Made by a program: the position numbers and the translations under genes | Assembly: GCA_963169195.1 (NCBI GenBank) | Contig: CAUJDN010000061.1 | Location: forward strand, 19,833 to 83,832 | Source: Acidobacteriota bacterium | GTDB lineage: Bacteria > Acidobacteriota > Vicinamibacteria > Vicinamibacterales > UBA2999 | Direction: 5' to 3' | Length of the DNA: 64,000 nucleotides | Shown here: in pieces, positions 1 through 64,000 of the stretch | Layout: the number at the start of each line of letters is the position of its first letter | Position numbering within the stretch: position 1 is the first letter of the stretch | Notes under the pieces: model-generated | What the model saw: only the letters and a program-made list of their open reading frames with translations | The model's database searches: none | What the model was told of the DNA's origin: nothing

Positions 1-713
1 TGGTTCCGGATGTTGCGGTGGTGAATGCCAGCGATCGCTACGGGCTCATCGCCATCCAGGGTCCCCGCGCGCAGGACATCCTGCAGACGCTCACCGCCGT
101 CGACCTGTCCGCCATCAAGTACTACTGGTTCGCGCACGGCGAGGTGGCGGGTGTGCGCGCCACCGTGTCACGCACCGGGTATACCGGCGAGGACGGCTTC
201 GAGGTGATGGTGCCGTCGGCCATGACCGTGCGCGTGTGGGAGGCGCTGCTCGCGGCCGGCCGGCCCCTCGGGCTCGTCCCCGCGGGCCTGGGCGCACGCG
301 ACACGCTGCGCCTCGAAGCCTCGATGCGCCTGTACGGCAACGACATGGACGAGACCTCCACCGTGCTCGATGCGGATCTGGGCTGGATCGTCGGCTGGAA
401 GAAGCCCGCCTTCCTCGGACACGATGCCCTGCACGCGCAGAAGGCCGCGGGCGTGACGAAGAAGCTGGTGGGCTTCGAGATGCGGGACCGCGCCATCGCG
501 CGGCACGGCCACGCCGTGTTCCACGACGGATCGCAGGTGGGCGTCGTCACCAGCGGCACGCAGACCCCGTACCTGAAGAAGGCCATTGGCATGGCCTATG
601 TGCCGCCCGGTCTCGCCGCGCCCGGCACCGCGCTCGACATCGACATCCGCGGCCGCCGCGCCCGGGCCGTCGTCGTGCCGATGCCCTTCTACAAGCGCGA
701 GAAGCCGGCCTAG
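1..713 (+). CDS. gcvT: Glycine cleavage system aminomethyltransferase GcvT, C-terminal part (5' end is upstream of the window)
   Basis: The frame is open to the window edge. The translation (..[11 protein letters not shown].., ..[12 protein letters not shown].., ..[10 protein letters not shown]..) is typical of GcvT. gcvH and gcvP follow directly. Confidence 0.9.
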
Positions 714-779
714 TCGCCCCGAGCCCTGAGAAGCCAGAACGCCGAGCACCCCGGAACCCCGAGAACCCGAGAGCCCCAG

Positions 780-1157
780 ATGTCCTACCCGACCGACCTC
801 AAGTACACGAAAGAGCACGAGTGGATCCGCCTCGAAGGCGAGACGGGCACCGTCGGCATCACCGACTTCGCGCAGCAGCAGCTGGGCGACGTCGTGTACG
901 TGGAACTGCCCGAGGTGGGCGCCACGCTGACGGCGGGCCAGGTGTTCGGCACCATCGAGTCGGTGAAGGCGGTCTCCGAGCTCTTCGCGCCGGTCAGCGG
1001 CGAGGTGGTGGAGGTCAACGCCAGCCTCAAGGACCGGCCCGAGGACGTCAACGGCAAGCCGCACGAGGCGTGGATGGTGAAGGTGAAGCTCTCGACTCCC
1101 GGCGAGGCCGGCGCGCTGATGGACGCCGCGGCTTACGAGGCGCTGCTGGCCAAGTGA
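780..1157 (+). CDS. gcvH: Glycine cleavage system H protein (lipoyl carrier)
   Basis: 125 aa, [20 protein letters not shown]..; lipoyl-lysine motif ..[11 protein letters not shown]..; lies between gcvT and gcvP. Confidence 0.95.
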
Positions 1158-4033
1158 GCACCTTCGATCCGCTCGACACGTTTGCGCCCCGTCATATCGG
1201 TCCGCGCGGCGCGGATCGGGAGGCGATGCTGAAGGCCGTGGGCGCGCCCTCGCTCGACGCGCTCATCGACCAGGCGGTTCCGGCCGGCATCCGCCTGTCG
1301 GCGCCCCTCGCGCTGCCGCCCGCCGAGAGCGAGTCCGCGTACCTCGCGCGGCTCGAGGCCATCGCTGCCAGGAACACGGTCTTCCGCAGTTTCATCGGCC
1401 TCGGGTACCACGACACCATCACGCCGGGCGTCATCAAGCGGATGGTCTTCGAGAACCCCGGCTGGTACACGCCGTACACGCCGTACCAGGCCGAGATCGC
1501 GCAGGGCCGCCTCGAATCGCTCCTCAACTTCCAGACGATGGTCACGGACCTGACCGCGATGGAGGTCGCCAACGCGTCGCTGCTGGACGAGGGCACGGCT
1601 GCCGGAGAGGCGATGACCCTGCTCCACCGGGTGCAGGGGAAGAAGCTCGGCGACCACGCGGGCGTCTTCCTCGTGTCCGATCGGGTCTTCCCGCAGACGC
1701 TCGCCGTGCTGCAGAGCCGCGCGGAGCCGCTCGGCATCGAGCTGCGCGTGGGCCCAGCGGACCAGATGGCGTTCGACGGCCCCGTGTTCGGGGCCCTCGT
1801 GCAGTACCCAGACGAGGCGGGGCGCCTGGACGATCTGCGGCCGTTCATCGCGCGCGCGCACGAGGCGGGCGTGCTGGTGGCGGTCGCCACGGACCTGCTG
1901 GCCCTCGCCGTCGTGACGCCGCCGGGCGAGATGGGCGCCGACATCGTCTTCGGCAACTCGCAGCGCTTCGGGGTCCCGCTGGGCTACGGCGGGCCGCACG
2001 CCGCGTTCTTCGCCACGCGCGAGGAGCACGTCCGGCACATGCCCGGCCGCATCATCGGCGTGTCGGTGGACGCGCAGGGGCACACCGCCTACCGCATGGC
2101 GCTGCAGACGCGCGAGCAGCACATCCGCCGCGAGAAGGCCACGTCCAACATCTGCACGGCTCAGGCGCTGCTGGCGAACATGGCGGCGATGTACGCCGTG
2201 TACCACGGGCCCGACGGCCTGCGCGCCATCGCGTCGCGCGTGCACGCGCTGGCGCACGCGCTGGCGGCCGCCCTCGAGCAGCTGGGCTACACGCAGGAGA
2301 ACCCGCACTACTTCGACACGCTGCGCCTCACCACGGCCGACGCCGCACAGACGACGGCCATCCTCGACCGGGCCGCGGCACACCACATCAACCTCCGCCG
2401 CGTGGACGGCACCTCCATCGGCATCGCGCTGGACGAGACGGTCACCCTTCCCGACCTCGTGGCGCTCGTCGAGGCCTTCGCGCTCGCCGCCGACAGGCAG
2501 GGCGCCGTGCCGCTGGCCACGCCCGACGATCCACTCGCGGACCTGCCGGCCCCCCTCCGGCGCACGAGCGCGTTCCTGACGCACCCGGTGTTCACCCGCC
2601 ATCGCTCGGAGACCGAGATGATGCGCTACATCCGGAGCCTCGAGCGGAAGGACGTGGGGCTGGACACGTCGATGATCGCGCTCGGCTCGTGCACGATGAA
2701 ACTGAACGCCGCGACCGAGATGGCCCCGGTGTCGTGGCCGGCCTTCTCGCGGCTGCACCCCTTCGCTCCGGCGGAGCAGGCCGAGGGCTACCGGCAGATC
2801 TGCGCGGAGCTCGAGTCGGCGCTCTGCGAGGTCACCGGCTTTGCGGCCGTGTCGCTGCAACCCAACTCCGGGGCGCAAGGCGAGTTCGCGGGCCTGGCGG
2901 TCATCCGCGCCCACCACCGGGCGCGCGGGCAGGAGCACCGGGACGTGGTGCTCATTCCCGCGTCGGCCCACGGCACCAACCCGGCGTCGGCCATCATGGC
3001 CGGCTTCCGGGTCGTCGTCGTGGCGACGGCGCCGAACGGGAACGTCGACGTGGCGGACCTGAAGGCCAAGGCCGCCGCCCATGCCGACGCGCTGGCGGCG
3101 CTGATGATCACCTACCCGTCCACGCACGGTGTGTTCGAGGACACCATCACGGAGATCTGCGAGGTCATCCACGAGCACGGTGGGCAGGTCTACATGGACG
3201 GCGCCAACATGAACGCGCAGGTGGGCCTCACCAGCCCCGCGTCGATTGGCGCGGACGTGTGCCACCTGAACCTCCACAAGACCTTCGCCATCCCGCACGG
3301 CGGCGGCGGCCCCGGCATGGGCCCCATCGGCGTGGCCGCGCACCTGGCCCCGTATCTTCCCGGCCACCCGCTGGTCGCCGTCGGCGGCACGAAGGCCATC
3401 CCCGCCGTGTCGGCCGCGCCGTGGGGGAGCGCCAGCATCCTGCTCATCTCCTACGGCTATGTCCGCATGCTGGGCGCGCAGGGCATGACCGACGCCACGC
3501 GCCACGCCATCCTCAACGCGAACTACGTCAAGGCGCGGCTCGAGCCGCACTACCCGGTGCTCTACGCGCGCGAGAACGGGCGCGTGGCCCACGAGCTGAT
3601 CTTCGACCTGCGGGCCTTCAAGGCGAAGGGCGTGGACGAGATCGACGTGGCCAAGCGCCTGATGGACTACGGCTTCCACGCGCCAACGGTGTCGTTCCCG
3701 GTCGCGGGCACGCTCATGGTCGAGCCGACCGAGAGCGAGCCGAAGGCGGAGCTGGATCGCTTCTGCGACGCGCTCATCGCCATCCGTCAGGAGATCGAGG
3801 AGGTCATCACCGGCGCGGCGGATCCGAAGGACAACGTCCTGAAGAACGCGCCGCACACCGCCGCCGTGGTCACGGCGGACACATGGACGCGCCCGTACTC
3901 GCGCGAGAAGGCCGCCTTCCCGCTGCCGTGGGTCAAGGCCGGCAAGGTGTGGCCGGCCGTCGGGCGCATCGACAACCCGTACGGCGACCGCAACCTCGTC
4001 TGCGTCTGTCCGCCGATGGAGAGCTACGCGTGA
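1154..4033 (+). CDS. gcvP: Glycine dehydrogenase (decarboxylating) GcvP, single-chain form
   Basis: A GTG at 1154 overlaps the gcvH stop (GTGA). The protein starts [17 protein letters not shown].. and carries the PLP-lysine motif ..[19 protein letters not shown]... The upstream part of ORF 236..4033 overlaps gcvT/gcvH out of frame and is not coding. Confidence 0.93.
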
Positions 4034-4057
4034 GCCGTGAGCCGTGAGCCGTCGCCC
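4030..4057. repeat. 7-bp tandem array (GTGAGCC)x3 plus a degenerate unit, starting at the gcvP stop codon
   Basis: GTGAGCC GTGAGCC GTGAGCC GTCGCCC. The first TGA (4031) is the gcvP stop. The 7-nt period puts TGA in all three frames. Confidence 0.9.
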
Positions 4058-4134
4058 GTAGGATCCACGGCACCGACGACGCGACGCCCAGACCCAGGAC
4101 TCCAGACCCACGTCCCAAGACCCGAGGCCCGGCG

Positions 4135-5721
4135 ATGCGGATCCTGAACGCCGACCAGATGCGGGAGGCCGATCGCGCCACCATCCACGACGTCGGGATC
4201 CCCGCGATCGTGTTGATGGAGAACGCGGGCCGGCAGGTCGTGGCCGCCGTTGAATCGCTCTACGACGACCTCGCCGAGCGGCAGGTGGCCGTCATCGCCG
4301 GCCGGGGCAACAACGGCGGCGACGGGTTCGTCGTGGCGCGCACGCTGCACCAGCGCGGCGTGGACACCACCGTGTTCCTGGTCGGGCGCGTCGCCGAGGT
4401 GAAGGGCGACGCCCGCACGAACCTCGACATCCTCGGGCGCCTCGGCGTCACCGTCGTCGAGGTCGCGGACGAGGGCGCGTGGGAGCTGCACTTCTCCGAA
4501 ATCAGCCGGCACGATCTCCTCGTGGACGCGCTGTTCGGCACGGGCCTCAAGACCGCGCTCTCGGGCCTCTACCAGACCGTCGTGGCCGACCTCAACGGCA
4601 GTGGCATCCCCATCGTGTCCATCGACCTGCCTTCCGGGATGTCGGCGGATACGCCGGACCTCATCGGGGACTGTGTGGAGGCGTCGGTGACGGTCACGCT
4701 GGGCGCGCCGAAGCTGCCGCTCATCCTGCCGCCGGCGGAACAGAAGTCGGGCGAGGTGGTGATTGCGGACATCGGCATCCCGATGGGGGTCATCGATCAG
4801 CTCGAGGGGCCCCACATCGAGCTGGTCACGCGCGAGCGCCTCCGGCCGCTGGTCGCGCCTCGCGCGCCGGACGCGCACAAGGGCGACTTCGGCCGCGTGC
4901 TCATCGTGGCGGGTTCGGTGGGGAAGACCGGCGCGGCCGCGCTGGCGGCGCAAGGGGCGCTGCGCTCCGGCGCGGGGCTCGTGACCATCGCGTGCCCGCG
5001 GTCCTGCCAGCCCGTTGTCGCGGCCCACGGGCTCGAGTACATGACCGAGCCGCTCGACGAGACACCCGCCGGGACGGTGCACTTCTCGGCCGCGGAGAGC
5101 GTGCTGGGGCTGGACGCGGACGTGCTGGTGGCCGGCCCCGGCCTGGGGCGCGGCGAGGGGGTGGCCACCTTCGTGCGCGAGGTGGTGGAGAAGAGCGAGG
5201 CGCCGCTCGTCCTCGACGCGGATGCCCTCAACGCGTTCGCCGACGAACCGGCGGCGCTCGTCGGACGGGATGGGCGGGACATCATCATCACGCCGCATCC
5301 CGGCGAGATGGCGCGGCTGGCGGGATGCACGGCCGACGACGTGCAGGCGAATCGGCTTGGCATGGCGAGCGACTTCGCGCGCCGTCACAGGCTGTACGTC
5401 GTGTTGAAGGGCTATCGCACGCTGATCGCCACGCCGTCGGGCCGCGTCTTCGTCAATCCCACGGGCTCGCCGGGCATGGCGACCGGAGGCACGGGAGACG
5501 TGCTCGCGGGCATGCTGGGGGCATGGCTGGCGCAGCTGCTCGACGCCGAGGCCGCCTGCCGCCTGGCGGTGTACCTCCACGGTGCTGCGGGCGAGCTGGC
5601 CGACGCCGATACCGGCGAGGTGTCGATGACAGCCGGGGATCTGGCGGAGCACATCGGCGACGCCGTGCTCGAACTGAGCGCCCGTCGGCGCGTGCCCGTG
5701 CGCCGCGCGCAGGAGGAATGA
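4135..5721 (+). CDS. nnr: Bifunctional NAD(P)H-hydrate repair enzyme (epimerase / ADP-dependent dehydratase, YjeF family)
   Basis: 528 aa. N-terminal YjeF_N (..AGRGNNGGDGFVVAR..) and C-terminal carbohydrate-kinase-like part (..KGDFGRVLIVAGS.., ..GTGDVLAGM..). Confidence 0.9.
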   Translation: MRILNADQMREADRATIHDVGIPAIVLMENAGRQVVAAVESLYDDLAERQVAVIAGRGNNGGDGFVVARTLHQRGVDTTVFLVGRVAEVKGDARTNLDILGRLGVTVVEVADEGAWELHFSEISRHDLLVDALFGTGLKTALSGLYQTVVADLNGSGIPIVSIDLPSGMSADTPDLIGDCVEASVTVTLGAPKLPLILPPAEQKSGEVVIADIGIPMGVIDQLEGPHIELVTRERLRPLVAPRAPDAHKGDFGRVLIVAGSVGKTGAAALAAQGALRSGAGLVTIACPRSCQPVVAAHGLEYMTEPLDETPAGTVHFSAAESVLGLDADVLVAGPGLGRGEGVATFVREVVEKSEAPLVLDADALNAFADEPAALVGRDGRDIIITPHPGEMARLAGCTADDVQANRLGMASDFARRHRLYVVLKGYRTLIATPSGRVFVNPTGSPGMATGGTGDVLAGMLGAWLAQLLDAEAACRLAVYLHGAAGELADADTGEVSMTAGDLAEHIGDAVLELSARRRVPVRRAQEE

Positions 5722-6170
5722 CCGGGACCTTCCGCTCGGGCTCGGAAGCACAGACCCGTGCGATGGCCGCCGGGCTGGCCGCCGGCCTCCAGCCCGGTGC
5801 CGTGCTGCTCATCTCCGGGGATCTCGGAGCCGGGAAGACGGCCTTCGTGCGGGGCCTGGCCGAAGGGCTCGGCCTGGATCCCGCGGAGGTGACCAGCCCC
5901 ACCTTCACGCTCGTCCACGAGTATCGGGGCGGGCGCCTGCCGCTCCTCCACGTGGACCTCTATCGCCTGGAGACAGCGGACCTCGACGAGATCGGCCTCG
6001 ACACCGACCTGGCCGCGGAGGGCGTGATTGCGGTGGAGTGGCCCGAGCGCCTCACGCGTGGCGTGCCCGGCGCCATCCGCGTCACCATCGAGGACGCCGG
6101 CGGCGACGCGCGTATCGTGAGGGTGTCAGGGGAACACGAAGGGCACGAAGGACGCACGAAGCACGCATGA
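5718..6170 (+). CDS. tsaE: tRNA t6A37 threonylcarbamoyl-transfer ATPase TsaE
   Basis: The ATG at 5718 overlaps the nnr stop (ATGA). P-loop ..GDLGAGKTAFVRG.., plus ..SPTFTLVHEY.. and ..HVDLYRL... The last 13 aa (GEHEGHEGRTKHA) are encoded by a CACGAAGG repeat array. Confidence 0.88.
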   Translation: MTGTFRSGSEAQTRAMAAGLAAGLQPGAVLLISGDLGAGKTAFVRGLAEGLGLDPAEVTSPTFTLVHEYRGGRLPLLHVDLYRLETADLDEIGLDTDLAAEGVIAVEWPERLTRGVPGAIRVTIEDAGGDARIVRVSGEHEGHEGRTKHA

Positions 6171-6272
6171 GGGAAGAACGGCCGCAGGGACTGGGACGCG
6201 GCCACAGCAGGGTCCGAGTTCCTTGATTCTCCTTCGCCTTCGTGTGTGCTTCTTCGCGTCCTTCGTGTTCCC
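6130..6272. terminator. Long imperfect inverted repeat built from CACGAAGG / CCTTCGTG units between convergent tsaE and guaB
   Basis: GGGAACACGAAGG (6130..6142) is a perfect 13-bp complement of CCTTCGTGTTCCC (6260..6272). More partial unit pairing lies inside. The left arm is the tsaE 3' coding end. Confidence 0.45.
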
Positions 6273-6280
6273 GAGGGCCG

Positions 6281-10771
<4,491 letters not shown>

Positions 10772-10817
10772 GTAGGAGTGAAGGCGGGGTGCCTATTCCT
10801 ACAAGTATACAGGCTTG

Positions 10818-11744
10818 TCAGTTCGCGCTGCTGCTGCCGCGGCGCGCGTTGAGCAGGAACTGCAGGGGATTGAGGATCCGTCCGTTCACGCGGACCTCGT
10901 AGTGCAGGTGCGGTCCCGTGGCACGCCCCGTGGCCCCGACCAGGCCGATGAGGTCGCCCCGCTTCACGGCCTGGCCGCGCTGGGTGCGGAACGCCGAGAG
11001 GTGCCCGTAGCGCGACTCGAGGCCGAACTGGTGATCGATGACGACGAGGTTACCGTAGGCGCCGGAGAACGACGCCTGCGTGACCGTGCCGTCGGCCGTC
11101 GCGTAGACCGGTGTGCCGCGGTCGGCGGAGATGTCGAGGCCGGGGTGGTAGTCGGCCTCGCCCGTGAACGGGTCCGCCCGTCCGCCCGTGCGTGACGAGA
11201 GCCATCCGTGCGCCGGCCAGATGGACGGCGTGGCCGCGGCGAGCGCGTTGCGGCGATCCACGTCCGATCGCACGAGGCGCAGCCGGCTCTCGATGCCTTG
11301 CAGGAGGTCGCGCAGCAACCCGAAGGTATCCTCCGGCGAGGACAGGGCCGGCGTGAGCGCCGCGAGAGAGGTCTCGCTCGATCCACCCCCCATCGCACGG
11401 TTCTTCACGATGGCGGGCAGCTTGTCCATCGCCGACTGCAGCGCCGGGTCGAGGGCGGCACGGCCACCAAGGTCCGAAACGGCCGCCTGCAGCGCGGTGA
11501 TCTGGCCGGTGAGCGCCTCGGTGGCGCCGCGGAAGCTGCTGTTCTCCAGCTCGAGCGCAACGTGGGTCGCGTACAGATCCGCCACCTCGGCCTTCGCCTT
11601 CCACGCCGCGCCCAGCCCGATGAGGATGGGCAGGGTGAGCACTGTCCCCACGACCGACAGCAGCGGCCGCAGCCCGATAGTGAAACGTCGCACAACACCC
11701 GTGCGGCGATCGGCGACGACAACAGTGTAGCGATTCGACAGCAT
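10818..11744 (-). CDS. M23 family metallopeptidase (membrane anchor + coiled coil + LytM domain)
   Basis: C-terminal ..HPGLDISADRGTPVYATADG..GNLVVIDH..GATGRATGPHLHYEV.. retains the M23 metal ligands. The N-terminus has a TM helix. Confidence 0.88.
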   Translation of the reverse strand: MLSNRYTVVVADRRTGVVRRFTIGLRPLLSVVGTVLTLPILIGLGAAWKAKAEVADLYATHVALELENSSFRGATEALTGQITALQAAVSDLGGRAALDPALQSAMDKLPAIVKNRAMGGGSSETSLAALTPALSSPEDTFGLLRDLLQGIESRLRLVRSDVDRRNALAAATPSIWPAHGWLSSRTGGRADPFTGEADYHPGLDISADRGTPVYATADGTVTQASFSGAYGNLVVIDHQFGLESRYGHLSAFRTQRGQAVKRGDLIGLVGATGRATGPHLHYEVRVNGRILNPLQFLLNARRGSSSAN

Positions 11745-11900
11745 CTGAGATTGTGTATCGGCCCCGGCCCTTCAGGCGCCAGCCGGGGAGCCGGTTCACC
11801 AGGGGCTCGCGAACCGACCGACGCTGAAGGGTAGCACGGCGATCCAATCAGCTGAACAGGAAACTGCCAGGCCAGGAATACATTCGTCTTTTGATCGCTG

Positions 11901-13412
11901 TCAGGCCTGCTCCACGAACCGATACTGCAAGGCCTCCGCGAGGTGCGCCTCGACGATGCGGGCGGTACCCTCGAGGTCGGCAATCGTGCGGGCGACGCGC
12001 AGGACCCGGTGGTAGGCCCGCGCCGACAACGACAGGCGCTCGGCCGAACGGTCCAGCAGCTCACGCCCACGCGTGTCGAGGGCGCACGCCTTCTGCAGGC
12101 CTCGAGCGGGCAGGCGGGCATTCAGCAGCGGCTGCCGTCGCGCCTGCCGCTCGCGGGCCTCGAGGACGCGCCGCCGCACGGCAGATGAGGCCTCGCCCTG
12201 CGTGCCGCTGGCCAGGGCCCCGACGGGTACGGGTTCCACTTCCACGATGAGGTCCAGGCGATCGCGGAGCGGGCCCGAGATGCGCGCACGGTACCGATCG
12301 ATCTGCGGCGGCGTGCAGCGGCACGCGCGGGTGGAACTGCCGGCGTACCCGCAGGGACACGGGTTCATCGCGGCCACCAGCATGAACCGCGCGGGGAAGG
12401 CCACCGACCGCGCGGCCCGCGACACGGTGATGCATCCCTCCTCGACGGGCTGCCGCAGCGAGTCGAGGACGCGCCGGTCGAACTCCGGCATCTCGTCGAG
12501 GAAGAGCACGCCGTGGTGCGCCAGGCTGACCTCGCCAGGCCGCGGCTGCGATCCGCCGCCGACCAGCGCCGCGTCCGAGATCGTGTGATGCGGTGCGCGG
12601 AAGGGGCGGTCCGCGAGCAGGCCGCACCCGGGCGGAATGAGCCCCGCCACGGAGTGGATGGCCGTGGCCTCGAGCGCCTCTTCGAACTCGAGCGGTGGCA
12701 GGATGCCCGGCAGGCGCCGCGCGAGCATGGTCTTGCCGGCCCCCGGGGGGCCAATCATCAGCAGGTTGTGGCCGCCTGCCGCCGCCACCTCGAGCGCGCG
12801 GCGGGCGAAGGCCTGGCCGCGCAAGTCCGCCAGGTCCAGGCCGTCGCCGGATGCCGGCATCGGTCGGGCGTCCGGCCGCGGCGGCTCGGGCCACGCCTCG
12901 CGGGCCTGGTTCAGGAGCCCGACCGCCTCGGCCAGCGTCCGCACCGGCAAGAGGCGGAGGCCGTTCACCACCGAGGCCTCCACCGCGTTGCCGGCCGGGA
13001 GCAACAGCGCGGCAGCGCCCTGCTGGCGCGATGCCACCGCGATGGGCAGGATCCCGCGCGCCGTGTGAATGGTCCCGTCCAACGACAGTTCGCCGACGAT
13101 GACGATGTCGCGGATGTCGCGCGTAAGGACGATGCCGCTGGCGGCCAGGACGCCGAGCGCGATGGGCAGGTCGAACGAGGCCCCCGCCTTCCGCACGTCC
13201 GCCGGCGCCATGTTGATGACGATGCGATGCTGGGGGAAGTCGAAGCCGGAATTGCGGATGGCGGCGTGCACGCGGTCGCGGCTCTCCTTGACACTGGTGT
13301 CGGCCAGGCCGACCAGCTGGAACCTCGGGAGGCCGAAGCACAGGTCCACTTCGATGTGAACCGGGCTGGCCTCGATGCCGATGACGGCCGCGCTCTCGAG
13401 GCTGGCAAGCAT
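11901..13412 (-). CDS. comM: YifB/ComM family Mg-chelatase-like AAA+ ATPase
   Basis: Lon-protease-like N-domain and Walker A ..GPPGAGKTMLARR... The preferred start is Met20 of ORF 11901..13469 (MLASLESAAV..), which is typical for the family. The longer start at 13469 cannot be excluded. Confidence 0.87.
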   Translation of the reverse strand: MLASLESAAVIGIEASPVHIEVDLCFGLPRFQLVGLADTSVKESRDRVHAAIRNSGFDFPQHRIVINMAPADVRKAGASFDLPIALGVLAASGIVLTRDIRDIVIVGELSLDGTIHTARGILPIAVASRQQGAAALLLPAGNAVEASVVNGLRLLPVRTLAEAVGLLNQAREAWPEPPRPDARPMPASGDGLDLADLRGQAFARRALEVAAAGGHNLLMIGPPGAGKTMLARRLPGILPPLEFEEALEATAIHSVAGLIPPGCGLLADRPFRAPHHTISDAALVGGGSQPRPGEVSLAHHGVLFLDEMPEFDRRVLDSLRQPVEEGCITVSRAARSVAFPARFMLVAAMNPCPCGYAGSSTRACRCTPPQIDRYRARISGPLRDRLDLIVEVEPVPVGALASGTQGEASSAVRRRVLEARERQARRQPLLNARLPARGLQKACALDTRGRELLDRSAERLSLSARAYHRVLRVARTIADLEGTARIVEAHLAEALQYRFVEQA

Positions 13413-13590
13413 GCGCTCCGACGAGAGCAACCAATGTGCCCCGGCTGACGCGCGCAGGTTCCCGCGCAAAATCGCCGGGTGGGCCGCGGATGGCGGCCTG
13501 CGGATCGCAGGAGTTGCGCGACGCGCGCCCGTGGAGGTGCGCGCTTGCTGCGACGTGGTGCGACGACGGCTCGAGCCTCGTCAGGGAGAG

Positions 13591-13610
13591 GCGCGCCCGC
13601 GCGGGCGCGC
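13591..13610. terminator. Perfect 20-nt GC palindrome GCGCGCCCGCGCGGGCGCGC just downstream of the mltD-like stop
   Basis: Read directly. Lies 9 nt beyond the stop at 13619 on the minus strand. No U-tract, so function is uncertain. Confidence 0.3.
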
Positions 13611-13618
13611 TGGCCGGG

Positions 13619-15334
13619 CTACTGCTGCGCGTTGGCCGGCCGCGACGGCTGGATGACCAGCCGCTTGCCGATGCTGAGCGCGGAGCCCTTGAGGTTGTTC
13701 CAGGCCTTCAGCTGGTTCACGGTGGTGCCGTGACGGCGCGCGATGGCGTAGAGCGTATCCCCCGGCCGCACACGGTAGATGGTGGCCGGAACCTCGTCGG
13801 ACTCACCGGCGTCCGCCACGGCCACGGTAACGGAGGCTGGTTCCTCGCTGGCACCGGCCGCCCGCGCGAGCAAGGCTGCGGTCGGCATGCGCGGGACGAC
13901 GAGCCGCTGGCCCGCGCGCACGCGGGCGTTCACGCGGAGGTAGTTGGCCTCGGCCAGATCGCTGCGGCTGACGCGCAGCTTGCGCGCGATGGACGAGATC
14001 GACTCGCCCGCCTTCACGGTGTGCCACTGCAGCGCGTTCAGCTGGTGCGGCGCCGACGCCGAGAGGCCGGCCCGGACCTTTTCGGCCGTTCCCAGGGGGA
14101 CGGTCAACTCGTAGGCTCCCTCGCGGATCGGGGTGGTCCAGCGCCGGAACTCGGGGTTGAGGCGCTGGATGTCGTCCACCGGCACCTCGGCCCATTCGGC
14201 CACGCGGCGCAAATCCACGGCGGCCGGCAGCGTCACCGTCTCCGATGGCGTCGGCTCGTGCGGCACGACGTCGAACCCGTACTGGGCCGGGTTCTTGGCG
14301 ATGATGATGGCCGCCAGGATCATCGGGACGTAGTTGCGCGTCTCCCGCGGCAGGTAGCGGGTCGTCGAGGTGAGCGCCCAGAAGTCGTCCTTGCGGCTCG
14401 CCCGGAGGGCCCGCTGCAGGCGGCCAGGCCCCCCGTTGTACGACGCCAGCGCGAGGTGCCAGTCGTCGAACATGCCGTGCAGGGTCTTGAGGTACCTGGC
14501 CGCGGCGAGGGTGGCCTTTTCCGGGTCCGCACGCTCGTCGAGGTACCAGTCGGCCTTGAGGCCGTTCTCGATGGCCGTGCCGCGCATGAACTGCCAGACG
14601 CCGCGCGCCTTCGCCCGGGAAAGCGCCGTGGGCTTGAACGCGCTCTCGATGAGCGGGACGTAGGCCAGGTCCAGCGGCAGCCCCTCGGCCCTGAACACGC
14701 TCTGGATCATCGGCAGGTACTGCGCGCCGCGCGCCAGGCCCTCCTCGAGGAACTCCCGCAGCCGCCCCTGGAACGCCTCGACCCAGGAGAGCACGCGGTT
14801 GTTGTTCGGTATGGGGATGTCGGGCGTGTTGGCCTCGAGGTCTGCCGCGACCGCTTCAACCGTGGCCAGCTGCGGCGGCGTGGTGTCGAAGCTCTCGATG
14901 GCCAGCAACTGGTCGATCGACGCCGGCTCGGTGCGGGTTTCGGTGAACCCGTCACCCTGTGCGAGTGCGCCCTGCTCCAGCACGCTGATGCGGTCCACCA
15001 GCCCGTCGAAGTGGGCGCGGATCCGGGGGGTGGAACGGGCCCCGTCCACGCTTTCGAGCAGTGTGTCGAGCGCCCGGTCGAACTCCTGGCGGGCTTGTTC
15101 CAGATGGCCGAGCGTCAGTTGCTGCTGGCCGCGCTCGAAGTAGAGGTTCGACTGGGCGATGAGGGCATCGACTGGATCGGGAAGCGGAGTGGCCGAGACC
15201 TCGGCATCGGCGGCGGGCACGGGCGCGACCGGTTGTACCTGCACGCCCTTCTGAGCCGAGTTGCCTGCGCACCCGGTCAGCAGCAGCGCCGTGGAGGCGC
15301 AGGCGAGCGATCGCCGAAGCATCTGGCTGGTCAT
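13619..15334 (-). CDS. Lipoprotein lytic murein transglycosylase (MltD-like: SLT domain + 2 LysM)
   Basis: Lipobox LLLTGC. SLT region ..LIESAFKPTALSRAKARGVWQFM... Two C-terminal LysM repeats (YTVKAGESISSIARK.., YRVRPGDTLYAIARR..). Confidence 0.85.
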   Translation of the reverse strand: MTSQMLRRSLACASTALLLTGCAGNSAQKGVQVQPVAPVPAADAEVSATPLPDPVDALIAQSNLYFERGQQQLTLGHLEQARQEFDRALDTLLESVDGARSTPRIRAHFDGLVDRISVLEQGALAQGDGFTETRTEPASIDQLLAIESFDTTPPQLATVEAVAADLEANTPDIPIPNNNRVLSWVEAFQGRLREFLEEGLARGAQYLPMIQSVFRAEGLPLDLAYVPLIESAFKPTALSRAKARGVWQFMRGTAIENGLKADWYLDERADPEKATLAAARYLKTLHGMFDDWHLALASYNGGPGRLQRALRASRKDDFWALTSTTRYLPRETRNYVPMILAAIIIAKNPAQYGFDVVPHEPTPSETVTLPAAVDLRRVAEWAEVPVDDIQRLNPEFRRWTTPIREGAYELTVPLGTAEKVRAGLSASAPHQLNALQWHTVKAGESISSIARKLRVSRSDLAEANYLRVNARVRAGQRLVVPRMPTAALLARAAGASEEPASVTVAVADAGESDEVPATIYRVRPGDTLYAIARRHGTTVNQLKAWNNLKGSALSIGKRLVIQPSRPANAQQ

Positions 15335-15407
15335 TCCACCCCGACTGTCGGAGTCGGCAGCGTAGCACGCCCCCTTTCAGCGGGTCAACCCATGCGCTAT
15401 CAAGCCT

Positions 15408-17225
15408 TTACAACCGCCACCCTTCCCACGTGAACACCCGGGCCGCCTCGCCCGCGTCGCGTGCGGCGGGCGTGATGATGGTGCGCTCGCCGACGAGGAT
15501 CTTCCGGCCCTCCTTGACGGCGGTGCGGACATCGTCTTCGCACACGAACGACACTGGTGCGGCCGGCGCCTGGGCGGGCGCCGCCGGTGTGGCGACACCC
15601 GGGCCCGCCGGGGGCGTCGAAGCCCCCGGCACGCTCCCCGGCCTGGCCATGCCCCTGGTCGCCAGGAACTGGTCGATGCGGGACGCCAGGGTCGCCGCCG
15701 GGACGGGGTCGGCCACCGGCCTGGCCGGCGGCTTCGGGAGAGGTGGCTGGCTCGAGCCGGTGCTCCCGCCGGGAACGGCTGACGCCGACGATGGGGGCAA
15801 GGTCGCCGAGGCACGACCGGTCACCGCCACGTCGGGGTCGGGTGCCGGCGCGTCGACATCGCGGATGCCGTAGGCGAGCCGCTTGATGTTCAACAGATGC
15901 CGTGGGGAGATGTTGTCGGAGGTGATGTTCCCGCCGAAGCCGCCACACCCGAGCGTCATGGCCGGGTCGAGCCCGGTGGTCAGCCCGATCGACCCGTGTG
16001 TGGTCGGCGTGTTGACGACGATGCGGAAGGCGGGCTTGTGGAGCCCGAACTCCAGGATGACGGCCTCGTTGCGGGAGTGGATGGACATGGTGTGGCCCAT
16101 CCCGCCGTAGCGCAGGATCTGCTTGCAGCGCTCGCATCCTTCGCGCCAGTCCTTCACCACGTAGTACGAGAGGACGGGGCACAGTTTCTCGATGGAGAGG
16201 GGGAAGTCACGCCCGACGCCCGCCAGCTCCACGAGGAGCGCGCGCGTGCCCGCAGGCACGGCTACGCCCAGCCGCTCCGCGATGGCGGCGGCTGACTTGC
16301 CGACCAGCGCCGGGTTGGGCAGGCGTTGCGGCGTGATGAGCAGCTTCGCCAGCGCCTCGCCCTGTGCGGCGGACAGGAAGTGGCCGCCGTGGGCCGCAAA
16401 CGCCCGCCGGACCTCTTCATCGATGGCGCGATCCACGACGACCGAGTTCGGCGAGGAGCAGAGGACGCCGTGGTCGAAGCTCTTGCCGGCGACGATGTCG
16501 CGTGCGGCCTTCGACACGTCGGCCGACGACTCGATGTAGCAGGGGGCATTGCCCGGGCCAACGCCGTATGCCGGCTTGCCCGCGCTGTAGGCCGCGCGCA
16601 CGAGGCCCATGCCGCCGGTCGCGAGAATCACCGAGACCTCGCGGGCCTTCATGAGCTCCTGCGTGCCCTCGAGGGTGACGGTCGTCATCCACCCGATGGC
16701 GCCGTCGGGCAGGCCGGCACGCCTGGCGGCCTCGTGCATGATCTCGGCGGTGCGGGTGATGCAGCGGGCCGCGGCGGGGTGCGGGCTCAGCACGACCGCG
16801 CACCGGGCCTTGATCGAGATGAGCAGCTTGTAGATGGCCGTGGACGTCGGGTTGGTGGACGGCACGATGGCAGCCACCACGCCGAAGGGCTCGGCGATCT
16901 CGACGATCCTCTTCGCTTCGTCGCGCCGGACCACGCCGACGGTGGCCATTGGCCTGATGAACGCGTGGACGCGTCCGGAAGCGAACAGGTTCTTCTGGAC
17001 CTTGTCGGCGACGACGCCGAAGCCGGTCTCCTCGACGGCGAGCCGCGCCAGGGCCTCGGCGTGAGGCGTGACGGCCGCGGCCATGGCATCCACGATGGTG
17101 TCGATCTGCGGCTGGGTGAACTCCGCCAGGAGGGCCTGGGCGGCGCTCGCGCGGCGCACGAGCGCCCGCGCCTCGGCCATGGAGGCGAGATCCCTGTCGG
17201 TCTGTGCGGGAGCCCCGGTGGCCAC
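15408..17225 (-). CDS. CoA-acylating aldehyde dehydrogenase (AdhE N-terminal / ACDH-like) with ~150-aa Pro/Ala-rich C-terminal extension
   Basis: 605 aa. ALDH core with ..IVPSTNPTST.. and catalytic Cys region ..KSFDHGVLCSSPNSVVVD... The core ends near ..HLLNIKRLAY.., followed by low-complexity linkers and a terminal module. It starts 3 nt after the BMC-H stop. Confidence 0.85.
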   Translation of the reverse strand: MATGAPAQTDRDLASMAEARALVRRASAAQALLAEFTQPQIDTIVDAMAAAVTPHAEALARLAVEETGFGVVADKVQKNLFASGRVHAFIRPMATVGVVRRDEAKRIVEIAEPFGVVAAIVPSTNPTSTAIYKLLISIKARCAVVLSPHPAAARCITRTAEIMHEAARRAGLPDGAIGWMTTVTLEGTQELMKAREVSVILATGGMGLVRAAYSAGKPAYGVGPGNAPCYIESSADVSKAARDIVAGKSFDHGVLCSSPNSVVVDRAIDEEVRRAFAAHGGHFLSAAQGEALAKLLITPQRLPNPALVGKSAAAIAERLGVAVPAGTRALLVELAGVGRDFPLSIEKLCPVLSYYVVKDWREGCERCKQILRYGGMGHTMSIHSRNEAVILEFGLHKPAFRIVVNTPTTHGSIGLTTGLDPAMTLGCGGFGGNITSDNISPRHLLNIKRLAYGIRDVDAPAPDPDVAVTGRASATLPPSSASAVPGGSTGSSQPPLPKPPARPVADPVPAATLASRIDQFLATRGMARPGSVPGASTPPAGPGVATPAAPAQAPAAPVSFVCEDDVRTAVKEGRKILVGERTIITPAARDAGEAARVFTWEGWRL

Positions 17226-17228
17226 GCG

Positions 17229-17510
17229 TTAGCCCTTCGGCAGGATGCGTTCGACCTCGGCGTGCGGGCGGGGGATGACGTGCACCGAGATGAGCTCGCC
17301 CACGCGGCGCGCGGCCGCGGCGCCGGCGTCGGTGGCGGCCTTCACGGCGCCGACGTCGCCGCGCACCAGCACGGTCACGTAGCCGGCCCCGATGTATTCG
17401 GTGCCGATCAGCAGGACATTGGCGGCCTTCACCATGGCATCGGCCGCCTCGACCGAGCCGATGAACCCGCGTGTTTCCACCATGCCGAGCGCGTCGCGAG
17501 GGATGTCCAT
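17229..17510 (-). CDS. Bacterial microcompartment shell protein, BMC-H (PduA/EutM/CcmK fold, single BMC domain)
   Basis: 93 aa from Met32 of ORF 17229..17603: [63 protein letters not shown]..., a canonical Pfam00936-type pattern. Confidence 0.88.
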
Positions 17511-17545
17511 CGAGTGACCCGCATGATATTCTCGATGCGTTCGCC

Positions 17546-18433
17546 ATGCAACGAAGAGTGCCGCCCGTCCTGCGCGCGTGCGTGGCCCTCGCGCTCGCCA
17601 CACTCTGCGCCGCCTGCGGGGGCGGCGCGGACACCGCGCCCGCCGTGGGTCGCCTCGCCGTGTCGCTGTCGCGCGCGCGCGTGGCGCTCGGCAGCCCCGT
17701 CGATGTCAGTTACACGTTCACCCTCGCACCCGATGCACCCGCGCTCGGCACGCGGAAGGTGTTCGTCCACTTCCTCGACGCCAACGACGAGCTGATGTGG
17801 GTGGACGACCACGAGCCGCCGACGCCGACGGCCGAATGGAAGCCGGGCCAGACCATCGAGTACACGCGGACCATGTTCGTGGGGCGCCATCCCTACGTCG
17901 GCGCGGCGAGCGTGGTGGCCGGCCTCTACTCGCCCGAGTCCGGCGACCGCCTGATGCTCTCCAACGAGGATCGCGGCGACCGCTCGTACGCGGTGGCAGC
18001 CTTCGAGCTGCTCCCGCAGACCGAGAGCGTGTTCGTCGTCTTCAAGGACGGCTGGCACCCGGCGGAAATGGTGGGAGAGGGCGCGTCGCGCGTCGAGTGG
18101 CAGTGGACGAAGAAGGAGGCCACCGTGGCGTTCCGGAACCCGGCGCGCGACGTCGTGCTCTACCTTCAGGCCGACAACCCCAGCGGCAGCGCCAACGCCG
18201 CGCAGCAGCTGGAAGTCCGCCTGGGTGACCAGGTGCTCGGCACCGTGCCGCTCCGCCGCGATGGTCCCGTGGTGCAGAAGATCCCCATCACGGCCGCCCA
18301 GATGGGATCGGCGGACATGGTGGAACTGCGCTTCATCGCCGATAAGACCATTGTCCCGGCGCTCGAGCCCGGGGGGGCGGCGGGCGACTCCCGCGAGCTG
18401 GGCGCCCGCGTGTTTCACGCAGCCGTGCAGTAG
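17546..18433 (+). CDS. Secreted protein or lipoprotein of unknown function
   Basis: ATG at 17546. Signal peptide [26 protein letters not shown]. Coding-like composition, but no family assignment that I can support. Confidence 0.6.
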
Positions 18434-18481
18434 GGGAGCCAGAGTTGCACGGCAGACGGTAGAGCAGGCAGCGGGAGGCCG

Positions 18482-19207
18482 ATGCGGGTGACCATGGGCG
18501 CGGTTGGGACACGGGGGACGGGGCGCGTGTGCCCGCCGCTCGTCCGACTCGCGTTCTGCTTCGGACCTGTTGCCCTCTGCCCGCTCGCCATTCCAACGGT
18601 GGCGTCTGCCGACATCGTCGTGTTCACGACCGGGCGGACGATGTCGGTGGCGGCGGCCCGCGTAGAGGGCAACCGGCTCACGGTGACCCTGCGCGACGGG
18701 GGCGAGGCGAGTTTCCCGGCTGGCGTGGTCGCCCGCGTGGAGGCTGACGAGGCGCCCTATCCGGCGCCCGCGGACCCACCGCCCCTCGAGGTGGGGGCGG
18801 TCCCCGCACCGGGTGTCGCCGACGCGGCCCTCGCCTCGAGGCCGTTTGCGGACATCATCGCCGCCGCGGCCGCGGCCCATGGCGTGGATGCCCGCGTCGT
18901 GCACGCTGTCGTCGAGGCCGAGTCGAACTACCAGCCGCGCGCCCGATCGCGGAAGGGCGCCAAGGGGCTCATGCAGCTGATGCCGGCGACGGCACGGCAG
19001 TATGCCGTGCGGGACCCGTACGACCCGCGGACGAACATCGACGCCGGCGTGCGCCACCTGAAGGACCTGCTCGGCCGGTTTGACCTCGGGCTCGCGCTGG
19101 CGGCGTACAACGCGGGGGAAGCGGCGGTTCGCCGCCACGGGGGCGTCCCGCCCTTCGCCGAGACGCGGAGCTACGTCGCCCGTATCCTCCAGCGGGTGGG
19201 TCGATAG
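18482..19207 (+). CDS. Soluble lytic transglycosylase (SLT domain) protein
   Basis: SD GGGAGG upstream. Catalytic region ..VVEAESNYQPRARSRKGAKGLMQLMP.. and ..AAYNAGEAAV... Directly precedes the secretion/pilus cluster. Confidence 0.8.
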   Translation: MRVTMGAVGTRGTGRVCPPLVRLAFCFGPVALCPLAIPTVASADIVVFTTGRTMSVAAARVEGNRLTVTLRDGGEASFPAGVVARVEADEAPYPAPADPPPLEVGAVPAPGVADAALASRPFADIIAAAAAAHGVDARVVHAVVEAESNYQPRARSRKGAKGLMQLMPATARQYAVRDPYDPRTNIDAGVRHLKDLLGRFDLGLALAAYNAGEAAVRRHGGVPPFAETRSYVARILQRVGR

Positions 19208-19313
19208 GGGCTCACGCTCGACTGTCCGCGCCCCGTCTCGGTCTAACCTGGTGGGCCCGGGCGGACGATTTCGCCCATTTTCGTGTAACATCTTGTAGGA
19301 CAACCTTTTAGGG

Positions 19314-20525
19314 ATGGAGTTCCGCTGCCGCCTCGGCACCCCGTCGGGCGAGATCATCGAGGGCGTCTACGTCGCCCAGAGCGAGGCCGCGCTCCGCCGC
19401 GAGCTGGAGGAGAAGGGGCTCCACGTCCTGTCGCTCCGGGAGCGAGGGCAGCTCATCGGCCTGTCCTTCGGCGGGCGCCGCCACAAGATTGCGAGGCACG
19501 AGTTCCTGGTGTTCAACCAGGAGCTGGCAACCCTGCTGAAGGCCGGGATGCCGCTGGTGCAATCGCTCGACATCCTGCGGATGAGGCTGTCGAACCCCGT
19601 GTTCAAGGCCGTCCTGGACGACGTGCACGAGAAGGTGCGGGGGGGGACGGCGCTCTCGGACGCGTTCATGGCGCACGGGGAGCACTTCCCGAGCGTGTAC
19701 ACCGCGTCGCTCATGGCGGGGGAGCGGTCGGGTAATCTCGACGCGGTCCTGCGGCGCTACGTGGCCTACACGAAGGTCATCGACACCGTGCGGACGAAGT
19801 CGATCTCGGCGCTCGTGTACCCGGCCATCCTCATCGCGCTTGCGCTCGTGCTCGTGGGGATCATCGTGATCAAGGTGGTGCCCACGTTCTCGGAGTTCTA
19901 CACGAGTTTCGGCGCGCAGCTGCCGGTGTCGACGCGCGTCATCGTGGCCGTGTCGGACGTCGTCCGCGCGCAGATGTGGCCGCTGCTGGGGGCGGTGGTG
20001 ATCGGTGTCGTCGTGTTCCGGGCCTGGCTGAAGGGCCCGGGACAGCAGGCGCGTTTCGACCGGATCGTGCTGCGGCTGCCGGGCATCGGGCCGAGCATGC
20101 ACAAGTTCGCCACGTCGCAGCTGGCGCGGACGCTGGCCACGCTGCTCGGTGGCGGCATCCCGCTGGTGAACGCGCTCGACATCGCCTCGAAGTCCACGGG
20201 CAACCGCCACATGGGCCGTGAACTCGAGCTGGTGGCGCAGAAGGTCCGCGAAGGGCAGGGGTTCGCGACCACCCTGCTCGATCGGCAGACCGTGCCGGAC
20301 GTGGCGATCAAGATGATCGAGGTCGGGGAGAGCACCGGGGCGCTCCAGGAGATGCTCAACAGCCTGGCGGACTTCTACGACGAGGAGATTGAAACCGAGG
20401 TGAGCCGGTTCGTCACGCTCATCGAGCCGGCGCTGCTCGTCATCATGGGCGTGGTGATCGCCGCCATCGTGCTGGCGCTCTACATGCCGCTCTTCCAGTT
20501 GACCTCCGTCCTGGGCAACCGCTGA
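19314..20525 (+). CDS. gspF: Type II secretion / type IV pilus platform protein (GspF/PilC family)
   Basis: 403 aa with two T2SSF repeats (..FNQELATLLKAGMPLVQSL.., ..QLARTLATLLGGGIPLVNAL..) and three TM segments. Confidence 0.9.
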   Translation: MEFRCRLGTPSGEIIEGVYVAQSEAALRRELEEKGLHVLSLRERGQLIGLSFGGRRHKIARHEFLVFNQELATLLKAGMPLVQSLDILRMRLSNPVFKAVLDDVHEKVRGGTALSDAFMAHGEHFPSVYTASLMAGERSGNLDAVLRRYVAYTKVIDTVRTKSISALVYPAILIALALVLVGIIVIKVVPTFSEFYTSFGAQLPVSTRVIVAVSDVVRAQMWPLLGAVVIGVVVFRAWLKGPGQQARFDRIVLRLPGIGPSMHKFATSQLARTLATLLGGGIPLVNALDIASKSTGNRHMGRELELVAQKVREGQGFATTLLDRQTVPDVAIKMIEVGESTGALQEMLNSLADFYDEEIETEVSRFVTLIEPALLVIMGVVIAAIVLALYMPLFQLTSVLGNR

Positions 20526-22195
20526 TGGACGCCACCCAGCATCCCGATACCGACGCGCTCGATCCCGAGTCGCTCATCGAGGAACCCGCCGAGTCGGCGG
20601 CTGCCCTCGCGGCGCGGTCGGCAGAGGCCGAGCAGGCGCGGCGGCTGGCCGAGCGCTACCGGCTCGAGTTCCTGGACATGGCGGACTTCCGGATCGACCA
20701 GGAGCTCTTCCGGTCGATCCCGGCCGATCTCATGCTGCGCTACGGGTTCGTGCCCAGCCGCCGCGAGGGGAAGGCCATCGTCATCGTGGTCTCGGACCCG
20801 ACGGACCTCCCGATGATCGACGAGCTGAGCGTGCTGCTCGGGACGCCGATCAGGGTCATGGTGGGCGCGCGCTCGGCGATCGAGTCGATCCTGAAGAAGA
20901 GCGAGAGCTCGCAGCGGCTGCTGGACGAGGCCACCGAGGAGTTCCAGATCCAGGTCCTGCGCGAGGACGAGGGCGGGGAGGACAACCTCAGCCTCGAGCG
21001 CCTGACGAGCGACGACAGCCCCATCATCAAGCTGGTGCACCGGACCATCTTCACGGCCATCCAGCGGCGCGCGAGCGACATCCACATCGAGACGCAGGAC
21101 GATGCGGTGCACGTGAAGTACCGGGTGGACGGCGTGCTGCAGCCGGCGATGCGGCCCATCGCGAAGCGCTTCCACAGCTCGATCATCTCGCGCATCAAGG
21201 TGATGGCCGAGCTGGACATCGCCGAGAAGCGCGTGCCGCAGGACGGCCGCTTCAAGCTGAAGGTGCCGGGCAAGACCATCGATTTCCGCGTGTCGGTGAT
21301 GCCGAGCGCGCACGGCGAGGACGCGGTCATCCGCATCCTCGACAAGCAGTCGATCAGCGAGCAGTTCACCGAGCTGCGTCTCGACATCCTCGGGTTCCCC
21401 GACCTGGAACTGCGGCGCTTCCGCAAGTACATCCGGGAGCCGTACGGCATGGTGCTGGTCACCGGACCGACGGGGTCCGGCAAGACGACGACGCTCTATG
21501 CCGCCCTGGCCGAGATCAAGTCGATCGAGGACAAGATCATCACGATCGAGGACCCGGTCGAGTACCAGCTGCGCGGCATCACGCAGATCCCGATCAACGA
21601 GAAGAAGGGACTGACCTTCGCGCGCGGGCTGCGGTCCATCCTGCGCCACGACCCCGACAAGATCATGGTGGGCGAGATCCGCGACCCCGAGACGGCGCAA
21701 ATCGCCATCCAGTCGGCGCTGACGGGCCACCTGGTCTTCACCACGGTCCACGCCAACAACGTGTTCGACGTGCTGGGGCGGTTCCTGAACATGGGCGTGG
21801 AGCCGTACCAGTTCATCTCGGCGCTCAACTGCGTGATGGCCCAGCGGCTCGTCCGCCGTATCTGCGAGTCGTGCAGGCGCGAGGCGCGGTACGAGACGGA
21901 CCTGCTGATCGAGTCGGGACTGAACCCGGCGCTGGCCACCTCGCACGTGTTCCACGAGGGCGCCGGGTGCATCGAGTGCAGCGGCACCGGCTTCAAGGGC
22001 CGCATGGCCATCTGCGAGCTGCTGGACCTCACCGACAACATCCGCGAGATCATCCTGGACCGGCGGCCCATCTCCGAGGTCAAGCGCGCGGCCAAGGAAC
22101 AGGGGATGCGCTTCCTGCGCGAGTCGGCGGTCGAGCGCGTGATGCACGGCCTGACCACGCTGCGCGAGATCAACAAGGTGACCTTCGTCGAATGA
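20525..22195 (+). CDS. gspE: Type II secretion / type IV pilus assembly ATPase (GspE/PilB family)
   Basis: The start overlaps the gspF stop by 1 nt. Walker A ..VTGPTGSGKTTTLY.., Asp/His boxes, and tetracysteine motif CESC..CIEC. Confidence 0.93.
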   Translation: MDATQHPDTDALDPESLIEEPAESAAALAARSAEAEQARRLAERYRLEFLDMADFRIDQELFRSIPADLMLRYGFVPSRREGKAIVIVVSDPTDLPMIDELSVLLGTPIRVMVGARSAIESILKKSESSQRLLDEATEEFQIQVLREDEGGEDNLSLERLTSDDSPIIKLVHRTIFTAIQRRASDIHIETQDDAVHVKYRVDGVLQPAMRPIAKRFHSSIISRIKVMAELDIAEKRVPQDGRFKLKVPGKTIDFRVSVMPSAHGEDAVIRILDKQSISEQFTELRLDILGFPDLELRRFRKYIREPYGMVLVTGPTGSGKTTTLYAALAEIKSIEDKIITIEDPVEYQLRGITQIPINEKKGLTFARGLRSILRHDPDKIMVGEIRDPETAQIAIQSALTGHLVFTTVHANNVFDVLGRFLNMGVEPYQFISALNCVMAQRLVRRICESCRREARYETDLLIESGLNPALATSHVFHEGAGCIECSGTGFKGRMAICELLDLTDNIREIILDRRPISEVKRAAKEQGMRFLRESAVERVMHGLTTLREINKVTFVE

Positions 22196-23082
22196 GCCTC
22201 CTCGACTGGCTGGCAGCGGCCCCGCCCGACGTGGCGGTGGCCATCGATCGGGGACACGTCTCGGCCGCGCGCCTCGACTGGCGCGGCGGCCGGCCGGTCG
22301 TGGCCGCGGAAGCATGCGAGGCCCTTCCCGCGGGGACCGTGACGCCGGCGCTGGCCGTCGCCAACATGCCCGACACGGGCGCCGTCGGTGTCGTGGTCTC
22401 GCGGGTGCTGGGCGAGCTCGGCGGACGGGCCTCGCGCGTCGCGCTCGTCGTGCCCGACCCGGTGGTGAAGGTGTCCCTGATCCGCCTGGAGAAGGTGCCC
22501 CAGCGCGCCGCCGACCTGCGCGAGATCGTCCGCTGGCAGGTGAAGAAGAGCTCGCCCTTCCCGGTGGAGCAGGCGGTGCTCAGCATCAGCCCCGGCGAGG
22601 ATCTGCCCGACGGCGGCCGCGAGTTCGTCGTGGCGCTCGCCCGTGAGGATGTCATCCGGCAGTACGAGCAGGCGTGCGCGATGGCGCGGGCCCATGCCGG
22701 CGTCGTCGACCTGGCGACCTTCGGTGTCGTCAGCAGCATCCTGACGGGCGGCGTGCCCTCCGGGGACTGGCTGGTGGTCCACGTGGCCGAGTCGTTCACG
22801 ACCGTGGCCGTCATGCGCGGCGAGCGGCTGATCTTCTTCCGGACCCGATCCGACGAATCGGAGGGGACGCTGGGCGACCTCATCCACCAGACGGCGATGT
22901 ACTACGAGGACCGGCTCCAGGGCACGGGACTCTCGCACGTGTGGCTGGCGGGCCCCGGCGCGATGACCACCGAGGCGCAGCGGGACGTGGAAGCGCGGCT
23001 GAACACGCGTGTGGAGGCCATTCCGGCCGGCCCGCTGGCCCCGCTGATCGGCGTGCTCGCGCGCGACGGGAAGGCGGCCTGA
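22192..23082 (+). CDS. pilM: PilM-like actin-fold assembly protein
   Basis: The ATG at 22192 overlaps the gspE stop (ATGA). ..ALVVPDPVVKVSLIRLEKVPQRAADLREIVRWQVKKSSPFPVEQ.. is a typical PilM pattern. The upstream part of ORF 21871.. is out of frame within gspE. Confidence 0.8.
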   Translation: MSLLDWLAAAPPDVAVAIDRGHVSAARLDWRGGRPVVAAEACEALPAGTVTPALAVANMPDTGAVGVVVSRVLGELGGRASRVALVVPDPVVKVSLIRLEKVPQRAADLREIVRWQVKKSSPFPVEQAVLSISPGEDLPDGGREFVVALAREDVIRQYEQACAMARAHAGVVDLATFGVVSSILTGGVPSGDWLVVHVAESFTTVAVMRGERLIFFRTRSDESEGTLGDLIHQTAMYYEDRLQGTGLSHVWLAGPGAMTTEAQRDVEARLNTRVEAIPAGPLAPLIGVLARDGKAA

Positions 23083-23083
23083 C

Positions 23084-23713
23084 GTGGTGCGCGCCAACCT
23101 CTCGACCCGACCGTTCTACAACGAGCGCCTGGTGCGGGCGGTGCTCGGCCTGATCACGCTGGTGGCGATCGGCCTGACCGGCTACAACGTCGCCAGGATT
23201 CTCGCGCTCCGGTCGCAGGGCGCCGAGGCCCGCGGGCAGGCCGAGGGGGCCACGCGCGAGGCGGGCCAGCTGCGCGCCGAGGCGCTCCGCATCCGGCAGA
23301 CCATCAACCGCGAGCAGCTCGCGGCCGTGCAGGCCGCGGCGCACGAGGCGAACCAGCTGATCGACCGGCGCGCGTTCTCGTGGACCGATCTGTTCAACCA
23401 GTTCGAGCGCACGCTGCCCGCCGGCGCCCGGATCGCCGCGGTGACGCCGCAGTTCGACACCGGGGGGCGCATGATGGTGGCCGTGTCCGTGGTGTCCCGC
23501 CGGGTCGAGGACCTCGACGCCTTCATCGAGGCCCTGGAGAAGACCGGCCGGTTCAGTCAGGTGCTGTCGCGGCAGGAGGAGGCGCAGGAGGATGGGACCC
23601 TGATGTCCATCATTCAGGGCTACTACCGGCCCTCGGCGACCCCGCCGGCCGCCGCGGAGGCTGCCGCTGCACTGCCCGCGCCGACGGACGTGCGCGCGGA
23701 GGGGCCGCGATGA
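23084..23713 (+). CDS. pilN: PilN-like bitopic assembly protein
   Basis: N-terminal ..NLSTRPFYNER.., one TM helix, a coiled coil, then a ferredoxin-like C-terminal part. Its position after pilM supports the call. Confidence 0.7.
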   Translation: MVRANLSTRPFYNERLVRAVLGLITLVAIGLTGYNVARILALRSQGAEARGQAEGATREAGQLRAEALRIRQTINREQLAAVQAAAHEANQLIDRRAFSWTDLFNQFERTLPAGARIAAVTPQFDTGGRMMVAVSVVSRRVEDLDAFIEALEKTGRFSQVLSRQEEAQEDGTLMSIIQGYYRPSATPPAAAEAAAALPAPTDVRAEGPR

Positions 23714-24312
23714 AGGCGCAGTTCGGCATGGCCGAAGCGGTGCCGATCTCGCGGGTGATCCGCGACTACCGCCCGTGGATTGTGACGCTGGCCGTGGCGC
23801 TCGTCGCGAACCTCGGCGTGCTGCTGCTCGTGGTGCTGCCCCTGTCGGCGTCCACCGATGCCGGCGCCCGCCGGGCGGCGGCCGCCGTCGAGGACCGGGC
23901 CGCGGCAGAGGCCGAGCTGCGGGCGGCCGAACAGACGCGCGATGGCCAGTCCCAGGCCGCGCGCGACCTGGAGCGCTTCTACGGCGAGATCCTGCCCACG
24001 GATGTCGCCACCGCGCGACGCCTGACGCATCTCAGGCTGAGCCAGATGGCGCGCGAGCACGACGTGACGTTCCAGCGCAGCTCCGCCGCGCCCGAGGAGC
24101 TTCGCGACTCATCGCTCGAGCGGCTCCGCGTGAGCTACGCGCTCAGCGGCGACTACGAGGACATCCGGGCCTTCATCTACGAAATCGAGACGGCGCCAGA
24201 CTTCCTGGTCATCGACAACGTCTTTCTGGCGGAGGGGACCGGCGACCAGGCGCCGCTGACCTTGACACTCGATCTCTCCACGTATTACCGGGTGACCCGC
24301 GATGCGCCCTGA
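23710..24312 (+). CDS. pilO: PilO-like bitopic assembly protein
   Basis: The ATG at 23710 overlaps the pilN stop. One TM, a coiled coil, and a C-terminal ..YEDIRAFIYEIETAPDFLVIDNV.. motif typical of PilO/GspM. Confidence 0.6.
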   Translation: MKAQFGMAEAVPISRVIRDYRPWIVTLAVALVANLGVLLLVVLPLSASTDAGARRAAAAVEDRAAAEAELRAAEQTRDGQSQAARDLERFYGEILPTDVATARRLTHLRLSQMAREHDVTFQRSSAAPEELRDSSLERLRVSYALSGDYEDIRAFIYEIETAPDFLVIDNVFLAEGTGDQAPLTLTLDLSTYYRVTRDAP

Positions 24313-24865
24313 CCGCCGCACGCTGCTGACCGCGGCGGCCCTGGTCGTGGTGCTGGGCGCGGTGGCGTGGACATTCTTCGGGCCGTCCACCCCGGCGCCG
24401 GCCTCCGTCGCCCAGGCCGACGGGCGGAGGAACACGCTGGCGGGAGCGCCGCTGCCGTCGGCGGAGGCCGTGCGGCTCGCGGACCTGGACGCGCCGCGGG
24501 CGAAGCCGTCCGAAGCCACGCGCGACCCCTTCCGGTTCCAGGCGCGCGCGTCCCAGGCCGGCGTGTCCTCGCCCGGCGCGGCTCCGGTGTTCGCGCCGGT
24601 GCAGACGGCACCCGCAGGGCCGACCGAGCCCGCCGGCCCGCCCCCGCCGCCGCCCATCACGCTGAAGTTCATCGGCGTGGTGGAAACGGCGGGCGGCCTG
24701 AAGCTGGCGGTGCTCAGCCAGGGGGAGGGCCGTGCACCGATGCACGGCAAGGAAGGGGATATCATCGACGGCCGGTACCGGATCCTGCGGATTGGGACCG
24801 AGTCGATCGAAATGGCGCACCTCGACGGGCGTGGCCGGCAGACCATCCGGCTCACCGGGCAGTAG
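24302..24865 (+). CDS. PilP / GspC-HR-like periplasmic protein
   Basis: N-terminal TM, Pro-rich linker, then a C-terminal beta domain ..LKFIGVVETAGGLKLAVLSQ..GKEGDIIDGRYRILRIGTESIEM... Positioned before the secretin. Confidence 0.55.
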   Translation: MRPDRRTLLTAAALVVVLGAVAWTFFGPSTPAPASVAQADGRRNTLAGAPLPSAEAVRLADLDAPRAKPSEATRDPFRFQARASQAGVSSPGAAPVFAPVQTAPAGPTEPAGPPPPPPITLKFIGVVETAGGLKLAVLSQGEGRAPMHGKEGDIIDGRYRILRIGTESIEMAHLDGRGRQTIRLTGQ

Positions 24866-24935
24866 TCGTGGGACGCGAGACCGGACGCCGGAGGCGGAAC
24901 CGACGGGATGGGGACCCCACTTGTCTGAGAGCGGC

Positions 24936-27503
24936 ATGACGTTGACACTGGCAGGGCGAACATTGGTCGTGGTGGCCCTCGCGGCCCTCGTCGCCGGCTG
25001 CGCGACCGGGCGGGCCTACACGCGCGGGCAGGAGGCCGCGAAGGCCGGCGACTGGGACTCCGCCGTGGGCTTCTACCGCCAGGCGCTGCAGGACGATCCC
25101 GACCGGCCGGACTACAAGATTGCGCTCGAGCGCGCCATGCTGGCGGCGGCGCAGATGTACGTCGCCCGCGCCCGCGCGTTCGAGGCCGCGAACCAGCCCG
25201 AAGAGGCCGCGCGGGCCTATCGCAAGGCGCTCGAGTTCGAGCCGTCGAACCGGCCCGTGGCGCAGCGGGCCGCCGAGATCGAGCGGATGCTCCGCGATCG
25301 CCTCGAGGCGGCCGCGCCGCGGCCCGAGATCGAGAAGCTCCGGGAGCAGGCGCGGCGCCAGTCGGCCGAGCCCATCCTCAACCCGTCGAGCCGCGATCCG
25401 CTGAGCATCCGGTTCACCAACGCCAGCATCCGCGACGTCCTCAACTTCATCGGCAACGCGACGGGCATCAACGTCACCTACGATCGCGACTTCCAGGATC
25501 GCTCGATCACGCTGACCCTCGAGGGCGTCACGCTGGAGCAGGCGCTCCGGCAGATCATGATTGCCAACCAGCTCTTCTACAAGGTGCTCGACGAGCGCAC
25601 CATCATCGTGGCGGCCGACACGACCCAGAAGCGGACGCAGTACGAGGAGCAGGTCATCCGGACGTTCTTCATCTCGCACGCCGACGCGACGGAGATCTCG
25701 CAGCTGCTCACCGGCATCGTGCGGGTGGCGGGCGTGGCCATCCAGCCGACGATTGTCGCGAACAAGACGACCAACACCATCACCGTGCGCGCCACCGCCG
25801 CAGTGGTCGAGATCGTCGAGCGGATGATCGCCGCCAACGACAAGCCTCGGGCCGAGGTCGTGGTCGACGTGCAGATCCTCGAGGTGAACCGGGAGCGTGC
25901 GAAGCAGTACGGCCTGAACCTCGCGGACTACCAGGTCAGCGGCATCTTCTCGCCCGAGACGACGCCGGGCGACGCGCCGTTCAACCTGAACACCATCTCC
26001 ACCGGCATCAGCACGGCGGACTTCTACCTCTCCGTGCCCGCGGCGGTGATGAAGTTCCTCGAGAGCGATTCGTCGACCAAGGCGCTCGCCAAGCCGCAGC
26101 TCCGGGGCGTGGAAGGGCAGAAGCTGACGCTGAACCTCGGTGAGGACGTGCCCGTGCCGAGCACGACGTTCACGCCCATCGCCGGGGGCGGCGTGGCCAC
26201 GCAGCCGCTGACCTCGTTCGCCTACCGCACGGTCGGTGTCATCGTCGAGATGACACCGCGCGTCACCTACGAAGGCGAAATCATCCTCGAGCTGTCGGTC
26301 GAGAGCAGCGCCCGGGGGCAGGACACGAACATCGCCGGGCAGAACCTGCCGTCGTTCCTGTCGCGAAAGGTCGTCACCAAGCTGCGCCTGCGCGACGGCG
26401 AGTCGAACCTGCTGGCCGGCCTGCTCCGCGAGGACGAGCGCCGCTCGCTGCGCGGCTTCCCGGGCATCCTCCGGCTGCCCCTCGTCCGGCAGTTGTTCTC
26501 GGCCAACGACGAGTCGATTCGGCAGTCGGACATCGTGATGCTGCTGACGCCGCGGATCATCCGCACGCACGAGCTGACGGCGACGGACCTGAGCCCCATC
26601 TACGTGGGCACGCAGAGCAACATGGCGCTGGGCGGCCCGCCGCCGCTCATCAGCGTCGGCGGCACCGAGCCGCCGCCGGCCGCCGGGCCTGCGGCGGGCG
26701 CGGCCCCCGGGGCGCCGGCGCCGGGCACGCCGGCGACGCCAACGACCGCCCCGGCGCCGCGGGATCTGCCGCCGACGACCGGCACACCGGTCACCACGCC
26801 CGGCGCCACCGGCGTCACGCCGATGCTGCCGCCAGGCTCATCGCCCATCCCGGGAACCATCGGGGTGCCGGCCCAGCCGGCGCAGCCGCCGCCAAGCGGC
26901 GTGACGGTCTTCCAGCCGGTCGAGCCGGCCCCGGCCCAACCCGCCGCCACTCCGCCGCCGACCGGCTTGTTCGGCACGCCCGTCACGCCCACGGAACCGC
27001 CCGCGCCAGGCGCTGCGGTCGCACCGGGCGTGTCGGTCCCCGCTCCGCCGCCGCCCCCTGGCGCCCCGCCCGCGGCCCCGGCGGCCGCCGACGCCGCGCG
27101 GATCTCGCTCAGCCCGCCAAGCGAGATGCGAGTGAGCAGCGGACCGTACACCGTGCCGGTGTCCATCAGCGGCGCCTCGCGCCTCACCGCCGTGACGGTG
27201 TCCATCACGTTCAACCCGGCGCTGCTGCGCGTGCGCAGCGTGTCGGAAGGCACGTTCATGCGCCAGGGTGGGGCCACGCCGACCTTCACGCAGCAGGTGG
27301 ATTCTGCGGCGGGCCGGATCGACATCGCCATCGTGCGGCCCGGGGACCAGGTGGGCGCATCGACCACGGGCCTGCTCGCGGCCATTCTCCTCGAGCCGGT
27401 CGCCGCGGGCACGGGCACGCTCTCCATCAGCGGCTCGGGGACCGTCGCGGGTGGCGGGGCGGCCACGCTCCGGTTCGCTCCCGCGGGAGTGGTGGTGCGA
27501 TAG
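24936..27503 (+). CDS. Secretin (GspD/PilQ family) lipoprotein with N-terminal TPR region and C-terminal cohesin-like domain
   Basis: ATG at 24936. Lipobox LVAGC, then TPR-like helices, N-domains (..IRFTNASIRDVLNFIG..), and a secretin core (..KPQLRGVEGQKLTLNLG.. ..IVMLLTPRII..). A ~150-aa P/A/T/G linker follows. The terminal ~130 aa resemble a cohesin fold. Confidence 0.88.
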   Translation: MTLTLAGRTLVVVALAALVAGCATGRAYTRGQEAAKAGDWDSAVGFYRQALQDDPDRPDYKIALERAMLAAAQMYVARARAFEAANQPEEAARAYRKALEFEPSNRPVAQRAAEIERMLRDRLEAAAPRPEIEKLREQARRQSAEPILNPSSRDPLSIRFTNASIRDVLNFIGNATGINVTYDRDFQDRSITLTLEGVTLEQALRQIMIANQLFYKVLDERTIIVAADTTQKRTQYEEQVIRTFFISHADATEISQLLTGIVRVAGVAIQPTIVANKTTNTITVRATAAVVEIVERMIAANDKPRAEVVVDVQILEVNRERAKQYGLNLADYQVSGIFSPETTPGDAPFNLNTISTGISTADFYLSVPAAVMKFLESDSSTKALAKPQLRGVEGQKLTLNLGEDVPVPSTTFTPIAGGGVATQPLTSFAYRTVGVIVEMTPRVTYEGEIILELSVESSARGQDTNIAGQNLPSFLSRKVVTKLRLRDGESNLLAGLLREDERRSLRGFPGILRLPLVRQLFSANDESIRQSDIVMLLTPRIIRTHELTATDLSPIYVGTQSNMALGGPPPLISVGGTEPPPAAGPAAGAAPGAPAPGTPATPTTAPAPRDLPPTTGTPVTTPGATGVTPMLPPGSSPIPGTIGVPAQPAQPPPSGVTVFQPVEPAPAQPAATPPPTGLFGTPVTPTEPPAPGAAVAPGVSVPAPPPPPGAPPAAPAAADAARISLSPPSEMRVSSGPYTVPVSISGASRLTAVTVSITFNPALLRVRSVSEGTFMRQGGATPTFTQQVDSAAGRIDIAIVRPGDQVGASTTGLLAAILLEPVAAGTGTLSISGSGTVAGGGAATLRFAPAGVVVR

Positions 27504-27505
27504 CC

Positions 27506-27982
27506 ATGCGGCGCCTCCGCGCGGCCCACGGGTACACCTTCGTCGAGCTGCTGGTGGTCACGACCATCGTGCTGATCCTCGCCTCGGCCGTACAGCCGCT
27601 GGCGCGCGTGACCATCCAGCGGCAGAAGGAAGTGGAGCTGCGCCGCGTGCTGCGCGAGATGCGCGATGCCATCGACAAGTTCAAGGACGCCGCCGACCAG
27701 GGGATGATCCCGACCACCGAGCTCAAGGCCAACAGCGAAGGCTACCCGCCCGATCTCGAGGTGCTCGTCGATGGGGTCTCGGTCGCCAACGACGCCTCCG
27801 GACGCAAGCTCAAGTTCCTGCGCCGCATCCCCAAGGATCCGATGACGGGCGAGGCCGAATGGGGCCTCCGATCCTACCAGGACAAGCCGGACACCACGAG
27901 CTGGGGCGGCCAGAACGTCTTCGACGTGCGCTCGCTCAGCGAGGGTACGGCGCTCGACGGGTCGAAGTACAAGGACTGGTAG
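27506..27982 (+). CDS. gspG: GspG-like major pseudopilin (prepilin-type N-terminus)
   Basis: Leader MRRLRAAHG followed by YTFVELLVVTTIVLILA (Glu at +5). GspG-like body ..YPPDLEVLV.. and ..FLRRIPKDPMTG... Confidence 0.85.
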   Translation: MRRLRAAHGYTFVELLVVTTIVLILASAVQPLARVTIQRQKEVELRRVLREMRDAIDKFKDAADQGMIPTTELKANSEGYPPDLEVLVDGVSVANDASGRKLKFLRRIPKDPMTGEAEWGLRSYQDKPDTTSWGGQNVFDVRSLSEGTALDGSKYKDW

Positions 27983-27999
27983 CAGGGGGAGAGTGCGGA

Positions 28000-28485
28000 G
28001 TGCTGGTGACGCAGTGCAGCGCCTGGCTCGCCGACGCGCGGGCGTTCGCCGCCAGATGGCGGGACGGCGGGCGTGTGCCGCCCGCGCGTCCCGGTACCGG
28101 GCGCCATGGATTCACCATGATCGAGCTGCTCGTCGTCATCTCGATCATCGTCATCCTGGCCAGCCTGGGGATGGTGCAGTACCGCAACAGCGTCATCCGC
28201 GCGCGCGAGGCGGTGCTGAAGGAGGACCTCTTCCGCATGCGCGACGCGATCGACCAGTACTACGCCGACAAGAGCAAGTACCCCTCGTCGCTGGACGATC
28301 TCGTGACGGACGGCTACCTCCGCGAGATCCCCGTGGACCCCATCACCCAGTCGAAGGACACCTGGCAGGTGGTCAACCAGGAGCCGAATGTCAACGATGC
28401 CACGGCGCAGCCGGGCGTCTACGACGTGAAGAGCGGATCGGATCAGACCGCGCTCGACGGCACCCGGTACGCGGACTGGGAATAG
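28000..28485 (+). CDS. gspG: GspG-like pseudopilin, second copy
   Basis: Prepilin motif G|FTMIELLVVISIIVILA, then ..AVLKEDLFRMRDAIDQYYADKSKYPSSLDDLV..YLREIPVDPIT... The start is uncertain: GTG 28000 (SD AGGGGGAG upstream) or GTG 28075 (12-aa leader). Confidence 0.8.
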   Translation: MLVTQCSAWLADARAFAARWRDGGRVPPARPGTGRHGFTMIELLVVISIIVILASLGMVQYRNSVIRAREAVLKEDLFRMRDAIDQYYADKSKYPSSLDDLVTDGYLREIPVDPITQSKDTWQVVNQEPNVNDATAQPGVYDVKSGSDQTALDGTRYADWE

Positions 28486-28581
28486 CTGATCATCAGCCGC
28501 GGGCGGGCGGCGATGGTCGTGCGACGGCCGACCCGCCAAACACGCACTCGCCAGCCGCCAATCGGCAATCGCCGAATGCGC

Positions 28582-29820
28582 CTACGGGTTCACCCGGACC
28601 GTCAACTGGGCGAGCCCGGACGTCCCCGTCGTCGTCCGCACGGTGACGGTCGCGATGTAGGTGCCAGGCGCCGTGTAGCGATGGTTCGTCGTCGAGCCCG
28701 TGGTGACGGCGCCCCGGCCGTCGCCGAAGCTCCAGTCGTAGGACACGATTCCCGCCGACGACCCCAGGCCGCCGGCCGACGCCGAGAAGGCGACGATGCC
28801 CTGCTGCAGCGGGCTGCCGATTGACACCGGGTTCGGTGTCGCGGTCATCGTCAGCGGGACGGATGACTGGTCGTTCACGTTCACGACAATCGAGGACGTG
28901 CCCGTGATGCCCTGCGTGTCCGTGACCGCCGCCCGCACGGTGTAGACGCCCGCACGCGGGAAGGCATGCGCGACCGGCGTCGCACCCGAGATGGCGCCCA
29001 GGCGCGTCACCGCCGTGCCGTCGCCCCAGTCGATGACCACGTCCCGGATGCCATTCGTGCCCGTCCCGGCGACGGGCGTGATCGTGAAGGTCGCGCCGAC
29101 CCCGGCCTCGAGGCCCGTCGTCGGTGCGGCGATGGTCACCGCCGGCGATGAGGCGGTCACGTCGACGGTCGCGCTCTGGCCGCCGGCCGTGGCCGTCACG
29201 GTCGCGGACCGCGGCGCCGTGAGCGTCGTGCGAGCCTCGCCACTGGCGGTGGTGATGGCCTGGCCGGCCGAGAGTTGTCCTGCGGTCGTCGTGAACGTGA
29301 CGGGCACGCCCAGCAGTGGGTTACCCGCCGCGTCCACGACGGTGGCGATGACGTCCGTGCTGCCGCCGGTGGCGGGGATGGTCTGCGGATCCGCGCGCAG
29401 GATGATGCGCGCGGCCGCGGCGCCGCCGACGAGGATCTCCACTTCTGTGGCGCGGGTCGCGCCGGAGAACGCGCCGATCTTCGCCGTGCCGGACTGGGCG
29501 CTCGCGATGAAGCGCACCGTGGCCTTGCCGCCCTCCGTGCGAGCCTCCGTCGGGTCGATGGTGCCGAACGAGGAGGTGAACGTGACGACGGTGCCATTCT
29601 GCACCGGCGTGCCCGCCGATTCGGTCACCGAGGCGGACACCTCTGCCGTGCCGTTGACCGGCACGACCGTCGTGCTGACCGTCAGGGTGATGGTGGACTC
29701 GGTTGGCGCCAGCAGGGGCACCTTGTCGCAGGCCGACAGAGTGGCCGCCGCGAACAGGAGCGCGAAAAGCGACGAGCGGGAACGTGACACGGGCAAGGCC
29801 AATAAGGATAATAGGCGCAT
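28582..29820 (-). CDS. Lipoprotein with tandem bacterial Ig-like (Big) and PKD-like domains
   Basis: Signal peptide/lipobox ..AATLSAC. Repeated ~85-aa Thr/Val/Ala-rich beta modules (..GTAEVSASVTESAGTPVQNGTVVTFTSS..). Two PKD-type motifs (VVIDWGDGT.., VSYDWSFGDGR..). Confidence 0.75.
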   Translation of the reverse strand: MRLLSLLALPVSRSRSSLFALLFAAATLSACDKVPLLAPTESTITLTVSTTVVPVNGTAEVSASVTESAGTPVQNGTVVTFTSSFGTIDPTEARTEGGKATVRFIASAQSGTAKIGAFSGATRATEVEILVGGAAAARIILRADPQTIPATGGSTDVIATVVDAAGNPLLGVPVTFTTTAGQLSAGQAITTASGEARTTLTAPRSATVTATAGGQSATVDVTASSPAVTIAAPTTGLEAGVGATFTITPVAGTGTNGIRDVVIDWGDGTAVTRLGAISGATPVAHAFPRAGVYTVRAAVTDTQGITGTSSIVVNVNDQSSVPLTMTATPNPVSIGSPLQQGIVAFSASAGGLGSSAGIVSYDWSFGDGRGAVTTGSTTNHRYTAPGTYIATVTVRTTTGTSGLAQLTVRVNP

Positions 29821-30745
29821 GGGGTTAGCGGGTCAAGGCTGTCGCGCTGACGCGCGCGGCTACGCCATGGCCGCGTTGCTCGTCGGAATGAGCGTGATGG
29901 CCGTGATGATGGCGGCTGCGCTGCCCGTGTGGACGCATGTCGCCCAGCGCGAGAAGGAAGAGGAGTTGATCTGGCGCGGCGAGCAGTACCGGCGCGCCAT
30001 CATGCTGTTCCAGCGCCGCTACGCGAACACCTTCCCGCCGACCCTGGACGTCCTCGTCGAGCAGAAGTTCCTGCGGAAGAAATACAAGGACCCGATCGCC
30101 AACGACGACTTCCAGATCATTCCGGTCGGCGGCGCGATGCCGGGCGGCCGGCCCGGCATGCCTGCGACCGGCGGGCCAGCCAACGTCCCCGGCGGCCAGG
30201 GAGGCGCGGGTGGGTTCGGGGCGGCGCAGCCGGGCACGCCGGCAGGGGCGGCGACCTCGTCTTCGTTCGGCCAGGCCACGCAGCCCGCCATGGGCATCCA
30301 GGGCGTCACTTCGAAGAGCAAGGACCAGTCCATCAAGCTCTATAACGGGATGGACCGCTACAACCAGTGGGCGTTCGTGTATCTGGCCGCGTCCACGCAG
30401 GCGGGCGCGGGCGGAGCGGGGTTTGTGCAGCCCGGCATGCGTGGCCGCCCGCCAGGCGCCGGCGGGCCGCCGGGTGGGGGCTTCGGCCAGCCTGGCGGAG
30501 GCTTCGGGCCGCCGGGAGGGGGTTTCGGGCAACCGGGAGGCGGGTTCGGTCAGCCAGGCGGGGGCTTCGGTCAGCCTGGAGGAGGGTTTGGCCAGCCGGG
30601 CGTTCCCGCCCAGCCGAAGTACCCGCCGGTGCCCGGGGGGGCCGGCTCGCCCGGTGGCTTCGGGGCGCCTGGCGGTGGCGTCCCTCCGGCGGGGCCTGGC
30701 GGTTCGGTGTTCACGCCGGGTACCCCCGGCAGCGGTGGACAATAA
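29819..30745 (+). CDS. Divergent GspG-like protein lacking Glu+5, with Gly-rich C-terminal tail containing (GGGFGQP)x6
   Basis: N-terminus ..ARG|YAMAALLVGMSVMAVMM... Its body parallels the two pseudopilins (REKEEEL.., ..FPPTLDVLVEQKFLRKKYKDPI..). An alternative start is ATG 29867. Confidence 0.6.
   Translation: MGLAGQGCRADARGYAMAALLVGMSVMAVMMAAALPVWTHVAQREKEEELIWRGEQYRRAIMLFQRRYANTFPPTLDVLVEQKFLRKKYKDPIANDDFQIIPVGGAMPGGRPGMPATGGPANVPGGQGGAGGFGAAQPGTPAGAATSSSFGQATQPAMGIQGVTSKSKDQSIKLYNGMDRYNQWAFVYLAASTQAGAGGAGFVQPGMRGRPPGAGGPPGGGFGQPGGGFGPPGGGFGQPGGGFGQPGGGFGQPGGGFGQPGVPAQPKYPPVPGGAGSPGGFGAPGGGVPPAGPGGSVFTPGTPGSGGQ
30473..30598 (+). repeat. Six in-frame 21-bp tandem repeats encoding GGGFG(Q/P)P
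   Basis: The units differ mainly at synonymous positions (GGTGGGGGCTTCGGCCAGCCT / GGCGGAGGCTTCGGGCCGCCG / ...). Confidence 0.9.
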
Positions 30746-30820
30746 CGGCCTCCTGGCGGGGGATTCGGATCCCGACCTCCCGGAAGGTAGAGACGCCACG
30801 GCCGGCCCAGTGGCCGGGCT

Positions 30821-32527
30821 TCAACGGCGCGCGATCAGCCAGGCGGCACCACCGGCCACGGTGACGTACGGCAGAACAGCCCCGGGACCGCCAAAGAGCA
30901 GCGCGCCTATTCCCAGCAGCACGGCGTAGACCAGCGCGGTGCCCGCGATCCACTTCACGAAGAGCGGCGCAAGTGCGTCGGGCGGCGGCTCGCCGGCCAG
31001 CGCGGCGATGCGTGTCCACCCCGGTCCGCCGGGTCGGGTCAGCGTGTAGAACCTGGCGAGTTGCGCGTCCGACTCGGGCGGCGTCAGGACGGTCACCATC
31101 AGCCACCACGCCGTGGTCCACGCGACAACGATCAGCAGCGTGGCCGGGAAGGTCACGTCCATCGTGAGCTTGACGGCGGCGTATCCGACGGCGGCCGCCA
31201 CCATGGCGCTGATCTCGGACCACGCGTTCACGCGCCACCAGTACCAGCGCAGGATGAGCACGAGCCCGATGCCCGCGCCGCTCTCGAGCACGAACTCCCA
31301 CGCCTGCCGGATGCTTTCGAGATAGAACGTGACCACGGCGCTCGCCACCATCAACGCCAGCGTGGTCACCCGCGACACGAGCACGTAGTGGGGCTCGCCG
31401 CCGCCGGTCCGCACGAATCGGCGGTAGAAGTCGTTGACGATGTAGGACGTGCCCCAGTTGAGCTGCGTGGAGATCGTGGACATGTAGGCGGCGAAGAACG
31501 CACCGAGCAGCAGGCCGCGCCAGCCCTGCGGGAGGTGATCGCGAATCACCATCACGTAGCCGGCTTCCCTGTCGGCGATGGTGGGGTAGAGCACCGTCGA
31601 CACGAGGCCGACGAGAATCCAGGGCCACGGGCGCACGCAGTAGTGCGCGACGGTGAACCAGAGCGTGGCGAAGAACGCATGCCGCTCGTCCTTCGCCGAC
31701 ATCATGCGCTGCGCGATGTAGCCGCCGCCGCCGGGCTCCTGCCCCGGGTACCAGCTGGACCACCACTGCACGCCGACATAGGCGAGGAAGGCACCCAGCG
31801 GCAGGCCGGCGACGGCGCCGGCGATGTCCGTGGCCTCGAACGACGGCAGGACGCTGAGGACCTGGGGGTCGAGCGAGCGCGCGAGGCCCTCGAGTCCGCC
31901 CACCTCCGGCACGCGCAGCGCGAACCACGCCAGGGCGATGGTGCCGGTCATGGCCAGGGTGAACTGGAAGAAGTCGGCCGCGACGACGCCCCAGAGTCCC
32001 CCGACCGCGCTGTAGACGCCGGTGATGGCCAGGCTGATGAGGACCGCGGTGAGCGTGTCCCACCCGAGCGTCACCGCAAGGATCTTGGCCATGGCCAGGT
32101 TGACCCAGCCCATGACGACGCAGTTGATGAGGATTCCGAGATAGAGCGCGCGGAAACCGCGGAGCACGGCAGCCGGCCGCCCCGAGTAGCGCAGCTCCGC
32201 GAACTCGACGTCGGTGAGGATGCCCGCGCGGCGCCACAGGCGGGCGAAGAAGAAGACGGTGAGCACGCTGCCCGTCGCCGCGCTCCACCAGATCCAGTTG
32301 CCGGCAATGCCGTTCCTCGCGACGATGCCGGCCACGGCCAGCGGCGTGTCGGCGGCGAAGGTCGTCGCCACCATGGAGGTCCCCGCGAGCCACCAGGGCA
32401 GCTGCCGGCCGCCGAGGAAGAAGTCGGCGACGCTGCGGCCCCCGCGCTTCGAGAGCCACAGGCCAAGCGACGCCGAACAGACGAAGTAGGCGGCGATGAA
32501 GGCCCAGTCGAGGGGCGTGAGGATCAC
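30821..32527 (-). CDS. Sodium:solute symporter (SSF) family transporter
   Basis: GTG start at 32527 (VILTPLDWAFIAAYF..). ~13 TM segments with the typical SSF N-terminus ..DFFLGGRQLPWWLAGTSMVATTFAADTPL... The upstream part of ORF 30821..33343 runs out of frame through the next gene. Confidence 0.85.
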   Translation of the reverse strand: MILTPLDWAFIAAYFVCSASLGLWLSKRGGRSVADFFLGGRQLPWWLAGTSMVATTFAADTPLAVAGIVARNGIAGNWIWWSAATGSVLTVFFFARLWRRAGILTDVEFAELRYSGRPAAVLRGFRALYLGILINCVVMGWVNLAMAKILAVTLGWDTLTAVLISLAITGVYSAVGGLWGVVAADFFQFTLAMTGTIALAWFALRVPEVGGLEGLARSLDPQVLSVLPSFEATDIAGAVAGLPLGAFLAYVGVQWWSSWYPGQEPGGGGYIAQRMMSAKDERHAFFATLWFTVAHYCVRPWPWILVGLVSTVLYPTIADREAGYVMVIRDHLPQGWRGLLLGAFFAAYMSTISTQLNWGTSYIVNDFYRRFVRTGGGEPHYVLVSRVTTLALMVASAVVTFYLESIRQAWEFVLESGAGIGLVLILRWYWWRVNAWSEISAMVAAAVGYAAVKLTMDVTFPATLLIVVAWTTAWWLMVTVLTPPESDAQLARFYTLTRPGGPGWTRIAALAGEPPPDALAPLFVKWIAGTALVYAVLLGIGALLFGGPGAVLPYVTVAGGAAWLIARR

Positions 32528-32534
32528 GCGCGGA

Positions 32535-33584
32535 TTATACGTGCGCGAGGTCGCCGGCCACGGCGTCGTGCAGTTCGGGACGCACGCGCGCCATGGCATC
32601 GCCCGCGCGTGTGGGGTGCACGCGGTTCGAGAGCAATACGACGTAGTGGTCCTGGACCGGGTCGATCCACAGCGACGTGCCCGTGAAGCCGGTGTGCCCG
32701 AACGCACCGGGCGACATGCGCGTGCCGCAGGACGAGGTGGGCCGCATCGTGTCCCAGGCGAGCGCGCGCGAGCTGGCCGGCACGGGCCCCCGCGACACGA
32801 ACTCGCGGTAGATCGGCCTCGTCTCGTCGGCCGCGGCGCGCAACCACCAGCGGGCGCAGGCGCCGACCGCCGCGGCTGTGCCGAAGAGCCCGGCGTGCGC
32901 GGCGACGCCCCCGAGGGCGGTGGCGTTCTCGTCGTGCACCTCGCCCACGAGGACGCGCCCGCGCCATGGATCCATCTCCGTGGGCGCGATGCGCGCGCGC
33001 CAGTCGCGCGGCGGCAGGAACCGCAGCGGCAGGGCCGCGTCGATGGCCGCGGCCCGCCAGGCGTCGAACTGCGCGTCCAGCGGACGTCCTGCCGCGTGCT
33101 CGAGCGCCAGGCCCAGCAGGATGAACCCGGTGTCGGAGTAGACGCTCCGCGTGCCCGGCTCGTACTCGAGGGGCTCCGCGCAGATGGCCTCCTCGAACGC
33201 CGCGCGGCCCTCGAGCCGCTCGTAGTAGCGCCGATGCGCCGGCAGGCCCGAGGCGTGCAGCAGGAGGTGTCGCAACGTGACCGCCTGCCGGTCGGCGCCC
33301 GTCCAGCCCGGGACCCATCGGTGCACCGGATCGTCGAGGCCAATCGCCCGCCGCGTCACGAGGCTCGCGGCCACTGCCGCGGTCGCGAGCACCTTGGTGA
33401 GCGAGGCCAGGTCGTAGATCGTGTCCGGCGCGACCTCCGTGCTGCCGGGCTCGTATGACAGGCAGCCGGTCGGGAGGCACGTGAGGGCTCGCTCCCTGGT
33501 CCCCACCTCCAGGACGGCGCCCGGGAACACGCGTGCCTCGACGGCCGATGCGAGCACGCGCCGGGACCACTCGAAGGTGCTCAC
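32535..33584 (-). CDS. Serine hydrolase of the beta-lactamase / PBP (class C-like) fold
   Basis: The GTG at 33584 overlaps the upstream symporter stop (GTGA). Active-site S-x-x-K (..YDLASLTKVLAT..), ..YSDTGF.. and ..HTGFTGT.. motifs. Confidence 0.85.
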   Translation of the reverse strand: MSTFEWSRRVLASAVEARVFPGAVLEVGTRERALTCLPTGCLSYEPGSTEVAPDTIYDLASLTKVLATAAVAASLVTRRAIGLDDPVHRWVPGWTGADRQAVTLRHLLLHASGLPAHRRYYERLEGRAAFEEAICAEPLEYEPGTRSVYSDTGFILLGLALEHAAGRPLDAQFDAWRAAAIDAALPLRFLPPRDWRARIAPTEMDPWRGRVLVGEVHDENATALGGVAAHAGLFGTAAAVGACARWWLRAAADETRPIYREFVSRGPVPASSRALAWDTMRPTSSCGTRMSPGAFGHTGFTGTSLWIDPVQDHYVVLLSNRVHPTRAGDAMARVRPELHDAVAGDLAHV

Positions 33585-35026
33585 GGCGCCGGTGCCCCGG
33601 CCGCGGCCGGCCTCGCCCGGGCGGACGCCCAGGCCACTCCCACCGTGGTGACGGCGCCGATCAGCACGTACCACGTCCACGCGATGGGGGTGCCCCACCA
33701 GACGAGGGCCATCACCAGCAGGCCCGCGATCATGCCGCGGAACACGTCGCGCTCCGAGGTGGACGGCGCCAGCGTCCCGAGCAGGAACGCGCCGAGCACC
33801 GCGCCCGATCCCAGTGAGAGCACCGACAGGCCTGCGTCGAGGACGGACCGCGCCATGAACTGGGCGCCCAGCGCCACGAGGAGCTGCACGAGGCCCCAGG
33901 CCACGGTGGCCTGCTTCGATACCCGCAGGCGCTGCGTGTCGTCCGCCGACGGGTCCACGTACGGCAGGTAGAAATCGTTGATGGTGGTGGCCGCCATGGC
34001 GTTCAGGGACGGCGACAGCGCGGCCGCCACGATGGCGGCCACGATGAACCCGGCCACGCCCGACGGCAGGGTGTGGATCACGAAGACCGGCAGGATCTCG
34101 TCGGTGCGCACGAGGGGCTGCGGCAGGGGGGCCTGCCGGTAGTACGCGTAGAGCATCGCGCCGATCAGCAGGAACAGAATGAACTGCGCGAACACGATGA
34201 AGCCGCTCAGCACGAGGCCCCGCGAGGCCTCGGCGGCACTCCGCGCCGACAGCAGGCGCTGCACGAGGAACTGGTCCGTCCCGTGCGTGGAGAGGGTGAG
34301 CGCGATGCCCCCCAGGACTCCGGCCCAGAGCGTGTACACGCGGCCCGGGTCCAGCGACAGATCGAGGACGGTGAAGCGCCCGGCCTCCCGTCCCACCCGC
34401 GCGACCGTGTCCCACCCCCCGTCGATGGCGCCCAGCAGCGACCAGGCGATGATCCCCGCCCCCGCCACGTAGACGAACATCTGGACCACGTCCGTCCAGA
34501 TGACGGCTGACACGCCGCCGCGCATCGTGTAGACGATCATCGCCGCGCCCAGCACGATGACCACCGCGATCACCGGCACCTGGGTCACCACCGCGATCAC
34601 CAGCGCCGTGGTGAAGAGCCGGATGCCGTCGGCGAGCGAGCGCGTGATGAGAAAGATGACCGCCGAGAGTGTCTTCACCCGCGGCCCATAGCGCCGCTGC
34701 AGCAGCTCGTACGACGTGAAGAGCTCGCCCCGGAAGTACGCCGGAACGAACAGGGCGCTCACGATGATGCGCCCGATCACGTAGCCGGCGGCCAGCTGCA
34801 GGAACGTCATGTTTCCCGCGTACGCCGTGGCCGGGATGCCAATGAAGGTGAGCGTGCTCGTCTCGGTGGCCACGATGGTGAAGCAGATGGCCCACCAGGG
34901 CACGCTGCGGTCCGTGAGGAAGTAGTCGCGCGTGGTGTGCTGGAACCGGGCGAACCACGATCCGAAGGCGGTGATCGCGACGAGGTAGGCGCCGATGACC
35001 GCGTAGTCGAGGGGGGAGAGCGACAT
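33581..35026 (-). CDS. Sodium:solute symporter (SSF) family transporter, second copy
   Basis: ATG at 35026 (MSLSPLDYAVIGAYLV..), then ..DYFLTDRSVPWWAICFTIVATETSTLTFIGIPA... Multi-TM. Confidence 0.85.
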   Translation of the reverse strand: MSLSPLDYAVIGAYLVAITAFGSWFARFQHTTRDYFLTDRSVPWWAICFTIVATETSTLTFIGIPATAYAGNMTFLQLAAGYVIGRIIVSALFVPAYFRGELFTSYELLQRRYGPRVKTLSAVIFLITRSLADGIRLFTTALVIAVVTQVPVIAVVIVLGAAMIVYTMRGGVSAVIWTDVVQMFVYVAGAGIIAWSLLGAIDGGWDTVARVGREAGRFTVLDLSLDPGRVYTLWAGVLGGIALTLSTHGTDQFLVQRLLSARSAAEASRGLVLSGFIVFAQFILFLLIGAMLYAYYRQAPLPQPLVRTDEILPVFVIHTLPSGVAGFIVAAIVAAALSPSLNAMAATTINDFYLPYVDPSADDTQRLRVSKQATVAWGLVQLLVALGAQFMARSVLDAGLSVLSLGSGAVLGAFLLGTLAPSTSERDVFRGMIAGLLVMALVWWGTPIAWTWYVLIGAVTTVGVAWASARARPAAAGAPAP

Positions 35027-35043
35027 CACCCGCCCCGTCCGTC

Positions 35044-36327
35044 TCAGCGCGATCCGTCGCCGAACGCGGCGCGGCCGAGCGCGGTCAGGGTGGAGGCGGT
35101 GTTGGGCGGTGCCACCAGCGCGTCGTACGAGAACAGGATGACGCCCGAGGTGCCCAGCCGGCGCGAGGCCGTGATGAACCGCAGCGTCTCGGCGGATGAG
35201 AGGCGATAGGCGCCGATGCCGGCCCAGACCGGCCGGCCCGACGCGAACGCGCTGGCCAGGCTCACCTGGTGCTCGAACAGGCCCGGCTCGGGCGTGTAGG
35301 CCATCGGGCACAGGACGTCGATGAGCGCCTGGTCCAGCCACGTCCGCCAGTCCTGGAGCCGCACGTCGTAGGCTTCCTGCGCATCGGGGATGACCGCCGC
35401 GCTCAGGACGGTCGACGGGCGGGCCGCTTTGACTGCGGTCCGCACGCGCATGACCAGGGCGGTGAGTCGCGATCGGCGGAAGGCGTTCCAGCGCTGCGGA
35501 TAGAGGTTGGGATACGCCAGCGGATCGAGGCGCTCGCGGGCATCGGCCGTGCGGCGCTCATCGGCAGACATGTCGGGGTGCAGCGCCCGCTTGAACTCCT
35601 GCAGCGCCGACGGGCTGAAGTCGTACTCCGCGCCCGGATAGCGCACGTAGTCGAGGTGCACGCCGTCCAGCGCGTAGCGCTCGACCAGCTCGGTCACGAC
35701 GGCCGTCACATGGGCCGCGGCCGCCGGCACCAGAGGTGACGCATAGAGCCCTTCGACCTCGTCGCTCCGCGCACGCGTCCAGCGCGCCAGGCGGCCGAGG
35801 TACTCGGGGCTGCGGGTGTCCACGCGGCGCAGCTCGGCGGCCAGGTCCCGGGGCACCATCAGCCACTCCGGGTTCTTGTAGACGATGTGCTCCCGGGAGG
35901 CCGGCAGCGTGGCCGCGCTCGAGACCAGGTTCACGGCCACCCAGGCATGTACCTGGATGCCCGCCGCGCGCGCCTCCTCGATCGTCCGGGCCAGGGGATC
36001 GAAATCCGGCCGGCCCGAGAGCTCCGCGGCGCGGGGCTCGAGGCTGCTCTCGTAGTAGGCGTCGCCACGGCCGCGCACCTGCACGACCAGCGCGTTGAAG
36101 CCGGCGGCCCGGGCCGAGCTGACCATCCGGGTCACGGCGTCGGGAGAGCTGAGGGTCGCCCGCGTGACCCACAGCGCCCGCACGTCGTCGGCCGGCGTGT
36201 CGGGGGCCGAGGCGCGAGGGGCCATGGTGGCGATGGCCATGGCGGCCAGGGCGCAGGCAAGCGCGCGGCCGACGCGGGCTGGGAAGCGGAGCGCAATCAC
36301 GGGCAACACCGCAATGTAGCCCGGCAC
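35044..36327 (-). CDS. Glycoside-hydrolase-like family 10 (GHL10/DUF187, YngK-like) secreted protein
   Basis: Signal-like N-terminus. ..RALWVTRATL..GFNALVVQVRGRGDAYY..IQVHAWV..GVHLDYVRYP.. is the TIM-barrel pattern of the DUF187 family. Confidence 0.72.
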   Translation of the reverse strand: MPGYIAVLPVIALRFPARVGRALACALAAMAIATMAPRASAPDTPADDVRALWVTRATLSSPDAVTRMVSSARAAGFNALVVQVRGRGDAYYESSLEPRAAELSGRPDFDPLARTIEEARAAGIQVHAWVAVNLVSSAATLPASREHIVYKNPEWLMVPRDLAAELRRVDTRSPEYLGRLARWTRARSDEVEGLYASPLVPAAAAHVTAVVTELVERYALDGVHLDYVRYPGAEYDFSPSALQEFKRALHPDMSADERRTADARERLDPLAYPNLYPQRWNAFRRSRLTALVMRVRTAVKAARPSTVLSAAVIPDAQEAYDVRLQDWRTWLDQALIDVLCPMAYTPEPGLFEHQVSLASAFASGRPVWAGIGAYRLSSAETLRFITASRRLGTSGVILFSYDALVAPPNTASTLTALGRAAFGDGSR

Positions 36328-36386
36328 CGGTCATCCGTCAACGCGTAGTCACGCGAAGCCCCGCCGCGGCGTCGTAAGCTAGGACG

Positions 36387-37343
36387 ATGCTCGTGCTGGG
36401 GATCGACGCGGGGGGCAGCAAGACCGTGGCGCTGCTGGCGACGCCCGAGGGCCGGGTCGTGGCGGAGGCACGTGCCGGCGGTGCCAACCTCCGTACCCAC
36501 GGGGAGCTCGTCGTCGAGAAGACGCTGCACGACGTCATCGACCAGGTGCTCGATGGGCAGGGCCTGCGGCCCTCGGCCGTCTGCCTCGGTATCGCCGGCG
36601 TGGATCGGGGTGACGACGGGGCCACGATTCGCGGCGTGATGCGCCGACTTGGCTTCCGCGAGCGGACACTCATCGTCAACGACGCGCTCATCGCGCTCGT
36701 CGCCGGGGCCGGCCAGCCGACCGGCGTCGTCCTCGTGGCTGGAACCGGGTCGATTGCCTACGGCGTGAACCAGAACGGCGTGGCGACGCGGTCGGGGGGA
36801 TGGGGACCGGTCCTGGCGGATGAGGGTTCCGGCTACTGGATTGGCCGGCGGGCGCTGGTCGCCATCATGCGCCATGCCGACGGCCGAGGACCCCGCACGG
36901 CGTTGACGCCCATGATCCTCGAGGCCCTGGGGCTCTCGCGGCCCGACGATCTCGTCCACGAAGTGTACGAGGGAGCCGAACGTCGCCCGCTGGTGGCGAC
37001 CCTCGGGCCGCTGGTCGAAACGGCTCGCGCGGCCGGGGACGCGGTGGCGGCGGAGATCCTTCGCGAAGCCGCCGCGGAGCTGGTCCAGGCCGCCGGCTCG
37101 GTCATTACCCGCCTCGGGATGCGAGGCGACGTGTTCCAGATCTTTCTTTCCGGCGGGATGTTCAGATCCATCCCCTGGCTCGGACGCGAGGTGGCCGGGC
37201 GCCTCCGCGACGTGGCGCCGCGCGCCACGACATCCCTGCTCGCGGCCGAGCCGGCCACGGGTGCCGTGACGCTCGCGCTGGCCGAGGCGTCGGGCGGCGC
37301 GCGGGTGCCAGCCTATCTCGCCGACACCACTCCCGAATCGTGA
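36387..37343 (+). CDS. BadF/BadG/BcrA/BcrD-type ATPase, N-acetylglucosamine / MurNAc kinase-like
   Basis: MLVLGIDAGGSKTVALL.., ..VLVAGTGSIAYG.. and ..GWGPVLADEGSGYWIG.. are typical of eukaryotic-type GlcNAc kinases (MurK/NagK-like). Confidence 0.8.
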   Translation: MLVLGIDAGGSKTVALLATPEGRVVAEARAGGANLRTHGELVVEKTLHDVIDQVLDGQGLRPSAVCLGIAGVDRGDDGATIRGVMRRLGFRERTLIVNDALIALVAGAGQPTGVVLVAGTGSIAYGVNQNGVATRSGGWGPVLADEGSGYWIGRRALVAIMRHADGRGPRTALTPMILEALGLSRPDDLVHEVYEGAERRPLVATLGPLVETARAAGDAVAAEILREAAAELVQAAGSVITRLGMRGDVFQIFLSGGMFRSIPWLGREVAGRLRDVAPRATTSLLAAEPATGAVTLALAEASGGARVPAYLADTTPES

Positions 37344-38065
37344 ACATCGAGCGCTTCCCGGACGGGCGGACCCTGTCCCGCGAGCTCGCCGCTCGCATCC
37401 TTGCCGCCATCGGCCGACAGCCCCGGCTCGTGCTGGGCCTGCCGACGGGTCGCACGCCGCTCCCGCTCTACGCGGCGCTGCGCGAGCAGACGCCGGCGTC
37501 CGGCACGGACTGGTCGGCGGTCCGCACGTTCAACCTGGACGAGTTCGTCGGCCTGGGCGCCGCCGATCCGTGCAGCTATCGGGCGTACATGGAACGCGAG
37601 CTGTTTGCCGCCGTGGGCGTGAAGGCCGCGCACGTCGGGTTCCTCGATGGCCGCGCCGCGAATCCCGACCGCGAATGCGAGCGCTACGAGGAGGCCATTG
37701 CCGCCGCGGGCGGCATCGACCTGATGATCCTGGGGGTCGGCACCAACGGCCACATCGGCTTCAATGAGCCGGCCCCGGCCCTCTGCGCGCGCACGCATCG
37801 GGCGCGGCTGCAGCCGGGCACTCGCGCGGCCAACGCCGCGCTGTTTGGCGGCGATGTCTCGCAGGTGCCCGAGGAGGCACTGTCGATGGGCATGGCCACC
37901 ATCCTGCAGGCCCGATCCGTGATCCTGATGGCCACGGGAGCCGGGAAGGCCGCCGCCGTGGACGCCATGGTCCGCGGGCCCATCACGACCCGGGTGCCGG
38001 CGTCGTTCCTGCAGCTGCACGCGGATGTGACGGTGATGGCGGACCTGGCGGCTAGCCCTCGATGA
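37340..38065 (+). CDS. nagB: Glucosamine-6-phosphate deaminase
   Basis: The GTG overlaps the kinase stop. ..LGLPTGRTPLPLY.., ..FNLDEF.. and signature ..GVGTNGHIGFNEP... Confidence 0.9.
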   Translation: MNIERFPDGRTLSRELAARILAAIGRQPRLVLGLPTGRTPLPLYAALREQTPASGTDWSAVRTFNLDEFVGLGAADPCSYRAYMERELFAAVGVKAAHVGFLDGRAANPDRECERYEEAIAAAGGIDLMILGVGTNGHIGFNEPAPALCARTHRARLQPGTRAANAALFGGDVSQVPEEALSMGMATILQARSVILMATGAGKAAAVDAMVRGPITTRVPASFLQLHADVTVMADLAASPR

Positions 38066-38993
38066 GCGCGCGCAGGCGCGGCTCGATGTCCTCGCCGATG
38101 GCCTCGCGCACCAGGTCGTTCGAACGCCGCAGCCGCGCGAGCGCCCGGGCGTAGGGCAGCCCGGTCTTCTGCATCACGATGGCGGCCTTCACGTTCCAGT
38201 GGGCCTTCTTCAGCAGCTTCTCCGCCTCGGCGGCGTCGAGGTCGGCGACGATGTGCAGGATGCGCCGCGCGCGATCGCGCAGCTTCTCGGAGCCCATCTG
38301 CACGTCCACCATCAGGTTGCCGTAGGTCTTGCCGACCAGGATCATCGCGGCCGTGGTGAGCATGTTCAGCACGAGCTTGGTGGCCGTGCCGGCCTTGAGC
38401 CGCGTGGATCCGGCGATGACCTCCGGGCCGACGGCGGGCGCGATGGTGAGATCCACGAAGGTCTGCAGCTCCGTGCGCGGGTCGCAGGTGACGAAGAGGA
38501 CGCGCGACCCTGCCTTGCGCCCGCACGTGAGCGCGCCGCGCACGAACGGCGTCATGCCGCTGGCCGAGACACCGACGATGACGTCCTTCTTCGTCGGCGA
38601 CAGCCGGTTCACCGCCCGCGCCCCCTCCTCGTAGTTGTCTTCGGCGCCTTCCTTCGCGCGGAAGATGGCGCCCTTGCCGCCGGCCATGATGGCCTGTACC
38701 AGCAGGGGATCCGTGCCGAAGGTCGGCGGCATCTCAGCCGACTCGAGGACGCCGAGCCGGCCGCTCGTGCCCGCGCCGACGAAGACGACGCGCCCGCCCC
38801 TTCGCAGGGATTTCGCGATGAGATCCGCGCCGACCGCGATGCGATCCCGCTCCTTCTGGACCGCGGCCAGGGCCTTCCGGTCCTCCGCCAGCATCAGATC
38901 GACAATGGCCGCTGCCGGCAGCTTGTCGATGTTGAGAGAGGCGGGGTTAATCGCTTCGGTCGGGAGGGACTGCCACTTGGAACGTATGGGCAT
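38052..38993 (-). CDS. murQ: N-acetylmuramic acid 6-phosphate etherase
   Basis: 313 aa. SIS domain ..VFVGAGTSGRLGVLESAEMPPTFG.. and ..GSTRLKAGTATKLVLNMLTT... Its 3' end overlaps the nagB 3' end by 14 nt (convergent). Confidence 0.92.
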   Translation of the reverse strand: MPIRSKWQSLPTEAINPASLNIDKLPAAAIVDLMLAEDRKALAAVQKERDRIAVGADLIAKSLRRGGRVVFVGAGTSGRLGVLESAEMPPTFGTDPLLVQAIMAGGKGAIFRAKEGAEDNYEEGARAVNRLSPTKKDVIVGVSASGMTPFVRGALTCGRKAGSRVLFVTCDPRTELQTFVDLTIAPAVGPEVIAGSTRLKAGTATKLVLNMLTTAAMILVGKTYGNLMVDVQMGSEKLRDRARRILHIVADLDAAEAEKLLKKAHWNVKAAIVMQKTGLPYARALARLRRSNDLVREAIGEDIEPRLRALIEG

Positions 38994-39075
38994 CGCGCAC
39001 GTGCTTTCGACAAAACCTTGATGCTAGTCGCGCCGCCGCGGGCTGTCAATCACGCTTGAGCTAATCTGGGCACCC

Positions 39076-39966
39076 ATGGATGACGCGCGAGTCGATGCCT
39101 TCCTGGCGCACCTGGCCGCCGAGCGCCGCCTGTCGGCGCACACGGTGGAGGCGTACGGCCACGACCTGCAGATGCTGGGCACCTTCGCCGCGGGTCGCGG
39201 GCGCAGGCCCTCGGCGCTCGGCCGGGCCGACGTGGAGGCCTTCATCCGCCAGCTCATGGCCGAAGGCCGGGCGCCACGCTCGGTGGCGCGCGTCGTGGCG
39301 ACGGTCCGCGCGTTCTATCGCTATCTCGTCGTGAGCGGTCAGCTGTCGGCCAGCCCGGCCGTCGATGTGCGCGCCCCACGCGCCATTCGCGTCCTGCCGA
39401 CGTTCCTGACCGGGGACGAAGTCGAGGCGCTCCTGCGGGCGCCGGACGTGACCACGCCCAGGGGGACGCGCGACCGCGCCATGATCGAACTCCTGTACGC
39501 GACCGGCCTGCGCGTCTCGGAACTCGTCGGCCTGAGGCCGGCGGACGTGAACCTGGAGGAGGGCTTCCTGACCACGGTGGGGAAGGGCCGGAAGGAGCGG
39601 ATCGTCCCGATTGGCGACGAGGCCGCGCTGTGGGTACGCCGCTATCTGGACCAGGCGCGCCCGGTGCTCGTGGGCCGCCGGTCGTCCTCGCGGTTGTTCG
39701 TGAACGCGCGGGGCGGGACCGCGATCAGCCGCATCGGGTTCTGGAAGGTGCTGCGCGGGTACAGCGCCCGGATCGGGCTCGCGCGGCGGCTCAGCCCGCA
39801 CGTCCTGCGACACTCCTTCGCCACCCACCTGCTCGAGCGCGGCGCCGACCTGCGAGCCATCCAGGTGATGCTGGGCCACGCCGATCTGTCCACCACGCAG
39901 ATTTACACCCACATCCTCGATGCCCGCCTTCGCACGCTGTATGATCGGTACCACCCGCGCCGGTGA
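39076..39966 (+). CDS. xerD: Site-specific tyrosine recombinase XerD/XerC
   Basis: 296 aa. N-terminal SAM-like core-binding domain. Catalytic motifs ..ATGLRVSEL.., ..HVLRHSFATHLL.. and ..LGHADLSTTQIYTH... Confidence 0.88.
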   Translation: MDDARVDAFLAHLAAERRLSAHTVEAYGHDLQMLGTFAAGRGRRPSALGRADVEAFIRQLMAEGRAPRSVARVVATVRAFYRYLVVSGQLSASPAVDVRAPRAIRVLPTFLTGDEVEALLRAPDVTTPRGTRDRAMIELLYATGLRVSELVGLRPADVNLEEGFLTTVGKGRKERIVPIGDEAALWVRRYLDQARPVLVGRRSSSRLFVNARGGTAISRIGFWKVLRGYSARIGLARRLSPHVLRHSFATHLLERGADLRAIQVMLGHADLSTTQIYTHILDARLRTLYDRYHPRR

Positions 39967-41666
39967 CTCGCTCGATCCGCCTCACCATCCTGGGACTGCT
40001 GCTCGCGCTGGCGGCACTCGCCGCTGTCACGCCGCGGCTCCTGCCCCCTCCGGCTGCGGCCACCCCCGCCCCGCACTGGCGTCCAGAGGGCCCGGTCATC
40101 CGCGGCGCCTACCACATCCATTCCACCGCCTCCGATGGCACCGGCGACCTCGATGAGATCGCCGGCGCAGCCGCCCGCGCCGGGCTGCAGTTCGTCATCC
40201 TGACGGATCACGGGGACGGCACCCGGACCCCGGCGGCCCCGCACTACCGCTCCGGCGTCCTCTGCATCGAGGCCGTGGAGATCAACACGGCGGCCGGTCA
40301 CCTCGTCGCGCTTGGAGCCCGTCCGTCGGCCTACCCGCTGGCGGGCACGGGGCGGGCGGTGCTCGAGGATGTCCATCGCCTGGGAGGCACGGGTGTGGCG
40401 GCTCACCCGGGTTCGCCCCGCGACTCGCTGAAGTGGACGGCGTGGGACCTGCCAATCGATGGCCTGGAGTGGCTGAACGCCGACAGCGAGTGGCGCGACG
40501 AGCTCCTCGGCTCGCTCGGGCGCCTGCTCCTGACCGGCGCGCTGCGCCCGGCGGAGACGCTCGCGTCGATCCTGGACCGCCCGGCCGACGTGATGAGCCG
40601 GTGGGACGCGCTGACCAGGCACGCACGCGTCGTGGGGCTGGCCGGCGCCGATGCGCACGCCCGGCTCGGGTTCCGCCGGCAGACCGAGCCGTACGAGGGG
40701 TGGCACCTGAGGATCCCTTCGTACGAAGCGTCCTTCCGCACGTTCGCGCTGCGCGTACCGCTGGACGTGCCGCTCTCCGGCGATGCCCGGCGCGATGCGG
40801 CCGACATCATCATGCGGCTCCGTGGCGGGCGCACGTTCACCATCGTCGACGGCCTTGCCACGCCCGGCACGTTCGAGTTCACCGCGACCAGCGCGGACCG
40901 CACGGCCCGGATGGGTGACTACCTGGACGTCGTCGGGGATGTGATGCTCCATGTGCGGATGGCCGGGCCTCCTGGCGCGCGCATGGTCGTCCTCAAGGAC
41001 GGCGTGTCGATCTTCGACACCACGGAGCCAGAGACGCACCTCGGGGTCACGACCGAGCCGGCCGTGTATCGAATCGAGGTCCACGTCCCGGGCGCCTCGG
41101 GCAACCCGCCCGTCCCATGGCTCGTGTCGAACCCCATCTACGTGGGGCTGCGCCACGTCCATGAGCGCGGGCGGCCGACAGCCCGGCGCCCGGCGATTCG
41201 CGCACGCGACGGCATCGACATCGCCACGTGGACACGCGAGGCCAGTCCGGGTTCCAGCAGCTCGTTGGAGGCGGCGGCCCCCGCCGATGGAGAGGTGGCG
41301 TGGCCGTGGCACGTCGCGCTCGCCGGCGGCGTGCCCGCGGGGCAGTACGCGGCCATCCGATTCCCCCTCGAGGGGCTCACGGGACACGACCGGCTCGAGT
41401 TGCGGGCGAGGGCCGACCGCCCGATGCGGGTCTGGCTGCAGGTGCGCACGCGCGGCGGCGAGCGATGGGGGCGCACCGTCTACCTGGACGACGTGTTCCG
41501 GGCCGAGGACGTGTTCTTCGACGAGTTCGAGCCGCTGGGCGTCACCTCGACGGAGGCGCCGCCGCTCGATGCGGTCGATGCGGTGCTGCTCGTCGTGGAC
41601 ACGCTCAACACGCGCCCGGGTTTCGCCGGACGACTCCAGATCGCGGCGCTGTCGCTGGGGCAGTAG
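39963..41666 (+). CDS. Membrane-anchored PHP-domain (CehA/McbA-like) metallohydrolase with C-terminal beta-rich domains
   Basis: The GTG overlaps the xerD stop. N-terminal TM, then ..GAYHIHSTASDGTG.. and ..VILTDHGD.. PHP metal motifs. Confidence 0.7.
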   Translation: MTRSIRLTILGLLLALAALAAVTPRLLPPPAAATPAPHWRPEGPVIRGAYHIHSTASDGTGDLDEIAGAAARAGLQFVILTDHGDGTRTPAAPHYRSGVLCIEAVEINTAAGHLVALGARPSAYPLAGTGRAVLEDVHRLGGTGVAAHPGSPRDSLKWTAWDLPIDGLEWLNADSEWRDELLGSLGRLLLTGALRPAETLASILDRPADVMSRWDALTRHARVVGLAGADAHARLGFRRQTEPYEGWHLRIPSYEASFRTFALRVPLDVPLSGDARRDAADIIMRLRGGRTFTIVDGLATPGTFEFTATSADRTARMGDYLDVVGDVMLHVRMAGPPGARMVVLKDGVSIFDTTEPETHLGVTTEPAVYRIEVHVPGASGNPPVPWLVSNPIYVGLRHVHERGRPTARRPAIRARDGIDIATWTREASPGSSSSLEAAAPADGEVAWPWHVALAGGVPAGQYAAIRFPLEGLTGHDRLELRARADRPMRVWLQVRTRGGERWGRTVYLDDVFRAEDVFFDEFEPLGVTSTEAPPLDAVDAVLLVVDTLNTRPGFAGRLQIAALSLGQ

Positions 41667-41728
41667 GGGCGGCCCGGGAGGTCGCCGTGGGCGAGGGGCA
41701 CCAGACTTGCTCAGGACCTTGCCGAGTC

Positions 41729-42277
41729 ATGCCCGTTCCCCCTGCGGCTCTCAGTTTCGACCAGGTTCACTGGCCAGCCCTCTACGCCCGCGTGGAGGCC
41801 GAGCCCTCGTATCCCGTTCTGGCGAGGGCAGATGTCGCACGGGCGGTGGTGATGACGCTGCTGCGTACTGCGCGACCCTTCGAGGTCGTTGCCGTGGCGT
41901 ACTGCGTCATGCCCGACCACGTCCAGCTGGTTCTAGCCGCGCTGGCCCCCGGCGGCGACACCCGGACCGCCCTCCGGCGCTGGAAGCAGGTGAGTGGGGC
42001 CGCGCACCGGCGGCGGTCGGGAACCACGCTGTGGCGTCCGCGGTGCGCGGAGCACGCGCTGCGGGATGCCACCGAGCTGTGGGATGCGGTGCGCTACCTC
42101 GCCGACACGCCGGTGCGTGCCGGCCTGGCGCGCGTGGCCGCGGAGTATCGGTGGCTCAGCGCACCTGCCGCTTCGGCACGGCCCCCGGGAGGTGCCGGGC
42201 GGCCGCCGGCGCGCCCGGCCTGGTGGCCGGACCGCGTCACTTCGGGATGTCGTACCGGATACTCATCTCCCAGATGA
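41729..42277 (+). CDS. IS200/REP-associated tyrosine transposase-like (Y1/HUH fold) protein, single copy
   Basis: ..AYCVMPDHVQLVL.. occupies the position of the HUH motif (read here as H-V-Q). ..LWRPRCAEHALRD.. and ..AVRYLADTPVRAGLA..YRWLS match the family layout. No terminal repeats seen. Confidence 0.68.
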   Translation: MPVPPAALSFDQVHWPALYARVEAEPSYPVLARADVARAVVMTLLRTARPFEVVAVAYCVMPDHVQLVLAALAPGGDTRTALRRWKQVSGAAHRRRSGTTLWRPRCAEHALRDATELWDAVRYLADTPVRAGLARVAAEYRWLSAPAASARPPGGAGRPPARPAWWPDRVTSGCRTGYSSPR

Positions 42278-42482
42278 GGACCGCGATGCCCGTCGCGAGC
42301 AGCCCGCCGCCGACGGCGAGCACCGCCAGCGCGTTGAAGAATGGCGGAGTCCCGCGTTCGCCCGCCTGCATGGCGACGATGAGCAGAGCGAACCCGCCCG
42401 CAATCACCACCAGCGACGCCATGAGGGCCACGACGCCGAGCAGGGCGCGGACGAACGACTTCTGGCTGCGTGTGGGCGGCAT
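42237..42482 (-). CDS. Small two-TM membrane protein (81 aa), immediately downstream of lptFG
   Basis: Starts 3 nt after the lptFG stop. Two hydrophobic helices (..LLGVVALMASLVVIAGGFALLIVAM.., ..ALAVLAVGGGLLATGIAVLIW..). No family assigned. Confidence 0.45.
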   Translation of the reverse strand: MPPTRSQKSFVRALLGVVALMASLVVIAGGFALLIVAMQAGERGTPPFFNALAVLAVGGGLLATGIAVLIWEMSIRYDIPK

Positions 42483-42484
42483 GA

Positions 42485-44851
42485 TCAGGTCCGCACCGTG
42501 AGCAGCAGGTAGGCGGCCGCGGCGCCGAACAGCAGGTTGGGCGCCCAGGCCGCCAGCAGCGGGCTGATGAGGCCCCCCGCGCCGAACGCCGCGAAGACGG
42601 AGATCGTCGTCCAGTAGACCAGTGCGAGGACGATGCCTACGCCGATGCCGTACATGGCGCCACGGCGGCCGGTCGTGACCGCGAACGGTACCGCGATGAA
42701 GGTCATCACGAGTGTGACGAAGGGAAAGGCCACCTTGCGGTACAGCTCCACTTCGTGCTCGAGCACCTCGTAGCCGCTCTGGCGCAGCTCGGTGATGTAG
42801 CGGCTCAGCTGCGGGTAGGTCATCCGGCGCGGCTCGGGCACCTCCGTCACGAAGTAGTCGGCGGCCTCGATGGTCAGCGTCGCCTCATCGAAGGGCTCGA
42901 AGGCCTGGATGTCGTCCTTCGCTCCAAACCACCGTGTCCACCCGAGGCTGGCCCGCCAGCGGGCTGGCGCGCCAGGGGCGTCACCCGGGCCCGTGAAGAC
43001 CGCGCGCGTCGCGTACGCGCGACGGGTCAGAGCGTGCGTGTCCGGATCGAACTCGAGCACCGAGAGCCCGTTCAGCTCGCGGGTTCGCGGGTTGAAGTAC
43101 TGGTAGTGGTACACCTCGCCCCTGCGGCCGACGATCCATTTCCGGTTCAGCACGTCGAAGGTCTGCGCCGATCCCCCTCGGATGAGGTGCTTCAGTTCAT
43201 CCGCGCGCCGGTTGGCCAGCGCCAGGACGCGCTCCTCCATGCCGAACAGCACCGCACTGGCGATGAGCGCGAACACCAGCATCGGCGCGGCGGTCCGGTA
43301 CAGGCTGATGCCGCACGCCCGCATCACGATGAGCTCGCTGTTCTTGGTGAGGAGGCCAATCGTCACGAGGGCCGACAGCAGCACGGCGAGCGCGATGATG
43401 TAGGCCATGAACTGCGGCGTGGACCACCAGAGGAAGGCGAGGAGCTGGCCCAGGGTGGTCTGGCCCTTGAACCACTTGTCCGACAGGTCGATGAACGTCG
43501 AGATGTAGAACAGGCCGAGCATGGCGATGACCGTCATGCCGAGGATGCGCAGGTACTGCCGCGCGACGTAGATGTCGAGCAGGTTGGGACGCGGCAGCTC
43601 CAGTGGCGGGATGCGGATGACCACGAGGACGCGGTCGCCTGGGGGCGATGCCGGCTCGGCGCCCGCCTGTGGCGACTCGCTCGCCGGCCGCCACCGGGCC
43701 GTCATCCAGCGGGGGAGCGCGAGGCGGGGAAGGGAGATGCGAATGGGCTGATCCGCCGATCGGGCGCGCGACATCAGGAGGGCGACGCCGACGACGCCCA
43801 GCACGATGTTCGGCACCCACATCGACAGCCAGGCCGGGATGAGGTGGCCCTTCGTCATGGCCTGCGCCGTGAACATGAGCACGTAGTAGACGAAGATGAC
43901 CCCGATGCCCAGGACGAAGCTGGCGAGCTTGCCGTCCTTCCGGTTGCTCGCGCCAAGGGCCAGGCCGAGCAGCGCGAACACGAAACACGCCACCGGGATG
44001 GAGAATTTCTTGTGGATCTCCATGATGGCGTTGTGGGGCGAGACGCCGTTGGCCTCGAGCTCGGCCACGCGCGCGCGGAGCTCGGCGATGGAGAGCTCCC
44101 GGTCCCCCCGCGCCGGGCCGTTCCTCGGGAACACGCTCTCCGGATCCAGGCTCACGACCATCTGCTCGAACCGCAGCACCTCGTAGGCGGCCGGGTTGTC
44201 GAGGGTCGTGGTGTGGCGCGAGCCGTTCTGCAGCACCATCTGGATCGTGCGAGCCTGGCGATCCACCAGCATGCGCCCCGACCTCGCCAGGAAGATGACC
44301 GGCTGGACCGGGTTCTTGGTGTCGGCCGCGAGGACGTCCTGCCAGCCGCCCGTGCGCGGGACCTCGCGCACGTAGAGCACGGTGTTGGGGAAGTCCTCGA
44401 AGAAGACCCTCGGCCGGACCTCGCCCTCGGCGCGATCCGCGACGATCTGCATCGTCAGCTCGCGGAAGTTCTGGTTCGCGTCGGGCATCGCCTTGAGCAG
44501 CACCCAGGACGAGGCGCCCCAGGCCACGACGGCGAGGACGGCAACGGGCCGGAGGAGGCGATACGGGCTGATGCCGCACGCCATCATCACGACGACCTCA
44601 CGGTCCGCCGAGAGGCGCCCGAAGGCCACGAGGATGCCGATGAGCAGCGCCATCGGGATGGTCAGCGCCAGGGCCGAGGGCAGCAGCGTCACCATGAGGC
44701 GCAGCAGCATGGGCCAGGGCACTCCCTTGGCAATCATCTGCTCGGCCAGCTCGATGATGAAGGGGATGATGAGGATGAACGTGAAGACCAGCAGGGCGAT
44801 CGCGAACGGCGGGAGGATTTCCCGGATGACGTACCGATCGAGGGTCTTCAT
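42485..44851 (-). CDS. Fused LptF-LptG lipopolysaccharide export permease (two YjgP/YjgQ modules in one 788-aa chain)
   Basis: Module 1 is MKTLDRYVIREILPPFAIALLVF...MMACGISPYRL.. and module 2 is ..LDIYVARQYLRILGMTVIAM...MRACGISLYRT... They are joined by a Pro/Arg-rich linker. Confidence 0.85.
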   Translation of the reverse strand: MKTLDRYVIREILPPFAIALLVFTFILIIPFIIELAEQMIAKGVPWPMLLRLMVTLLPSALALTIPMALLIGILVAFGRLSADREVVVMMACGISPYRLLRPVAVLAVVAWGASSWVLLKAMPDANQNFRELTMQIVADRAEGEVRPRVFFEDFPNTVLYVREVPRTGGWQDVLAADTKNPVQPVIFLARSGRMLVDRQARTIQMVLQNGSRHTTTLDNPAAYEVLRFEQMVVSLDPESVFPRNGPARGDRELSIAELRARVAELEANGVSPHNAIMEIHKKFSIPVACFVFALLGLALGASNRKDGKLASFVLGIGVIFVYYVLMFTAQAMTKGHLIPAWLSMWVPNIVLGVVGVALLMSRARSADQPIRISLPRLALPRWMTARWRPASESPQAGAEPASPPGDRVLVVIRIPPLELPRPNLLDIYVARQYLRILGMTVIAMLGLFYISTFIDLSDKWFKGQTTLGQLLAFLWWSTPQFMAYIIALAVLLSALVTIGLLTKNSELIVMRACGISLYRTAAPMLVFALIASAVLFGMEERVLALANRRADELKHLIRGGSAQTFDVLNRKWIVGRRGEVYHYQYFNPRTRELNGLSVLEFDPDTHALTRRAYATRAVFTGPGDAPGAPARWRASLGWTRWFGAKDDIQAFEPFDEATLTIEAADYFVTEVPEPRRMTYPQLSRYITELRQSGYEVLEHEVELYRKVAFPFVTLVMTFIAVPFAVTTGRRGAMYGIGVGIVLALVYWTTISVFAAFGAGGLISPLLAAWAPNLLFGAAAAYLLLTVRT

Positions 44852-44892
44852 GCCTTCCCGGCTTATTATCGCCTGAACCTCCCACCCGACCG

Positions 44893-46542
44893 ATGACTCG
44901 CCTCGCCATCCTCTGGCACATGCACCAGCCCTTCTACCAGGACCTCGCGACGGGCGAGCATGCGCTGCCGTGGGCGCGCCTGCACGCGCTGAAGGACTAC
45001 CGGGGCATGGTGGACGTCCTCGAGGCCTTCCCGGCCGTGCGGGCCACGTTCAACCTGGTGCCGTCCCTCGTGCGCCAGGTGGACGACTACGCCGCGGGTG
45101 CGGGGACCGATCGGCTGCTGCGGGTGGGCTTGACGCCCGCCGACATGTTGACCGCGGACGATCGGGCGTTCCTGGTGGCGAACGGTTTCCATGCGTCCTT
45201 CGAACGCCTGATTGCGCCGCACCCGCGCTACGCCGAGCTCCACGCCGCGCGCGAGCAGGCCGCGGGCTGGACGGCCACCGACCTGCGAGACCTGCAGGTC
45301 TGGCACAAGCTCGTCTGGATGGACCCGGACCAGCGGAGGACGGATCCGCGGCTCGTCGGCCTGGCGGGACGTGGCCGCGGGTTCTCGGAAGACGACAAGG
45401 CCGCGCTCCACGCCGCCGAGATGGAGTGGCTGCGGTCCACGGTCGACGCCTATCGCCGGGCGCTGGAGCGAAGGCAGGTGGAGATCTCGACCTCGCCGTT
45501 CTATCACCCGATCCTGCCGCTGCTGTGCGACACGGACGCGCACCTGGCCGCGCATCCTGATGCCGCCCGCCCCGCGCGGCCGTTTCGCCATCCCATCGAC
45601 GCGCGCGAGCAGCTGGCGCGCGCCGTTCGCTTCCACCGCGCCCGGTTTGGCGCGCCGCCCCTGGGCATGTGGCCGCCGGAGGGCGCGGTCTCGAACCTCG
45701 TCGTGCCCATCGTCGCGGCCGAGGGCCTGGGCTGGATGGCAACAGACGAGGGCGTGCTGGCGCGGTCGATGGGCGAGGACCTGCCTCGGGATGGCGACGG
45801 GCTGCCGCTCCGTGCGGACGTGCTGTACCGGCCCTACGAGGTCCAGGCAGGCGGCGCCCGCGTGCGCGTGCTGTTCCGCGACCATGCGCTCTCGGACCGC
45901 GTCGGCTTCCTCTATCAGTCGTGGCAGGCGTCCCATGCCGTGGACGACTTTCTCTGGCGTGTGCGCGAGGGTGCGCGCCGCTTCTCGGAGCGCGAGCCAG
46001 GCCAGGACCCGGTCATCACCGTCGTTCTCGATGGGGAGAACGCCTGGGAACATTATGAAGGCGGCGGCCGGCTGTTCCTGCGGGAGCTCTACGGGCGACT
46101 CCAGGCCGCCACCGACATCCGGACCGTGACGATGGCCGAGGCCGCGAGTGACGGGGCGCGGCCCCTGCCGTCGTTGTTCCAGGGGTCCTGGATTCATGCC
46201 GACTTCTACATCTGGGCCGGCCATCGCGACGACCAGCGGGCCTGGTCACAGTTGAGCGGGGCACGGGCCGCCTACGATGAGCGGGCCCCATTTGTCCCGG
46301 CTGCGGCCCGGGACCGGGCCTACGAGGAACTCCTGATTGCCGAGGGGTCGGACTGGTTCTGGTGGTACGGCGACGACCACTCGTCGCCGCAGGACCGGGA
46401 GTTCGACGAGCAGTTCCGCCGCCACCTGAGGCATGCCTACGAGGCGCTCGGGCTGGTGGCGCCCGCCGAGCTGCTCGAGACCAACATCACCACTGGTGCC
46501 GCGCCGCCCCTGGCAGGTGGCGTGATGGAACCGGCGGAGTGA
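44893..46542 (+). CDS. Glycoside hydrolase family 57 protein (alpha-glucan-active)
   Basis: MTRLAILWHMHQPFYQD.. is the GH57 N-terminal signature. Also ..ISTSPFYHPILPLL.., ..MWPPEGAVS.. and ..DGENAWEHY... Confidence 0.85.
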   Translation: MTRLAILWHMHQPFYQDLATGEHALPWARLHALKDYRGMVDVLEAFPAVRATFNLVPSLVRQVDDYAAGAGTDRLLRVGLTPADMLTADDRAFLVANGFHASFERLIAPHPRYAELHAAREQAAGWTATDLRDLQVWHKLVWMDPDQRRTDPRLVGLAGRGRGFSEDDKAALHAAEMEWLRSTVDAYRRALERRQVEISTSPFYHPILPLLCDTDAHLAAHPDAARPARPFRHPIDAREQLARAVRFHRARFGAPPLGMWPPEGAVSNLVVPIVAAEGLGWMATDEGVLARSMGEDLPRDGDGLPLRADVLYRPYEVQAGGARVRVLFRDHALSDRVGFLYQSWQASHAVDDFLWRVREGARRFSEREPGQDPVITVVLDGENAWEHYEGGGRLFLRELYGRLQAATDIRTVTMAEAASDGARPLPSLFQGSWIHADFYIWAGHRDDQRAWSQLSGARAAYDERAPFVPAAARDRAYEELLIAEGSDWFWWYGDDHSSPQDREFDEQFRRHLRHAYEALGLVAPAELLETNITTGAAPPLAGGVMEPAE

Positions 46543-46650
46543 GTGAGCGGGCCCTTCGGGCAGGCGCTTCGCGTGGGCGCCGGTGCGGTGGGCCCAGGCA
46601 GCCTCAGGTCAAACCCCCGAATACGGAGCCGCAGATCATCAACAGGCAGA

Positions 46651-46705
46651 GAATGCTCGACGTATCGATTACGTCTGATAATAATGATTATGTTAACTAA
46701 CGACC
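46651..46705. other. AT-rich island containing a short hairpin, in the convergent GH57/parB spacer
   Basis: GAATGCTCGACGTATCGATTACGTCTGATAATAATGATTATGTTAACTAACGACC. Hairpin GACGTA-tcgat-TACGTC at 46659..46675. The core at 46676..46702 is only about one fifth G+C by hand count, in otherwise very GC-rich DNA. Confidence 0.6.
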
Positions 46706-46798
46706 GAAAGTCCGCCGCGATTCCGCTGATGAGGCCGCGGCGTTCCCGCAGCACACGCCGAAATCTCACCACATGCCTCAGCGACTGCGGCGCCACCC

Positions 46799-47617
46799 TT
46801 ATTGCTTTCGGAGGTCGTCCAGGATGGCCTCGAGCGCGGCGATGATGTCGTCCTTCGAGGCAGTCTTCTTGTTGAAACGGAGCCGGAGGTTGAAAGCCTT
46901 GCTGGGGGGCCTGAAGGCGAACACGAACGATTTCGGGCGGCCGGCCCTCGGGGGCTGTGACGCCTGCCGGAGCTGTTCGCGCGTGGCACCGCCCTGGCTG
47001 GCAATCTTCTCGACGAGAGCCAGCATCTTCTGGGGGTCGCCCTGGCGGACGATCTGCAGCAGCAGCGACTTGTTGGTGATGCCGGCGAGGCGGCACACCT
47101 TCCGGACGTCAGCCGGGATCGCGTTCAGGGAGAGCGACTCGGTGATCGACGTACGCGACTTCCCCAGGCGCTTGGCAAGATCCTCGTGGGTGTAGCCGCA
47201 GCGCTGGCCCAGGCTCTGGAGAGCCTCGGATTCTTCGAACGGGGTCAGGTCCTTCCGCTGAATGTTCTCGACGAGGGCGAGCTCGAGCATTTCGGTGTCG
47301 TCCACGTCGCGGATGACCACCGGTAACTGGGTGAGGCCTGACTGGACGGCGGCGTGATACCGCCGCTCGCCCGCCACGATCTGGTAGCGGGAGCCTTTCT
47401 GGCGGACGACCAGGGGCTCGATGATGCCCTTTTCCGAGACGGACGAGATGAGCTCGGAGAGGTCGCCCATGGCCTGGCGGGGCTGGTCAGGATTGGGATC
47501 CACGCTCTCGATCGGAACCATCCGCCCCACCGGGGTGCCGGAGGGGGCGGCCAGGGTCTCGACGTAGTGTGCGTCGTGGCGCATGCGCAGGGTCTCGGGC
47601 AAGCCTCGCTTAGACAC
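46799..47617 (-). CDS. parB: Chromosome partitioning protein ParB
   Basis: 272 aa with ParB box ..IVAGERRYHAA.. and HTH ..THEDLAKRLGKSRTSITESL... Its 5' end overlaps the parA 3' end by 8 nt. Confidence 0.92.
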   Translation of the reverse strand: MSKRGLPETLRMRHDAHYVETLAAPSGTPVGRMVPIESVDPNPDQPRQAMGDLSELISSVSEKGIIEPLVVRQKGSRYQIVAGERRYHAAVQSGLTQLPVVIRDVDDTEMLELALVENIQRKDLTPFEESEALQSLGQRCGYTHEDLAKRLGKSRTSITESLSLNAIPADVRKVCRLAGITNKSLLLQIVRQGDPQKMLALVEKIASQGGATREQLRQASQPPRAGRPKSFVFAFRPPSKAFNLRLRFNKKTASKDDIIAALEAILDDLRKQ

Positions 47618-48365
47618 GGTCCATCACCTCCTCGCACAGGCTGTAGTACTCGGTGGCGCCGCTCGACTCCGGAGCGAAGGTGAAGATCGACTCCCGGTAG
47701 GCGGGGCTCTCCTCGAGGCGCACGCTCTTGCTGATCACGGTCCGGAACACCTTGTCGCCGAACACCTTTCGAATCTGATCCTGGATGTCGCGGCCGAGCG
47801 CGGTGCGTTTGTCGTGCATCGTGATCACGACGCCGAGGATCTGGAGCTCGGGATTCGGCCGCTGCCGGACTTTCTCGAAGGTCTCGAGCAGGTCGTCGGT
47901 GCCTTCGAGGGCGAAGTAGGACGATTGGATGGGGATCAGCAAGTGCGTCGAGGCGACGAGGGCATTCACCGTCAGCAGCCCGAGCGCCGGTGGACAGTCG
48001 ATGATGACGTGGTCGTACGCCGGCAGAACGGCCGCGAGCTCATCCTTCAGGCGGAACGGGGCGTCCAACTCGCCCACCATGCGCGACTCGAGTTTCGCCA
48101 GGGCGATCCGGGCGGGGGCAAGCGAGAGGTGCGGCAGCGTCGTAGGCAGGATGACGTCGGCCAGGTGGACCTGGGGATCCACGAAGACGTCGTACAGGCT
48201 ACGCGCGGAGGTGCGCATGTCGATGAACGACATGCTGCTGTTGCCCTGGGGGTCGAGGTCGATCAGCAGAGTCTTGCGGCCGCGCAGCGCGAGGGCTGCC
48301 GCAAGGTTGATGGCCGTCGTCGTCTTGCCGACGCCACCCTTCTGGTTGGCAATGGCGAGAATCAT
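47610..48365 (-). CDS. parA: Chromosome partitioning ATPase ParA/Soj
   Basis: Deviant Walker A ..IANQKGGVGKTTTAINLA... The start is placed at ATG 48365 (MILAIANQ..) because the upstream GTG at 48389 lies only 2 nt downstream of the putative -10 hexamer, upstream of any plausible transcription start. Confidence 0.92.
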   Translation of the reverse strand: MILAIANQKGGVGKTTTAINLAAALALRGRKTLLIDLDPQGNSSMSFIDMRTSARSLYDVFVDPQVHLADVILPTTLPHLSLAPARIALAKLESRMVGELDAPFRLKDELAAVLPAYDHVIIDCPPALGLLTVNALVASTHLLIPIQSSYFALEGTDDLLETFEKVRQRPNPELQILGVVITMHDKRTALGRDIQDQIRKVFGDKVFRTVISKSVRLEESPAYRESIFTFAPESSGATEYYSLCEEVMDRV

Positions 48366-48391
48366 CACGCGGGAGCGTGCGGGTTTCACGC

Positions 48392-48420
48392 ATTGTAGGA
48401 AGCCCCGCGCGCGTCGTCAA
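48392..48420 (-). promoter_or_regulatory. Candidate sigma-70-type promoter for parAB (TTGACG-N17-TACAAT)
   Basis: Minus strand reads cTTGACGacgcgcgcggggcttccTACAATgc. The -35 is at 48420..48415 and the -10 at 48397..48392, ~27 nt upstream of ATG 48365. Confidence 0.4.
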
Positions 48421-48499
48421 GAAAAGACAATGTCGGCCGTGCGGGATTTTCCGCGGCCGTTCATGCTAAATCACTGATTTGCAGCGGGTTGCGGAAATT

Positions 48500-48513
48500 G
48501 TCGGCCGGCCGAC
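48500..48513. other. Perfect 14-nt palindrome GTCGGCCGGCCGAC (hairpin or dimer-binding site) between the nuclease gene and the parA promoter
   Basis: Read directly from the sequence. On the minus strand it is followed by AATTTCC, so it could be a weak intrinsic terminator for the upstream operon. Confidence 0.3.
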
Positions 48514-48571
48514 GGTGTATGCCGAGCCCCAACCGGGCACCTCGCTGTCCACAACGCCCCCAGCAGCGAGC

Positions 48572-48635
48572 CCGGAACCCCAGAACCTCAGAACCCCAGA
48601 ACCTCAGAACCCCAGAACCTCAGAACCTCAGAACC
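48572..48635. repeat. Eight contiguous 8-bp units (YCRGAACC)x8
   Basis: CCGGAACC CCAGAACC TCAGAACC CCAGAACC TCAGAACC CCAGAACC TCAGAACC TCAGAACC. Begins 7 nt beyond the stop of the minus-strand nuclease gene. Confidence 0.95.
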
Positions 48636-48642
48636 CAAGCAT

Positions 48643-49125
48643 CTACATCTTGTACTTCCCCATGTCATCCGGATCCAGCGACTCGAGCCACTGCTGCAGG
48701 CGATCGTTGTCCTGCTTCTCGTTGGTGAAGTCCACGGTCTTGGCGTTGTCGATGACCTTCTCCTCCACCAGGATCGGGGCCCGCGTGCGGAGGGCCAGGG
48801 CGATGGCGTCGCTCGGGCGTGCGTCGATGGCCACCGGGCCCCCGGGGGTCCGGAGGTGGATGAGCGCGTAGAAGGTGTTCTCCTTCAGGTCGCACACGAC
48901 GATCTTTTCCACCGCGGCCTGCAGATCCTGGATGACGTTTCGCAGCAGGTCGTGGGTCATCGGACGCGGGGTCTGGATGTTCTCGATCTGCAAGGCGATG
49001 GCGTTGGCCTCGAACACGCCAACCCAGATCGGCAGCACCTTCTGCCCCTCCGGATCGCGCAGGATGATGATGGGCATGTTCGTGATGGGATCCACCATCA
49101 GCCCCTTGATGTTCATCTCGATCAT
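48643..49125 (-). CDS. Bifunctional nuclease family protein (DUF151/BFN)
   Basis: From Met17 of ORF 48643..49173 (MIEMNIKGLMVDPITNMPIIILRD..VLPIWVG..EANAIA..RPMTHDL..IDARPSDAIALAL..). The longer start would overlap miaB. Confidence 0.85.
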   Translation of the reverse strand: MIEMNIKGLMVDPITNMPIIILRDPEGQKVLPIWVGVFEANAIALQIENIQTPRPMTHDLLRNVIQDLQAAVEKIVVCDLKENTFYALIHLRTPGGPVAIDARPSDAIALALRTRAPILVEEKVIDNAKTVDFTNEKQDNDRLQQWLESLDPDDMGKYKM

Positions 49126-49135
49126 GGCCCTGTCC

Positions 49136-50518
49136 TCAATCCTGCACGGCGACGCCGCCCGCCGAAGCCGCACGCGCCGGCGCGATGCCTGTGCCGTCGG
49201 CGAGCTCTCCCCACACGCTGTTCGGTCCCGCTCGACGGATGGTCACCGGCACCAGCCGGCCGACCAGTCCCGGGTCGCCCGGGAAGTTCACGACCGTGTT
49301 GCCGCTGGTCCGCCCCGACAGCTCCCATCCCCGTCGACGACTCGTGTGATCGACGAGCACCTCGACGGTGCGCCCGACGGCCTGCGCGTGAAGCTCCCAT
49401 TGGACGCGCCGCTGCATCTGCTGCAGCGCCACGATCCGCCGCGTCTTCTCGTCCTCCCCCACATCGTCCGGCATCCGCTTCGACGCCAGCGTGTTCGGCC
49501 GCTCCGAGTACTTGAACGAGAACATGCCGTGGTATCGCACCGCCTCGGTGAGCGACAGCGTCTGCTCGAAGTCTTCGGCCGTCTCCCCCGGGAAGCCAAC
49601 GATCATATCGGTCGATAGCTGCACGTTCGGGATAGCTTCGCGGATCGCCTGCACGGTCTCGAGATAATGCTCGCGCGTGTAGCGCCTGCGCATCAGCCCC
49701 AGCACGCGGGTCGAGCCGGACTGCACGGGCAGGTGCAGGTGCTTGCACACCTTGGGCAAGTCCCGCACCGCCTGGATGAGGCGATCGGTCGTGTGCCTCG
49801 GGTGCGGGCTCGCGAAGCGGATCCGGTCGATGCCGGAGATCTCGTGCACGGCCGCCAGCAATCCAGGGAAATCGCACGAGGGATCGTCCGGCGCATGATA
49901 GTGGTTCACGATCTGCCCGAGGAGCTGCACCTCCCGATGGCCCGTCGCCGCAGCCTCGCGCACGTCCTCGAGGATCTCGGCCTTCGAGCGCATACGTTCG
50001 TGCCCGCGCGTATACGGGACGACGCAGAACGCGCAGAAGTCGTTGCAGCCCTCGATGATCGTGACGTAGGCCTTCACCGGGTCCGCCCGCCGCGTGATGC
50101 CGAGCGGAAACGACGGCTCGTCGTAGGGCGTGGTGATGTCGATGGCCGGGAATGCCCGCGACGCGGCCTGCTGCTGCAGCAGCATCGGCAGGCTCTTCAC
50201 CCGTTGCGTGCCGACGATGAGGTCGATGATGCCCGGCGACCGGGCCAGGAGCCTTTCTCCCTCCTGCTGGGCCACGCAGCCGGTGACGGTCACGACTGGA
50301 TCGCGGCCCGTTTCCCGAGCCATCTCCCGGATTTCACCCAGCCGCGTGTAGAGCTTCTCCTCGGCGCGTTCGCGCACGCTGCACGTATTGACGATGACGA
50401 CGTCCGCGTCGCGGTCGGAGTCGGCGGGGTCGTAGCCCGATTGCTCGAGCAGGCCCGCCATCCGCTCCGAGTCGTGGACGTTCATCTGGCAGCCGTAAGT
50501 CTCGATGAAGTACTTCAC
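49136..50518 (-). CDS. miaB: tRNA-2-methylthio-N6-dimethylallyladenosine synthase (radical SAM methylthiotransferase)
   Basis: The GTG start overlaps the recN stop (GTGA). MKYFIETYGCQMNVHDSE.. and radical-SAM cluster ..GCNDFCAFCVVP... TRAM domain at the C-terminus. Confidence 0.95.
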   Translation of the reverse strand: MKYFIETYGCQMNVHDSERMAGLLEQSGYDPADSDRDADVVIVNTCSVRERAEEKLYTRLGEIREMARETGRDPVVTVTGCVAQQEGERLLARSPGIIDLIVGTQRVKSLPMLLQQQAASRAFPAIDITTPYDEPSFPLGITRRADPVKAYVTIIEGCNDFCAFCVVPYTRGHERMRSKAEILEDVREAAATGHREVQLLGQIVNHYHAPDDPSCDFPGLLAAVHEISGIDRIRFASPHPRHTTDRLIQAVRDLPKVCKHLHLPVQSGSTRVLGLMRRRYTREHYLETVQAIREAIPNVQLSTDMIVGFPGETAEDFEQTLSLTEAVRYHGMFSFKYSERPNTLASKRMPDDVGEDEKTRRIVALQQMQRRVQWELHAQAVGRTVEVLVDHTSRRRGWELSGRTSGNTVVNFPGDPGLVGRLVPVTIRRAGPNSVWGELADGTGIAPARAASAGGVAVQD

Positions 50519-52212
50519 TTTCGCTTTCGCTCCCGCTCGCTTTCGCCTTTCGCTTTTGCCCGACTTTCACCTTTCGCCTGCGCGGCGTCCAGCAGTTCCT
50601 GGGCGCCGGCCCGGGCGCGGTCTCCGGCATCAGCGCCCCCCATCATGCGCGCGAGTTCGTCCACTCGCTCGGCTCCGGCCAGCCGCGCGACGTTGGTGAC
50701 GGTCCGGCGCCCGCGCGTCTGCTTCTGGATGGCGAAGTGCGTGCGCCCGCAGGCGGCGACCTGGGGCAGGTGCGTGATGCAGAGCACCTGGTGTCGCGCG
50801 CCAAGCGCCGCGAGCTTCTGACCGACGACCGTGGCCACTCGCCCGCCGATGCCGGCATCCACCTCGTCGAAGATGAGTGTGCGCGCGGCGCCGTCTTCCG
50901 GGGCCTGACCCACGGCCAACGACTTCAGGGCGAGCATCACGCGCGAGAGTTCGCCTCCCGACGCAATGCGAGCCAGGGGCCGCGGATCCTCGCCGACGTT
51001 GGCGGACAGAAAGAACTCTGCGTGGTCGATGCCGCGCTCGGTCCACTGCGCCTCGTCTGCGGTCGTGTTGAGCCGCACCTCGAAGCGCGCGCGATCCATC
51101 GCCAGGTCAGACAGCTCGGCTTCCATTGCGCGGGCGAGACGATCGGCCTCCCGCGACCGACGGCTGGAGAGGTCCCGCGCGAGGTCGAGATACGACGCGG
51201 AGGCGCGAGCCAGGTCTTGCTCCAGTTCTGTGAGGCTCGAAGTGCCGCCTACCAACGCGGCGTGCTCCGCGGCGAGGGCGTCCCGCCGGGCCATCACATC
51301 GGCCAGGGTCGGGCCGTGCTTGCGCTTGAGGCGCTCGAGCAGCGCCAGCCGGTCTTCAACGTCCTGGAGACGGCCCGGCGAGGCATCGATGCCCTCGGCG
51401 AAATCCCTCAGCGTGAACGCCAGGTCCTCGAGCTGTGCCTTCATCCCGTCGCGCGCTTCCATGTACGGCACGAACCGGGCGTCGAACGCAGCCAGTGCAC
51501 CGACGCGCTTCCAGACGTGATCCAGTCCGCCGAGGACGGCGTGCTCGGCATCGTACAGCTCCGCGTAACCCTCCTGGCACAGGCGTTTCACGCGGTCCGC
51601 GCTCCGCAGGATCTGCCGATCGGCGGCCAGGGCCTCGTCTTCGCCGAGCTGAAGCGCGGCCTTCTGGAGCTCGCCCAGCTGGAATTCCACGAGCTCGAGG
51701 CGGGCGGCCCGCTCGCGGTCGTCCATGCGGAGCCGGTCGATCTGCTGGCGGATGGCGTGTATACGGGCAAATGCCCCACCCGTCTGCTCGCGCAGCCCGC
51801 CCAGATGTGCCCATTCGTCCAGCACCAGGAGGTGCTGCCCGGGATCCAGCAATTGCTGGTGCTCGTGTTGTCCGTGGAGTTCGACGAGCTGATTTGAAAG
51901 GTCCTTGAGCGCGGCGGCCGTGGCCAGCGCCCCGTTGATGAAGGCGCGGCTGCGGCCCTGGCTCGTGATCTCGCGCCGCACGACGAGTTCCCCGCCGCCC
52001 AAGCCCTCGAAGACGGCCTCGACGGTGGCGAGATCCTCGCCGGTCCTGAGGAGATCCTGGGTGGCGCGTCCGCCGAGCAGGAGACCGACGGCTTCCACCA
52101 GGATCGACTTGCCGGCGCCGGTCTCGCCGGTCAGGATGTTGAACGATGGTTCAAACTCGACGGCCACCGATTCGAGGACCGCCAGGTTGCGGATGGCGAG
52201 GTAGCGGATCAT
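50515..52212 (-). CDS. recN: DNA repair protein RecN
   Basis: 565 aa. MIRYLAIRNLAVLE.., Walker A ..GETGAGKSILVEA.., a long coiled coil, and ..FDEVDAGIGG... The C-terminal 20 aa are encoded by a GCGAAAG repeat array. Confidence 0.93.
   Translation of the reverse strand: MIRYLAIRNLAVLESVAVEFEPSFNILTGETGAGKSILVEAVGLLLGGRATQDLLRTGEDLATVEAVFEGLGGGELVVRREITSQGRSRAFINGALATAAALKDLSNQLVELHGQHEHQQLLDPGQHLLVLDEWAHLGGLREQTGGAFARIHAIRQQIDRLRMDDRERAARLELVEFQLGELQKAALQLGEDEALAADRQILRSADRVKRLCQEGYAELYDAEHAVLGGLDHVWKRVGALAAFDARFVPYMEARDGMKAQLEDLAFTLRDFAEGIDASPGRLQDVEDRLALLERLKRKHGPTLADVMARRDALAAEHAALVGGTSSLTELEQDLARASASYLDLARDLSSRRSREADRLARAMEAELSDLAMDRARFEVRLNTTADEAQWTERGIDHAEFFLSANVGEDPRPLARIASGGELSRVMLALKSLAVGQAPEDGAARTLIFDEVDAGIGGRVATVVGQKLAALGARHQVLCITHLPQVAACGRTHFAIQKQTRGRRTVTNVARLAGAERVDELARMMGGADAGDRARAGAQELLDAAQAKGESRAKAKGESERERKRK
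50518..50578. repeat. Degenerate 7-bp array (CTTTCGC on plus strand = GCGAAAG on the coding strand) forming the recN 3' end and the miaB 5' flank
   Basis: CTTTCGC TTTCGC ..TTTCGCC TTTCGC TTTTGCC ..TTTCACC TTTCGCC. It encodes the RecN tail AQAKGESRAKAKGESERERKRK. Confidence 0.8.
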
Positions 52213-52276
52213 GCCTGGCCCTCACTCCCCGCGCCGGATACTGGAAAGCGGGCGGAAATCCCATCCTATCATGGGT

Positions 52277-52306
52277 TTGACAGAATTTCGCGGGGCGTGC
52301 TACGGT
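52277..52306 (+). promoter_or_regulatory. Candidate promoter upstream of tolQ (TTGACA-N18-TACGGT)
   Basis: TTGACA at 52277..52282 and TACGGT at 52301..52306. Lies in the 156-bp divergent recN/tolQ spacer. The -10 is weak. Confidence 0.3.
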
Positions 52307-52368
52307 TGCACGGAACCGCGCTTCTTCCCAGCAGCGCACTCCCCAATCGAACGGATTCGGAGGGCTAG

Positions 52369-53133
52369 TTGCCGACGCCTGGGTCGTTTGTCCTGGCACT
52401 GCAGCAACTTGACGGCAGTGCTTCGTCTACTCAGGCCGCTGCGGGAGATGTGGTTGGGCTCGTCGCCCAAGCGAGTCCCATATCCCTGGCGGTCCTCGTC
52501 ATCCTGCTGCTGTTCTCGGTCGTGGCCTGGGCCATCATCGCCGTGAAGCTGGCCGCTTTCCGGAAGGTGGACCGGCAGACCGCGCAGTTCATCCAGGTCT
52601 TCCGGGGCGCCGCCAAGTTCTCCGACGTGCAGTCGGTGTGCGCTTCGCTGGCGGCGAGCCCGCTGGTCGGCATGTTCCTGGCCGGCTATGCGGAACTGAA
52701 CGCCCAGTTGCGGCACTCCCCCGCGGCCGGGTCCGGCAGTCCGGGCACGGCGGCATCGCGTCCAACCTTGAAGAGCCTGGCGGCCGTGGACCGCGCGCTG
52801 CTGCGTGCCTCGTCTGCCGAGGTGAACAAGCTCGAGAAGCGCGTGACGTTCCTGGCCACGACGGCCAGCATCACGCCGTTCATCGGGCTGTTCGGGACGG
52901 TGTGGGGCATCATGTCGGCGTTCACCAGCATCGGCGCGCAGGGCTCGACGGACCTCTCGGTCGTCGCGCCGGGCATCGCGGAGGCGCTCATCGCCACGGC
53001 CGCGGGCCTCTTCGCGGCCATCCCCGCGGTCTACTTCTACAACCACCTGACGACGCGGGTGAAGGTCTACGCGACGGAGATGGACGACTTCGCACTGGAA
53101 TTCCTGAACATCTCGGAAAGGAACTTCACCTAG
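52369..53133 (+). CDS. tolQ: Tol-Pal system proton channel protein TolQ (MotA/TolQ/ExbB family)
   Basis: TTG start with SD GGAGGG 4 nt upstream. Three TM segments. ..FLATTASITPFIGLFGTVWGIM.. and ..APGIAEALIATAAGL... Confidence 0.88.
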   Translation: MPTPGSFVLALQQLDGSASSTQAAAGDVVGLVAQASPISLAVLVILLLFSVVAWAIIAVKLAAFRKVDRQTAQFIQVFRGAAKFSDVQSVCASLAASPLVGMFLAGYAELNAQLRHSPAAGSGSPGTAASRPTLKSLAAVDRALLRASSAEVNKLEKRVTFLATTASITPFIGLFGTVWGIMSAFTSIGAQGSTDLSVVAPGIAEALIATAAGLFAAIPAVYFYNHLTTRVKVYATEMDDFALEFLNISERNFT

Positions 53134-53603
53134 TGCCGAAGGTCCTGCCACAGCCCGAAGCCGGGGGCGGGCGCCAGCGTGGCCGGCGCGTGTCCACGTC
53201 GCTGTCGGAGATCAACGTGATCCCGCTCGTGGACGTCATGCTCGTGCTGCTCATCATCTTCATGGTGGCGGCGCCGATGATGCAGAAGGGCGTGGAAGTG
53301 AACCTCCCGGTCGCCCAGCGCGCGGACAAGATGTCCGAAACGCGGATGTACATCACCGTGCCGCTCTCCTACCGCAAGGACGGCCGGGTGTTCATGGACG
53401 AGGAGGCCGTGCCCCGGGACGTGCTGTCCGAGCGGATGCGCCAGCTGATGGTCAACCGCGAGCAGAAGGAAGTGTTCCTCCGGGGGGACGGCGACGTCCA
53501 GCTCCAGGAACTGATGGAGGTGATGGACAGCCTCAAGGCCGGCGGCGTCGAGCGCGTCGGTATCGTGACCATGCCCGCACCGCGGCGACGGGGGCCCCGC
53601 TAG
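53133..53603 (+). CDS. tolR: Tol-Pal system protein TolR (ExbD/TolR family)
   Basis: The GTG at 53133 overlaps the tolQ stop. ..SEINVIPLVDVMLVLLIIFMV.. contains the conserved Asp-bearing TM helix. Confidence 0.88.
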   Translation: MPKVLPQPEAGGGRQRGRRVSTSLSEINVIPLVDVMLVLLIIFMVAAPMMQKGVEVNLPVAQRADKMSETRMYITVPLSYRKDGRVFMDEEAVPRDVLSERMRQLMVNREQKEVFLRGDGDVQLQELMEVMDSLKAGGVERVGIVTMPAPRRRGPR

Positions 53604-53605
53604 GC

Positions 53606-54388
53606 ATGGACGCCGTGTCGGCCGTCCTCCGACAGCGCGCCCGAGAGGCCGAGCCCCTCGGGAAGGTGCTCGGCTGGTCGCTGCTCGTGCACGTGGGGCT
53701 CACGGTGCTGCTGGCCGTCGTGCCGGCGAGCTGGCTCGGGGCACGGCTGGCGGAAGAGCCGGCCGTCGTGATGCAGATCAGCCTCGGCGGCGCCGTCGGA
53801 CCGCGCGATGGCGGGTTGTCCACACTCGGAGGGCGCCCGGTGCAGCAGGTGCAGCCCGTCGAGACGAAGAAGGCCATCGAGGCGGTGCGCCCGCCGGCCG
53901 CGAAGGCGCCCGAGATGGTGGAGCGGACCAGGGCCGCACCGAAGAAGCAGACGGCCACCGCCAAGGTGGAGGCGAAGGATCCGCGGAGCCGCACGCCGAC
54001 CAAGGGCGCCGAGGTGCAGGCCGGAAGCGCCGTCGCGCAGACGGCAGGGCGTGGCCAGGGCTTCGGCCTCTCGGCCGGGGGCGGAGGCACGGGCGGGTAT
54101 CTCGATGTCGCCAACTTCTGCTGCCCGGACTACCTTGCCACGATGGTGGATCTCATCACGCGCCACTGGAGCTCGAAGCAGGGCGCGGATGGCACGACGC
54201 TGATGAAGTTCGTGATCGAGCGGGACGGCCGGCTCACGAACATCCAGGTGGAGCGGTCGAGCGGCACGCCGGCGTTCGACTACTACTCGCAGCGGGCGCT
54301 GTCACTCACGCGCCAGTTGCCGCCGCTGCCTGCTGCCTACACGGGCGAACGGCTGACGGTGCACCTGAACTTCGACTATGTCCGGTAG
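53606..54388 (+). CDS. TolA-like energy transducer with TonB-type C-terminal domain
   Basis: N-terminal TM, a Lys/Ala/Pro-rich spacer, and the C-terminal ..LMKFVIERDGRLTNIQVERSSGTPAFDYYSQRAL.. domain. Positioned between tolR and tolB. Confidence 0.75.
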   Translation: MDAVSAVLRQRAREAEPLGKVLGWSLLVHVGLTVLLAVVPASWLGARLAEEPAVVMQISLGGAVGPRDGGLSTLGGRPVQQVQPVETKKAIEAVRPPAAKAPEMVERTRAAPKKQTATAKVEAKDPRSRTPTKGAEVQAGSAVAQTAGRGQGFGLSAGGGGTGGYLDVANFCCPDYLATMVDLITRHWSSKQGADGTTLMKFVIERDGRLTNIQVERSSGTPAFDYYSQRALSLTRQLPPLPAAYTGERLTVHLNFDYVR

Positions 54389-54398
54389 GACCAGACGC

Positions 54399-55817
54399 AT
54401 GACACGTTTCCTGATTGAACGAGGCCTCGCCGGTGCACGGCGGGCCTTCCGACCTGGCCCGCTGGCCGCGGGCGTAGCGGCGCTGCTGGGGGCCGTGGCG
54501 CTGGCGGCCCAGCAGCCGCCTGCACCGCCGTCGCCCCCCGCGTCCCAGCAGCAGCCCAGCGAGGTGGAGGTGCGCATCACCGGCGAGCCCGGCACGCCGC
54601 CGCGCCTCGCGGTGCCGGACCTGCTCGCCCTCTCGCCCGACGCGGAGGTGCAGGGGGCGGCGAAGCTCATCGGGCAGGTGCTGTGGGACGACATGGACTT
54701 CGAGCGGGAGTTCTACATGATTCCGCGCGACACGTACCGGTCGATCCCGGCCGCGGTGTCGATCGGCGACGTGCCGTTCGACCGCTGGCGCGAGCTGGGC
54801 GCCGACGGCGTGGTCATCGGCACCGTGCAGCGCGTGGCGACCGGCATCCGCGTGGAGATGCGCCTGTACAACGTGCGTGCGCGGCAGCAGGCCTACGGGC
54901 GCGAATACACCGGCGCGGCGGCGAACCCGCGCATCTACGCGCACACGATGGCCGACGAGATCCACCAGTCGCAGCGCGGCATGCGCGGCGTGGCACGCAC
55001 GAAGCTCGCCTTCTCGTCGGACCGCAACCGCGAGCGCGTCACCGGCACGGTCGAGCAGCGCGACGTGAAGGAGATCTACATCGCCGACTACGACGGCGCG
55101 AACCAGCGCCGCATCACGATCAACCGCGCGCTCAACATCACGCCGAACTGGTCGCCGGACGGGCGGTCCATCGCCTACACGTCCTACCGCAAGACGCTGC
55201 CGGACATCCTCATCGCCAACATCTACGTCGGGACCATGGAGGAGCCGGGCCGGGGCGTGGGGCAGAACTTCCTGCCGGTGTTCTCTCCCGACGGCGGGCA
55301 GATCGCCTTCATGTCGAACCGCGACGGCAACTCGGAGATCTACGTGATGAGCCGGGACGGTTCGAGCGTGCGGAGACTGACCAACAACCCGGCCATCGAC
55401 TCGACCCCCACGTGGTCGCCGACCGGCACGCAGATCGCGTTCACGTCGGACCGCACGGGATCGCCGCAGATCTACGTCGTCGGCGCGGACGGCACGGGCC
55501 TGCGGCGCCTGTCGTTCGAGTCGTACGCGGATCGGGCCACGTGGTCTCCGGCTCCGTACAACGAGATTGCGTTCGCCGCGCGAACGGGCCCGGGCTACGA
55601 CATCAAGATCCTGAGCCTGGCCGACGGCGTGACGCGGCAGATCACGTTCGGCGAGGGGACCAACGAGAGCCCGGCGTGGTCACCGAACGGACGGCACCTC
55701 GCGTTCATGTCCACCCGCGCCGGCCGCAGCCAGATCTTCACGGTGGACCGCGACGGACGCAACGTGCGGCAGATCACGCGCGACGGCAACAACTTCACCC
55801 CGAACTGGTCGCAGTAA
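54399..55817 (+). CDS. tolB: Tol-Pal system beta-propeller protein TolB
   Basis: Repeated PD40 motifs (..PNWSPDGRSIAYTS.., ..PVFSPDGGQIAFMS.., ..PTWSPTGTQIAFTS.., ..PAWSPNGRHLAFMS..). The start is ATG 54399 (AGGA 8 nt upstream); ATG 54378 is the alternative. Confidence 0.92.
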   Translation: MTRFLIERGLAGARRAFRPGPLAAGVAALLGAVALAAQQPPAPPSPPASQQQPSEVEVRITGEPGTPPRLAVPDLLALSPDAEVQGAAKLIGQVLWDDMDFEREFYMIPRDTYRSIPAAVSIGDVPFDRWRELGADGVVIGTVQRVATGIRVEMRLYNVRARQQAYGREYTGAAANPRIYAHTMADEIHQSQRGMRGVARTKLAFSSDRNRERVTGTVEQRDVKEIYIADYDGANQRRITINRALNITPNWSPDGRSIAYTSYRKTLPDILIANIYVGTMEEPGRGVGQNFLPVFSPDGGQIAFMSNRDGNSEIYVMSRDGSSVRRLTNNPAIDSTPTWSPTGTQIAFTSDRTGSPQIYVVGADGTGLRRLSFESYADRATWSPAPYNEIAFAARTGPGYDIKILSLADGVTRQITFGEGTNESPAWSPNGRHLAFMSTRAGRSQIFTVDRDGRNVRQITRDGNNFTPNWSQ

Positions 55818-55844
55818 CGCAGATGACGCAGATGGCGCAGGTGT
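55809..55844. repeat. Four 9-bp units (TCGCAGTAA CGCAGATGA CGCAGATGG CGCAGGTGT) spanning the tolB stop
   Basis: Read directly. The first unit holds the tolB TAA stop and the second gives an in-frame TGA. Confidence 0.8.
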
Positions 55845-55933
55845 GGTGGAAGCGGCGGTGGCGGCGGGCGACACCCGCGACCTGAGAAGCTCGAGGGGGC
55901 CCGCACGAGGGCACGACGAGCGCGGAGAGAATC

Positions 55934-56515
55934 ATGATGAAGCGGACTCGACTGATGACACTGGCCGCGGCGGTGATGCTGCTGGCCATGGGGACGGCGT
56001 GCGCCAAGAAGACCGCACCCGTGGAGCGGCCGATGCCGCCGCCAGGCGACACGTCGGCGGTCACCCCGGAGCCGCCGAGCCCGCCGCGCCCGGTGGACGA
56101 GCCGATCCCGGTGCCGCCGGAGCCGGATTCGATTTCGGCAGGCGACCTGCCGGGCGACCTCGATGCCCTGAACCGCTCGGGCCTCCTGAAGCCGGTGCTC
56201 TTCGAGCTCGACAGCGCCGAGGTGGGCGCCGAGGGCCAGACGGTCCTGCAGGAGAATGCCCAGGTCCTCCGGAAGTACCCGCAGTTGCAGGTGACGATCG
56301 AGGGGCACTGCGACGAGCGCGGCACGGCGGAGTACAACCTCGCCCTCGGCGAGCGCCGCGCAATTGCCGCGCGATCGTACCTCGTGTCGCTGGGCATCCC
56401 GGCCGAGCGCCTGCGCACCGTGAGCTATGGGAAAGAGTTCCCGTTCGATCCCGGGCATACCGAGGAAGCCTGGTCGAAGAACCGGCGTGCGCACTTCGTG
56501 ATCACGGCGCGCTAA
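55934..56515 (+). CDS. pal: Peptidoglycan-associated lipoprotein Pal (OmpA-like domain)
   Basis: Lipobox ..AMGTAC, a Pro-rich linker, then OmpA_C ..FELDSAEV..IEGHCDERGTAEYNLALGERRA... Confidence 0.9.
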   Translation: MMKRTRLMTLAAAVMLLAMGTACAKKTAPVERPMPPPGDTSAVTPEPPSPPRPVDEPIPVPPEPDSISAGDLPGDLDALNRSGLLKPVLFELDSAEVGAEGQTVLQENAQVLRKYPQLQVTIEGHCDERGTAEYNLALGERRAIAARSYLVSLGIPAERLRTVSYGKEFPFDPGHTEEAWSKNRRAHFVITAR

Positions 56516-56524
56516 GCGGGTAAC

Positions 56525-57454
56525 ATGGTGGGCATGACACGGCACACCTCCGTCTGCGCGATCGCCGTGGCCGCGCTGTGGGCCTCGGCCTCCCCCGCCG
56601 CCGCACAGTCACGGCGTGAGATGCAGATGATGGCCGACATCCGCATGCTGCAGGAGCAGACCCAGCAGCTGCAGCAGCAGCTTGCCTCGGCGCTCGCGCA
56701 GATCGGCGAGACCCTCAAGCAGCTGTCCGCCCGCACCGACGATCAGAACGCGGCCACCCGGAAGGGGTTCGCCGATCAGAAGCTCACCGTGGACCAGGTG
56801 GGGAGCGACCTGCGCGTGGTGAAGGAGCGCGTGGACGAGACGAACGTCCGCATCACGTCGCTGTCGCAGGAAATCGAGGCGCTGCGCCTCGCGATTCCCA
56901 CCTATCCCCCGCCCACGCCGACCACCGACCCCACCCTCCCCGCCGGCGAGCCCGGTGCCCCTGACGCCGGCACGGTGCCCGCGGCTGGCGGGGCCCCGCC
57001 AGCCCCCGCCACGGGTGAGCCGGGGGCCGCGGTGCCCGTGCCGGTGACGCCCGTCGCTCCAGGCATCTCGCCGCAGCGTCTGTACGACACCGCGTGGACC
57101 GACTACACGGCCGGCCAGTGGACGCTCTGCATCGAAGGGTTCGGCACGTACCTCCGCAGCTTTCCCCGCAGCGAGGCCGCCGACGACGCGCAGTTCTACA
57201 TCGGCGAGTGCAACTTCGCGGACGGGAAGTACGCGGACGCCATGGACGCCTACAATCGCGTGATCGCCGGCTATCCAAAGGGCGACAAGGTGCCCGACGC
57301 GTACTACAAGCGCGGCATGACGTTCGAGCGCCTCTCCCAGCTGGATCGGGCCCGGGAATCGTGGGAGATCCTGCTCAAGACGTTTCCCGACGCCGAAGTG
57401 GCGCGCCTGGCCAAGCAGAACATCGATCGCCTGGCTCGCGCCAAGCAGGATTAG
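56525..57454 (+). CDS. cpoB: Tol-Pal system cell-division coordinator CpoB/YbgF
   Basis: Signal peptide, an N-terminal coiled coil (..LQEQTQQLQQQL..), a Pro-rich linker, and C-terminal TPRs (..AQFYIGECNFADGKYADAMDAYNRVIAGYP..). Confidence 0.85.
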   Translation: MVGMTRHTSVCAIAVAALWASASPAAAQSRREMQMMADIRMLQEQTQQLQQQLASALAQIGETLKQLSARTDDQNAATRKGFADQKLTVDQVGSDLRVVKERVDETNVRITSLSQEIEALRLAIPTYPPPTPTTDPTLPAGEPGAPDAGTVPAAGGAPPAPATGEPGAAVPVPVTPVAPGISPQRLYDTAWTDYTAGQWTLCIEGFGTYLRSFPRSEAADDAQFYIGECNFADGKYADAMDAYNRVIAGYPKGDKVPDAYYKRGMTFERLSQLDRARESWEILLKTFPDAEVARLAKQNIDRLARAKQD

Positions 57455-57467
57455 GGGATTTGATCGG

Positions 57468-57633
57468 ATTCCGCGGATGATGAGGAGCCGCAGACATTCA
57501 CGAGAGCCGCAGATTTCGCAGATGGCTCCGAGGGCGAAAATTCCTGATGCCCATCGGCGAAATGCTGTGTAATCTGCGGCTGATCTGCGGCCCATCGGCG
57601 TCTGCGTCATCCACCACACGTCCGCGTCATTGC
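57468..57633. repeat. Repeat-dense spacer: GCCGCAGA(T) units in direct and inverted orientation plus 11-nt and 7-nt direct repeats
   Basis: GCCGCAGA at 57487 and GCCGCAGAT at 57506, with TCGCAGAT at 57516. Their complement ATCTGCGGC occurs at 57572 and 57583. GCCCATCGGCG occurs at 57549 and 57590. GCGTCAT occurs at 57604 and 57624. Confidence 0.85.
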
Positions 57634-57655
57634 ACACAACGGGGAAGAATCCATC

Positions 57656-58078
57656 ATGGGAAGCGTGAACAAAGTACTGTTGGTCGGCAACCTGGGGCGG
57701 GACGCGGAAGTGCGCTACACGCCCGGCGGCGCGCCGGTGGCGAGCTTCAGCATCGCGACCACCGAGAACTGGACGTCGAAGGACGGCGAGAAGCACGAGC
57801 AGACCGAGTGGCACCGCATCGTGCTCTGGGGCAAGCAGGCCGAGACCCTGCAGCCCTACCTCACGAAGGGCAAGCAGATCTTCGTCGAAGGCCGGCTCCA
57901 GACCCGCCAGTGGGAGAAGGACGGCCAGAAGCACTACACCACCGAGATCAAGGCCGACCGCATCGTCCTGCTGGGCGGCGGCCGCGGTGCGGACCGCGGG
58001 GATCGCGGCGACCTGGGCGCTTACCAGGATCCGATGAAGGAGCCGGCGGCCGTCACCGACGACGATATCCCATTCTAG
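57656..58078 (+). CDS. ssb: Single-stranded DNA-binding protein
   Basis: 140 aa. OB fold ..[35 protein letters not shown].., a Gly-rich linker and an acidic tip DDDIPF. Confidence 0.95.
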
Positions 58079-58105
58079 ACGGGAGATCCGACCCACGACA
58101 GGGAG

Positions 58106-58158
58106 GGCAGGCCCGTCGGGCATGCCGCGGTGACGGGATCGCCATGGCCGTCGATCCC
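58106..58158. terminator. Two GC-rich hairpins in the convergent ssb/cupin spacer (possible bidirectional terminator)
   Basis: GGCAgGCC-cgtcg-GGCaTGCC at 58106..58126 and GGGATCG-ccatggccgt-CGATCCC at 58135..58158. No clear U-tract. Confidence 0.3.
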
Positions 58159-58187
58159 GGCACGCGCGGCTCTACCCGACGCGACCG

Positions 58188-58526
58188 CTAAGACCTCCCG
58201 TACCGGTCTTCCAGCCGCACGACGTCGTCGGTTTCCGGCGTGGACACCTCGAAGATGTCGCTGTCCTCGAGCGCCGTCATGCGGTGCACGGTGGGCGGCG
58301 GTACATGGACGGCGTCGCCCGGCCCCATCTCGCGCTGCGTGATCGCGTCGCCTTCCCTCATCTCGAAGAGGATGCGGCCGGCGTGAACGTAGATGGTCTC
58401 GTCCTTGCGGTTGTGGTACTGCAGGCTCAGGGCCTGCCCCTTGTTCACGTGAATGAGCTTGCCCACGTAGCGGTCGGTCGTCGCCCACCACAGCTCGTAG
58501 CCCCACGGCTTCTCCACTCGATGCAT
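58188..58526 (-). CDS. Cupin-domain protein (type II phosphomannose isomerase-like cupin)
   Basis: 112 aa. ..EKPWGYELWW..GKLIHVNKGQALSLQYHNRKDETIYV..GDAVHVPPPTVHR... Confidence 0.75.
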   Translation of the reverse strand: MHRVEKPWGYELWWATTDRYVGKLIHVNKGQALSLQYHNRKDETIYVHAGRILFEMREGDAITQREMGPGDAVHVPPPTVHRMTALEDSDIFEVSTPETDDVVRLEDRYGRS

Positions 58527-58585
58527 ACCGGGTTCTCCGTCTCCCTGCGCCTCGGTGGGCGCGATGCTCGTCCTCGTCTGCGGCG

Positions 58586-60316
58586 CTAGCGCCGTGACGA
58601 CTCCCGCGCCGACGCCGCCAGGGCGTCGAACAGGAACTGCTCCACTTCCGCCGCCGTGGCCAGCGCCAGCGCGTGCCGGGCGAGGCGCTGCACCTCGCTC
58701 ACGCGCAGGTCCTCGATCACCCGCCGCACCAGCGGGATGGCGCCCGGTGTCATGCTGAACGCCGTGAGGCCGAGACCCACGAGCAGCCCCACCATCGCGG
58801 GGTCCGAGGCCATTTCGCCGCAGAGCGATACCGGCACGCCGTGCCGGCGCGCCGCGCGGCCGACCATCCGGATCAACCGGAGGACTGCCGGGTGCAGGGG
58901 CTCGTACAGGTCCGAGAGGCGATCGTCGGTCCGATCCACGGCCAGCGTGTACTGGATGAGATCGTTCGTGCCGATGGTGAAGAAGTCCACCTCGCGCGCG
59001 AGCAGGTCACTGACGAGTGCCGCGGCGGGCGTCTCGATCATGGCGCCGAGCGGGACGGGCGCGGCGCCCAGGCCCCGGCAGACGCTCTCGAAGATGGCAC
59101 GCGCCTGGCGCATCTCCTCCACGGCCGTGACGAAGGGGAACATGATCCGCAGCGGCCCGTGGGCCGACGCGCGGACCAGCGCGCGCAGCTGCGTGCCGAG
59201 CACCTCGGGATGCGCCAGGCCCAGGCGCAGGCCGCGGAGCCCCGGGCGCGCACGGCTGCGCTCCGGCGCGCGGCCAAGCCCCGTGTGCCGCTCATCCAGA
59301 TCGAAGGTGCGGATCGTGACGGGCCGCGGGGACACCTGCTCGAGCAGGCTCCGGTAGGCGTGGTACTGCACCTCCTCGGTGGCCCCCTCGAGCGTGCGGC
59401 CCGACAGGAGGAACTCCGAGCGGTAGAGGCCGATGCCCTCCGCGCCGAACTCCTGGAGGAACGGCAGGTCCTCGACGAGCTCGATGTTCGCGTCGATGCG
59501 GATCCGCACGCCATCGGCGGTGGAGACCGGTGTCTGGACCGGCGCTGGCGTGGACACGCTGCGCCGCGGCCGGGCTGCGCGGTGCCGGGCGGTGTCGATG
59601 GCGGCCGCGTCCGGGTCCACCGTGACGTCGCCGGTGCTGCCGTCGAGAATGATGGGCGTGCCCGCGGCGATGCGGCTGGACAGGTCGTGGAGTCCCACGA
59701 CGGCGGGTACCTTGAGCGAGCGGGCGAGGATGGCCGTGTGGTACGTGCGGCTTCCCGCGTCGGTGGCGAATCCCAGCACGCGCGTCCAGTCGAGCTGCGC
59801 TGCGAGCGAGGCCGTCAGCTCGTCGGCCACCAGGATGGACGGCCCGTCGATCTCGCGCAGCAGCTCGCGCAGGCCGACACCCCGATGACGAAGGTTCATC
59901 CGCAGGCGCCCGGCGACGTCGGCGAGATCGGTCTCGCGCTCCCGCAGGTAGGGGTCCTCCATCGCGGCGAAGTGCTGCCGCACTTCCTCGTAGGCCCGGT
60001 GCACGGCCCACGCGGCGTTCACCCGCTCGTCGCCCACGATCTGCCGGGCACGCCCGACGAGGAGGGGGTCGTCCAGCATCAGCAGCTGTGCGTCGAAGAG
60101 GGGCGCCATGTCGCGCGCGGGCCCCGAGGCGAGCCGGGCACGGATGTCCTGCAGCTGGCGACGCGACTGCTCCACCGCGTGCGCGATGGCGGCCAGTTCG
60201 CGATCCACCCGCTCGGGCGGGATGGGGAAGCACACGACCTCCGACGGCTGCGTGAGCACCACGGCGCGGCCCACGGCCACCCCCGGTGACACGCCAATGC
60301 CGGTCAGGCGCTCCAC
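58586..60316 (-). CDS. ptsI: Phosphoenolpyruvate-protein phosphotransferase (PTS Enzyme I)
   Basis: GTG at 60316 preceded by GGAGGA (VERLTGIGVSPGVAVG..). Phospho-His region ..TDAGSRTYHTAILARS.. and the PEP-utilising C-terminal barrel. The longer ORF to 60592 runs out of frame through ptsH. Confidence 0.92.
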   Translation of the reverse strand: MERLTGIGVSPGVAVGRAVVLTQPSEVVCFPIPPERVDRELAAIAHAVEQSRRQLQDIRARLASGPARDMAPLFDAQLLMLDDPLLVGRARQIVGDERVNAAWAVHRAYEEVRQHFAAMEDPYLRERETDLADVAGRLRMNLRHRGVGLRELLREIDGPSILVADELTASLAAQLDWTRVLGFATDAGSRTYHTAILARSLKVPAVVGLHDLSSRIAAGTPIILDGSTGDVTVDPDAAAIDTARHRAARPRRSVSTPAPVQTPVSTADGVRIRIDANIELVEDLPFLQEFGAEGIGLYRSEFLLSGRTLEGATEEVQYHAYRSLLEQVSPRPVTIRTFDLDERHTGLGRAPERSRARPGLRGLRLGLAHPEVLGTQLRALVRASAHGPLRIMFPFVTAVEEMRQARAIFESVCRGLGAAPVPLGAMIETPAAALVSDLLAREVDFFTIGTNDLIQYTLAVDRTDDRLSDLYEPLHPAVLRLIRMVGRAARRHGVPVSLCGEMASDPAMVGLLVGLGLTAFSMTPGAIPLVRRVIEDLRVSEVQRLARHALALATAAEVEQFLFDALAASARESSRR

Positions 60317-60582
60317 GTGTCCTCCCCGAACCCCGACGAGACCAGCCCGGTCAGGGTGTCCACGGCCGCCTCCTCGTCCGGGCCTTCGGCCGAGATGACA
60401 ATGGTCGTGCCCCGCGCCGCGGCCAGCAGCAGCACGCCCATGATGCTCTTGCCATCCATGGTCCGGCTGTCGCGCCTCACCAGGATGCGCGAGTGGAACC
60501 GCGTGGCGGCGTGCACGAACTTGGCGGCGGCCCGGGCGTGGAGGCCGAGGCGGTTCGGCACCACGACATCGCGCGAGGTCAT
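60304..60582 (-). CDS. ptsH: Phosphocarrier protein HPr (His15 and Ser46 both present)
   Basis: 92 aa with ..NRLGLHARAAAKFV.. (His15) and ..DGKSIMGVLLL.. (the Ser46 context targeted by HprK). Confidence 0.9.
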   Translation of the reverse strand: MTSRDVVVPNRLGLHARAAAKFVHAATRFHSRILVRRDSRTMDGKSIMGVLLLAAARGTTIVISAEGPDEEAAVDTLTGLVSSGFGEDTWSA

Positions 60583-61019
60583 CCCGCGGCACCCGTGGCC
60601 CCGGCCGCCCCGGGCGACGAGCCCTCCAGCAGGTCGGTGGCCACCCAGATGGCGCTGCGACCGTGCTCGCAGAGCTGCCGCGCGACGTCGGCGAGTGCGC
60701 CGACGTCGCGCAGGCTGGCCGCCTTGATGAGCATCGGGAGGTTGACGCCCGAGACGACCTCGACCTGGTCCTTCTCCAGGAAGGTCATCGCGAGGTTGCA
60801 GGGCGTGCCGCCGAACATGTCGGTGGCAATCAGCACGCCCTCGTCGCCGCTCTTCACGCGCGCGATGGCCGACTGGATGTCGTCGCGGGCGTCCTTCACG
60901 TCCTCGTGCCAGCCGATGGAGACCGCCGCGAACTGCGGCAGGTCCCCGACGATGGTCTCGGCCGCATTGACCAGCTCGGTGGCCAGCTGGCCGTGGGTCA
61001 CGACCACGATGCCAATCAT
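60579..61019 (-). CDS. PTS EIIA component, mannose/fructose family (no cognate EIIB/C/D nearby)
   Basis: ATG at 61019 with GGGGAGG upstream. MIGIVVVTHGQLATEL.. (His10 site) and ..ATDMFGGTPCN... Overlaps the rapZ stop (ATGA). Confidence 0.85.
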   Translation of the reverse strand: MIGIVVVTHGQLATELVNAAETIVGDLPQFAAVSIGWHEDVKDARDDIQSAIARVKSGDEGVLIATDMFGGTPCNLAMTFLEKDQVEVVSGVNLPMLIKAASLRDVGALADVARQLCEHGRSAIWVATDLLEGSSPGAAGATGAAG

Positions 61020-61909
61020 GCCTGCCTCCCCATGTCGCGATGACGCACCTTCGTGGTGACGTTCCTGAGGTTCGCCAGCTCGCGCTTGAGCGACTCGGCG
61101 ATGAACACGGAGCGGTGCCGCCCGCCGGTACACCCCACGGCGACCGTCAGGTAGGCCTTGCCCTCCGCCACGTACTGCGGCACGAGGAACCGCAGGAACG
61201 AGGCAAGGCGCGCCAGGAGGCGCCCGGTCATCGGCTGGCGGTGCATGTAGGCGGCCACGGCGCGGTCGCGCCCGGTCTTGGGCCGGAGCGTCGGCACCCA
61301 GTGGGGGTTCTTCAGGAACCGCACGTCGAAGACGAGATCGGCCTCGGGCGGCACGCCGTAGTGGAACCCGAAGCTCAGGAACGTGAGGACCAGGGTCGAG
61401 GCCTGCCGGCGGCCGGCGACGATGTGGAGCAGCCGCTGCCTGAGTTCGTGCACGTTCATGGACGAGGTGTCGATGACCGTGTCGGCCATGCCGCGGATGG
61501 CGCGCAGCGTAGCGCGCTCTTCGGCCAGGCCCTCGGTGACGGGACGGTCGGCGGCCAGCGGGTGCGGGCGCCTGGTCTCGGAGAACCGGCGGACGAGCTC
61601 GACCTGGCTCGCCTCCAGGAAGATGAGGAACGGCGAGGTCTCCCGCGACTGGCGCAGCGCGCGGAACACGCGCGGGAAATCGCTGACGAAGCGGGGCTCG
61701 CGCACGTCGATGACCACGGCGATACGGTCGTGCTCGTTGCCGTGCTTGCGGGCGAACTCGGCCATGAACGGCAGCAGCGTGACGGGCAGGTTGTCCACGC
61801 AGTAGTAGCCGAGGTCCTCCAGCGCGCGGATGGCCTGCGACTTGCCGGCGCCGGAGAGGCCCGTCAGGACGATGAACCGCGTGGACCGGTGCGTGCGCTC
61901 ACGCGTCAT
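61016..61909 (-). CDS. rapZ: RNase adapter / nucleotide-binding protein RapZ (YhbJ)
   Basis: ATG at 61909. Walker A ..LTGLSGAGKSQAIRALED.. and ..DVRFLKNPHW.., ..GCTGGRHRSV... Confidence 0.92.
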   Translation of the reverse strand: MTRERTHRSTRFIVLTGLSGAGKSQAIRALEDLGYYCVDNLPVTLLPFMAEFARKHGNEHDRIAVVIDVREPRFVSDFPRVFRALRQSRETSPFLIFLEASQVELVRRFSETRRPHPLAADRPVTEGLAEERATLRAIRGMADTVIDTSSMNVHELRQRLLHIVAGRRQASTLVLTFLSFGFHYGVPPEADLVFDVRFLKNPHWVPTLRPKTGRDRAVAAYMHRQPMTGRLLARLASFLRFLVPQYVAEGKAYLTVAVGCTGGRHRSVFIAESLKRELANLRNVTTKVRHRDMGRQA

Positions 61910-62910
61910 GGCACGTCTCCCACGTCGCCCTCGTCCTCGTCGTGCTCGTCGTCGGGGGCGCCCGGCGCGGACACGAGCGCGGCGTCCAGGCGCGCGGCGA
62001 GCCGGCGGGCGGCGTTGATGCCGCGCGCCCGCAGCAGCTGGTTGCGGGCGGCCACCTCGACCAGCGTGGCGAGGTTGCGCCCCGGCGCGACCGGCATGCG
62101 GACGAGCGGGATCTTCAGGCCCAGCAGCTCGAGGTGCTCCTCGTCCAGGCCCAGCCGGTCGTACTCGCGCGCTTCGTCCCACCGCTCGAGCTGTACGACC
62201 AGCTCGATGCGCTTCGACGTCCGGGTGGATGCCACGCCGAACAGATCGCGGATGTGGATGAGGCCCAGGCCCCGCACCTCCATGTGGTGCCGCGTCAGGT
62301 CCGGGCAGCTGCCGATGACGATGGACTCGGCGCGGCGCCGGATCTCGACGGTGTCGTCGGCGACGAGCCGATGGCCGCGGCAGACGAGATCCAGGGCGCA
62401 CTCGCTCTTGCCGATGCCGCTCTCCCCGGCCAGCAGGACGCCCAGGCCCAGGATGTCGAGCAGGACGCCGTGGATGATCTCGCGGACGGCCAGCCGGTCC
62501 TCGAGCAGGGCCGTGATCTTGCCGATGGCGGCCGCGGTCGGCACGGTCGTCCCGAGCAGCGGGAGGCCCGCACGATTCGCCTCGGTCACGACGTCCTCGG
62601 GGACGGCGGCGCCGCTGGTCACGAGGAGGCACGGCACGTTCTGCTCGAATGCCTTGGCGAGGGCGAACTGGCGCGCCACGGGCGGCAGCGACTCGAGGAA
62701 GCGGATCTCGCTGTCGCCGAAGATGAGCACGCGCCCGGGCTGGAGGTACTCGTGGAAGCCGGCCAGCGCGAGGCCGGTCTTCTGGATGTAGGGGCTCGTG
62801 ATGCGGCGGTCGAGGCCCGCGGATCCGGCGAGCAGTTCCACCGGCAGGCCGATAGCCTCGGGGCGCGCGCCCAGCAGCCCTTCGACGGTGACGGCCGGAA
62901 CCGTCGTCAT
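61906..62910 (-). CDS. hprK: HPr kinase/phosphorylase
   Basis: ATG at 62910. P-loop ..LAGESGIGKSECALDL.., ..HRLVADD.. and ..MEVRGLGLI... Acidic C-terminal tail. Confidence 0.92.
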   Translation of the reverse strand: MTTVPAVTVEGLLGARPEAIGLPVELLAGSAGLDRRITSPYIQKTGLALAGFHEYLQPGRVLIFGDSEIRFLESLPPVARQFALAKAFEQNVPCLLVTSGAAVPEDVVTEANRAGLPLLGTTVPTAAAIGKITALLEDRLAVREIIHGVLLDILGLGVLLAGESGIGKSECALDLVCRGHRLVADDTVEIRRRAESIVIGSCPDLTRHHMEVRGLGLIHIRDLFGVASTRTSKRIELVVQLERWDEAREYDRLGLDEEHLELLGLKIPLVRMPVAPGRNLATLVEVAARNQLLRARGINAARRLAARLDAALVSAPGAPDDEHDEDEGDVGDVP

Positions 62911-62921
62911 CGGCGCACGCG

Positions 62922-64000
62922 CTAGAAGAGGACCTTCCGCTGGTTGGACGTCGGAATCTTCAGCTCTTCGCGGTACTTGGCGATGGTGCGCCGCGCGAGG
63001 ATGAGGCCCTCGCGCTGGAGGATGCTGACGATCTTCGAGTCGCTGAGCGGCTTGCGGGGGTCCTCTCCCTCGATGATCTTCTTGATGCGGTTCTTGATCG
63101 TCACCGACGACACCGACTCGCCGTACGAGCTGCTGATGCCGCTGTGGAAGAAGAACTTCATCTCGTGCACGCCCTGCGGGGTGTGCATGTACTTGTTGGT
63201 GACGACCCGGCTGACGGTGGACTCGTGCATGCCGATGTCGTTGGCGACATCGCGCAGCACCAGCGGGCGCAGGTGCTCGATGCCGTGGTCCATGAAGTCC
63301 CGCTGGAAGCGGATGATGCTCGTCGCCACCTTGTGGATGGTCTTCTGGCGTTGCTCCACCGACTTGATGAGCCACAGCGCCGAGCGGAACTTGTCCTTCA
63401 CGTAGGCGCGCGTCTCGTCGCTGTTCTCGGCGGCGCCCTTGTCCAGCAGGCGGCGGTACGTCGGGCTGATGCGCAGCTGCGGCAGGCCGTCCTCGTTCAG
63501 CACGGCGACGTACTCGTCCTCGACCTTCACGACGTAGACGTCGGGAATGACGTATTGCGACGGGCGCGGGTTGAAGCGGCTGCCCGGCTTCGGATCCAGC
63601 TGCTGGATGATCTCGATGTGGTGCTTCAGCTCCTCGAGCGACAGGTTCAGCCTCTTCGACAGCTCGGGGATCTGGTGGTTCTGCAGCAGCCGGAGGTGCT
63701 CGGTGACGATCTTCTCGGCGGGCGTGCCCTCGAGGCCCAGGTGCCGGACCTGCAGCGTGAGGCACTCCTGGAGGTCGCGCGCGGCCACGCCGATGGGGTC
63801 GAAGCCCTGGATGAGGCGCAGGACGTTCTCGACCTCGGCGACGGGCCACGGGCCCATGTTGGCGATCTCGTCCACGGACGCGACGAGGTAGCCGTCGTCG
63901 TCCAGGTTGCCGATGATGGCCTCGCCGATCTCACGGACCTGGTCGTCGTTGGTCTGCAGCGACAGCTGCCACTCCAGATGGTCGGTGAGCGAGCTGGAGG
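62922..64000 (-). CDS. rpoN: RNA polymerase sigma-54 factor RpoN, C-terminal part (5' end beyond the window)
   Basis: The frame is open to the window end. HTH ..DVANDIGMHESTVSRVV.. and RpoN box ..ARRTIAKYREEL... Confidence 0.93.
   Translation of the reverse strand, partial: SSSLTDHLEWQLSLQTNDDQVREIGEAIIGNLDDDGYLVASVDEIANMGPWPVAEVENVLRLIQGFDPIGVAARDLQECLTLQVRHLGLEGTPAEKIVTEHLRLLQNHQIPELSKRLNLSLEELKHHIEIIQQLDPKPGSRFNPRPSQYVIPDVYVVKVEDEYVAVLNEDGLPQLRISPTYRRLLDKGAAENSDETRAYVKDKFRSALWLIKSVEQRQKTIHKVATSIIRFQRDFMDHGIEHLRPLVLRDVANDIGMHESTVSRVVTNKYMHTPQGVHEMKFFFHSGISSSYGESVSSVTIKNRIKKIIEGEDPRKPLSDSKIVSILQREGLILARRTIAKYREELKIPTSNQRKVLF

Follow-up and report, generated by a model that had tools for sequence, protein, structure and literature searches.

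The gene pair at positions 15,408 to 17,510 of the window (the whole 64-kb stretch of DNA that was analysed) is very probably a satellite locus of an ACI-type bacterial microcompartment (BMC) in a Vicinamibacterales genome, the remaining organelle genes lying at a main locus elsewhere. ACI is an Acidobacteria-specific BMC type, occurring mainly in subdivision 4 or 6, and is represented by 125 loci in the catalogue of Sutter, Melnicki, Schulz, Woyke & Kerfeld (2021, Nat Commun 12:3809, Supplementary Data 2; PMC8217296). In most ACI genomes, the aldehyde dehydrogenase (AldDh) locus is a satellite accompanying the main locus (PMC8217296). The first-pass annotation had left two alternatives for the pair. 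The first, which made it a satellite of another locus, almost certainly holds, whereas the second, an uncatalogued minimal arrangement, was wrong because the published catalogue describes this arrangement as the ACI satellite. The finding is therefore essentially ordinary, and the pair in itself matters little, having been classified in 2021. It serves as a worked example: when an acidobacterial genome shows a single shell gene with an enzyme beside it, an ACI satellite is the reading to adopt, rather than a minimal organelle. [quoted passage not shown] The elements of the pair are as follows.

17229..17510, minus strand: BMC-H shell protein gene (93 aa, single PF00936 domain), the ACI satellite BMC-H
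17233..17237, minus strand: AAGGG Shine-Dalgarno-like element, inside the 3' end of the BMC-H gene and 7 nt upstream of the AldDH GTG
15408..17225 including the stop codon, minus strand: gene for a type I (AdhE/ACDH-like) CoA-acylating aldehyde dehydrogenase (AldDH; 605 aa, GTG start)

The 93-aa BMC-H reported by the first-pass annotation is real. It matched PF00936 with an E-value of 3.7e-28 over positions 1-75 of the 75 in the profile, and it contains the canonical BMC-H motifs, namely the standard edge lysine K25 and IPRPH. Its closest NCBIfam model was EutM. In the catalogue, a BMC-H beside the ACI AldDh is described as "occasional" and belongs to class H_fuchsia or H_royalpurple, with standard interface motifs (PMC8217296). 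Among the matches listed, satellite BMC-H proteins of other Acidobacteria were 85-96% identical to that of the window, and a BMC-H search of genome contigs returned only satellites among the matches listed, which did not extend to the genome of the window itself. The satellite form shares 76% identity with the BMC-H of the ACI main locus and lacks the C-terminal PIGKxxAKA tail.

Only 3 nt separate the BMC-H stop codon from the AldDH start (TAA CGC GTG, read from the sequence), and the AAGGG element inside the BMC-H 3' end suggests that translation of the two genes may be coupled. The GTG start is supported by the conserved N-terminal motif TD[RK]DLAS[IM]AEAR and by residue 16, a Met that is Ile in most homologues; judged from this alignment, public 590-aa gene calls starting at Met16 are truncated. 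The conserved N-terminus, the ORF coordinates and a match to PF00171 together bore out the earlier call of a 605-aa CoA-acylating AldDH directly downstream of BMC-H. Scans for sigma-70-like promoters and intrinsic terminators at the pair found none, using consensus models that may not suit Acidobacteria. This result, together with the unrelated housekeeping genes around the pair, would fit a cytosolic acetaldehyde/acyl-CoA dehydrogenase that is functionally independent of the shell gene beside it, which would be a relic or have a moonlighting role. Such an arrangement is extremely unlikely in view of the 3-nt gap, the Shine-Dalgarno-like element inside the BMC-H gene, the retention of the pair across subdivisions 4 and 6 with differing flanks, and a C-terminal targeting tail present in all 120 AldDH homologues, whose terminal module occurs elsewhere only in BMC-locus proteins.

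The satellite reading is also consistent with the host and with synteny. The host order is Vicinamibacterales (Acidobacteria subdivision 6), and the AldDH homologues come from entries named Vicinamibacterales or Acidobacteria. An identical AldDH protein was found with identical synteny on "Vicinamibacterales_1_contig_539", in GCA_020853475.1 (an "Acidobacteria bacterium" MAG) and on 15 other contigs. Synteny in relatives was confirmed in six other subdivision-6 loci (AldDH identity 65-78%), which keep both the pair and its flanks, with PilB-PilC-SLT-lipoprotein on one side and the divergent BMC-H-AldDH-MltD-ComM-M23-SecA on the other. The BMC-H/AldDH adjacency is common to subdivisions 4 and 6, though the flanks differ; the subdivision-4 loci correspond to a variant in the catalogue that has a fourth BMC-P. 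BMC-H adjoined AldDH in all the loci examined from subdivisions 6 and 4, but BMC-H had served as the query that retrieved them, which biases this sample.

We then considered whether the pair could have been acquired recently from Firmicutes as part of a foreign EUT2-type locus, as the clustering of AldDH with EUT2 enzymes and the EutM match of BMC-H might indicate. However, the GC content (~0.71) and GC3 (0.82-0.92) of the pair are host-like, its chromosomal context is conserved across the order, and AldDH is only 47-50% identical to EUT2 enzymes compared with 54-86% within Acidobacteria. The synteny and composition data effectively refute a foreign origin.

The best NCBIfam models of AldDH were TIGR02518 acetylating ACDH (593.5 bits) and AdhE (519 bits); the TIGR02518 score lies just below the cut-off of 620.1, so that AldDH is a same-clade relative rather than an equivalog, although this was the best family by a wide margin. 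The PduP/EutE-type model PRK15398 gave 235 bits and did not reach its cut-off of 403. AldDH also matched PDB entries 5j78 and 3k9d (E ~1e-141), and it clustered in the type I BMC AldDh clade in a tree built without MIC3 Planctomycetes sequences, the MIC3 AldDh being the only close phylogenetic relative of the ACI AldDh in the catalogue (PMC8217296). The scores and the clade placement upheld the earlier assignment to the AdhE/ACDH branch and not the PduP/EutE branch. The accompanying remark that this branch is unusual in metabolosomes was mistaken, as it corresponds to the catalogue's type I BMC AldDh class (IPR013357), which has a C-terminal encapsulation peptide (EP) and comes mostly from EUT2 loci (PMC8217296).

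Compared with the type I AldDhs of EUT2 loci (IPR013357/TIGR02518; Listeria lmo1179, PDB 3k9d), the window enzyme belongs to the same ALDH subfamily, keeps the catalytic Cys, carries a C-terminal targeting extension and has an adjacent shell gene. The EUT2 enzymes differ in lying inside complete loci and in having only a short C-terminal EP without a module of the EutQ N-terminal type. AldDH shares fold and family with the N-terminal ACDH part of AdhE (42% identity to that of E. coli) and with stand-alone acetylating ACDH (PDB 5j78), but it has no alcohol dehydrogenase domain, possesses a BMC-targeting tail and is encoded with a shell protein. The type II enzymes PduP and EutE (IPR012408) have the same metabolosome role, conversion of an aldehyde to an acyl-CoA, but form a separate clade with 28-33% identity and carry N-terminal EPs. 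No N-terminal extension was found in AldDH by structure alignment or in the homologue survey. The parts of the enzyme are listed below, all on the minus strand.

15828..17225, minus strand: catalytic ALDH domain, residues 1-466, aligned to residues 26-474 of 5j78
16458-16460, minus strand: catalytic Cys256, within the lineage-specific GVLCSSPNS (16443-16469)
15741..15827, minus strand: linker 1, residues 467-495, Pro/Ser/Ala-rich and variable, with low column conservation across 120 homologues
15648..15740, minus strand: EP region, residues 496-526, a conserved block in the tail alignment, led by LPKxPxKPxPEP
15657-15698, minus strand: EP helix, residues 510-523, AATLASRIDQFLAT, an AlphaFold2 helix with pLDDT ~80
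15555..15647, minus strand: linker 2, residues 527-557, Pro/Ala-rich and not conserved, pLDDT ~50 with no secondary structure
15411..15554, minus strand: C-terminal 48-aa module, residues 558-605, highly conserved and homologous to EutQ N-terminal H1/H2

The clearest sign that AldDH is a BMC cargo is its C-terminal tail of ~140 aa, consisting of the EP and a small domain, which is conserved in all 120 homologues. The first-pass annotation had overlooked this tail. In the AlphaFold2 model, the terminal module forms a compact beta-H1-beta-beta-H2-beta fold (pLDDT ~90). Compared with PDB structures by Foldseek, the tail model had no significant match (best E-value 0.6), and Pfam with permissive thresholds assigned no family to the module. 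Alignment with modules from outside Acidobacteria by hhalign, however, gave a probability of 97.9% (E=3e-13), and an HMM built from acidobacterial AldDH tails alone matched residues 8-39 of E. coli EutQ (E=5e-7) and residues 5-37 of Neobacillus EutQ (E=3.5e-11). By these profile matches, the module is a homologue of the EutQ N-terminal H1/H2 region. It is also the domain of unknown function, ~50 aa in length, that follows the EP near the C-terminus of ACI AldDh in the catalogue (PMC8217296). Outside AldDHs, it was confined to products of BMC loci; in other phyla it is joined to aldolases, to a PduL phosphotransacylase and to EutQ cupins, or is found in stand-alone proteins of ~120 aa. An exhaustive profile search with the module yielded 608 matches and carries no information on other architectures, because all of those inspected were AldDH C-terminal fragments.

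With these features, the pair showed no substantive difference from the ACI satellite locus. Both come from subdivision 6 and have an AldDh encoded away from pentamer genes; both enzymes are of the type I, C-terminal-EP class and carry a domain of ~50 aa after the EP near their C-terminus; and in both a BMC-H with standard interface motifs adjoins the AldDh, an arrangement that is "occasional" according to the catalogue and invariable in the loci we examined.

The absence of other BMC genes from the 64 kb, claimed earlier, was corroborated. Queries for BMC-P, BMC-H and class II aldolase (tblastn) recovered true genes in dozens of control loci and found no further BMC gene in the window, and Pfam annotation of nearly all window ORFs gave housekeeping genes only, besides the pair. 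Neither PF03319 nor the aldolase was present in the 15 kb to one side of the pair or the 46 kb to the other, or within ±10 kb of the pair in the six other subdivision-6 loci. The main-locus neighbourhood genes folP, cdaA, glmM, pdxJ, queE and queC were also absent from the 64-kb window.

According to the catalogue, the ACI main locus comprises a PF00596 aldolase with a C-terminal EP, a PF00389/PF02826 dehydrogenase, a BMC-H and a BMC-P triplet (PMC8217296). Complete main loci, with the aldolase, BMC-H, three BMC-P and the 2-hydroxyacid dehydrogenase, were recovered from Vicinamibacterales MAGs and soil metagenomes, and one metagenome locus (L154) was annotated gene by gene. The order aldolase-BMC-H-P-P-P was seen in ~50 of 80 metagenome loci at 62-70% GC, and precomputed Pfam calls gave Aldolase_II-BMC-EutN_CcmL x3-2-Hacid_dh in GCA_964386715.1 and dozens of other contigs. 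Homologues of the main-locus aldolase were named Vicinamibacterales. In related genomes, the main locus is flanked by pdxJ/TPR and by queE/queC. Exact main-locus shell sequences were dropped as cross-species probes, being too species-specific (42 distinct BMC-H sequences in 70 copies), and BMC-P motifs were too short and too variable across clades for a degenerate high-GC DNA pattern.

Exact-sequence look-up of seven aldolase variants (P0131, P0227, P0122, P0248, P0276, P0277 and P0266) led in every case to complete ACI main loci, none of them from window-species samples (ERZ24907728, JGI 3300009873, GCA_020853475.1 and Logan runs). Among the NCBI accession blocks compared, no aldolase lay near MCC7033661. 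These look-ups tied no main locus to the window genome or to any genome holding the pair, a weak negative because they sampled only a few exact aldolase sequences. For the taxon and in the literature, a classified locus type with this pair as a routine satellite does exist, and we infer that its main locus is present in the window's own genome.

BMC-H proteins are able to form tubes and sheets by themselves. The pair might be a self-sufficient minimal system with no main locus, in which sheets, tubes or open scaffolds of BMC-H display AldDH, attached by its EP and terminal module, in place of a closed, pentamer-capped shell. The 64 kb free of pentamer and other BMC genes, the outcome of the few aldolase look-ups in window-species samples and the putative shell-binding module of AldDH itself would all agree with such a system. 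Nevertheless, we consider it very unlikely. The catalogue places the AldDh satellite alongside a main locus in most ACI genomes (PMC8217296), the order is rich in complete main loci of matching GC content, and the EP arrangement of AldDH is similar to that of the aldolase from the main locus, implying that both enzymes belong to one organelle.

On the satellite reading, BMC-H would be an extra hexameric shell tile, and AldDH the core aldehyde-oxidising cargo enzyme of the ACI organelle. The main locus elsewhere would provide the class II aldolase with its C-terminal EP, a second BMC-H, the BMC-P vertex-pentamer triplet, the 2-hydroxyacid dehydrogenase and small Cys/His-rich proteins. Within the shell, the aldolase would cleave a substrate that is probably a phosphorylated deoxy-sugar, and AldDH would use NAD+ to turn the aldehyde released into an acyl-CoA. 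Recruitment of AldDH would depend on the C-terminal tail, in which the amphipathic EP helix (residues 510-523) would drive association with the cargo core and shell, while module 558-605 would probably make direct contact with shell hexamers, perhaps those formed by the satellite BMC-H that is co-translated with the enzyme. In the literature searched, ACI was mentioned only by the 2021 catalogue (PMC8217296), and its function is experimentally uncharacterised. It is a large BMC type and very abundant in soil metagenomes, in a dominant soil phylum.

[quoted passage not shown] The AldDH module is homologous to EutQ residues ~3-42, is likewise predicted to be a small two-helix domain and likewise occurs in BMC contexts only. 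In EutQ, however, the module is N-terminal and is followed by an EP-binding H3/H4 region and a cupin domain, whereas in AldDH it is C-terminal and fused to a cargo enzyme with its own EP; shell binding is known for Salmonella EutQ only. Having both an EP and an H1/H2-type module, AldDH may act as a tether in cis, in contrast to EutQ in Eut organelles. The catalogue had left the terminal domain unexplained and the shell-binding function of H1/H2 was reported only in 2025, and their link offers a testable hypothesis on how ACI cargo attaches to the shell. From its distribution, the module may be a shell-anchoring domain of general use in BMCs, one that so far has neither a name nor a Pfam model. 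A small portable domain of this kind across many BMC types could help the engineering of cargo loading. We propose only tentatively, as a combination that could well fail, that AldDH is a cis shell-cargo tether, the satellite BMC-H a dedicated tile, the module a general shell-anchoring domain and the active-site substitution a mark of altered chemistry.

This substitution lies beside the catalytic Cys, residue 256, in the catalytic-region motif KSFDHGVLCSSPNSVVVD of AldDH. EUT2 AldDhs keep the canonical C-A-S-E-Q-S, whereas the window enzyme has C-S-S-P-N-S, with Pro in place of Glu. Its chemistry may therefore differ from that of characterised type I enzymes, and the subdivision-6-specific change from Glu to Pro may mark this alteration. 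All homologues from subdivision 6 in the motif survey had C-S-S-P-N-S, whereas those from subdivision 4 have kept C-A/S-S-E-Q.

ORF calling placed two genes in tandem on the minus strand, and the first-pass annotation of a 93-aa BMC-H (hexamer shell protein) gene followed 3 nt later by an aldehyde dehydrogenase (AldDH) gene was confirmed:

17229-17510, minus strand: BMC-H, 93 aa
15408-17225, minus strand: AldDH, 605 aa

The shell protein matched the whole PF00936 profile (E=3.7e-28), had EutM as its nearest NCBIfam model, and carried the usual IPRPH motif and a second usual motif (10 letters, not shown). The 605-aa protein was a PF00171 match in Pfam. The junction reads AAGGGC-TAA-CGC-GTG, with an SD-like element 7 nt ahead of the AldDH GTG, which is the correct start. 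The N-terminal stretch TD[RK]DLAS[IM]AEAR is kept among homologues, most of which have Ile in place of Met16, the alternative start; the 590-aa public gene calls are therefore truncated. Most public calls of this AldDH use Met16 (window 17180 vs 17225; loci L162-L171), which removes the conserved segment and conceals that the gene is coupled to BMC-H across 3 nt.

Divergent from BMC-H lies a predicted lipoprotein gene without a Pfam match:

17546-18433, plus strand: predicted lipoprotein, 295 aa

The two start codons are 35 bp apart, a notably small shared intergenic region. Every subdivision-6 locus keeps the lipoprotein in synteny (44-76% identity). The protein is probably an exported one with no link to the BMC.

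The first-pass annotation had also reported no further BMC gene in the 64 kb, and tblastn and Pfam annotation agree on this. Using EutN, PduN and CcmL query sequences, tblastn found no credible pentamer in the window, and the window BMC-H and aldolase queries found no credible second BMC-H or class II aldolase there. The pentamer, BMC-H and aldolase queries did pick up true genes across dozens of control loci. Query proteins from one complete ACI (Acidobacteria-specific BMC type) main locus matched only the known BMC-H in the window. Pfam searches of essentially every ORF revealed an ordinary chromosomal core: GcvP, YjeF, IMPDH, SecA, M23 peptidase, ComM, MltD-like SLT/LysM, type IV pilus genes, SSF transporters, amino-sugar recycling genes, a XerC/D-like recombinase, LptFG, ParAB, MiaB, RecN, Tol-Pal, SSB, PtsP and RpoN.

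Close AldDH homologues (71-100% identity, all 566-613 aa) came from Vicinamibacterales/Acidobacteria MAGs and soil metagenomes. The identical protein, flanked by the window's neighbours, was found on 17 contigs, including ENA 'Vicinamibacterales_1_contig_539' (123.8 kb), a JGI contig (80.7 kb) and NCBI GCA_020853475.1. Synteny extended to relatives: six further subdivision-6 loci kept the entire context, in which PilB-PilC-SLT-295-aa lipoprotein flanks one side and BMC-H-AldDH-MltD-ComM-M23-SecA runs divergently from it. Because this context is conserved at only 65-78% AldDH identity, the pair is old and vertically inherited in the order. Subdivision-4 (Pyrinomonadales) loci kept BMC-H-AldDH in different surroundings. 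Satellites there are larger (L004-L011, L014, L016, L019, L021), with BMC-H-AldDH often followed by a pentamer (BMC-P) that ends in a charged tail (...DNGRR) and then, 1-5 kb downstream, by another BMC-H of more divergent sequence.

Two readings of the pair had been proposed, a satellite of a locus elsewhere or an uncatalogued minimal shell-plus-AldDH system. The BMC locus-type catalogue lists, as occasional features of ACI, a BMC-H 'with an AldDh' and a fourth BMC-P next to the AldDh (Sutter et al. 2021, PMC8217296); this fourth-pentamer variant is the arrangement seen in the Pyrinomonadales loci. The catalogued ACI AldDh has an encapsulation peptide (EP) near the C-terminus followed by a ~50-aa domain (PMC8217296), and the window AldDH tail fits this layout. 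Of the two readings the satellite one is favoured, and the pair very probably represents the already catalogued ACI satellite locus. The gene-pair arrangement is already known, and a new minimal system is very unlikely.

The 125 catalogued ACI loci come only from Acidobacteria, for the most part from subdivisions 4 and 6. Besides a BMC-P triplet and one or more BMC-H genes, the ACI main locus encodes a hydroxyacid dehydrogenase and a PF00596 aldolase that carries an EP at its C-terminus (Sutter et al. 2021, PMC8217296). When metagenomes were scanned with PduN-like pentamers, 80 loci were returned, about 50 of which showed aldolase-BMC-H-P-P-P at 62-70% GC; their BMC-H was about 76% identical to that of the window. 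Examples in Vicinamibacterales are:

L154, 8282-12280: small Cys-rich protein, aldolase ending ...LTYRELSALIEDAIRSLR, BMC-H, three BMC-P, 2-hydroxyacid dehydrogenase
L172, 9693-13355: ACI main locus
L180, L182, L193: ACI main loci

Homologues of the L154 aldolase were named Vicinamibacterales, and exact-sequence look-ups and precomputed Pfam calls showed genes in that order in GCA_964386715.1 and on dozens of further contigs. The site was always the same, with folP-cdaA-glmM-pdxJ-TPR on one side and HhH-GPD-PPIase-DUF72-queE-queC on the other. An ACI main locus thus exists in Vicinamibacterales. Seven exact-sequence aldolase look-ups and an accession comparison found no genome holding both pair and main locus, and no common sample; a probable main locus in the window's genome therefore rests on the catalogue statement and on how abundant both loci are within the order. 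At the main-locus site, ybbR is also present between cdaA and glmM. A protein of 100-108 aa, which has a hydrophobic helix at its N-terminus and a Cys-rich C-terminus (...DPVCGTFV...YFCS..C...), is encoded by a gene that shares 4 nt with the aldolase start, and a 65-75-aa Cys/His-rich protein follows the third pentamer.

The AldDH had been assigned to the AdhE/ACDH branch rather than PduP/EutE, and NCBIfam scores, identities and a quick NJ tree bore this out. The top NCBIfam model was TIGR02518 acetylating acetaldehyde dehydrogenase (593.5 bits, under the 620.1 cut-off), followed by AdhE (519 bits), with PduP/EutE-type PRK15398 at only 235 bits. The closest solved relatives were acetylating ACDHs (5j78, 3k9d; E about 1e-141), then AdhE. 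By identities and tree, the enzyme grouped with BMC AldDhs of EUT2 Firmicutes, Chloroflexi and Spirochaetes (47-57%) and with AdhE-N (42%), apart from E. coli EutE and PDU, HO, GRM and PVM-like enzymes (28-33%). The claim that this branch is unusual for metabolosomes did not hold, as it is the 'type I' class of the catalogue (IPR013357, C-terminal EP), which is dominated by EUT2 (PMC8217296).

The active site carries a motif present in all subdivision-6 (Vicinamibacterales) ACI AldDHs:

16443-16469, minus strand: G-V-L-C-S-S-P-N-S, AldDH residues 253-261

C-S-S-P-N-S from catalytic Cys256 occurred in all 120 subdivision-6-type homologues; the motif is C-A/S-S-E-Q-S/A in 5j78, in EUT2 enzymes and in ACI enzymes from subdivision 4 and other Acidobacteria. 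Glu-to-Pro and Gln-to-Asn replacements two and three residues past Cys256 are thus fixed in the subdivision-6 enzymes. This variant is a modest, testable addition, as is a EutQ-type annotation of the terminal domain.

In the homologue alignment, tail residues 467-495 and 527-557 were variable, 496-526 formed a conserved block (LPKxPxKPxPEPIS..L..RID.FLA.RG), and 558-605, the terminal module, were highly conserved. In the AlphaFold2 prediction (19-sequence alignment), residues 510-523 are helical, the linkers are disordered and the terminal module folds compactly as beta-H1-beta-beta-H2-beta (pLDDT about 90). By tblastn, the tail matched the N-terminal part of a EutQ cupin from a Neobacillus EUT locus, and the same ~40-aa pattern (...[LF][IV].E.D[VI]R.A...G.K.[IL].[VI].....[IV][IV]TP.A[RK]D...) recurred across many BMC loci. 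Profile-profile alignment of acidobacterial tails with non-acidobacterial copies gave 97.9% probability (E=3e-13), and an HMM from acidobacterial tails only matched EutQ of E. coli K-12 (residues 8-39, E=5e-7) and Neobacillus (residues 5-37, E=3.5e-11). No Pfam model covers the module (PF06249 spans only the cupin), NCBIfam TIGR02536 includes it at its C-terminus, and a structure search of the predicted tail against the PDB found no similar solved structure. The catalogue gives EutQ-like homology for a Chloroflexi SPU6 protein, not for the ACI AldDh (PMC8217296). In Salmonella Eut BMCs, EutQ uses its N-terminal H1/H2 (deletion 9-41) to bind the shell where EutM and EutL meet, and H3/H4 to bind cargo EPs (2025, PMC12487888). 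By homology, the AldDH terminal module probably docks on shell hexamers.

Among the comparison loci retrieved in this analysis, the module was found at the N-terminus of EutQ cupins and of class II aldolases also carrying a C-terminal EP, at the C-terminus of a PduL phosphotransacylase (PTAC), as stand-alone ~120-aa proteins in Chloroflexi, and in three tandem copies within one protein. Carriers of this EutQ-N-type module are:

L034, ~5200-6200
L121, ~12400-13500 (also L095, L100, L125, L128, L129, L131, L160)
L049, L050, L063, ~11150-12400
L033, ~2800-3600
L076, 9758 and 12560
L090, L107

Among these carriers are also a EutQ cupin with adenosyltransferase and ~240-aa proteins with no family assigned (module C-terminal).

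Across the window, GC is uniform at about 0.70, falling to about 0.65 at 46000-50000 across ParB/ParA, a bifunctional nuclease and MiaB; the presence of parAB suggests that the replication origin may be close to the window. The other features are:

30821-38993: cluster resembling amino-sugar/MurNAc recycling (two SSF transporters, GHL10 glycosyl-hydrolase-like protein, BadF/NagK-type ATPase, NagB-like isomerase, MurQ-like SIS protein)
28991-30745, 39963-41666 and 61040-62791, plus strand: large ORFs of 567-584 aa with coding-like GC3

None of these three ORFs had a Pfam match at E<=1e-4, and second-position GC was unusually high (0.61-0.62) in the first and third.

What the first reader, a model, noticed from the sequence alone, without database searches (positions are those of the whole stretch)
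18482..30745. Hybrid type II secretion / type IV pilus-like cluster with non-canonical gene content and order
One co-oriented block encodes SLT, GspF/PilC, GspE/PilB, split PilM, PilN and PilO (instead of GspL/GspM), a PilP/GspC-like protein, a secretin, and two GspG-type pseudopilins. A third aberrant GspG paralogue follows. I see no prepilin peptidase, no PilT-type retraction ATPase, and no GspH/I/J/K minor pseudopilin set in the window. The order F-E-M-N-O-P-secretin-G-G matches neither the textbook gsp operon nor the pilMNOPQ plus pilBCD layouts.
Basis: partly seen in the sequence, partly recalled or inferred. Interest (0 to 1): 0.7.

Follow-up and report, generated by a model that had tools for sequence, protein, structure and literature searches.

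The report
Pul-type secretion/pilus machine of Acidobacteria
This is a real gene cluster for a type II secretion-like machine built on type IV pilus-style scaffold proteins; it is conserved across soil Acidobacteria and Nitrospira and has the gene order already annotated as the "Pul" system of Geobacter relatives, so it is unusual by textbook standards but not a one-off hybrid.

Summary
The cluster is real, in a Vicinamibacterales (Acidobacteriota) chromosome.
- PilM is one 296-aa ORF, not split.
- The second pseudopilin lies in another frame (28075-28485).
- The 584-aa "aberrant GspG" is a chimeric ORF. Its first 276 codons are antisense to a real minus-strand Big_1/PKD lipoprotein gene. The true third pseudopilin is 29819-30745 and lacks Glu5.

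The window holds no prepilin peptidase, PilT or GspH-K. Nor do the 10-kb flanks of about 88 related loci.

The parts score equally well or ambiguously as T2SS or T4aP. The ATPase scores PilB ≈ GspE and the platform scores GspF > PilC. The PilM-like model matches PilM rather than GspL. The pseudopilins are Cys-free and weakly GspG-like.

The order F-E-M-N-O-P-secretin-G-G, plus the lipoprotein and the E5-less pilin, is kept in about 80 Vicinamibacterales species and three other acidobacterial MAG lineages. Nitrospira has the same parts in a permuted order. The order equals the published pulFEMNOPQ-pulG-oxpG annotation of Pelobacter/Geobacter, the "atypical T2SS".

Best reading: a non-retractile, T2SS-like endopilus machine that uses a prepilin peptidase encoded elsewhere. 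The secretin is a lipoprotein with an N-terminal TPR region and a C-terminal cohesin domain; I found no description of such a secretin. Interest is moderate to low.

The parts
17546..18433 (+). Conserved hypothetical protein, probably exported or a lipoprotein (295 aa). It sits directly upstream of the SLT gene. Whether it belongs to the system is uncertain.
   Evidence: High GC3. No Pfam hit. Found at this position in 63 related loci, median 59% identity. Absent from this position in the other acidobacterial lineages.
18482..19207 (+). Lytic transglycosylase (SLT domain) with a signal peptide. It probably opens the peptidoglycan for the machine.
   Evidence: Pfam SLT 4.4e-26. Conserved position in Vicinamibacterales. 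A terminator-like hairpin at 19259-19276 separates it from F, though such hairpins are no more frequent here than chance.
19314..20525 (+). Inner-membrane platform protein (GspF/PilC/'PulF').
   Evidence: Pfam T2SSF 7e-57. NCBIfam GspF 347 bits against myxococcal PilC 309, both below their cut-offs. E. coli GspF 206 bits against HofC 124. Nearest 50%-identity clusters outside its own are at 42-47% identity and come from other Acidobacteriota.
20525..22195 (+). Assembly ATPase (GspE/PilB/'PulE'), the only ATPase of the cluster.
   Evidence: Pfam T2SSE 5e-131 plus an MshEN-type N-terminal domain. NCBIfam PilB 544 bits against GspE 538, both below cut-off. PDB: Geobacter PilB 455 bits, Myxococcus PilB 420, Vibrio GspE 359. 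E. coli GspE 328 against HofB 298. Median 84% identity across the order.
22192..23082 (+). Cytoplasmic actin-like PilM-type protein ('PulM'). It is a single ORF and is not fused to a membrane segment.
   Evidence: PilM_2 8.8e-10 and TIGR01175 64 bits (cut-off 133). Identical 296-aa protein in public MAGs. AlphaFold model pLDDT 88.7. Its best PDB folds are PilM (E 3e-21; TM 0.77 to 2ych and 3jc8), with cyto-GspL far behind (E 1e-8, TM 0.52-0.54).
23084..23713 (+). Bitopic PilN-like protein ('PulN'). Its conserved N-terminus, M-x-R-x-N-L-S/A-T-R-P-F-Y-N, resembles the PilN peptide that PilM binds.
   Evidence: No family hit on the window protein. Its counterparts in L086 and L095 carry weak PF05137 PilN hits. 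Conserved N-terminal motif and TM helix. The motif's resemblance to the PilN INLLP peptide is from memory, so it is an inference.
23710..24312 (+). Bitopic PilO/GspM-like protein ('PulO').
   Evidence: Pfam T2SSM_b 27.1 bits (above the 21.7 cut-off); PilO 17.5 bits (below cut-off). NCBIfam XpsM-type GspM 45 bits (cut-off 60). No significant PDB sequence hit with a profile.
24302..24865 (+). Bitopic protein with a Pro-rich linker and a small C-terminal beta domain, at the PilP/GspC position ('PulP'). It has no PDZ domain and no lipobox.
   Evidence: Position and topology read from the sequence. Only a marginal T2SSC hit over the TM region (E 0.14). No PDB hit. Conserved C-terminal motif GDxIDGRYRIxKIGxESI. 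The assignment is an inference.
24936..27503 (+). Secretin lipoprotein ('PulQ'). Domain order: lipobox VAGC, TPR repeats, STN/N0, one Secretin_N, secretin core, a Pro-rich linker of about 190 aa, and a C-terminal cohesin domain. It has no AMIN domains.
   Evidence: Pfam Secretin 5e-31, TPR_2 3e-9, Secretin_N 6e-9, Cohesin 2e-5 (25.2 bits, cut-off 24.1), STN 1e-4. NCBIfam GspD 126 bits, PilQ 121, MshL 87, all far below cut-off. The TPR and cohesin-like ends are present in 70-72 of 75 loci with a secretin core; the exceptions are truncated contigs or E. coli references. Cohesin hits also occur in L086 and L087.
27506..27982 (+). Pseudopilin G1 (158 aa). Class III signal ...AHG|YTFVELLVV with Glu5, no cysteine, and C-terminus ALDGSKYKDW. 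It is the most conserved non-ATPase part.
   Evidence: N_methyl 4.9e-5. TIGR01710 GspG 27.6 bits (cut-off 88.85). Median 79% identity across the order, against 84% for the ATPase. Orthologues at 42-55% in the other acidobacterial lineages and in Nitrospira.
28075..28485 (+). Pseudopilin G2 (136 aa from GTG 28075; alternative starts at 28000 and 28006). Canonical G|FTMIELLVV, no cysteine, GspG-like 'YLREIPxDP' motif, and C-terminus ALDGTRYADW.
   Evidence: Frame assigned by GC3. N_methyl 4.5e-6. TIGR01710 42.5 bits. Pfam T2SSG hit in 14 of 18 orthologues, best E 8e-4 and below cut-off. The PDB profile reaches the soluble domains of GspG (5wda 36 bits; 3g20 E 0.02). The single-sequence AF2 model was uninformative (pLDDT 64).
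28582..29820 (-). Lipoprotein with Big_1/Invasin_D3 and two PKD domains. It is a conserved companion of the cluster, either a candidate substrate or cargo or a surface component. Its true start may be GTG 29790.
   Evidence: Pfam PKD_4 2e-19, Big_1 3e-14. Lipobox LSAC. A Big_1 lipoprotein lies between G2 and G3 in all three other acidobacterial loci, there on the same strand. A promoter-like site at 29836-29808 on the minus strand would put the transcript start downstream of ATG 29820.
29819..30745 (+). Third, atypical pseudopilin G3 (308 aa). It has an ...ARG|YAMAALLV signal without Glu5. Its pilin-like core is split by low-complexity sequence and followed by a Gly/Pro-rich (GGGFGQP)n tail.
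   Evidence: True start from the conserved N-terminus M-x-LAGQG. The lack of Glu5 is conserved in Vicinamibacterales, the other acidobacterial lineages, Nitrospira and the L089/L091 variants. It is a paralogue of G1 and G2 by tblastn cross-hits. No Pfam, NCBIfam or PDB hit. A promoter-like site at 29784-29812 lies immediately upstream.

Best explanation
The cluster encodes a complete envelope-spanning machine of the type IV filament superfamily. It belongs to the 'Pul-type' architecture annotated in Geobacter and Pelobacter.

**Proposed mechanism.**
- One ATPase (PulE-like) on a PulF-like platform drives the assembly.
- It polymerises Cys-free, weakly GspG-like pseudopilins (G1, G2) into a short periplasmic endopilus.
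- The endopilus sits under a self-piloting TPR-lipoprotein secretin.
- The inner-membrane and outer-membrane parts are aligned by unfused PilM/PilN, PilO and a PilP/GspC-HR-like protein, rather than by GspL/GspM/GspC.
- The pseudopilins must be processed by a prepilin peptidase encoded elsewhere in the genome.
- The Glu5-less G3 is inferred to be the tip or priming subunit, taking the role of the missing GspHIJK set.
- The SLT enzyme is inferred to clear peptidoglycan.

The most likely output is secretion or surface display of folded proteins, that is T2SS-like function, rather than a retractile pilus.

**Shown:** the gene content, the family assignments of E, F, M, the secretin and the prepilin signals, the conservation, and the synteny.

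**Inferred:** the endopilus behaviour, the role of G3, and secretion as the function.
For: **Parts and families.**

**Operon structure.** Genes from F to G2 overlap or are separated by at most 92 bp.

**PilM.** The fold is PilM, not GspL.

**Pseudopilins.**
- They have class III signals and no cysteine.
- They give weak GspG hits only (TIGR01710, Pfam T2SSG, PDB GspG soluble domains).
- G1 is the second most conserved protein of the locus (median 79% identity). This fits a buried endopilus subunit better than an exposed pilin.

**Absences.** No second ATPase, peptidase or GspH-K lies in the window or within 10 kb in about 88 related loci.

**Conservation.** The eleven-gene set is conserved across Vicinamibacterales, three other acidobacterial MAG lineages and Nitrospira.

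**Literature match.** The gene order equals pulFEMNOPQ-pulG-oxpG, including a 'secretin lipoprotein' and a third pseudopilin (tklG) beside a lipoprotein gene, in Pelobacter/Geobacteraceae. That paper states the system is required for secretion of the multicopper oxidase OmpB (PMC3543383; OxpG is also cited).

**G3.** Loss of Glu5 is conserved in every lineage examined. GspK likewise lacks Glu5 (my own knowledge).
Against: - Function is untested in any acidobacterium, and no substrate is identified.
- The ATPase's best solved-structure matches are PilB proteins. The scaffold is PilMNOP-like, so a true pilus cannot be excluded.
- A PilT encoded elsewhere could serve this machine.
- The GspG assignment of G1 and G2 is weak, with all hits below family cut-offs. 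The G2 structure prediction failed.
- Sequence-level orthology to the Geobacter/Pelobacter Pul proteins could not be tested. No Geobacter sequence was reachable, so the link rests on published gene names and order.
- Denise et al. 2019 attach the Mehta 2006 experiment to the canonical gspN-M-L-K cluster of G. sulfurreducens. Which Geobacter system exports OmpB is therefore not unanimous in the literature.
Confidence: 0.6

Rival explanations
1. It is a type IVa-like pilus machine for adhesion, biofilm formation or motility. G1 or G2 would be the surface-exposed major pilin. PilT, PilD and the minor pilins would be encoded in satellite loci, as is common for T4aP.
For: - PilM/N/O/P-type scaffold with a PilM fold.
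- The ATPase's best solved-structure hits are PilB proteins.
- Public pipelines name the parts PilM and PilC.
- T4aP systems are typically multi-locus (Denise 2019).
Against: - The pilins lack the C-terminal disulphide region. The only globular-domain hits are to GspG, and they are weak.
- G1 is very highly conserved, unlike exposed pilins.
- The secretin has no AMIN domains.
- The platform scores higher with GspF than with PilC.
- No PilT or minor-pilin operon was ever linked in about 88 loci.
- The same architecture is annotated as a T2SS, with a reported secretion phenotype, in Geobacteraceae.
Confidence: 0.2
2. It is a DNA-uptake (competence) pseudopilus with a secretin channel, analogous to HofMNOPQ/PilQ-dependent transformation systems.
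For: - A ComM/YifB-type Mg-chelatase ATPase gene lies 5 kb upstream (11901-13469). It is syntenic in related loci.
- Pelobacter Pul-2 is flanked by a comM fragment, and that paper remarks on the proximity of pul genes to DNA-uptake and cell-division genes.
- RecN-like and SSB genes are also in the window.
Against: - No ComEA or ComEC was found among the window ORFs scanned.
- ComM sits on the opposite strand, beyond two unrelated genes.
- The other acidobacterial lineages and Nitrospira have different neighbours: ECF sigma factor, LysM, LolA.
- Three dedicated pseudopilins plus a Big_1 lipoprotein and a cohesin-bearing secretin are not features of known competence systems.
Confidence: 0.08
3. 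It is a cryptic or decaying remnant, an incomplete T2SS that lost GspC/H/I/J/K/L/M/O and has no function.
For: - The canonical components are missing.
- Every component scores below its NCBIfam equivalog cut-off.
Against: - All genes are intact, with strong codon-position GC bias.
- The full set and order persist over about 80 species and across phyla under evident purifying selection. Median identities are E 84%, G1 79% and F 77%.
Confidence: 0.02

Closest known systems
[quoted passage not shown] 2006, cited from the former)
   Same: - Identical gene order: F-E-M-N-O-P-secretin-G-G.
- The secretin is annotated as a lipoprotein.
- Separate PilM-, PilN-, PilO- and PilP-named scaffold proteins.
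- Two tandem pseudopilins, plus a third (tklG) beside a lipoprotein gene.
- No gspH-K, gspL, gspM or peptidase in the cluster.
- comM and M23-peptidase genes nearby (compared).
   Different: - Different phylum.
- Sequence similarity to the Geobacter/Pelobacter proteins was not measurable here.
- Whether PulQ carries the TPR and cohesin domains is unknown, as is whether TklG lacks Glu5 and has a Gly-rich tail.
- In Vicinamibacterales the lipoprotein gene is inverted, and an SLT gene plus a hypothetical gene precede the operon.
Canonical Gsp/Pul/Eps type II secretion system (Klebsiella, Vibrio, E. coli)
   Same: - A single ATPase and a platform protein. The platform scores higher with GspF than with PilC. 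For the ATPase only the E. coli comparison favours GspE; NCBIfam is a tie and the best solved-structure matches are PilB.
- Cys-free, weakly GspG-like pseudopilins.
- A secretin.
- No retraction ATPase.
   Different: - No GspH/I/J/K, GspC with PDZ, fused GspL or GspO.
- The cytoplasmic scaffold protein has the PilM fold, not the GspL fold.
- The secretin has one Secretin_N domain plus TPR and cohesin, instead of N0-N3.
- All equivalog cut-offs are missed.
Type IVa pilus machine (Myxococcus, Pseudomonas, Thermus PilBCMNOPQ)
   Same: - PilM fold (TM 0.77 to 2ych and 3jc8).
- Separate PilN- and PilO-like bitopic proteins.
- The ATPase's closest solved relatives are PilB proteins.
   Different: - No PilT or PilD and no minor-pilin operon nearby.
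- The pilins are not T4a type.
- The secretin has no AMIN domains.
- The P protein has a TM anchor instead of a lipobox.
- The genes form one operon headed by F-E.
Self-piloting liposecretins (e.g. HxcQ of Pseudomonas) and TPR pilotins (PilF/PilW/Tgl); comparison from my own knowledge
   Same: - The secretin has an N-terminal lipobox.
- It carries TPR repeats of the kind that separate pilotin lipoproteins provide in T4aP systems (weak TIGR02521 PilW hit).
   Different: - Here the lipid anchor, TPR and secretin are one polypeptide, and a C-terminal cohesin domain is added.
- I found no description of this in the searched literature.
Reduced non-proteobacterial T2SS-like systems classed as 'generic' by TXSScan/MacSyFinder, such as those of Chlamydiae and Bacteroidetes (Denise 2019, PMC6668835; Abby 2016, PMC4793230)
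   Same: - They lack recognisable minor pseudopilins and GspL/M.
- They are ambiguous between T2SS and T4P in profile scores.
   Different: - This system keeps a full PilMNOP-type scaffold and three pseudopilins.
- I could not run its MacSyFinder class.
- Acidobacteria and Nitrospirae are not listed among the T2SS-bearing clades in that paper.

Membership tests
Canonical T2SS (Gsp) | GspE ATPase and GspF platform at equivalog level | tested here: inconclusive
   GspE scores 538 bits (cut-off 630) against PilB 544. GspF scores 347 bits (cut-off 424) against PilC 309. The E. coli Gsp proteins outscore the Hof proteins, but the PDB search favours PilB.
Canonical T2SS (Gsp) | Major pseudopilin GspG | tested here: inconclusive
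   TIGR01710 scores 27.6 bits (G1) and 42.5 bits (G2) against a cut-off of 88.85. T2SSG is below cut-off in 14 of 18 G2 orthologues and in none of the G1 orthologues. PDB hits to GspG soluble domains are weak.
Canonical T2SS (Gsp) | Minor pseudopilins GspH, I, J, K | tested here: not met
   No hits in the window or in the 10-kb flanks of about 88 related loci, apart from N-terminal-helix cross-hits of GspH. Only three class-III signals occur in the window. They could still lie elsewhere in the genome.
Canonical T2SS (Gsp) | Fused GspL, GspM, and GspC with HR plus PDZ or coiled coil | tested here: not met
   Separate PilM-fold and PilN-like proteins are present. The O protein passes only the Pfam T2SSM_b cut-off. 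The P protein has no PDZ domain and no significant T2SSC hit.
Canonical T2SS (Gsp) | Prepilin peptidase GspO in or near the operon | tested here: not met
   No Peptidase_A24 or GspO hit in the window or in the related loci.
Type IVa pilus | PilM-PilN-PilO-PilP alignment subcomplex | tested here: met
   M is met by fold and by Pfam PilM_2. N and O are supported by weak PilN and PilO hits in orthologues and by topology. P is supported by position and topology only.
Type IVa pilus | Retraction ATPase PilT/PilU | tested here: not met
   There is only one T2SSE-family ATPase in the window and in each related locus.
Type IVa pilus | T4a major pilin with a disulphide-bonded C-terminal region, plus a minor pilin set | tested here: not met
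   G1 and G2 contain no cysteine. Similarity to T4a pilins is confined to the N-terminal helix. No minor-pilin operon is present.
Type IVa pilus | PilQ secretin with AMIN domains | tested here: not met
   No AMIN hit. PilQ model scores 121 bits against a cut-off of 284. The N-terminus is instead TPR plus STN plus one Secretin_N.
Pul-type atypical T2SS (Geobacteraceae/Pelobacter) | Gene order pulF-E-M-N-O-P-Q followed by two pseudopilin genes | tested here: met
   Window order, compared with Table S4 of PMC3543383.
Pul-type atypical T2SS (Geobacteraceae/Pelobacter) | Secretin is a lipoprotein | tested here: met
   Signal peptide ending in the lipobox L-V-A-G-C. The Nitrospira homologue has LLSGC. 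PulQ is annotated 'secretin lipoprotein'.
Pul-type atypical T2SS (Geobacteraceae/Pelobacter) | Third pseudopilin (TklG) adjacent to a lipoprotein gene | tested here: inconclusive
   G3 lies next to the Big_1/PKD lipoprotein here and in all lineages examined. In Pelobacter, tklG-1 lies next to a 'lipoprotein, putative' gene. Homology between G3 and TklG was not tested.
Pul-type atypical T2SS (Geobacteraceae/Pelobacter) | Sequence orthology of the components to Geobacter/Pelobacter Pul proteins | not testable with these tools
   No Geobacter or Pelobacter sequence could be retrieved. The nearest named relatives found were Acidobacteriota, Nitrospira and Thermodesulfobacterium. There was no plasmid hit.
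Pul-type atypical T2SS (Geobacteraceae/Pelobacter) | Exports folded proteins (OmpB in G. sulfurreducens) | not testable with these tools
   This needs genetics and secretome analysis. The literature itself disagrees on which Geobacter cluster the experiment concerns.
MSH pilus | MshL secretin, MshE, and the MshI/J/K/M/N set | tested here: not met
   MshL model scores 87 bits against a cut-off of 250, lower than GspD or PilQ. No Msh-specific families were hit.

The most novel reading that the evidence does not exclude
These clusters, with the Nitrospira and Geobacter 'Pul' ones, form a distinct and ancient subtype of the type IV filament superfamily, branching between T4aP and classical T2SS. 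The subtype would be defined by:
- an unfused PilMNOP-type scaffold;
- two anciently duplicated GspG-like pseudopilins;
- a Glu5-less Gly-rich tip pilin that replaces GspHIJK;
- a self-piloting TPR liposecretin whose 12-15 C-terminal cohesin domains dock cargo or a partner such as the linked Big_1 lipoprotein.

It would be the main folded-protein exporter of abundant soil phyla.
Probability: 0.2. Interest if true: 0.6.

Novelty: new member of a known kind. Interest (0 to 1): 0.35.

Why it matters
Acidobacteriota (Vicinamibacteria) and Nitrospira are abundant soil and water bacteria whose protein export is essentially unstudied. This locus is probably their conserved T2SS-like exporter. It shows that machines with a PilMNOP scaffold, GspG-like pseudopilins and no GspHIJK are a recurrent, vertically conserved architecture rather than annotation noise.

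That bears on how T2SS arose from T4aP-like ancestors and on how classifiers such as TXSScan should treat such systems.

The fused lipobox-TPR-secretin-cohesin protein and the Glu5-less Gly-rich pseudopilin are concrete, testable oddities.

For genome annotation the practical lesson concerns 70% GC DNA. Long antisense ORFs there, such as the 584-aa 'aberrant GspG', are artefacts.

Tried and rejected
**Retrieving Geobacter/Pelobacter Pul sequences for a direct test failed.**
- The genome scan returned only Vicinamibacterales.
- The platform-protein representative search, two profile searches and three cluster look-ups reached other Acidobacteriota, Nitrospira, Thermodesulfobacterium and Christensenellales, but no Desulfuromonadota.
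- PLSDB plasmids gave no PilM-like hit.
- Mehta 2006 is not held.

**Structure and profile searches that gave nothing.**
- The single-sequence AF2 model of G2 was uninformative (pLDDT 64), so no fold search was run on it.
- Profile searches of N, O, P and G3 against PDB sequences gave nothing significant. The N alignment failed twice on in-frame stops.

**Phylogeny.** The NJ tree of 124 platform representatives is star-like and unlabelled. It only shows the window protein grouping with the 42-47% identity acidobacterial set. A rigorous E/F phylogeny against labelled T2SS, T4aP, T4bP, Com and Tad references could not be built.

**Literature.** Searches for T2SSM_b, for a cohesin-bearing secretin and for pulQ/pulM returned nothing relevant.

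**Readings rejected.**
- 'Split PilM'.
- ORF 27993-28646 as a gene.
- ORF 28991-30745 as one gene.
- MSH-type assignment.
- The MshEN hit as evidence of c-di-GMP control. PF05157 is the general GspE/PilB N-terminal domain (my knowledge).

Full report
**Origin and gene calls**

The window is 70% GC chromosomal DNA. It carries core genes on both sides of the cluster: SecA, IMPDH, ParAB, LptFG, Tol-Pal, RpoN. The PilM-like protein is identical to one found on contigs binned as Vicinamibacterales/Acidobacteria, for example ERZ24907728 'Vicinamibacterales_1_contig_539' (123.7 kb) and GCA_020853475.1.

At this GC content every frame is full of long spurious ORFs. I therefore assigned genes by third-position GC and then by family searches.

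**What is there**

The + strand genes are (Pfam, NCBIfam):

| Coordinates | Gene |
|---|---|
| 18482-19207 | SLT lytic transglycosylase |
| 19314-20525 | GspF/PilC platform |
| 20525-22195 | GspE/PilB ATPase |
| 22192-23082 | PilM-like |
| 23084-23713 | PilN-like |
| 23710-24312 | PilO/GspM-like (Pfam T2SSM_b above its cut-off) |
| 24302-24865 | PilP/GspC-HR-like |
| 24936-27503 | secretin |
| 27506-27982 | pseudopilin G1 |
| 28075-28485 | pseudopilin G2 |

From F to G2 the genes overlap or lie at most 92 bp apart. This is the layout of a single translationally coupled operon.

- *PilM is not split.* It is one 296-aa ORF whose ATG overlaps the ATPase stop codon. It exists as such in the databases.
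- *The second pseudopilin is in a different frame.* It is not the mechanical ORF 27993-28646.
- *The 584-aa 'third aberrant GspG' (28991-30745) is a chimera.* Its first 276 codons run antisense to a genuine minus-strand gene, 28582-29820. That gene encodes a lipoprotein with Big_1/Invasin_D3 and PKD domains and is conserved in relatives.
- *The real third pilin-like gene, G3, is 29819-30745 (308 aa).* Its conserved N-terminus M-x-LAGQG...RG|YAMAALLV fixes the start. A pair of divergent promoter-like sites sits exactly at this junction.

**The absences**

- Only three class-III signal motifs exist in all six frames.
- No Peptidase_A24, second ATPase or GspH-K appears in the ORFs scanned.
- E. 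coli GspO/H/I/J/K/L/M/C find nothing.
- The same holds for the 10-kb flanks of about 88 related loci.

**T2SS or T4P?**

No part reaches an NCBIfam equivalog cut-off, and the scores are nearly tied:

| Part | T4aP-side score (bits) | T2SS-side score (bits) |
|---|---|---|
| ATPase | PilB 544 | GspE 538 |
| Platform | PilC 309 | GspF 347 |
| Secretin | PilQ 121 | GspD 126 |

- Solved structures favour PilB for the ATPase: Geobacter 455 bits and Myxococcus 420, against Vibrio GspE 359.
- A same-organism control with E. coli K-12 favours the Gsp side. GspF scores 206 against HofC 124, GspE 328 against HofB 298, and GspD 83 against HofQ 68.
- An AlphaFold model of the PilM-like protein (81-sequence alignment, pLDDT 88.7) matches PilM structures best (E 3e-21; TM 0.77 to Thermus and Myxococcus PilM). 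It matches the cytoplasmic domain of GspL only distantly (E 1e-8, TM about 0.53).
- The PilN-like protein has a conserved N-terminal M-x-R-x-N-L-S-T-R-P-F-Y-N. This resembles the PilN peptide that PilM clamps; that comparison is from my knowledge and is an inference.
- G1 and G2 have prepilin signals with Glu5 and no cysteine. They share a C-terminal ALDG-x-x-Y-x-DW and give weak, sub-threshold hits specifically to GspG models and GspG soluble-domain structures.
- The secretin has no AMIN domains.

The scaffold is therefore T4aP-style and the filament subunits are T2SS-style. Because PilM+PilN, PilO and PilP are the recognised homologues of GspL, GspM and the GspC HR domain (reviews PMC4471445, PMC10191384), this is a variant of one machine plan rather than a fusion of two.

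**It is a conserved, widespread architecture**

- A genome scan found PilM-like relatives in 376 species genomes. The best 80 are all Vicinamibacterales/Acidobacteriota MAGs, a few of them mislabelled.
- In every locus long enough, the order is SLT-LysM(-), Aldedh(-), hypothetical(+), SLT, F, E, M, N, O, P, Q, G1, G2, Big/PKD(-), G3(+).
- Median identities to the window proteins are E 84%, G1 79%, F 77%, Q 67%, G2 65%, M 54%, N, O and G3 52%, and P 49%.
- The high conservation of G1 suggests a buried endopilus subunit rather than an exposed pilin. This is an inference.
- The platform protein's nearest 50%-identity clusters (42-47%) belong to Acidobacteriota outside the order; named hits include Acidobacteriia and Polarisedimenticolia.
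- Three of those loci show F-E-M-N-O-P-Q(TPR...cohesin)-G1-G2-Big_1 lipoprotein-G3, all on one strand. G1 and G2 form separate orthologous pairs, so their duplication is ancient.
- A Nitrospira MAG has the same parts in permuted order: lipo-TPR-secretin, G1, G2, a LysM protein, then F-E-M-N-O-P and a G3-like gene.
- G3 lacks Glu5 in every lineage examined.

**Link to a described system**

The P. carbinolicus genome paper lists two 'type II secretion system Pul' clusters with exactly this order: pulF, pulE, pulM, pulN, pulO, pulP, pulQ ('secretin lipoprotein'), pulG, oxpG. A third pseudopilin, tklG, lies beside a putative lipoprotein gene. The paper states that this Pul system of the Geobacteraceae, distinct from their canonical Gsp system, is the one required for secretion of the multicopper oxidase OmpB. 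That is the 'atypical T2SS' of Mehta et al. 2006.

Two further parallels exist. Pul-2 is flanked by a comM fragment and Pul-1 by an M23 peptidase gene. The window has ComM/YifB (11901-13469) and an M23 peptidase (10818-11744) upstream.

Two caveats apply:
- I could not obtain any Geobacter or Pelobacter sequence, so the match is by published names and order only.
- Denise et al. 2019 attach the Mehta reference to the canonical gspN-M-L-K cluster of G. sulfurreducens. The literature is therefore inconsistent about which cluster was tested.

Neither Abby 2016 nor Denise 2019 reports T2SS in Acidobacteria or Nitrospirae. Their models would probably call this cluster T4aP or 'generic', but I could not run them.

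**Mechanism proposed**

- *Shown.* The locus provides an ATPase, a platform, a PilM-fold protein, two bitopic PilN/PilO-like proteins, a TM-anchored protein with a small beta domain, a secretin lipoprotein, three prepilin-type proteins and an SLT enzyme.
- *Inferred.*
  - PulE on PulF extrudes G1/G2 subunits into a short periplasmic filament. The subunits are first cleaved by a peptidase encoded elsewhere.
  - The filament acts as a piston or scaffold under the secretin.
  - PilM clamps the PilN N-terminus, PilN and PilO dimerise, and the P protein bridges to the secretin N0 domain.
  - The TPR-lipid-anchored N-terminus makes the secretin self-piloting.
  - G3, lacking Glu5 as GspK does, starts or caps the filament in place of GspHIJK.
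  - The conserved Big_1 lipoprotein is a partner or a cargo.
  - The C-terminal cohesin domains, one per secretin subunit on a roughly 190-aa Pro-rich tether, dock something still unknown.

No PilT is linked, so I favour a non-retractile, secretion-type function (confidence about 0.6). The rivals are a true pilus (0.2), a DNA-uptake pseudopilus (0.08) and a dead remnant (0.02).

**Novelty and interest**

The system is a new (acidobacterial) member of a known kind. The kind is the type IV filament machines, and within them the little-studied Pul-type T2SS-like architecture.

I found no description of three features in the literature searched: the lipobox-TPR-secretin-cohesin fusion, conserved in 70-72 of 75 loci; the Glu5-less Gly-rich pseudopilin family; and the phylum-wide conservation. 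These give moderate interest to specialists in T2SS/T4P evolution, so I score interest at 0.35.

Noticed in passing
window 24936-27503 (especially residues 739-839, about 27150-27455): The secretin ends in a Pro-rich linker of about 190 aa and a cohesin domain (Pfam 25.2 bits, cut-off 24.1). It starts with a lipobox plus TPR repeats. Both ends are conserved in nearly all related loci, and the other acidobacterial lineages also have the cohesin. No dockerin partner was found among the neighbours, and I found no literature on cohesin-bearing secretins.
   Followed up: partly
window 15408-17603 (minus strand): A BMC-domain shell protein (17229-17603, Pfam BMC 3.7e-28) lies next to a 605-aa protein in which only the N-terminal 280 aa match aldehyde dehydrogenase. 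The pair is divergent from the cluster and syntenic with it throughout Vicinamibacterales. It may be a minimal microcompartment module.
   Followed up: no
window 29784-29836: The Big_1/PKD lipoprotein gene (minus) and G3 (plus) have annotated starts that share a CATG at 29818-29821. Two overlapping divergent sigma-70-like promoter matches lie in the only AT-rich patch (2 found, 0.6 expected). This implies a leaderless G3 mRNA and a later start for the lipoprotein (GTG 29790 or TTG 29802/29796).
   Followed up: partly
L089 9393-17085 and L091 9312-17460: A related variant in unnamed MAGs reads LolA-like, F, E, M, N, O, P, then a single very long (437-581 aa) Glu5-less G3-like pilin. There is no secretin and no G1 or G2 in the locus.
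   Followed up: partly
L087 8123-9989, L088 8081-9990, L086 8108-10001: In the three acidobacterial loci outside Vicinamibacterales, the operon is preceded by an ECF sigma factor gene. An anti-sigma (zf-HC2) gene and a gene for a roughly 245-aa protein with a lone Secretin_N domain follow in L087 and L088; in L086 the two corresponding genes have no Pfam hit. The SLT and hypothetical genes of Vicinamibacterales are absent. This suggests ECF-controlled expression there.
   Followed up: no
window 11901-13469 (minus) and 10818-11744 (minus): ComM/YifB-type Mg-chelatase ATPase and an M23 peptidase lie upstream of the cluster. The Pelobacter paper notes comM, ftsEX and M23 genes next to its pul clusters, a possibly meaningful recurrent neighbourhood.
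   Followed up: partly
Literature: PMC6668835 S2 table versus PMC3543383: Denise et al. 2019 list the experimentally validated G. sulfurreducens T2SS (Mehta 2006) as the canonical gspN/M/L/K cluster. Aklujkar et al. 2012 say the OmpB exporter is the separate Pul cluster that contains oxpG. One of the two attributions is probably wrong.
   Followed up: partly
window 30821-35341 (minus strand): Two sodium:solute symporter genes flank a beta-lactamase-family serine hydrolase gene. Each is embedded in much longer spurious ORFs (840, 807 and 586 aa), a further example of ORF inflation at 70% GC.
   Followed up: no

Follow-up and report, generated by a model that had tools for sequence, protein, structure and literature searches.

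A lipoprotein-type secretin of Vicinamibacterales with a TPR module and a tethered C-terminal cohesin

Why would a secretin carry a cohesin, and what could such a module hold at an outer-membrane channel? The question is raised by a gene at positions 24936-27503 (+) of a 64-kb window, the whole stretch of Vicinamibacterales (Acidobacteriota) DNA that we analysed. One continuous ORF encodes a protein of 855 aa with the domain order signal peptide/lipobox (Cys22), ~3 TPRs, N0, one N1, secretin barrel, ~150-aa Pro/Ala/Thr linker and C-terminal cohesin. A literature search found no paper combining a secretin, a cohesin domain and type II secretion, and nothing relevant came from searches on cohesins in Acidobacteria, TPR-fused secretins or Vicinamibacter.

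Architecture and conservation of the secretin

The GC3 of the secretin ORF is 0.92 and uniform along its length, as in real genes of this 70% GC genome. A public Vicinamibacterales MAG protein (P0001) is 100% identical over the full length and has the same ATG start, and the identical 855-aa protein is present on 9 independent contigs from several sources. A full-length search gave thousands of secretin-family matches, and the best 120 of these, the close homologues, all had the full architecture. We also found it in representatives less than 50% identical to one another, and together with its locus in 80 species genomes. The fusion, whose conservation in orthologues the initial annotation had proposed to check, is therefore kept: neither a frameshift nor a chimeric assembly accounts for this gene, and the multi-domain secretin is real and conserved. 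Judging from the recurrence in homologues, distant representatives and species genomes, the architecture as a whole is under selection. Identity to the reference was 68% for the cohesin versus 33% for the linker, the cohesin being about as strongly conserved as the core machine parts. As far as sampled, the family is found in Vicinamibacterales only, a soil lineage that is dominant but little studied. It is abundant, given its best 120 matches, its 80 species genomes and the 2,361 cluster representatives that are matched by a profile of the tail. In one related locus (L073), we noted a local frameshift inside the cohesin.

The N-terminus reads MTLTLAGRTLVVVALAALVAGC followed by A. Read directly from the sequence, this is a lipoprotein signal peptide (24936..25001, +) with the lipobox V-A-G-C (LVAGC), Cys22 and Ala at +2. 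The lipobox occurs in 117 of the 120 homologues and C22 is invariant in a 52-sequence alignment (A3), which bears out the lipoprotein signal proposed initially; Cys22 is thus predicted to be lipidated. A lipoprotein signal on the secretin itself is the hallmark of liposecretins of the HxcQ type, HxcQ being a lipidated self-piloting secretin of Pseudomonas aeruginosa (Viarre et al. 2009, as cited in PMC12475490). As in HxcQ, the signal is followed by a spacer before N0, and self-targeting without a separate pilotin would be expected. However, HxcQ comes without a TPR module, a long tether or a C-terminal cohesin. The gene unk295 (17546-18433), which lies upstream of the operon and is present across related loci, encodes a conserved putative lipoprotein that could be a separate pilotin or helper, and this would speak against self-piloting.

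Behind the lipobox lies a TPR module (25002..25364, +), with ~3 canonical TPRs in the helices of residues 23-126 and a connecting helix at 131-143. Residues 28-115 matched Pfam TPR_2 (E 2e-11), TPR_14 (8e-10) and TPR_1 (3e-9), and AF2 modelled helices 23-126 in a TPR fold with pLDDT 91-96. This part comprises ~100-120 aa with five or six helices and no long TPR array; the TPR domain of PilF has about 6 repeats. Its best PDB sequence matches were designed consensus TPR proteins, with no pilotins among the matches. Against the family-specific models it scored 16 bits for PilW (TIGR02521, cutoff 154) and 11 bits for Tgl (NF033762, cutoff 225). By these scores, the TPR is generic and not a PilF/PilW/Tgl homologue. 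Thus, of the pilotin-like N-terminus described in the initial annotation, the TPR module after the lipobox was found, but not the resemblance to PilF/PilW/Tgl. Since the TPR lacks specific pilotin similarity, 'pilotin in cis' is an architectural analogy only. Like PilF/PilW/Tgl of type IVa pili and TadD of the Tad system, the protein has an outer membrane lipoprotein signal at the sequence level and would place a lipid-anchored TPR and a secretin together at the inner leaflet of the outer membrane. Those pilotins are separate polypeptides that secretin assembly requires; here the TPR forms part of the secretin chain, in cis at its N-terminus, and has ~3 repeats versus 5 in TadD. The groove of TadD, which binds an unstructured secretin C-terminal peptide, is nevertheless a plausible model for a TPR-tether contact in the protein analysed here (PMC10499894).

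The TPR module is followed by an N0-like (STN-type) periplasmic domain at residues 156-236 (25401..25643, +), with a Pfam STN match under the cutoff (E 1e-4) and an alpha/beta AF2 model at pLDDT ~85. Next comes a single N1/N3-type domain at residues 239-301 (25650..25838, +), where Secretin_N (PF03958) matched at 242-306 with 36.4 bits (cutoff 28.2, pLDDT ~88). The secretin beta-barrel core occupies residues 307-546 (25854..26573, +), with Secretin (PF00263) at 375-543 (E 5e-31, 107.9 bits versus a cutoff of 27.5). Among PDB sequences, the core matched PilQ (6ve2, 65.5 bits) and GspD (5wq7, 59.6 bits), and Foldseek with the full-length model ranked secretins first (top match 6w6m, E 8.5e-18). 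Two Pfam families over their cutoffs, together with PDB secretins found by sequence and by fold, place the protein in the secretin superfamily. Its N0, N1 and barrel are those of GspD from type II secretion systems (T2SS) and of PilQ from type IVa and competence pili, and its core is homologous to 6ve2, 5wq7 and 6w6m. However, with 126.1 bits for the GspD equivalog (TIGR02517, cutoff 351.35) and 120.8 bits for PilQ (TIGR02515, cutoff 284.35), it falls far under both cutoffs. It further differs from both in having two N-domains only, no helical S-domain and an added TPR and cohesin. The Pfam scan of the secretin detected no AMIN domain either; such domains are common in PilQ.

The operon and its neighbours

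Upstream of the secretin, the plus strand (18482..24865) encodes an SLT lytic transglycosylase, GspF, a GspE/PilB ATPase (MshEN), PilM, a PilN-like, a GspM/PilO-like and a 187-aa PilP/GspC-like protein, as assigned by Pfam and NCBIfam. All related loci that have enough sequence show synteny over this block. Directly 3' of the secretin are two GspG-like pseudopilin genes of 158 and 161 aa (27506..28485, +), recognized by an N_methyl motif and weak matches to TIGR01710 (GspG). Both were present in 80 of 80 loci (68-97% and 55-98% identity), and their PDB matches run through the N-terminal helix only. The operon common to all members thus holds SLT, GspF, GspE, PilM/N/O, the PilP-like gene, the secretin and the pseudopilins, and in this it resembles GspD and PilQ loci with their GspE/F, PilMNO(P) and pseudopilins. 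The ATPase scored about equally as PilB and as GspE. The platform protein scored best as GspF, yet under the GspF cutoff. We take the machine to be a lineage-specific type II secretion/type IV pilus-like system of Vicinamibacterales.

A lipoprotein with Big_1, Invasin_D3 and PKD domains and the lipobox LSAC (PKD_4 E 2e-19, Big_1 E 3e-14) is encoded on the minus strand at 28582..29820 and recurs in 71 of the 80 loci; this conserved neighbour is a candidate cargo. We also considered it as the docking partner of the cohesin and rejected it: when it was inspected for a hyper-conserved docking module, none stood out, the first Big_1 being somewhat better conserved. A third pilin-like gene follows at 29816..30745 (+), recognized by its translation and GC3; the product lacks Glu5 and has a hydrophobic helix at its N-terminus and a tail of GGGFGQP repeats. 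Public annotation places the minus-strand gene 'unk305' here, which we consider a wrong-strand call; GC3 is 0.85 on the plus strand versus 0.72 on the minus strand, and the pilin-like plus-strand ORF is real.

The cohesin tail, its tether and the search for a partner

The barrel is followed by a disordered, uncharged Pro/Ala/Thr/Gly tether at residues 559-717 (26610..27086, +), with pLDDT <50 throughout in the AF2 model. The long linker noted initially was thus confirmed: residues 573-720 (148 aa) consist of 32% Pro, 20% Ala, 13% Thr and 12% Gly. Across the family the linker is 66-188 aa long, with ~4% charged residues on average and the 33% identity given above. Amid this variable sequence stands a short linear motif, PPGSSPIPG (residues 632-640, 26829..26855, +), and 107 of the 132 full-length family members contain the pattern P[PA]G[ST][STP]P[IVL]P.

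The last ~130 aa had been read as a cohesin, and this reading held for a region of ~135 aa, residues 721-855 plus the stop codon (27096..27503, +); the start first given, 27095, is out of frame. The tail alone scored 26.7 bits for Pfam Cohesin (PF00963, cutoff 24.1, E 7e-6). While a narrow family profile (A1) found nothing relevant among PDB sequences, a diversified tail profile (A2) found cohesins only (3l8q, 8e-10; 2xdh, 3e-6). The tail profile also gave a transitive link to strong cohesins, as it retrieved proteins with repeats that match Pfam Cohesin at E-values from 1e-46 to 1e-64. AF2 modelled the tail as all-beta (pLDDT 96.0, pTM 0.89), and in this predicted model we recognized the nine-stranded beta-sandwich (jelly-roll) of cohesins. 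With it, the top 50 Foldseek matches were all cohesins, the best at TM 0.79-0.83 and the first being 2xdh (E 4e-10, TM 0.79-0.80). Three independent routes, Pfam score, profile links and predicted fold, make a solid case that the tail is a genuine cohesin.

Single cohesins on proteins other than those of cellulose degradation are known from Archaeoglobus fulgidus (2xdh) and Clostridium perfringens (2jh2, 2vo8), and in this the secretin resembles them. However, the proteins that bear those modules are extracellular or at the surface, and their dockerins are known or encoded alongside, whereas here the cohesin sits on an outer membrane channel, probably in the periplasm, with no dockerin found in the loci. 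By sequence, the tail falls into the same cohesin subfamily as the multi-cohesin, scaffoldin-like proteins P0123, P0134, P0198 and P0266 (whole-protein E down to 1e-69). These differ in that their cohesins stand 3-6 in tandem, and they have T9SS sorting domains or lack a secretin altogether; they come from other lineages and are surface scaffolds, not channel subunits.

The initial annotation had proposed that a dockerin-type partner docks at the channel and had suggested a genome scan for it. We scanned for dockerins with a Ca-loop motif regex in six frames of the 64-kb window and in 82 loci, in all ~1.4 Mb from the surroundings of the orthologous operon in ~80 genomes, where the dockerin of locus L084 served as a positive control and was detected. 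No dockerin was found in the window (one junk regex match) and none in the 82 loci, in which nine regex matches all lay in wrong-frame, Arg-rich ORFs. Nor was there a second cohesin in the related loci, each having one. With one cohesin and no dockerin, the DNA of the window and related loci does not have the makeup of a cellulosome-like scaffoldin system. Thus, docking at the outer membrane channel stands as far as the cohesin on the secretin is real; the dockerin partner was not found in the window or the ~1.4 Mb and is hypothetical. The gene of the related P0198 adjoins that of a Dockerin_1 protein, so this cohesin subfamily can have dockerin partners. To our knowledge, dockerin binding is the only biochemical activity of cohesin modules, and all characterised cohesin-dockerin pairs act extracellularly; we know of no precedent for a periplasmic pair.

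Possible roles of the tethered cohesin

The reading that we prefer, and to which we give about an even chance, is an outer membrane secretin of a Vicinamibacterales T2SS/type IV pilus-like machine that has trans functions built in, targets itself and captures a partner with periplasmic cohesins. Functions supplied in trans elsewhere would then reside in one secretin polypeptide. Once Cys22 is lipidated, the Lol pathway would sort the secretin to the inner leaflet of the outer membrane, and the secretin would target itself as the liposecretin HxcQ does. The TPR module would lie beside the barrel in a pilotin-like assembly role, perhaps clamping an extended peptide in the C-terminal extension of a neighbouring subunit, as TadD clamps the RcpA C-terminus. 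In the RcpA-TadD complex the secretin C-terminus is periplasmic, and the TPR lipoprotein pilotin TadD binds the unstructured RcpA C-terminus on that side (PMC10499894). Since the C-terminus is periplasmic in such solved secretin-pilotin complexes (PMC10499894), docking most likely takes place under the outer membrane and not at the cell surface. As the C-terminus of a secretin leaves the barrel on the periplasmic side, each channel would have 12-15 cohesins suspended in the periplasm, with tethers of sufficient length to reach across its full depth. They may capture a protein with a dockerin or dockerin-like module, most plausibly folded cargo or an accessory enzyme, which would be concentrated at the entrance of the machine.

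Together, the lipid-anchored TPR and the tethered cohesin suggest that a partner protein is brought to the channel in a manner not described so far. The cohesin would stand in a cellular compartment and a machine where none has been described. With its lipid anchor and pilotin-like TPR on the channel subunit itself, the protein would extend the self-piloting liposecretins beyond the single known example, HxcQ. A secretin with a highly conserved docking module on a periplasm-spanning leash is also a concrete, experimentally tractable hypothesis for the recruitment of cargo or accessory proteins. In its most specific form, a modular cargo receptor whose 12-15 cohesins catch periplasmic proteins that bear a cognate dockerin or an unrecognised dockerin-like tag and hand them to the channel, we regard it as unlikely. 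The recognition of folded cargo by the T2SS is, as far as we know, a long-standing open problem with no portable signal known. If it acts as a cargo receptor, a T2SS-type system would for the first time have a secretion signal that is encoded in the sequence and transferable, and a cohesin-dockerin pair would for the first time be at work inside the periplasm.

Rather unlikely, too, but the best of the other explanations, is a structural or assembly role without any dockerin. The cohesin would then bind part of its own machine, be it a protein from the operon, an adjacent secretin subunit, the TPR of that subunit or another complex, and recruit no cargo. It would work like a larger S-domain on a tether and keep the secretin multimer stable, spaced or anchored. 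Such a role would fit the lack of dockerins near the operon in ~80 genomes, a tail conserved about as the core machine parts are, and its strict co-occurrence with one fixed operon. The conserved PPGSSPIPG has the look of a ligand peptide that the TPR, for one, could bind, and TPR pilotins do bind secretin C-terminal peptides (PMC10499894). However, a flexible leash of 66-188 aa is poorly suited to a rigid brace, no candidate internal ligand was identified in our analysis, and dockerin binding is the one activity that we know of for cohesins.

Capture on the periplasmic side, as we prefer it, also has to be weighed against display at the cell surface. There the tether, for example threaded through the channel, would bring the cohesin out to anchor extracellular dockerin-tagged enzymes or adhesins by the pore, like a minimal cellulosome-like anchor. 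The cohesins characterised so far are all extracellular, the closest multi-copy relatives (P0123, P0134, P0218) are surface proteins with T9SS sorting domains, and the ~150-aa tether, ~45 nm when fully extended (148 residues x ~0.3 nm), would in principle be long enough. We nevertheless hold this to be distinctly improbable: solved secretins have their C-terminus on the outer face of the barrel within the periplasm, at the site of pilotin binding, a translocation route is not known, a threaded tether would occlude the channel, and ~1.4 Mb of orthologous loci held no dockerin genes nearby.

Finally, an artefact in which a frameshift, read-through or assembly chimera merged unrelated secretin and cohesin genes has next to no probability: apart from the frameshift in L073 nothing speaks for it, the conservation data (120 homologues, 80 species genomes) refute it, and against it stand a continuous ORF of uniform GC3, an identical protein on 9 independent contigs from several sources, and a tail that folds in AF2 with pLDDT 96.

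Reading frame and conservation of the secretin gene

The secretin gene (window 24936-27503, + strand) is one unbroken open reading frame of 855 codons. With a GC3 of 0.92, its stop-to-stop frame is in line with real genes of this genome of about 70% GC. The public protein P0001, from an Acidobacteria/Vicinamibacterales MAG, matches it with 100% identity over 100% of the length and shares its ATG start, and the exact sequence was found on nine contigs from several sources. P0001 is annotated as 'hypothetical protein' only. The sequence is public and the domain combination already appears in automated Pfam annotation; a literature search returned no paper linking a cohesin to a secretin, and related topics gave nothing relevant.

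The best 120 homologues (811-908 aa) have an identical domain order. Apart from P0032, a homologue with a divergent C-terminus, all share the C-terminus ...LQFxPAGxxVR, including those without a precomputed Cohesin match. Lipobox, TPR, STN, Secretin_N, Secretin, Pro-rich linker and Cohesin are all kept in six homologues that are mutually less than 50% identical (P0166, P0175, P0177, P0192, P0222 and P0237). Using patterns specific to this secretin family, we scanned one genome per GTDB species and found 80 loci, all of them from Acidobacteriota and mostly from Vicinamibacterales MAGs. Judged by sequence, both the family with this architecture and its operon are conserved; an artefact origin is refuted by these conservation data, and we give it practically no chance.

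Eleven loci (L004, L011, L012, L027, L031, L035, L036, L040, L041, L056 and L069) are titled Bifidobacteriaceae, Acidimicrobiia or Cyanobacteriota despite an Acidobacteriota-type locus, which likely reflects submitter mislabelling or bin contamination. In L073 (9434-10465), the orthologous cohesin tail occupies two different frames owing to a frameshift or sequencing error of that long-read MAG; the window is unaffected.

Domains of the secretin

A full-length AlphaFold2 model based on 52 homologues (alignment A3) comprised a signal helix (residues 1-22), five TPR-type helices (23-126, pLDDT 91-96; Pfam TPR repeats at 28-115, TPR_2 E 2e-11 with the N-terminal fragment as query), a connecting helix (131-143), an N0-like alpha/beta domain (156-236, pLDDT ~85; sub-threshold Pfam STN/N0 match at 179-226), a single N1-type domain (239-301, pLDDT ~88; Secretin_N at 242-306), the secretin core (~307-546, pLDDT mostly 75-89; Secretin at 375-543, E 5e-31), a disordered stretch of 159 residues (559-717, pLDDT < 50) and the cohesin (721-855, pLDDT 91-97; Cohesin at 739-839). 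The model retrieved secretins first (6w6m, E 8.5e-18) and cohesins second. Among PDB sequences, the core was about equally close to PilQ (6ve2, 65.5 bits) and GspD (5wq7, 59.6 bits), and the protein scored far below both equivalog cutoffs. These matches place it in the secretin superfamily and the cohesin family and outside the GspD and PilQ equivalogs.

That the tail is a cohesin, as the initial annotation had suggested, was confirmed by three independent routes: transitive homology, PDB profile matches and predicted fold. The start then given, 27095, was out of frame by one base; from the in-frame start at 27096, the isolated tail scored 26.7 bits against a Pfam Cohesin cutoff of 24.1. Run against 1.84 billion cluster representatives, a profile built from nine tails of the family (A1) matched 2,361 proteins at E <= 1e-3; some of these repeat the domain 3-6 times in tandem and reach Pfam Cohesin E values of 1e-46 to 1e-64. 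This narrow profile found nothing in PDB sequences. For a diversified profile of 36 sequences (A2), the significant matches there were cohesins only (3l8q, 7.9e-10; 2xdh, a non-cellulosomal cohesin of Archaeoglobus, 3.3e-6; 1g1k, 3.8e-5). AlphaFold2 predicted an all-beta sandwich from A2 (mean pLDDT 96.0, pTM 0.89), and the top 50 Foldseek matches of the tail model in the PDB were all cohesin or cohesin-like (probability 1.00, best TM 0.79-0.83), with 2xdh first (E 3.9e-10).

The putative lipobox at the N-terminus also held up: it reads V-A-G-C, Ala at +2 fits the consensus, 117 of 120 close homologues carry a lipobox, and Cys22 is invariant across A3. The adjoining helices had been likened to a pilotin. 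The TPR itself is real and of the canonical consensus type, its top PDB sequence matches being designed consensus TPR proteins, but no pilotin was in that list, and the PilW and Tgl family models gave 16 bits (cutoff 154) and 11 bits (cutoff 225), respectively.

The proposed Pro/Ala tether was recovered as the disordered stretch of the model. The linker proper (residues 573-720) contains 32% Pro, 20% Ala, 13% Thr and 12% Gly, with about 4% charged residues as the family average. Members of the family have linkers of 66 to 188 aa, with just 33% identity to the reference, versus 68-79% in every folded domain. The sole conserved island, PPGSSPIPG (residues 632-640, window 26829-26855, + strand), is near-invariant, occurs in 107 of 132 full-length members and resembles a short linear motif for binding.

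Operon and machine

All loci with sufficient sequence shared one gene order in the operon, as did that of the distant representative P0177. A putative lipoprotein of 295 aa and an SLT lytic transglycosylase are followed by GspF, a GspE/PilB ATPase (20525-22195, +), PilM, a PilN-like protein, a GspM/PilO-like protein, a PilP/GspC-like protein of 187 aa, the secretin and two GspG-like pseudopilins; in most loci, a Big_1/Invasin_D3/PKD lipoprotein and a third pilin-like gene then follow. In NCBIfam, the platform protein was closest to GspF, the ATPase scored nearly equally with PilB (544 bits) and GspE (538 bits), and no machine component reached an equivalog cutoff. By sequence, the machine therefore belongs to the type IV filament superfamily as a divergent member, with no firm assignment to either T2SS or T4P. 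MshEN-type domains bind c-di-GMP. Since the ATPase carries one at its N-terminus (PF05157, E 1.4e-18), the machine may be under c-di-GMP control.

At the operon head (17546-19207, +), the conserved 295-aa putative lipoprotein is without a family match, and the SLT protein has an N-terminal region of about 120 aa with no assigned function. Each is a possible accessory factor, acting as a pilotin-like helper or peptidoglycan remodeller, or else a possible ligand of the cohesin. The third pilin-like gene (29816-30745, +) encodes a hydrophobic N-terminal helix, the non-canonical leader RGYAMAALLV, which lacks Glu5, and about seven GGGFGQP repeats that form the C-terminal tail. An Arg-rich 305-aa ORF in one public annotation (L001), on the opposite strand, appears to have been called on the wrong strand (GC3 0.72 versus 0.85).

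Directly upstream of the operon (15408-17510, -) lie an aldehyde dehydrogenase and a BMC shell-protein gene, both conserved beside it even at the distant locus L083; the shell gene stands alone, and the stretch examined shows no obvious BMC locus. The remainder of the window is housekeeping (SecA, IMPDH, LptF/G, RecN, PtsI), so this is core chromosome. Here, LptF_LptG matches twice in full (E 4e-160) within a single 854-aa ORF (42485-45049, -), apparently an LptF-LptG fusion permease.

Docking partner and proposed mechanism

The dockerin-type partner implied by the initial annotation did not materialize: a six-frame search for the Ca-loop motif, which detected the dockerin of the control locus L084, gave no genuine hit in the window or across roughly 1.4 Mb of related loci, each of which has one cohesin only. 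The six-cohesin protein P0198, a relative of the same cohesin subfamily from another organism, adjoins a Dockerin_1 protein, so the subfamily is not intrinsically dockerin-less. Of 80 related loci, 71 retain the Big/PKD lipoprotein (28582-29820, -; lipobox LSAC), which is encoded between the pilin genes and in some loci lies on the operon strand. Conservation is highest in its first Big_1 domain, and we found no special docking module in the lipoprotein. Some T2SS substrates are lipoproteins encoded beside their machines. By this analogy the conserved, divergently encoded lipoprotein is a candidate cargo; it is possibly cargo or a surface component of the machine.

In solved structures, secretin C-termini lie on the periplasmic outside of the barrel and are bound there by lipoprotein pilotins. 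The last four residues of RcpA sit in the TPR groove of TadD (PMC10499894), and HxcQ, in the account cited in PMC12475490, shows self-piloting by a secretin that bears a lipid anchor of its own. From periplasmic C-termini and HxcQ self-piloting we infer every step of the following mechanism. Cys22 would be lipidated and the protein sorted to the inner leaflet of the outer membrane. Next to the anchor, the TPR would form a cis pilotin-like module that may hold a peptide from a neighbouring subunit's extension, with PPGSSPIPG as candidate ligand. Some 12-15 cohesins per channel would hang in the periplasm, which the fully extended linker (148 residues x ~0.3 nm = ~45 nm) is long enough to span, and would capture a dockerin or dockerin-like module of cargo or an accessory protein. 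By analogy, the secretin may combine the workings of a liposecretin of the HxcQ type, a TPR pilotin (PilF/PilW/Tgl/TadD) and a non-cellulosomal cohesin. The 855-aa protein is no member of the pilotin families.

A purely structural or assembly role, in which the cohesin binds a non-dockerin ligand, would fit the lack of Ca-loop motifs in the loci searched; we consider such a role unlikely. Display of the cohesin on the surface would place it away from the periplasmic side where solved secretin C-termini lie, and seems less probable still. The protein opens a testable way into how a secretin recruits cargo or partners.

In L084 (contig ERZ25039512:contig_58588, 3875-14032), from an unrelated organism, P0198, two single-cohesin proteins and a 1,118-aa Dockerin_1/TSP3 protein are clustered. 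The cluster is apparently a cohesin-dockerin system of the non-cellulosomal kind, a possible model for the specificity of the secretin's cohesin subfamily.
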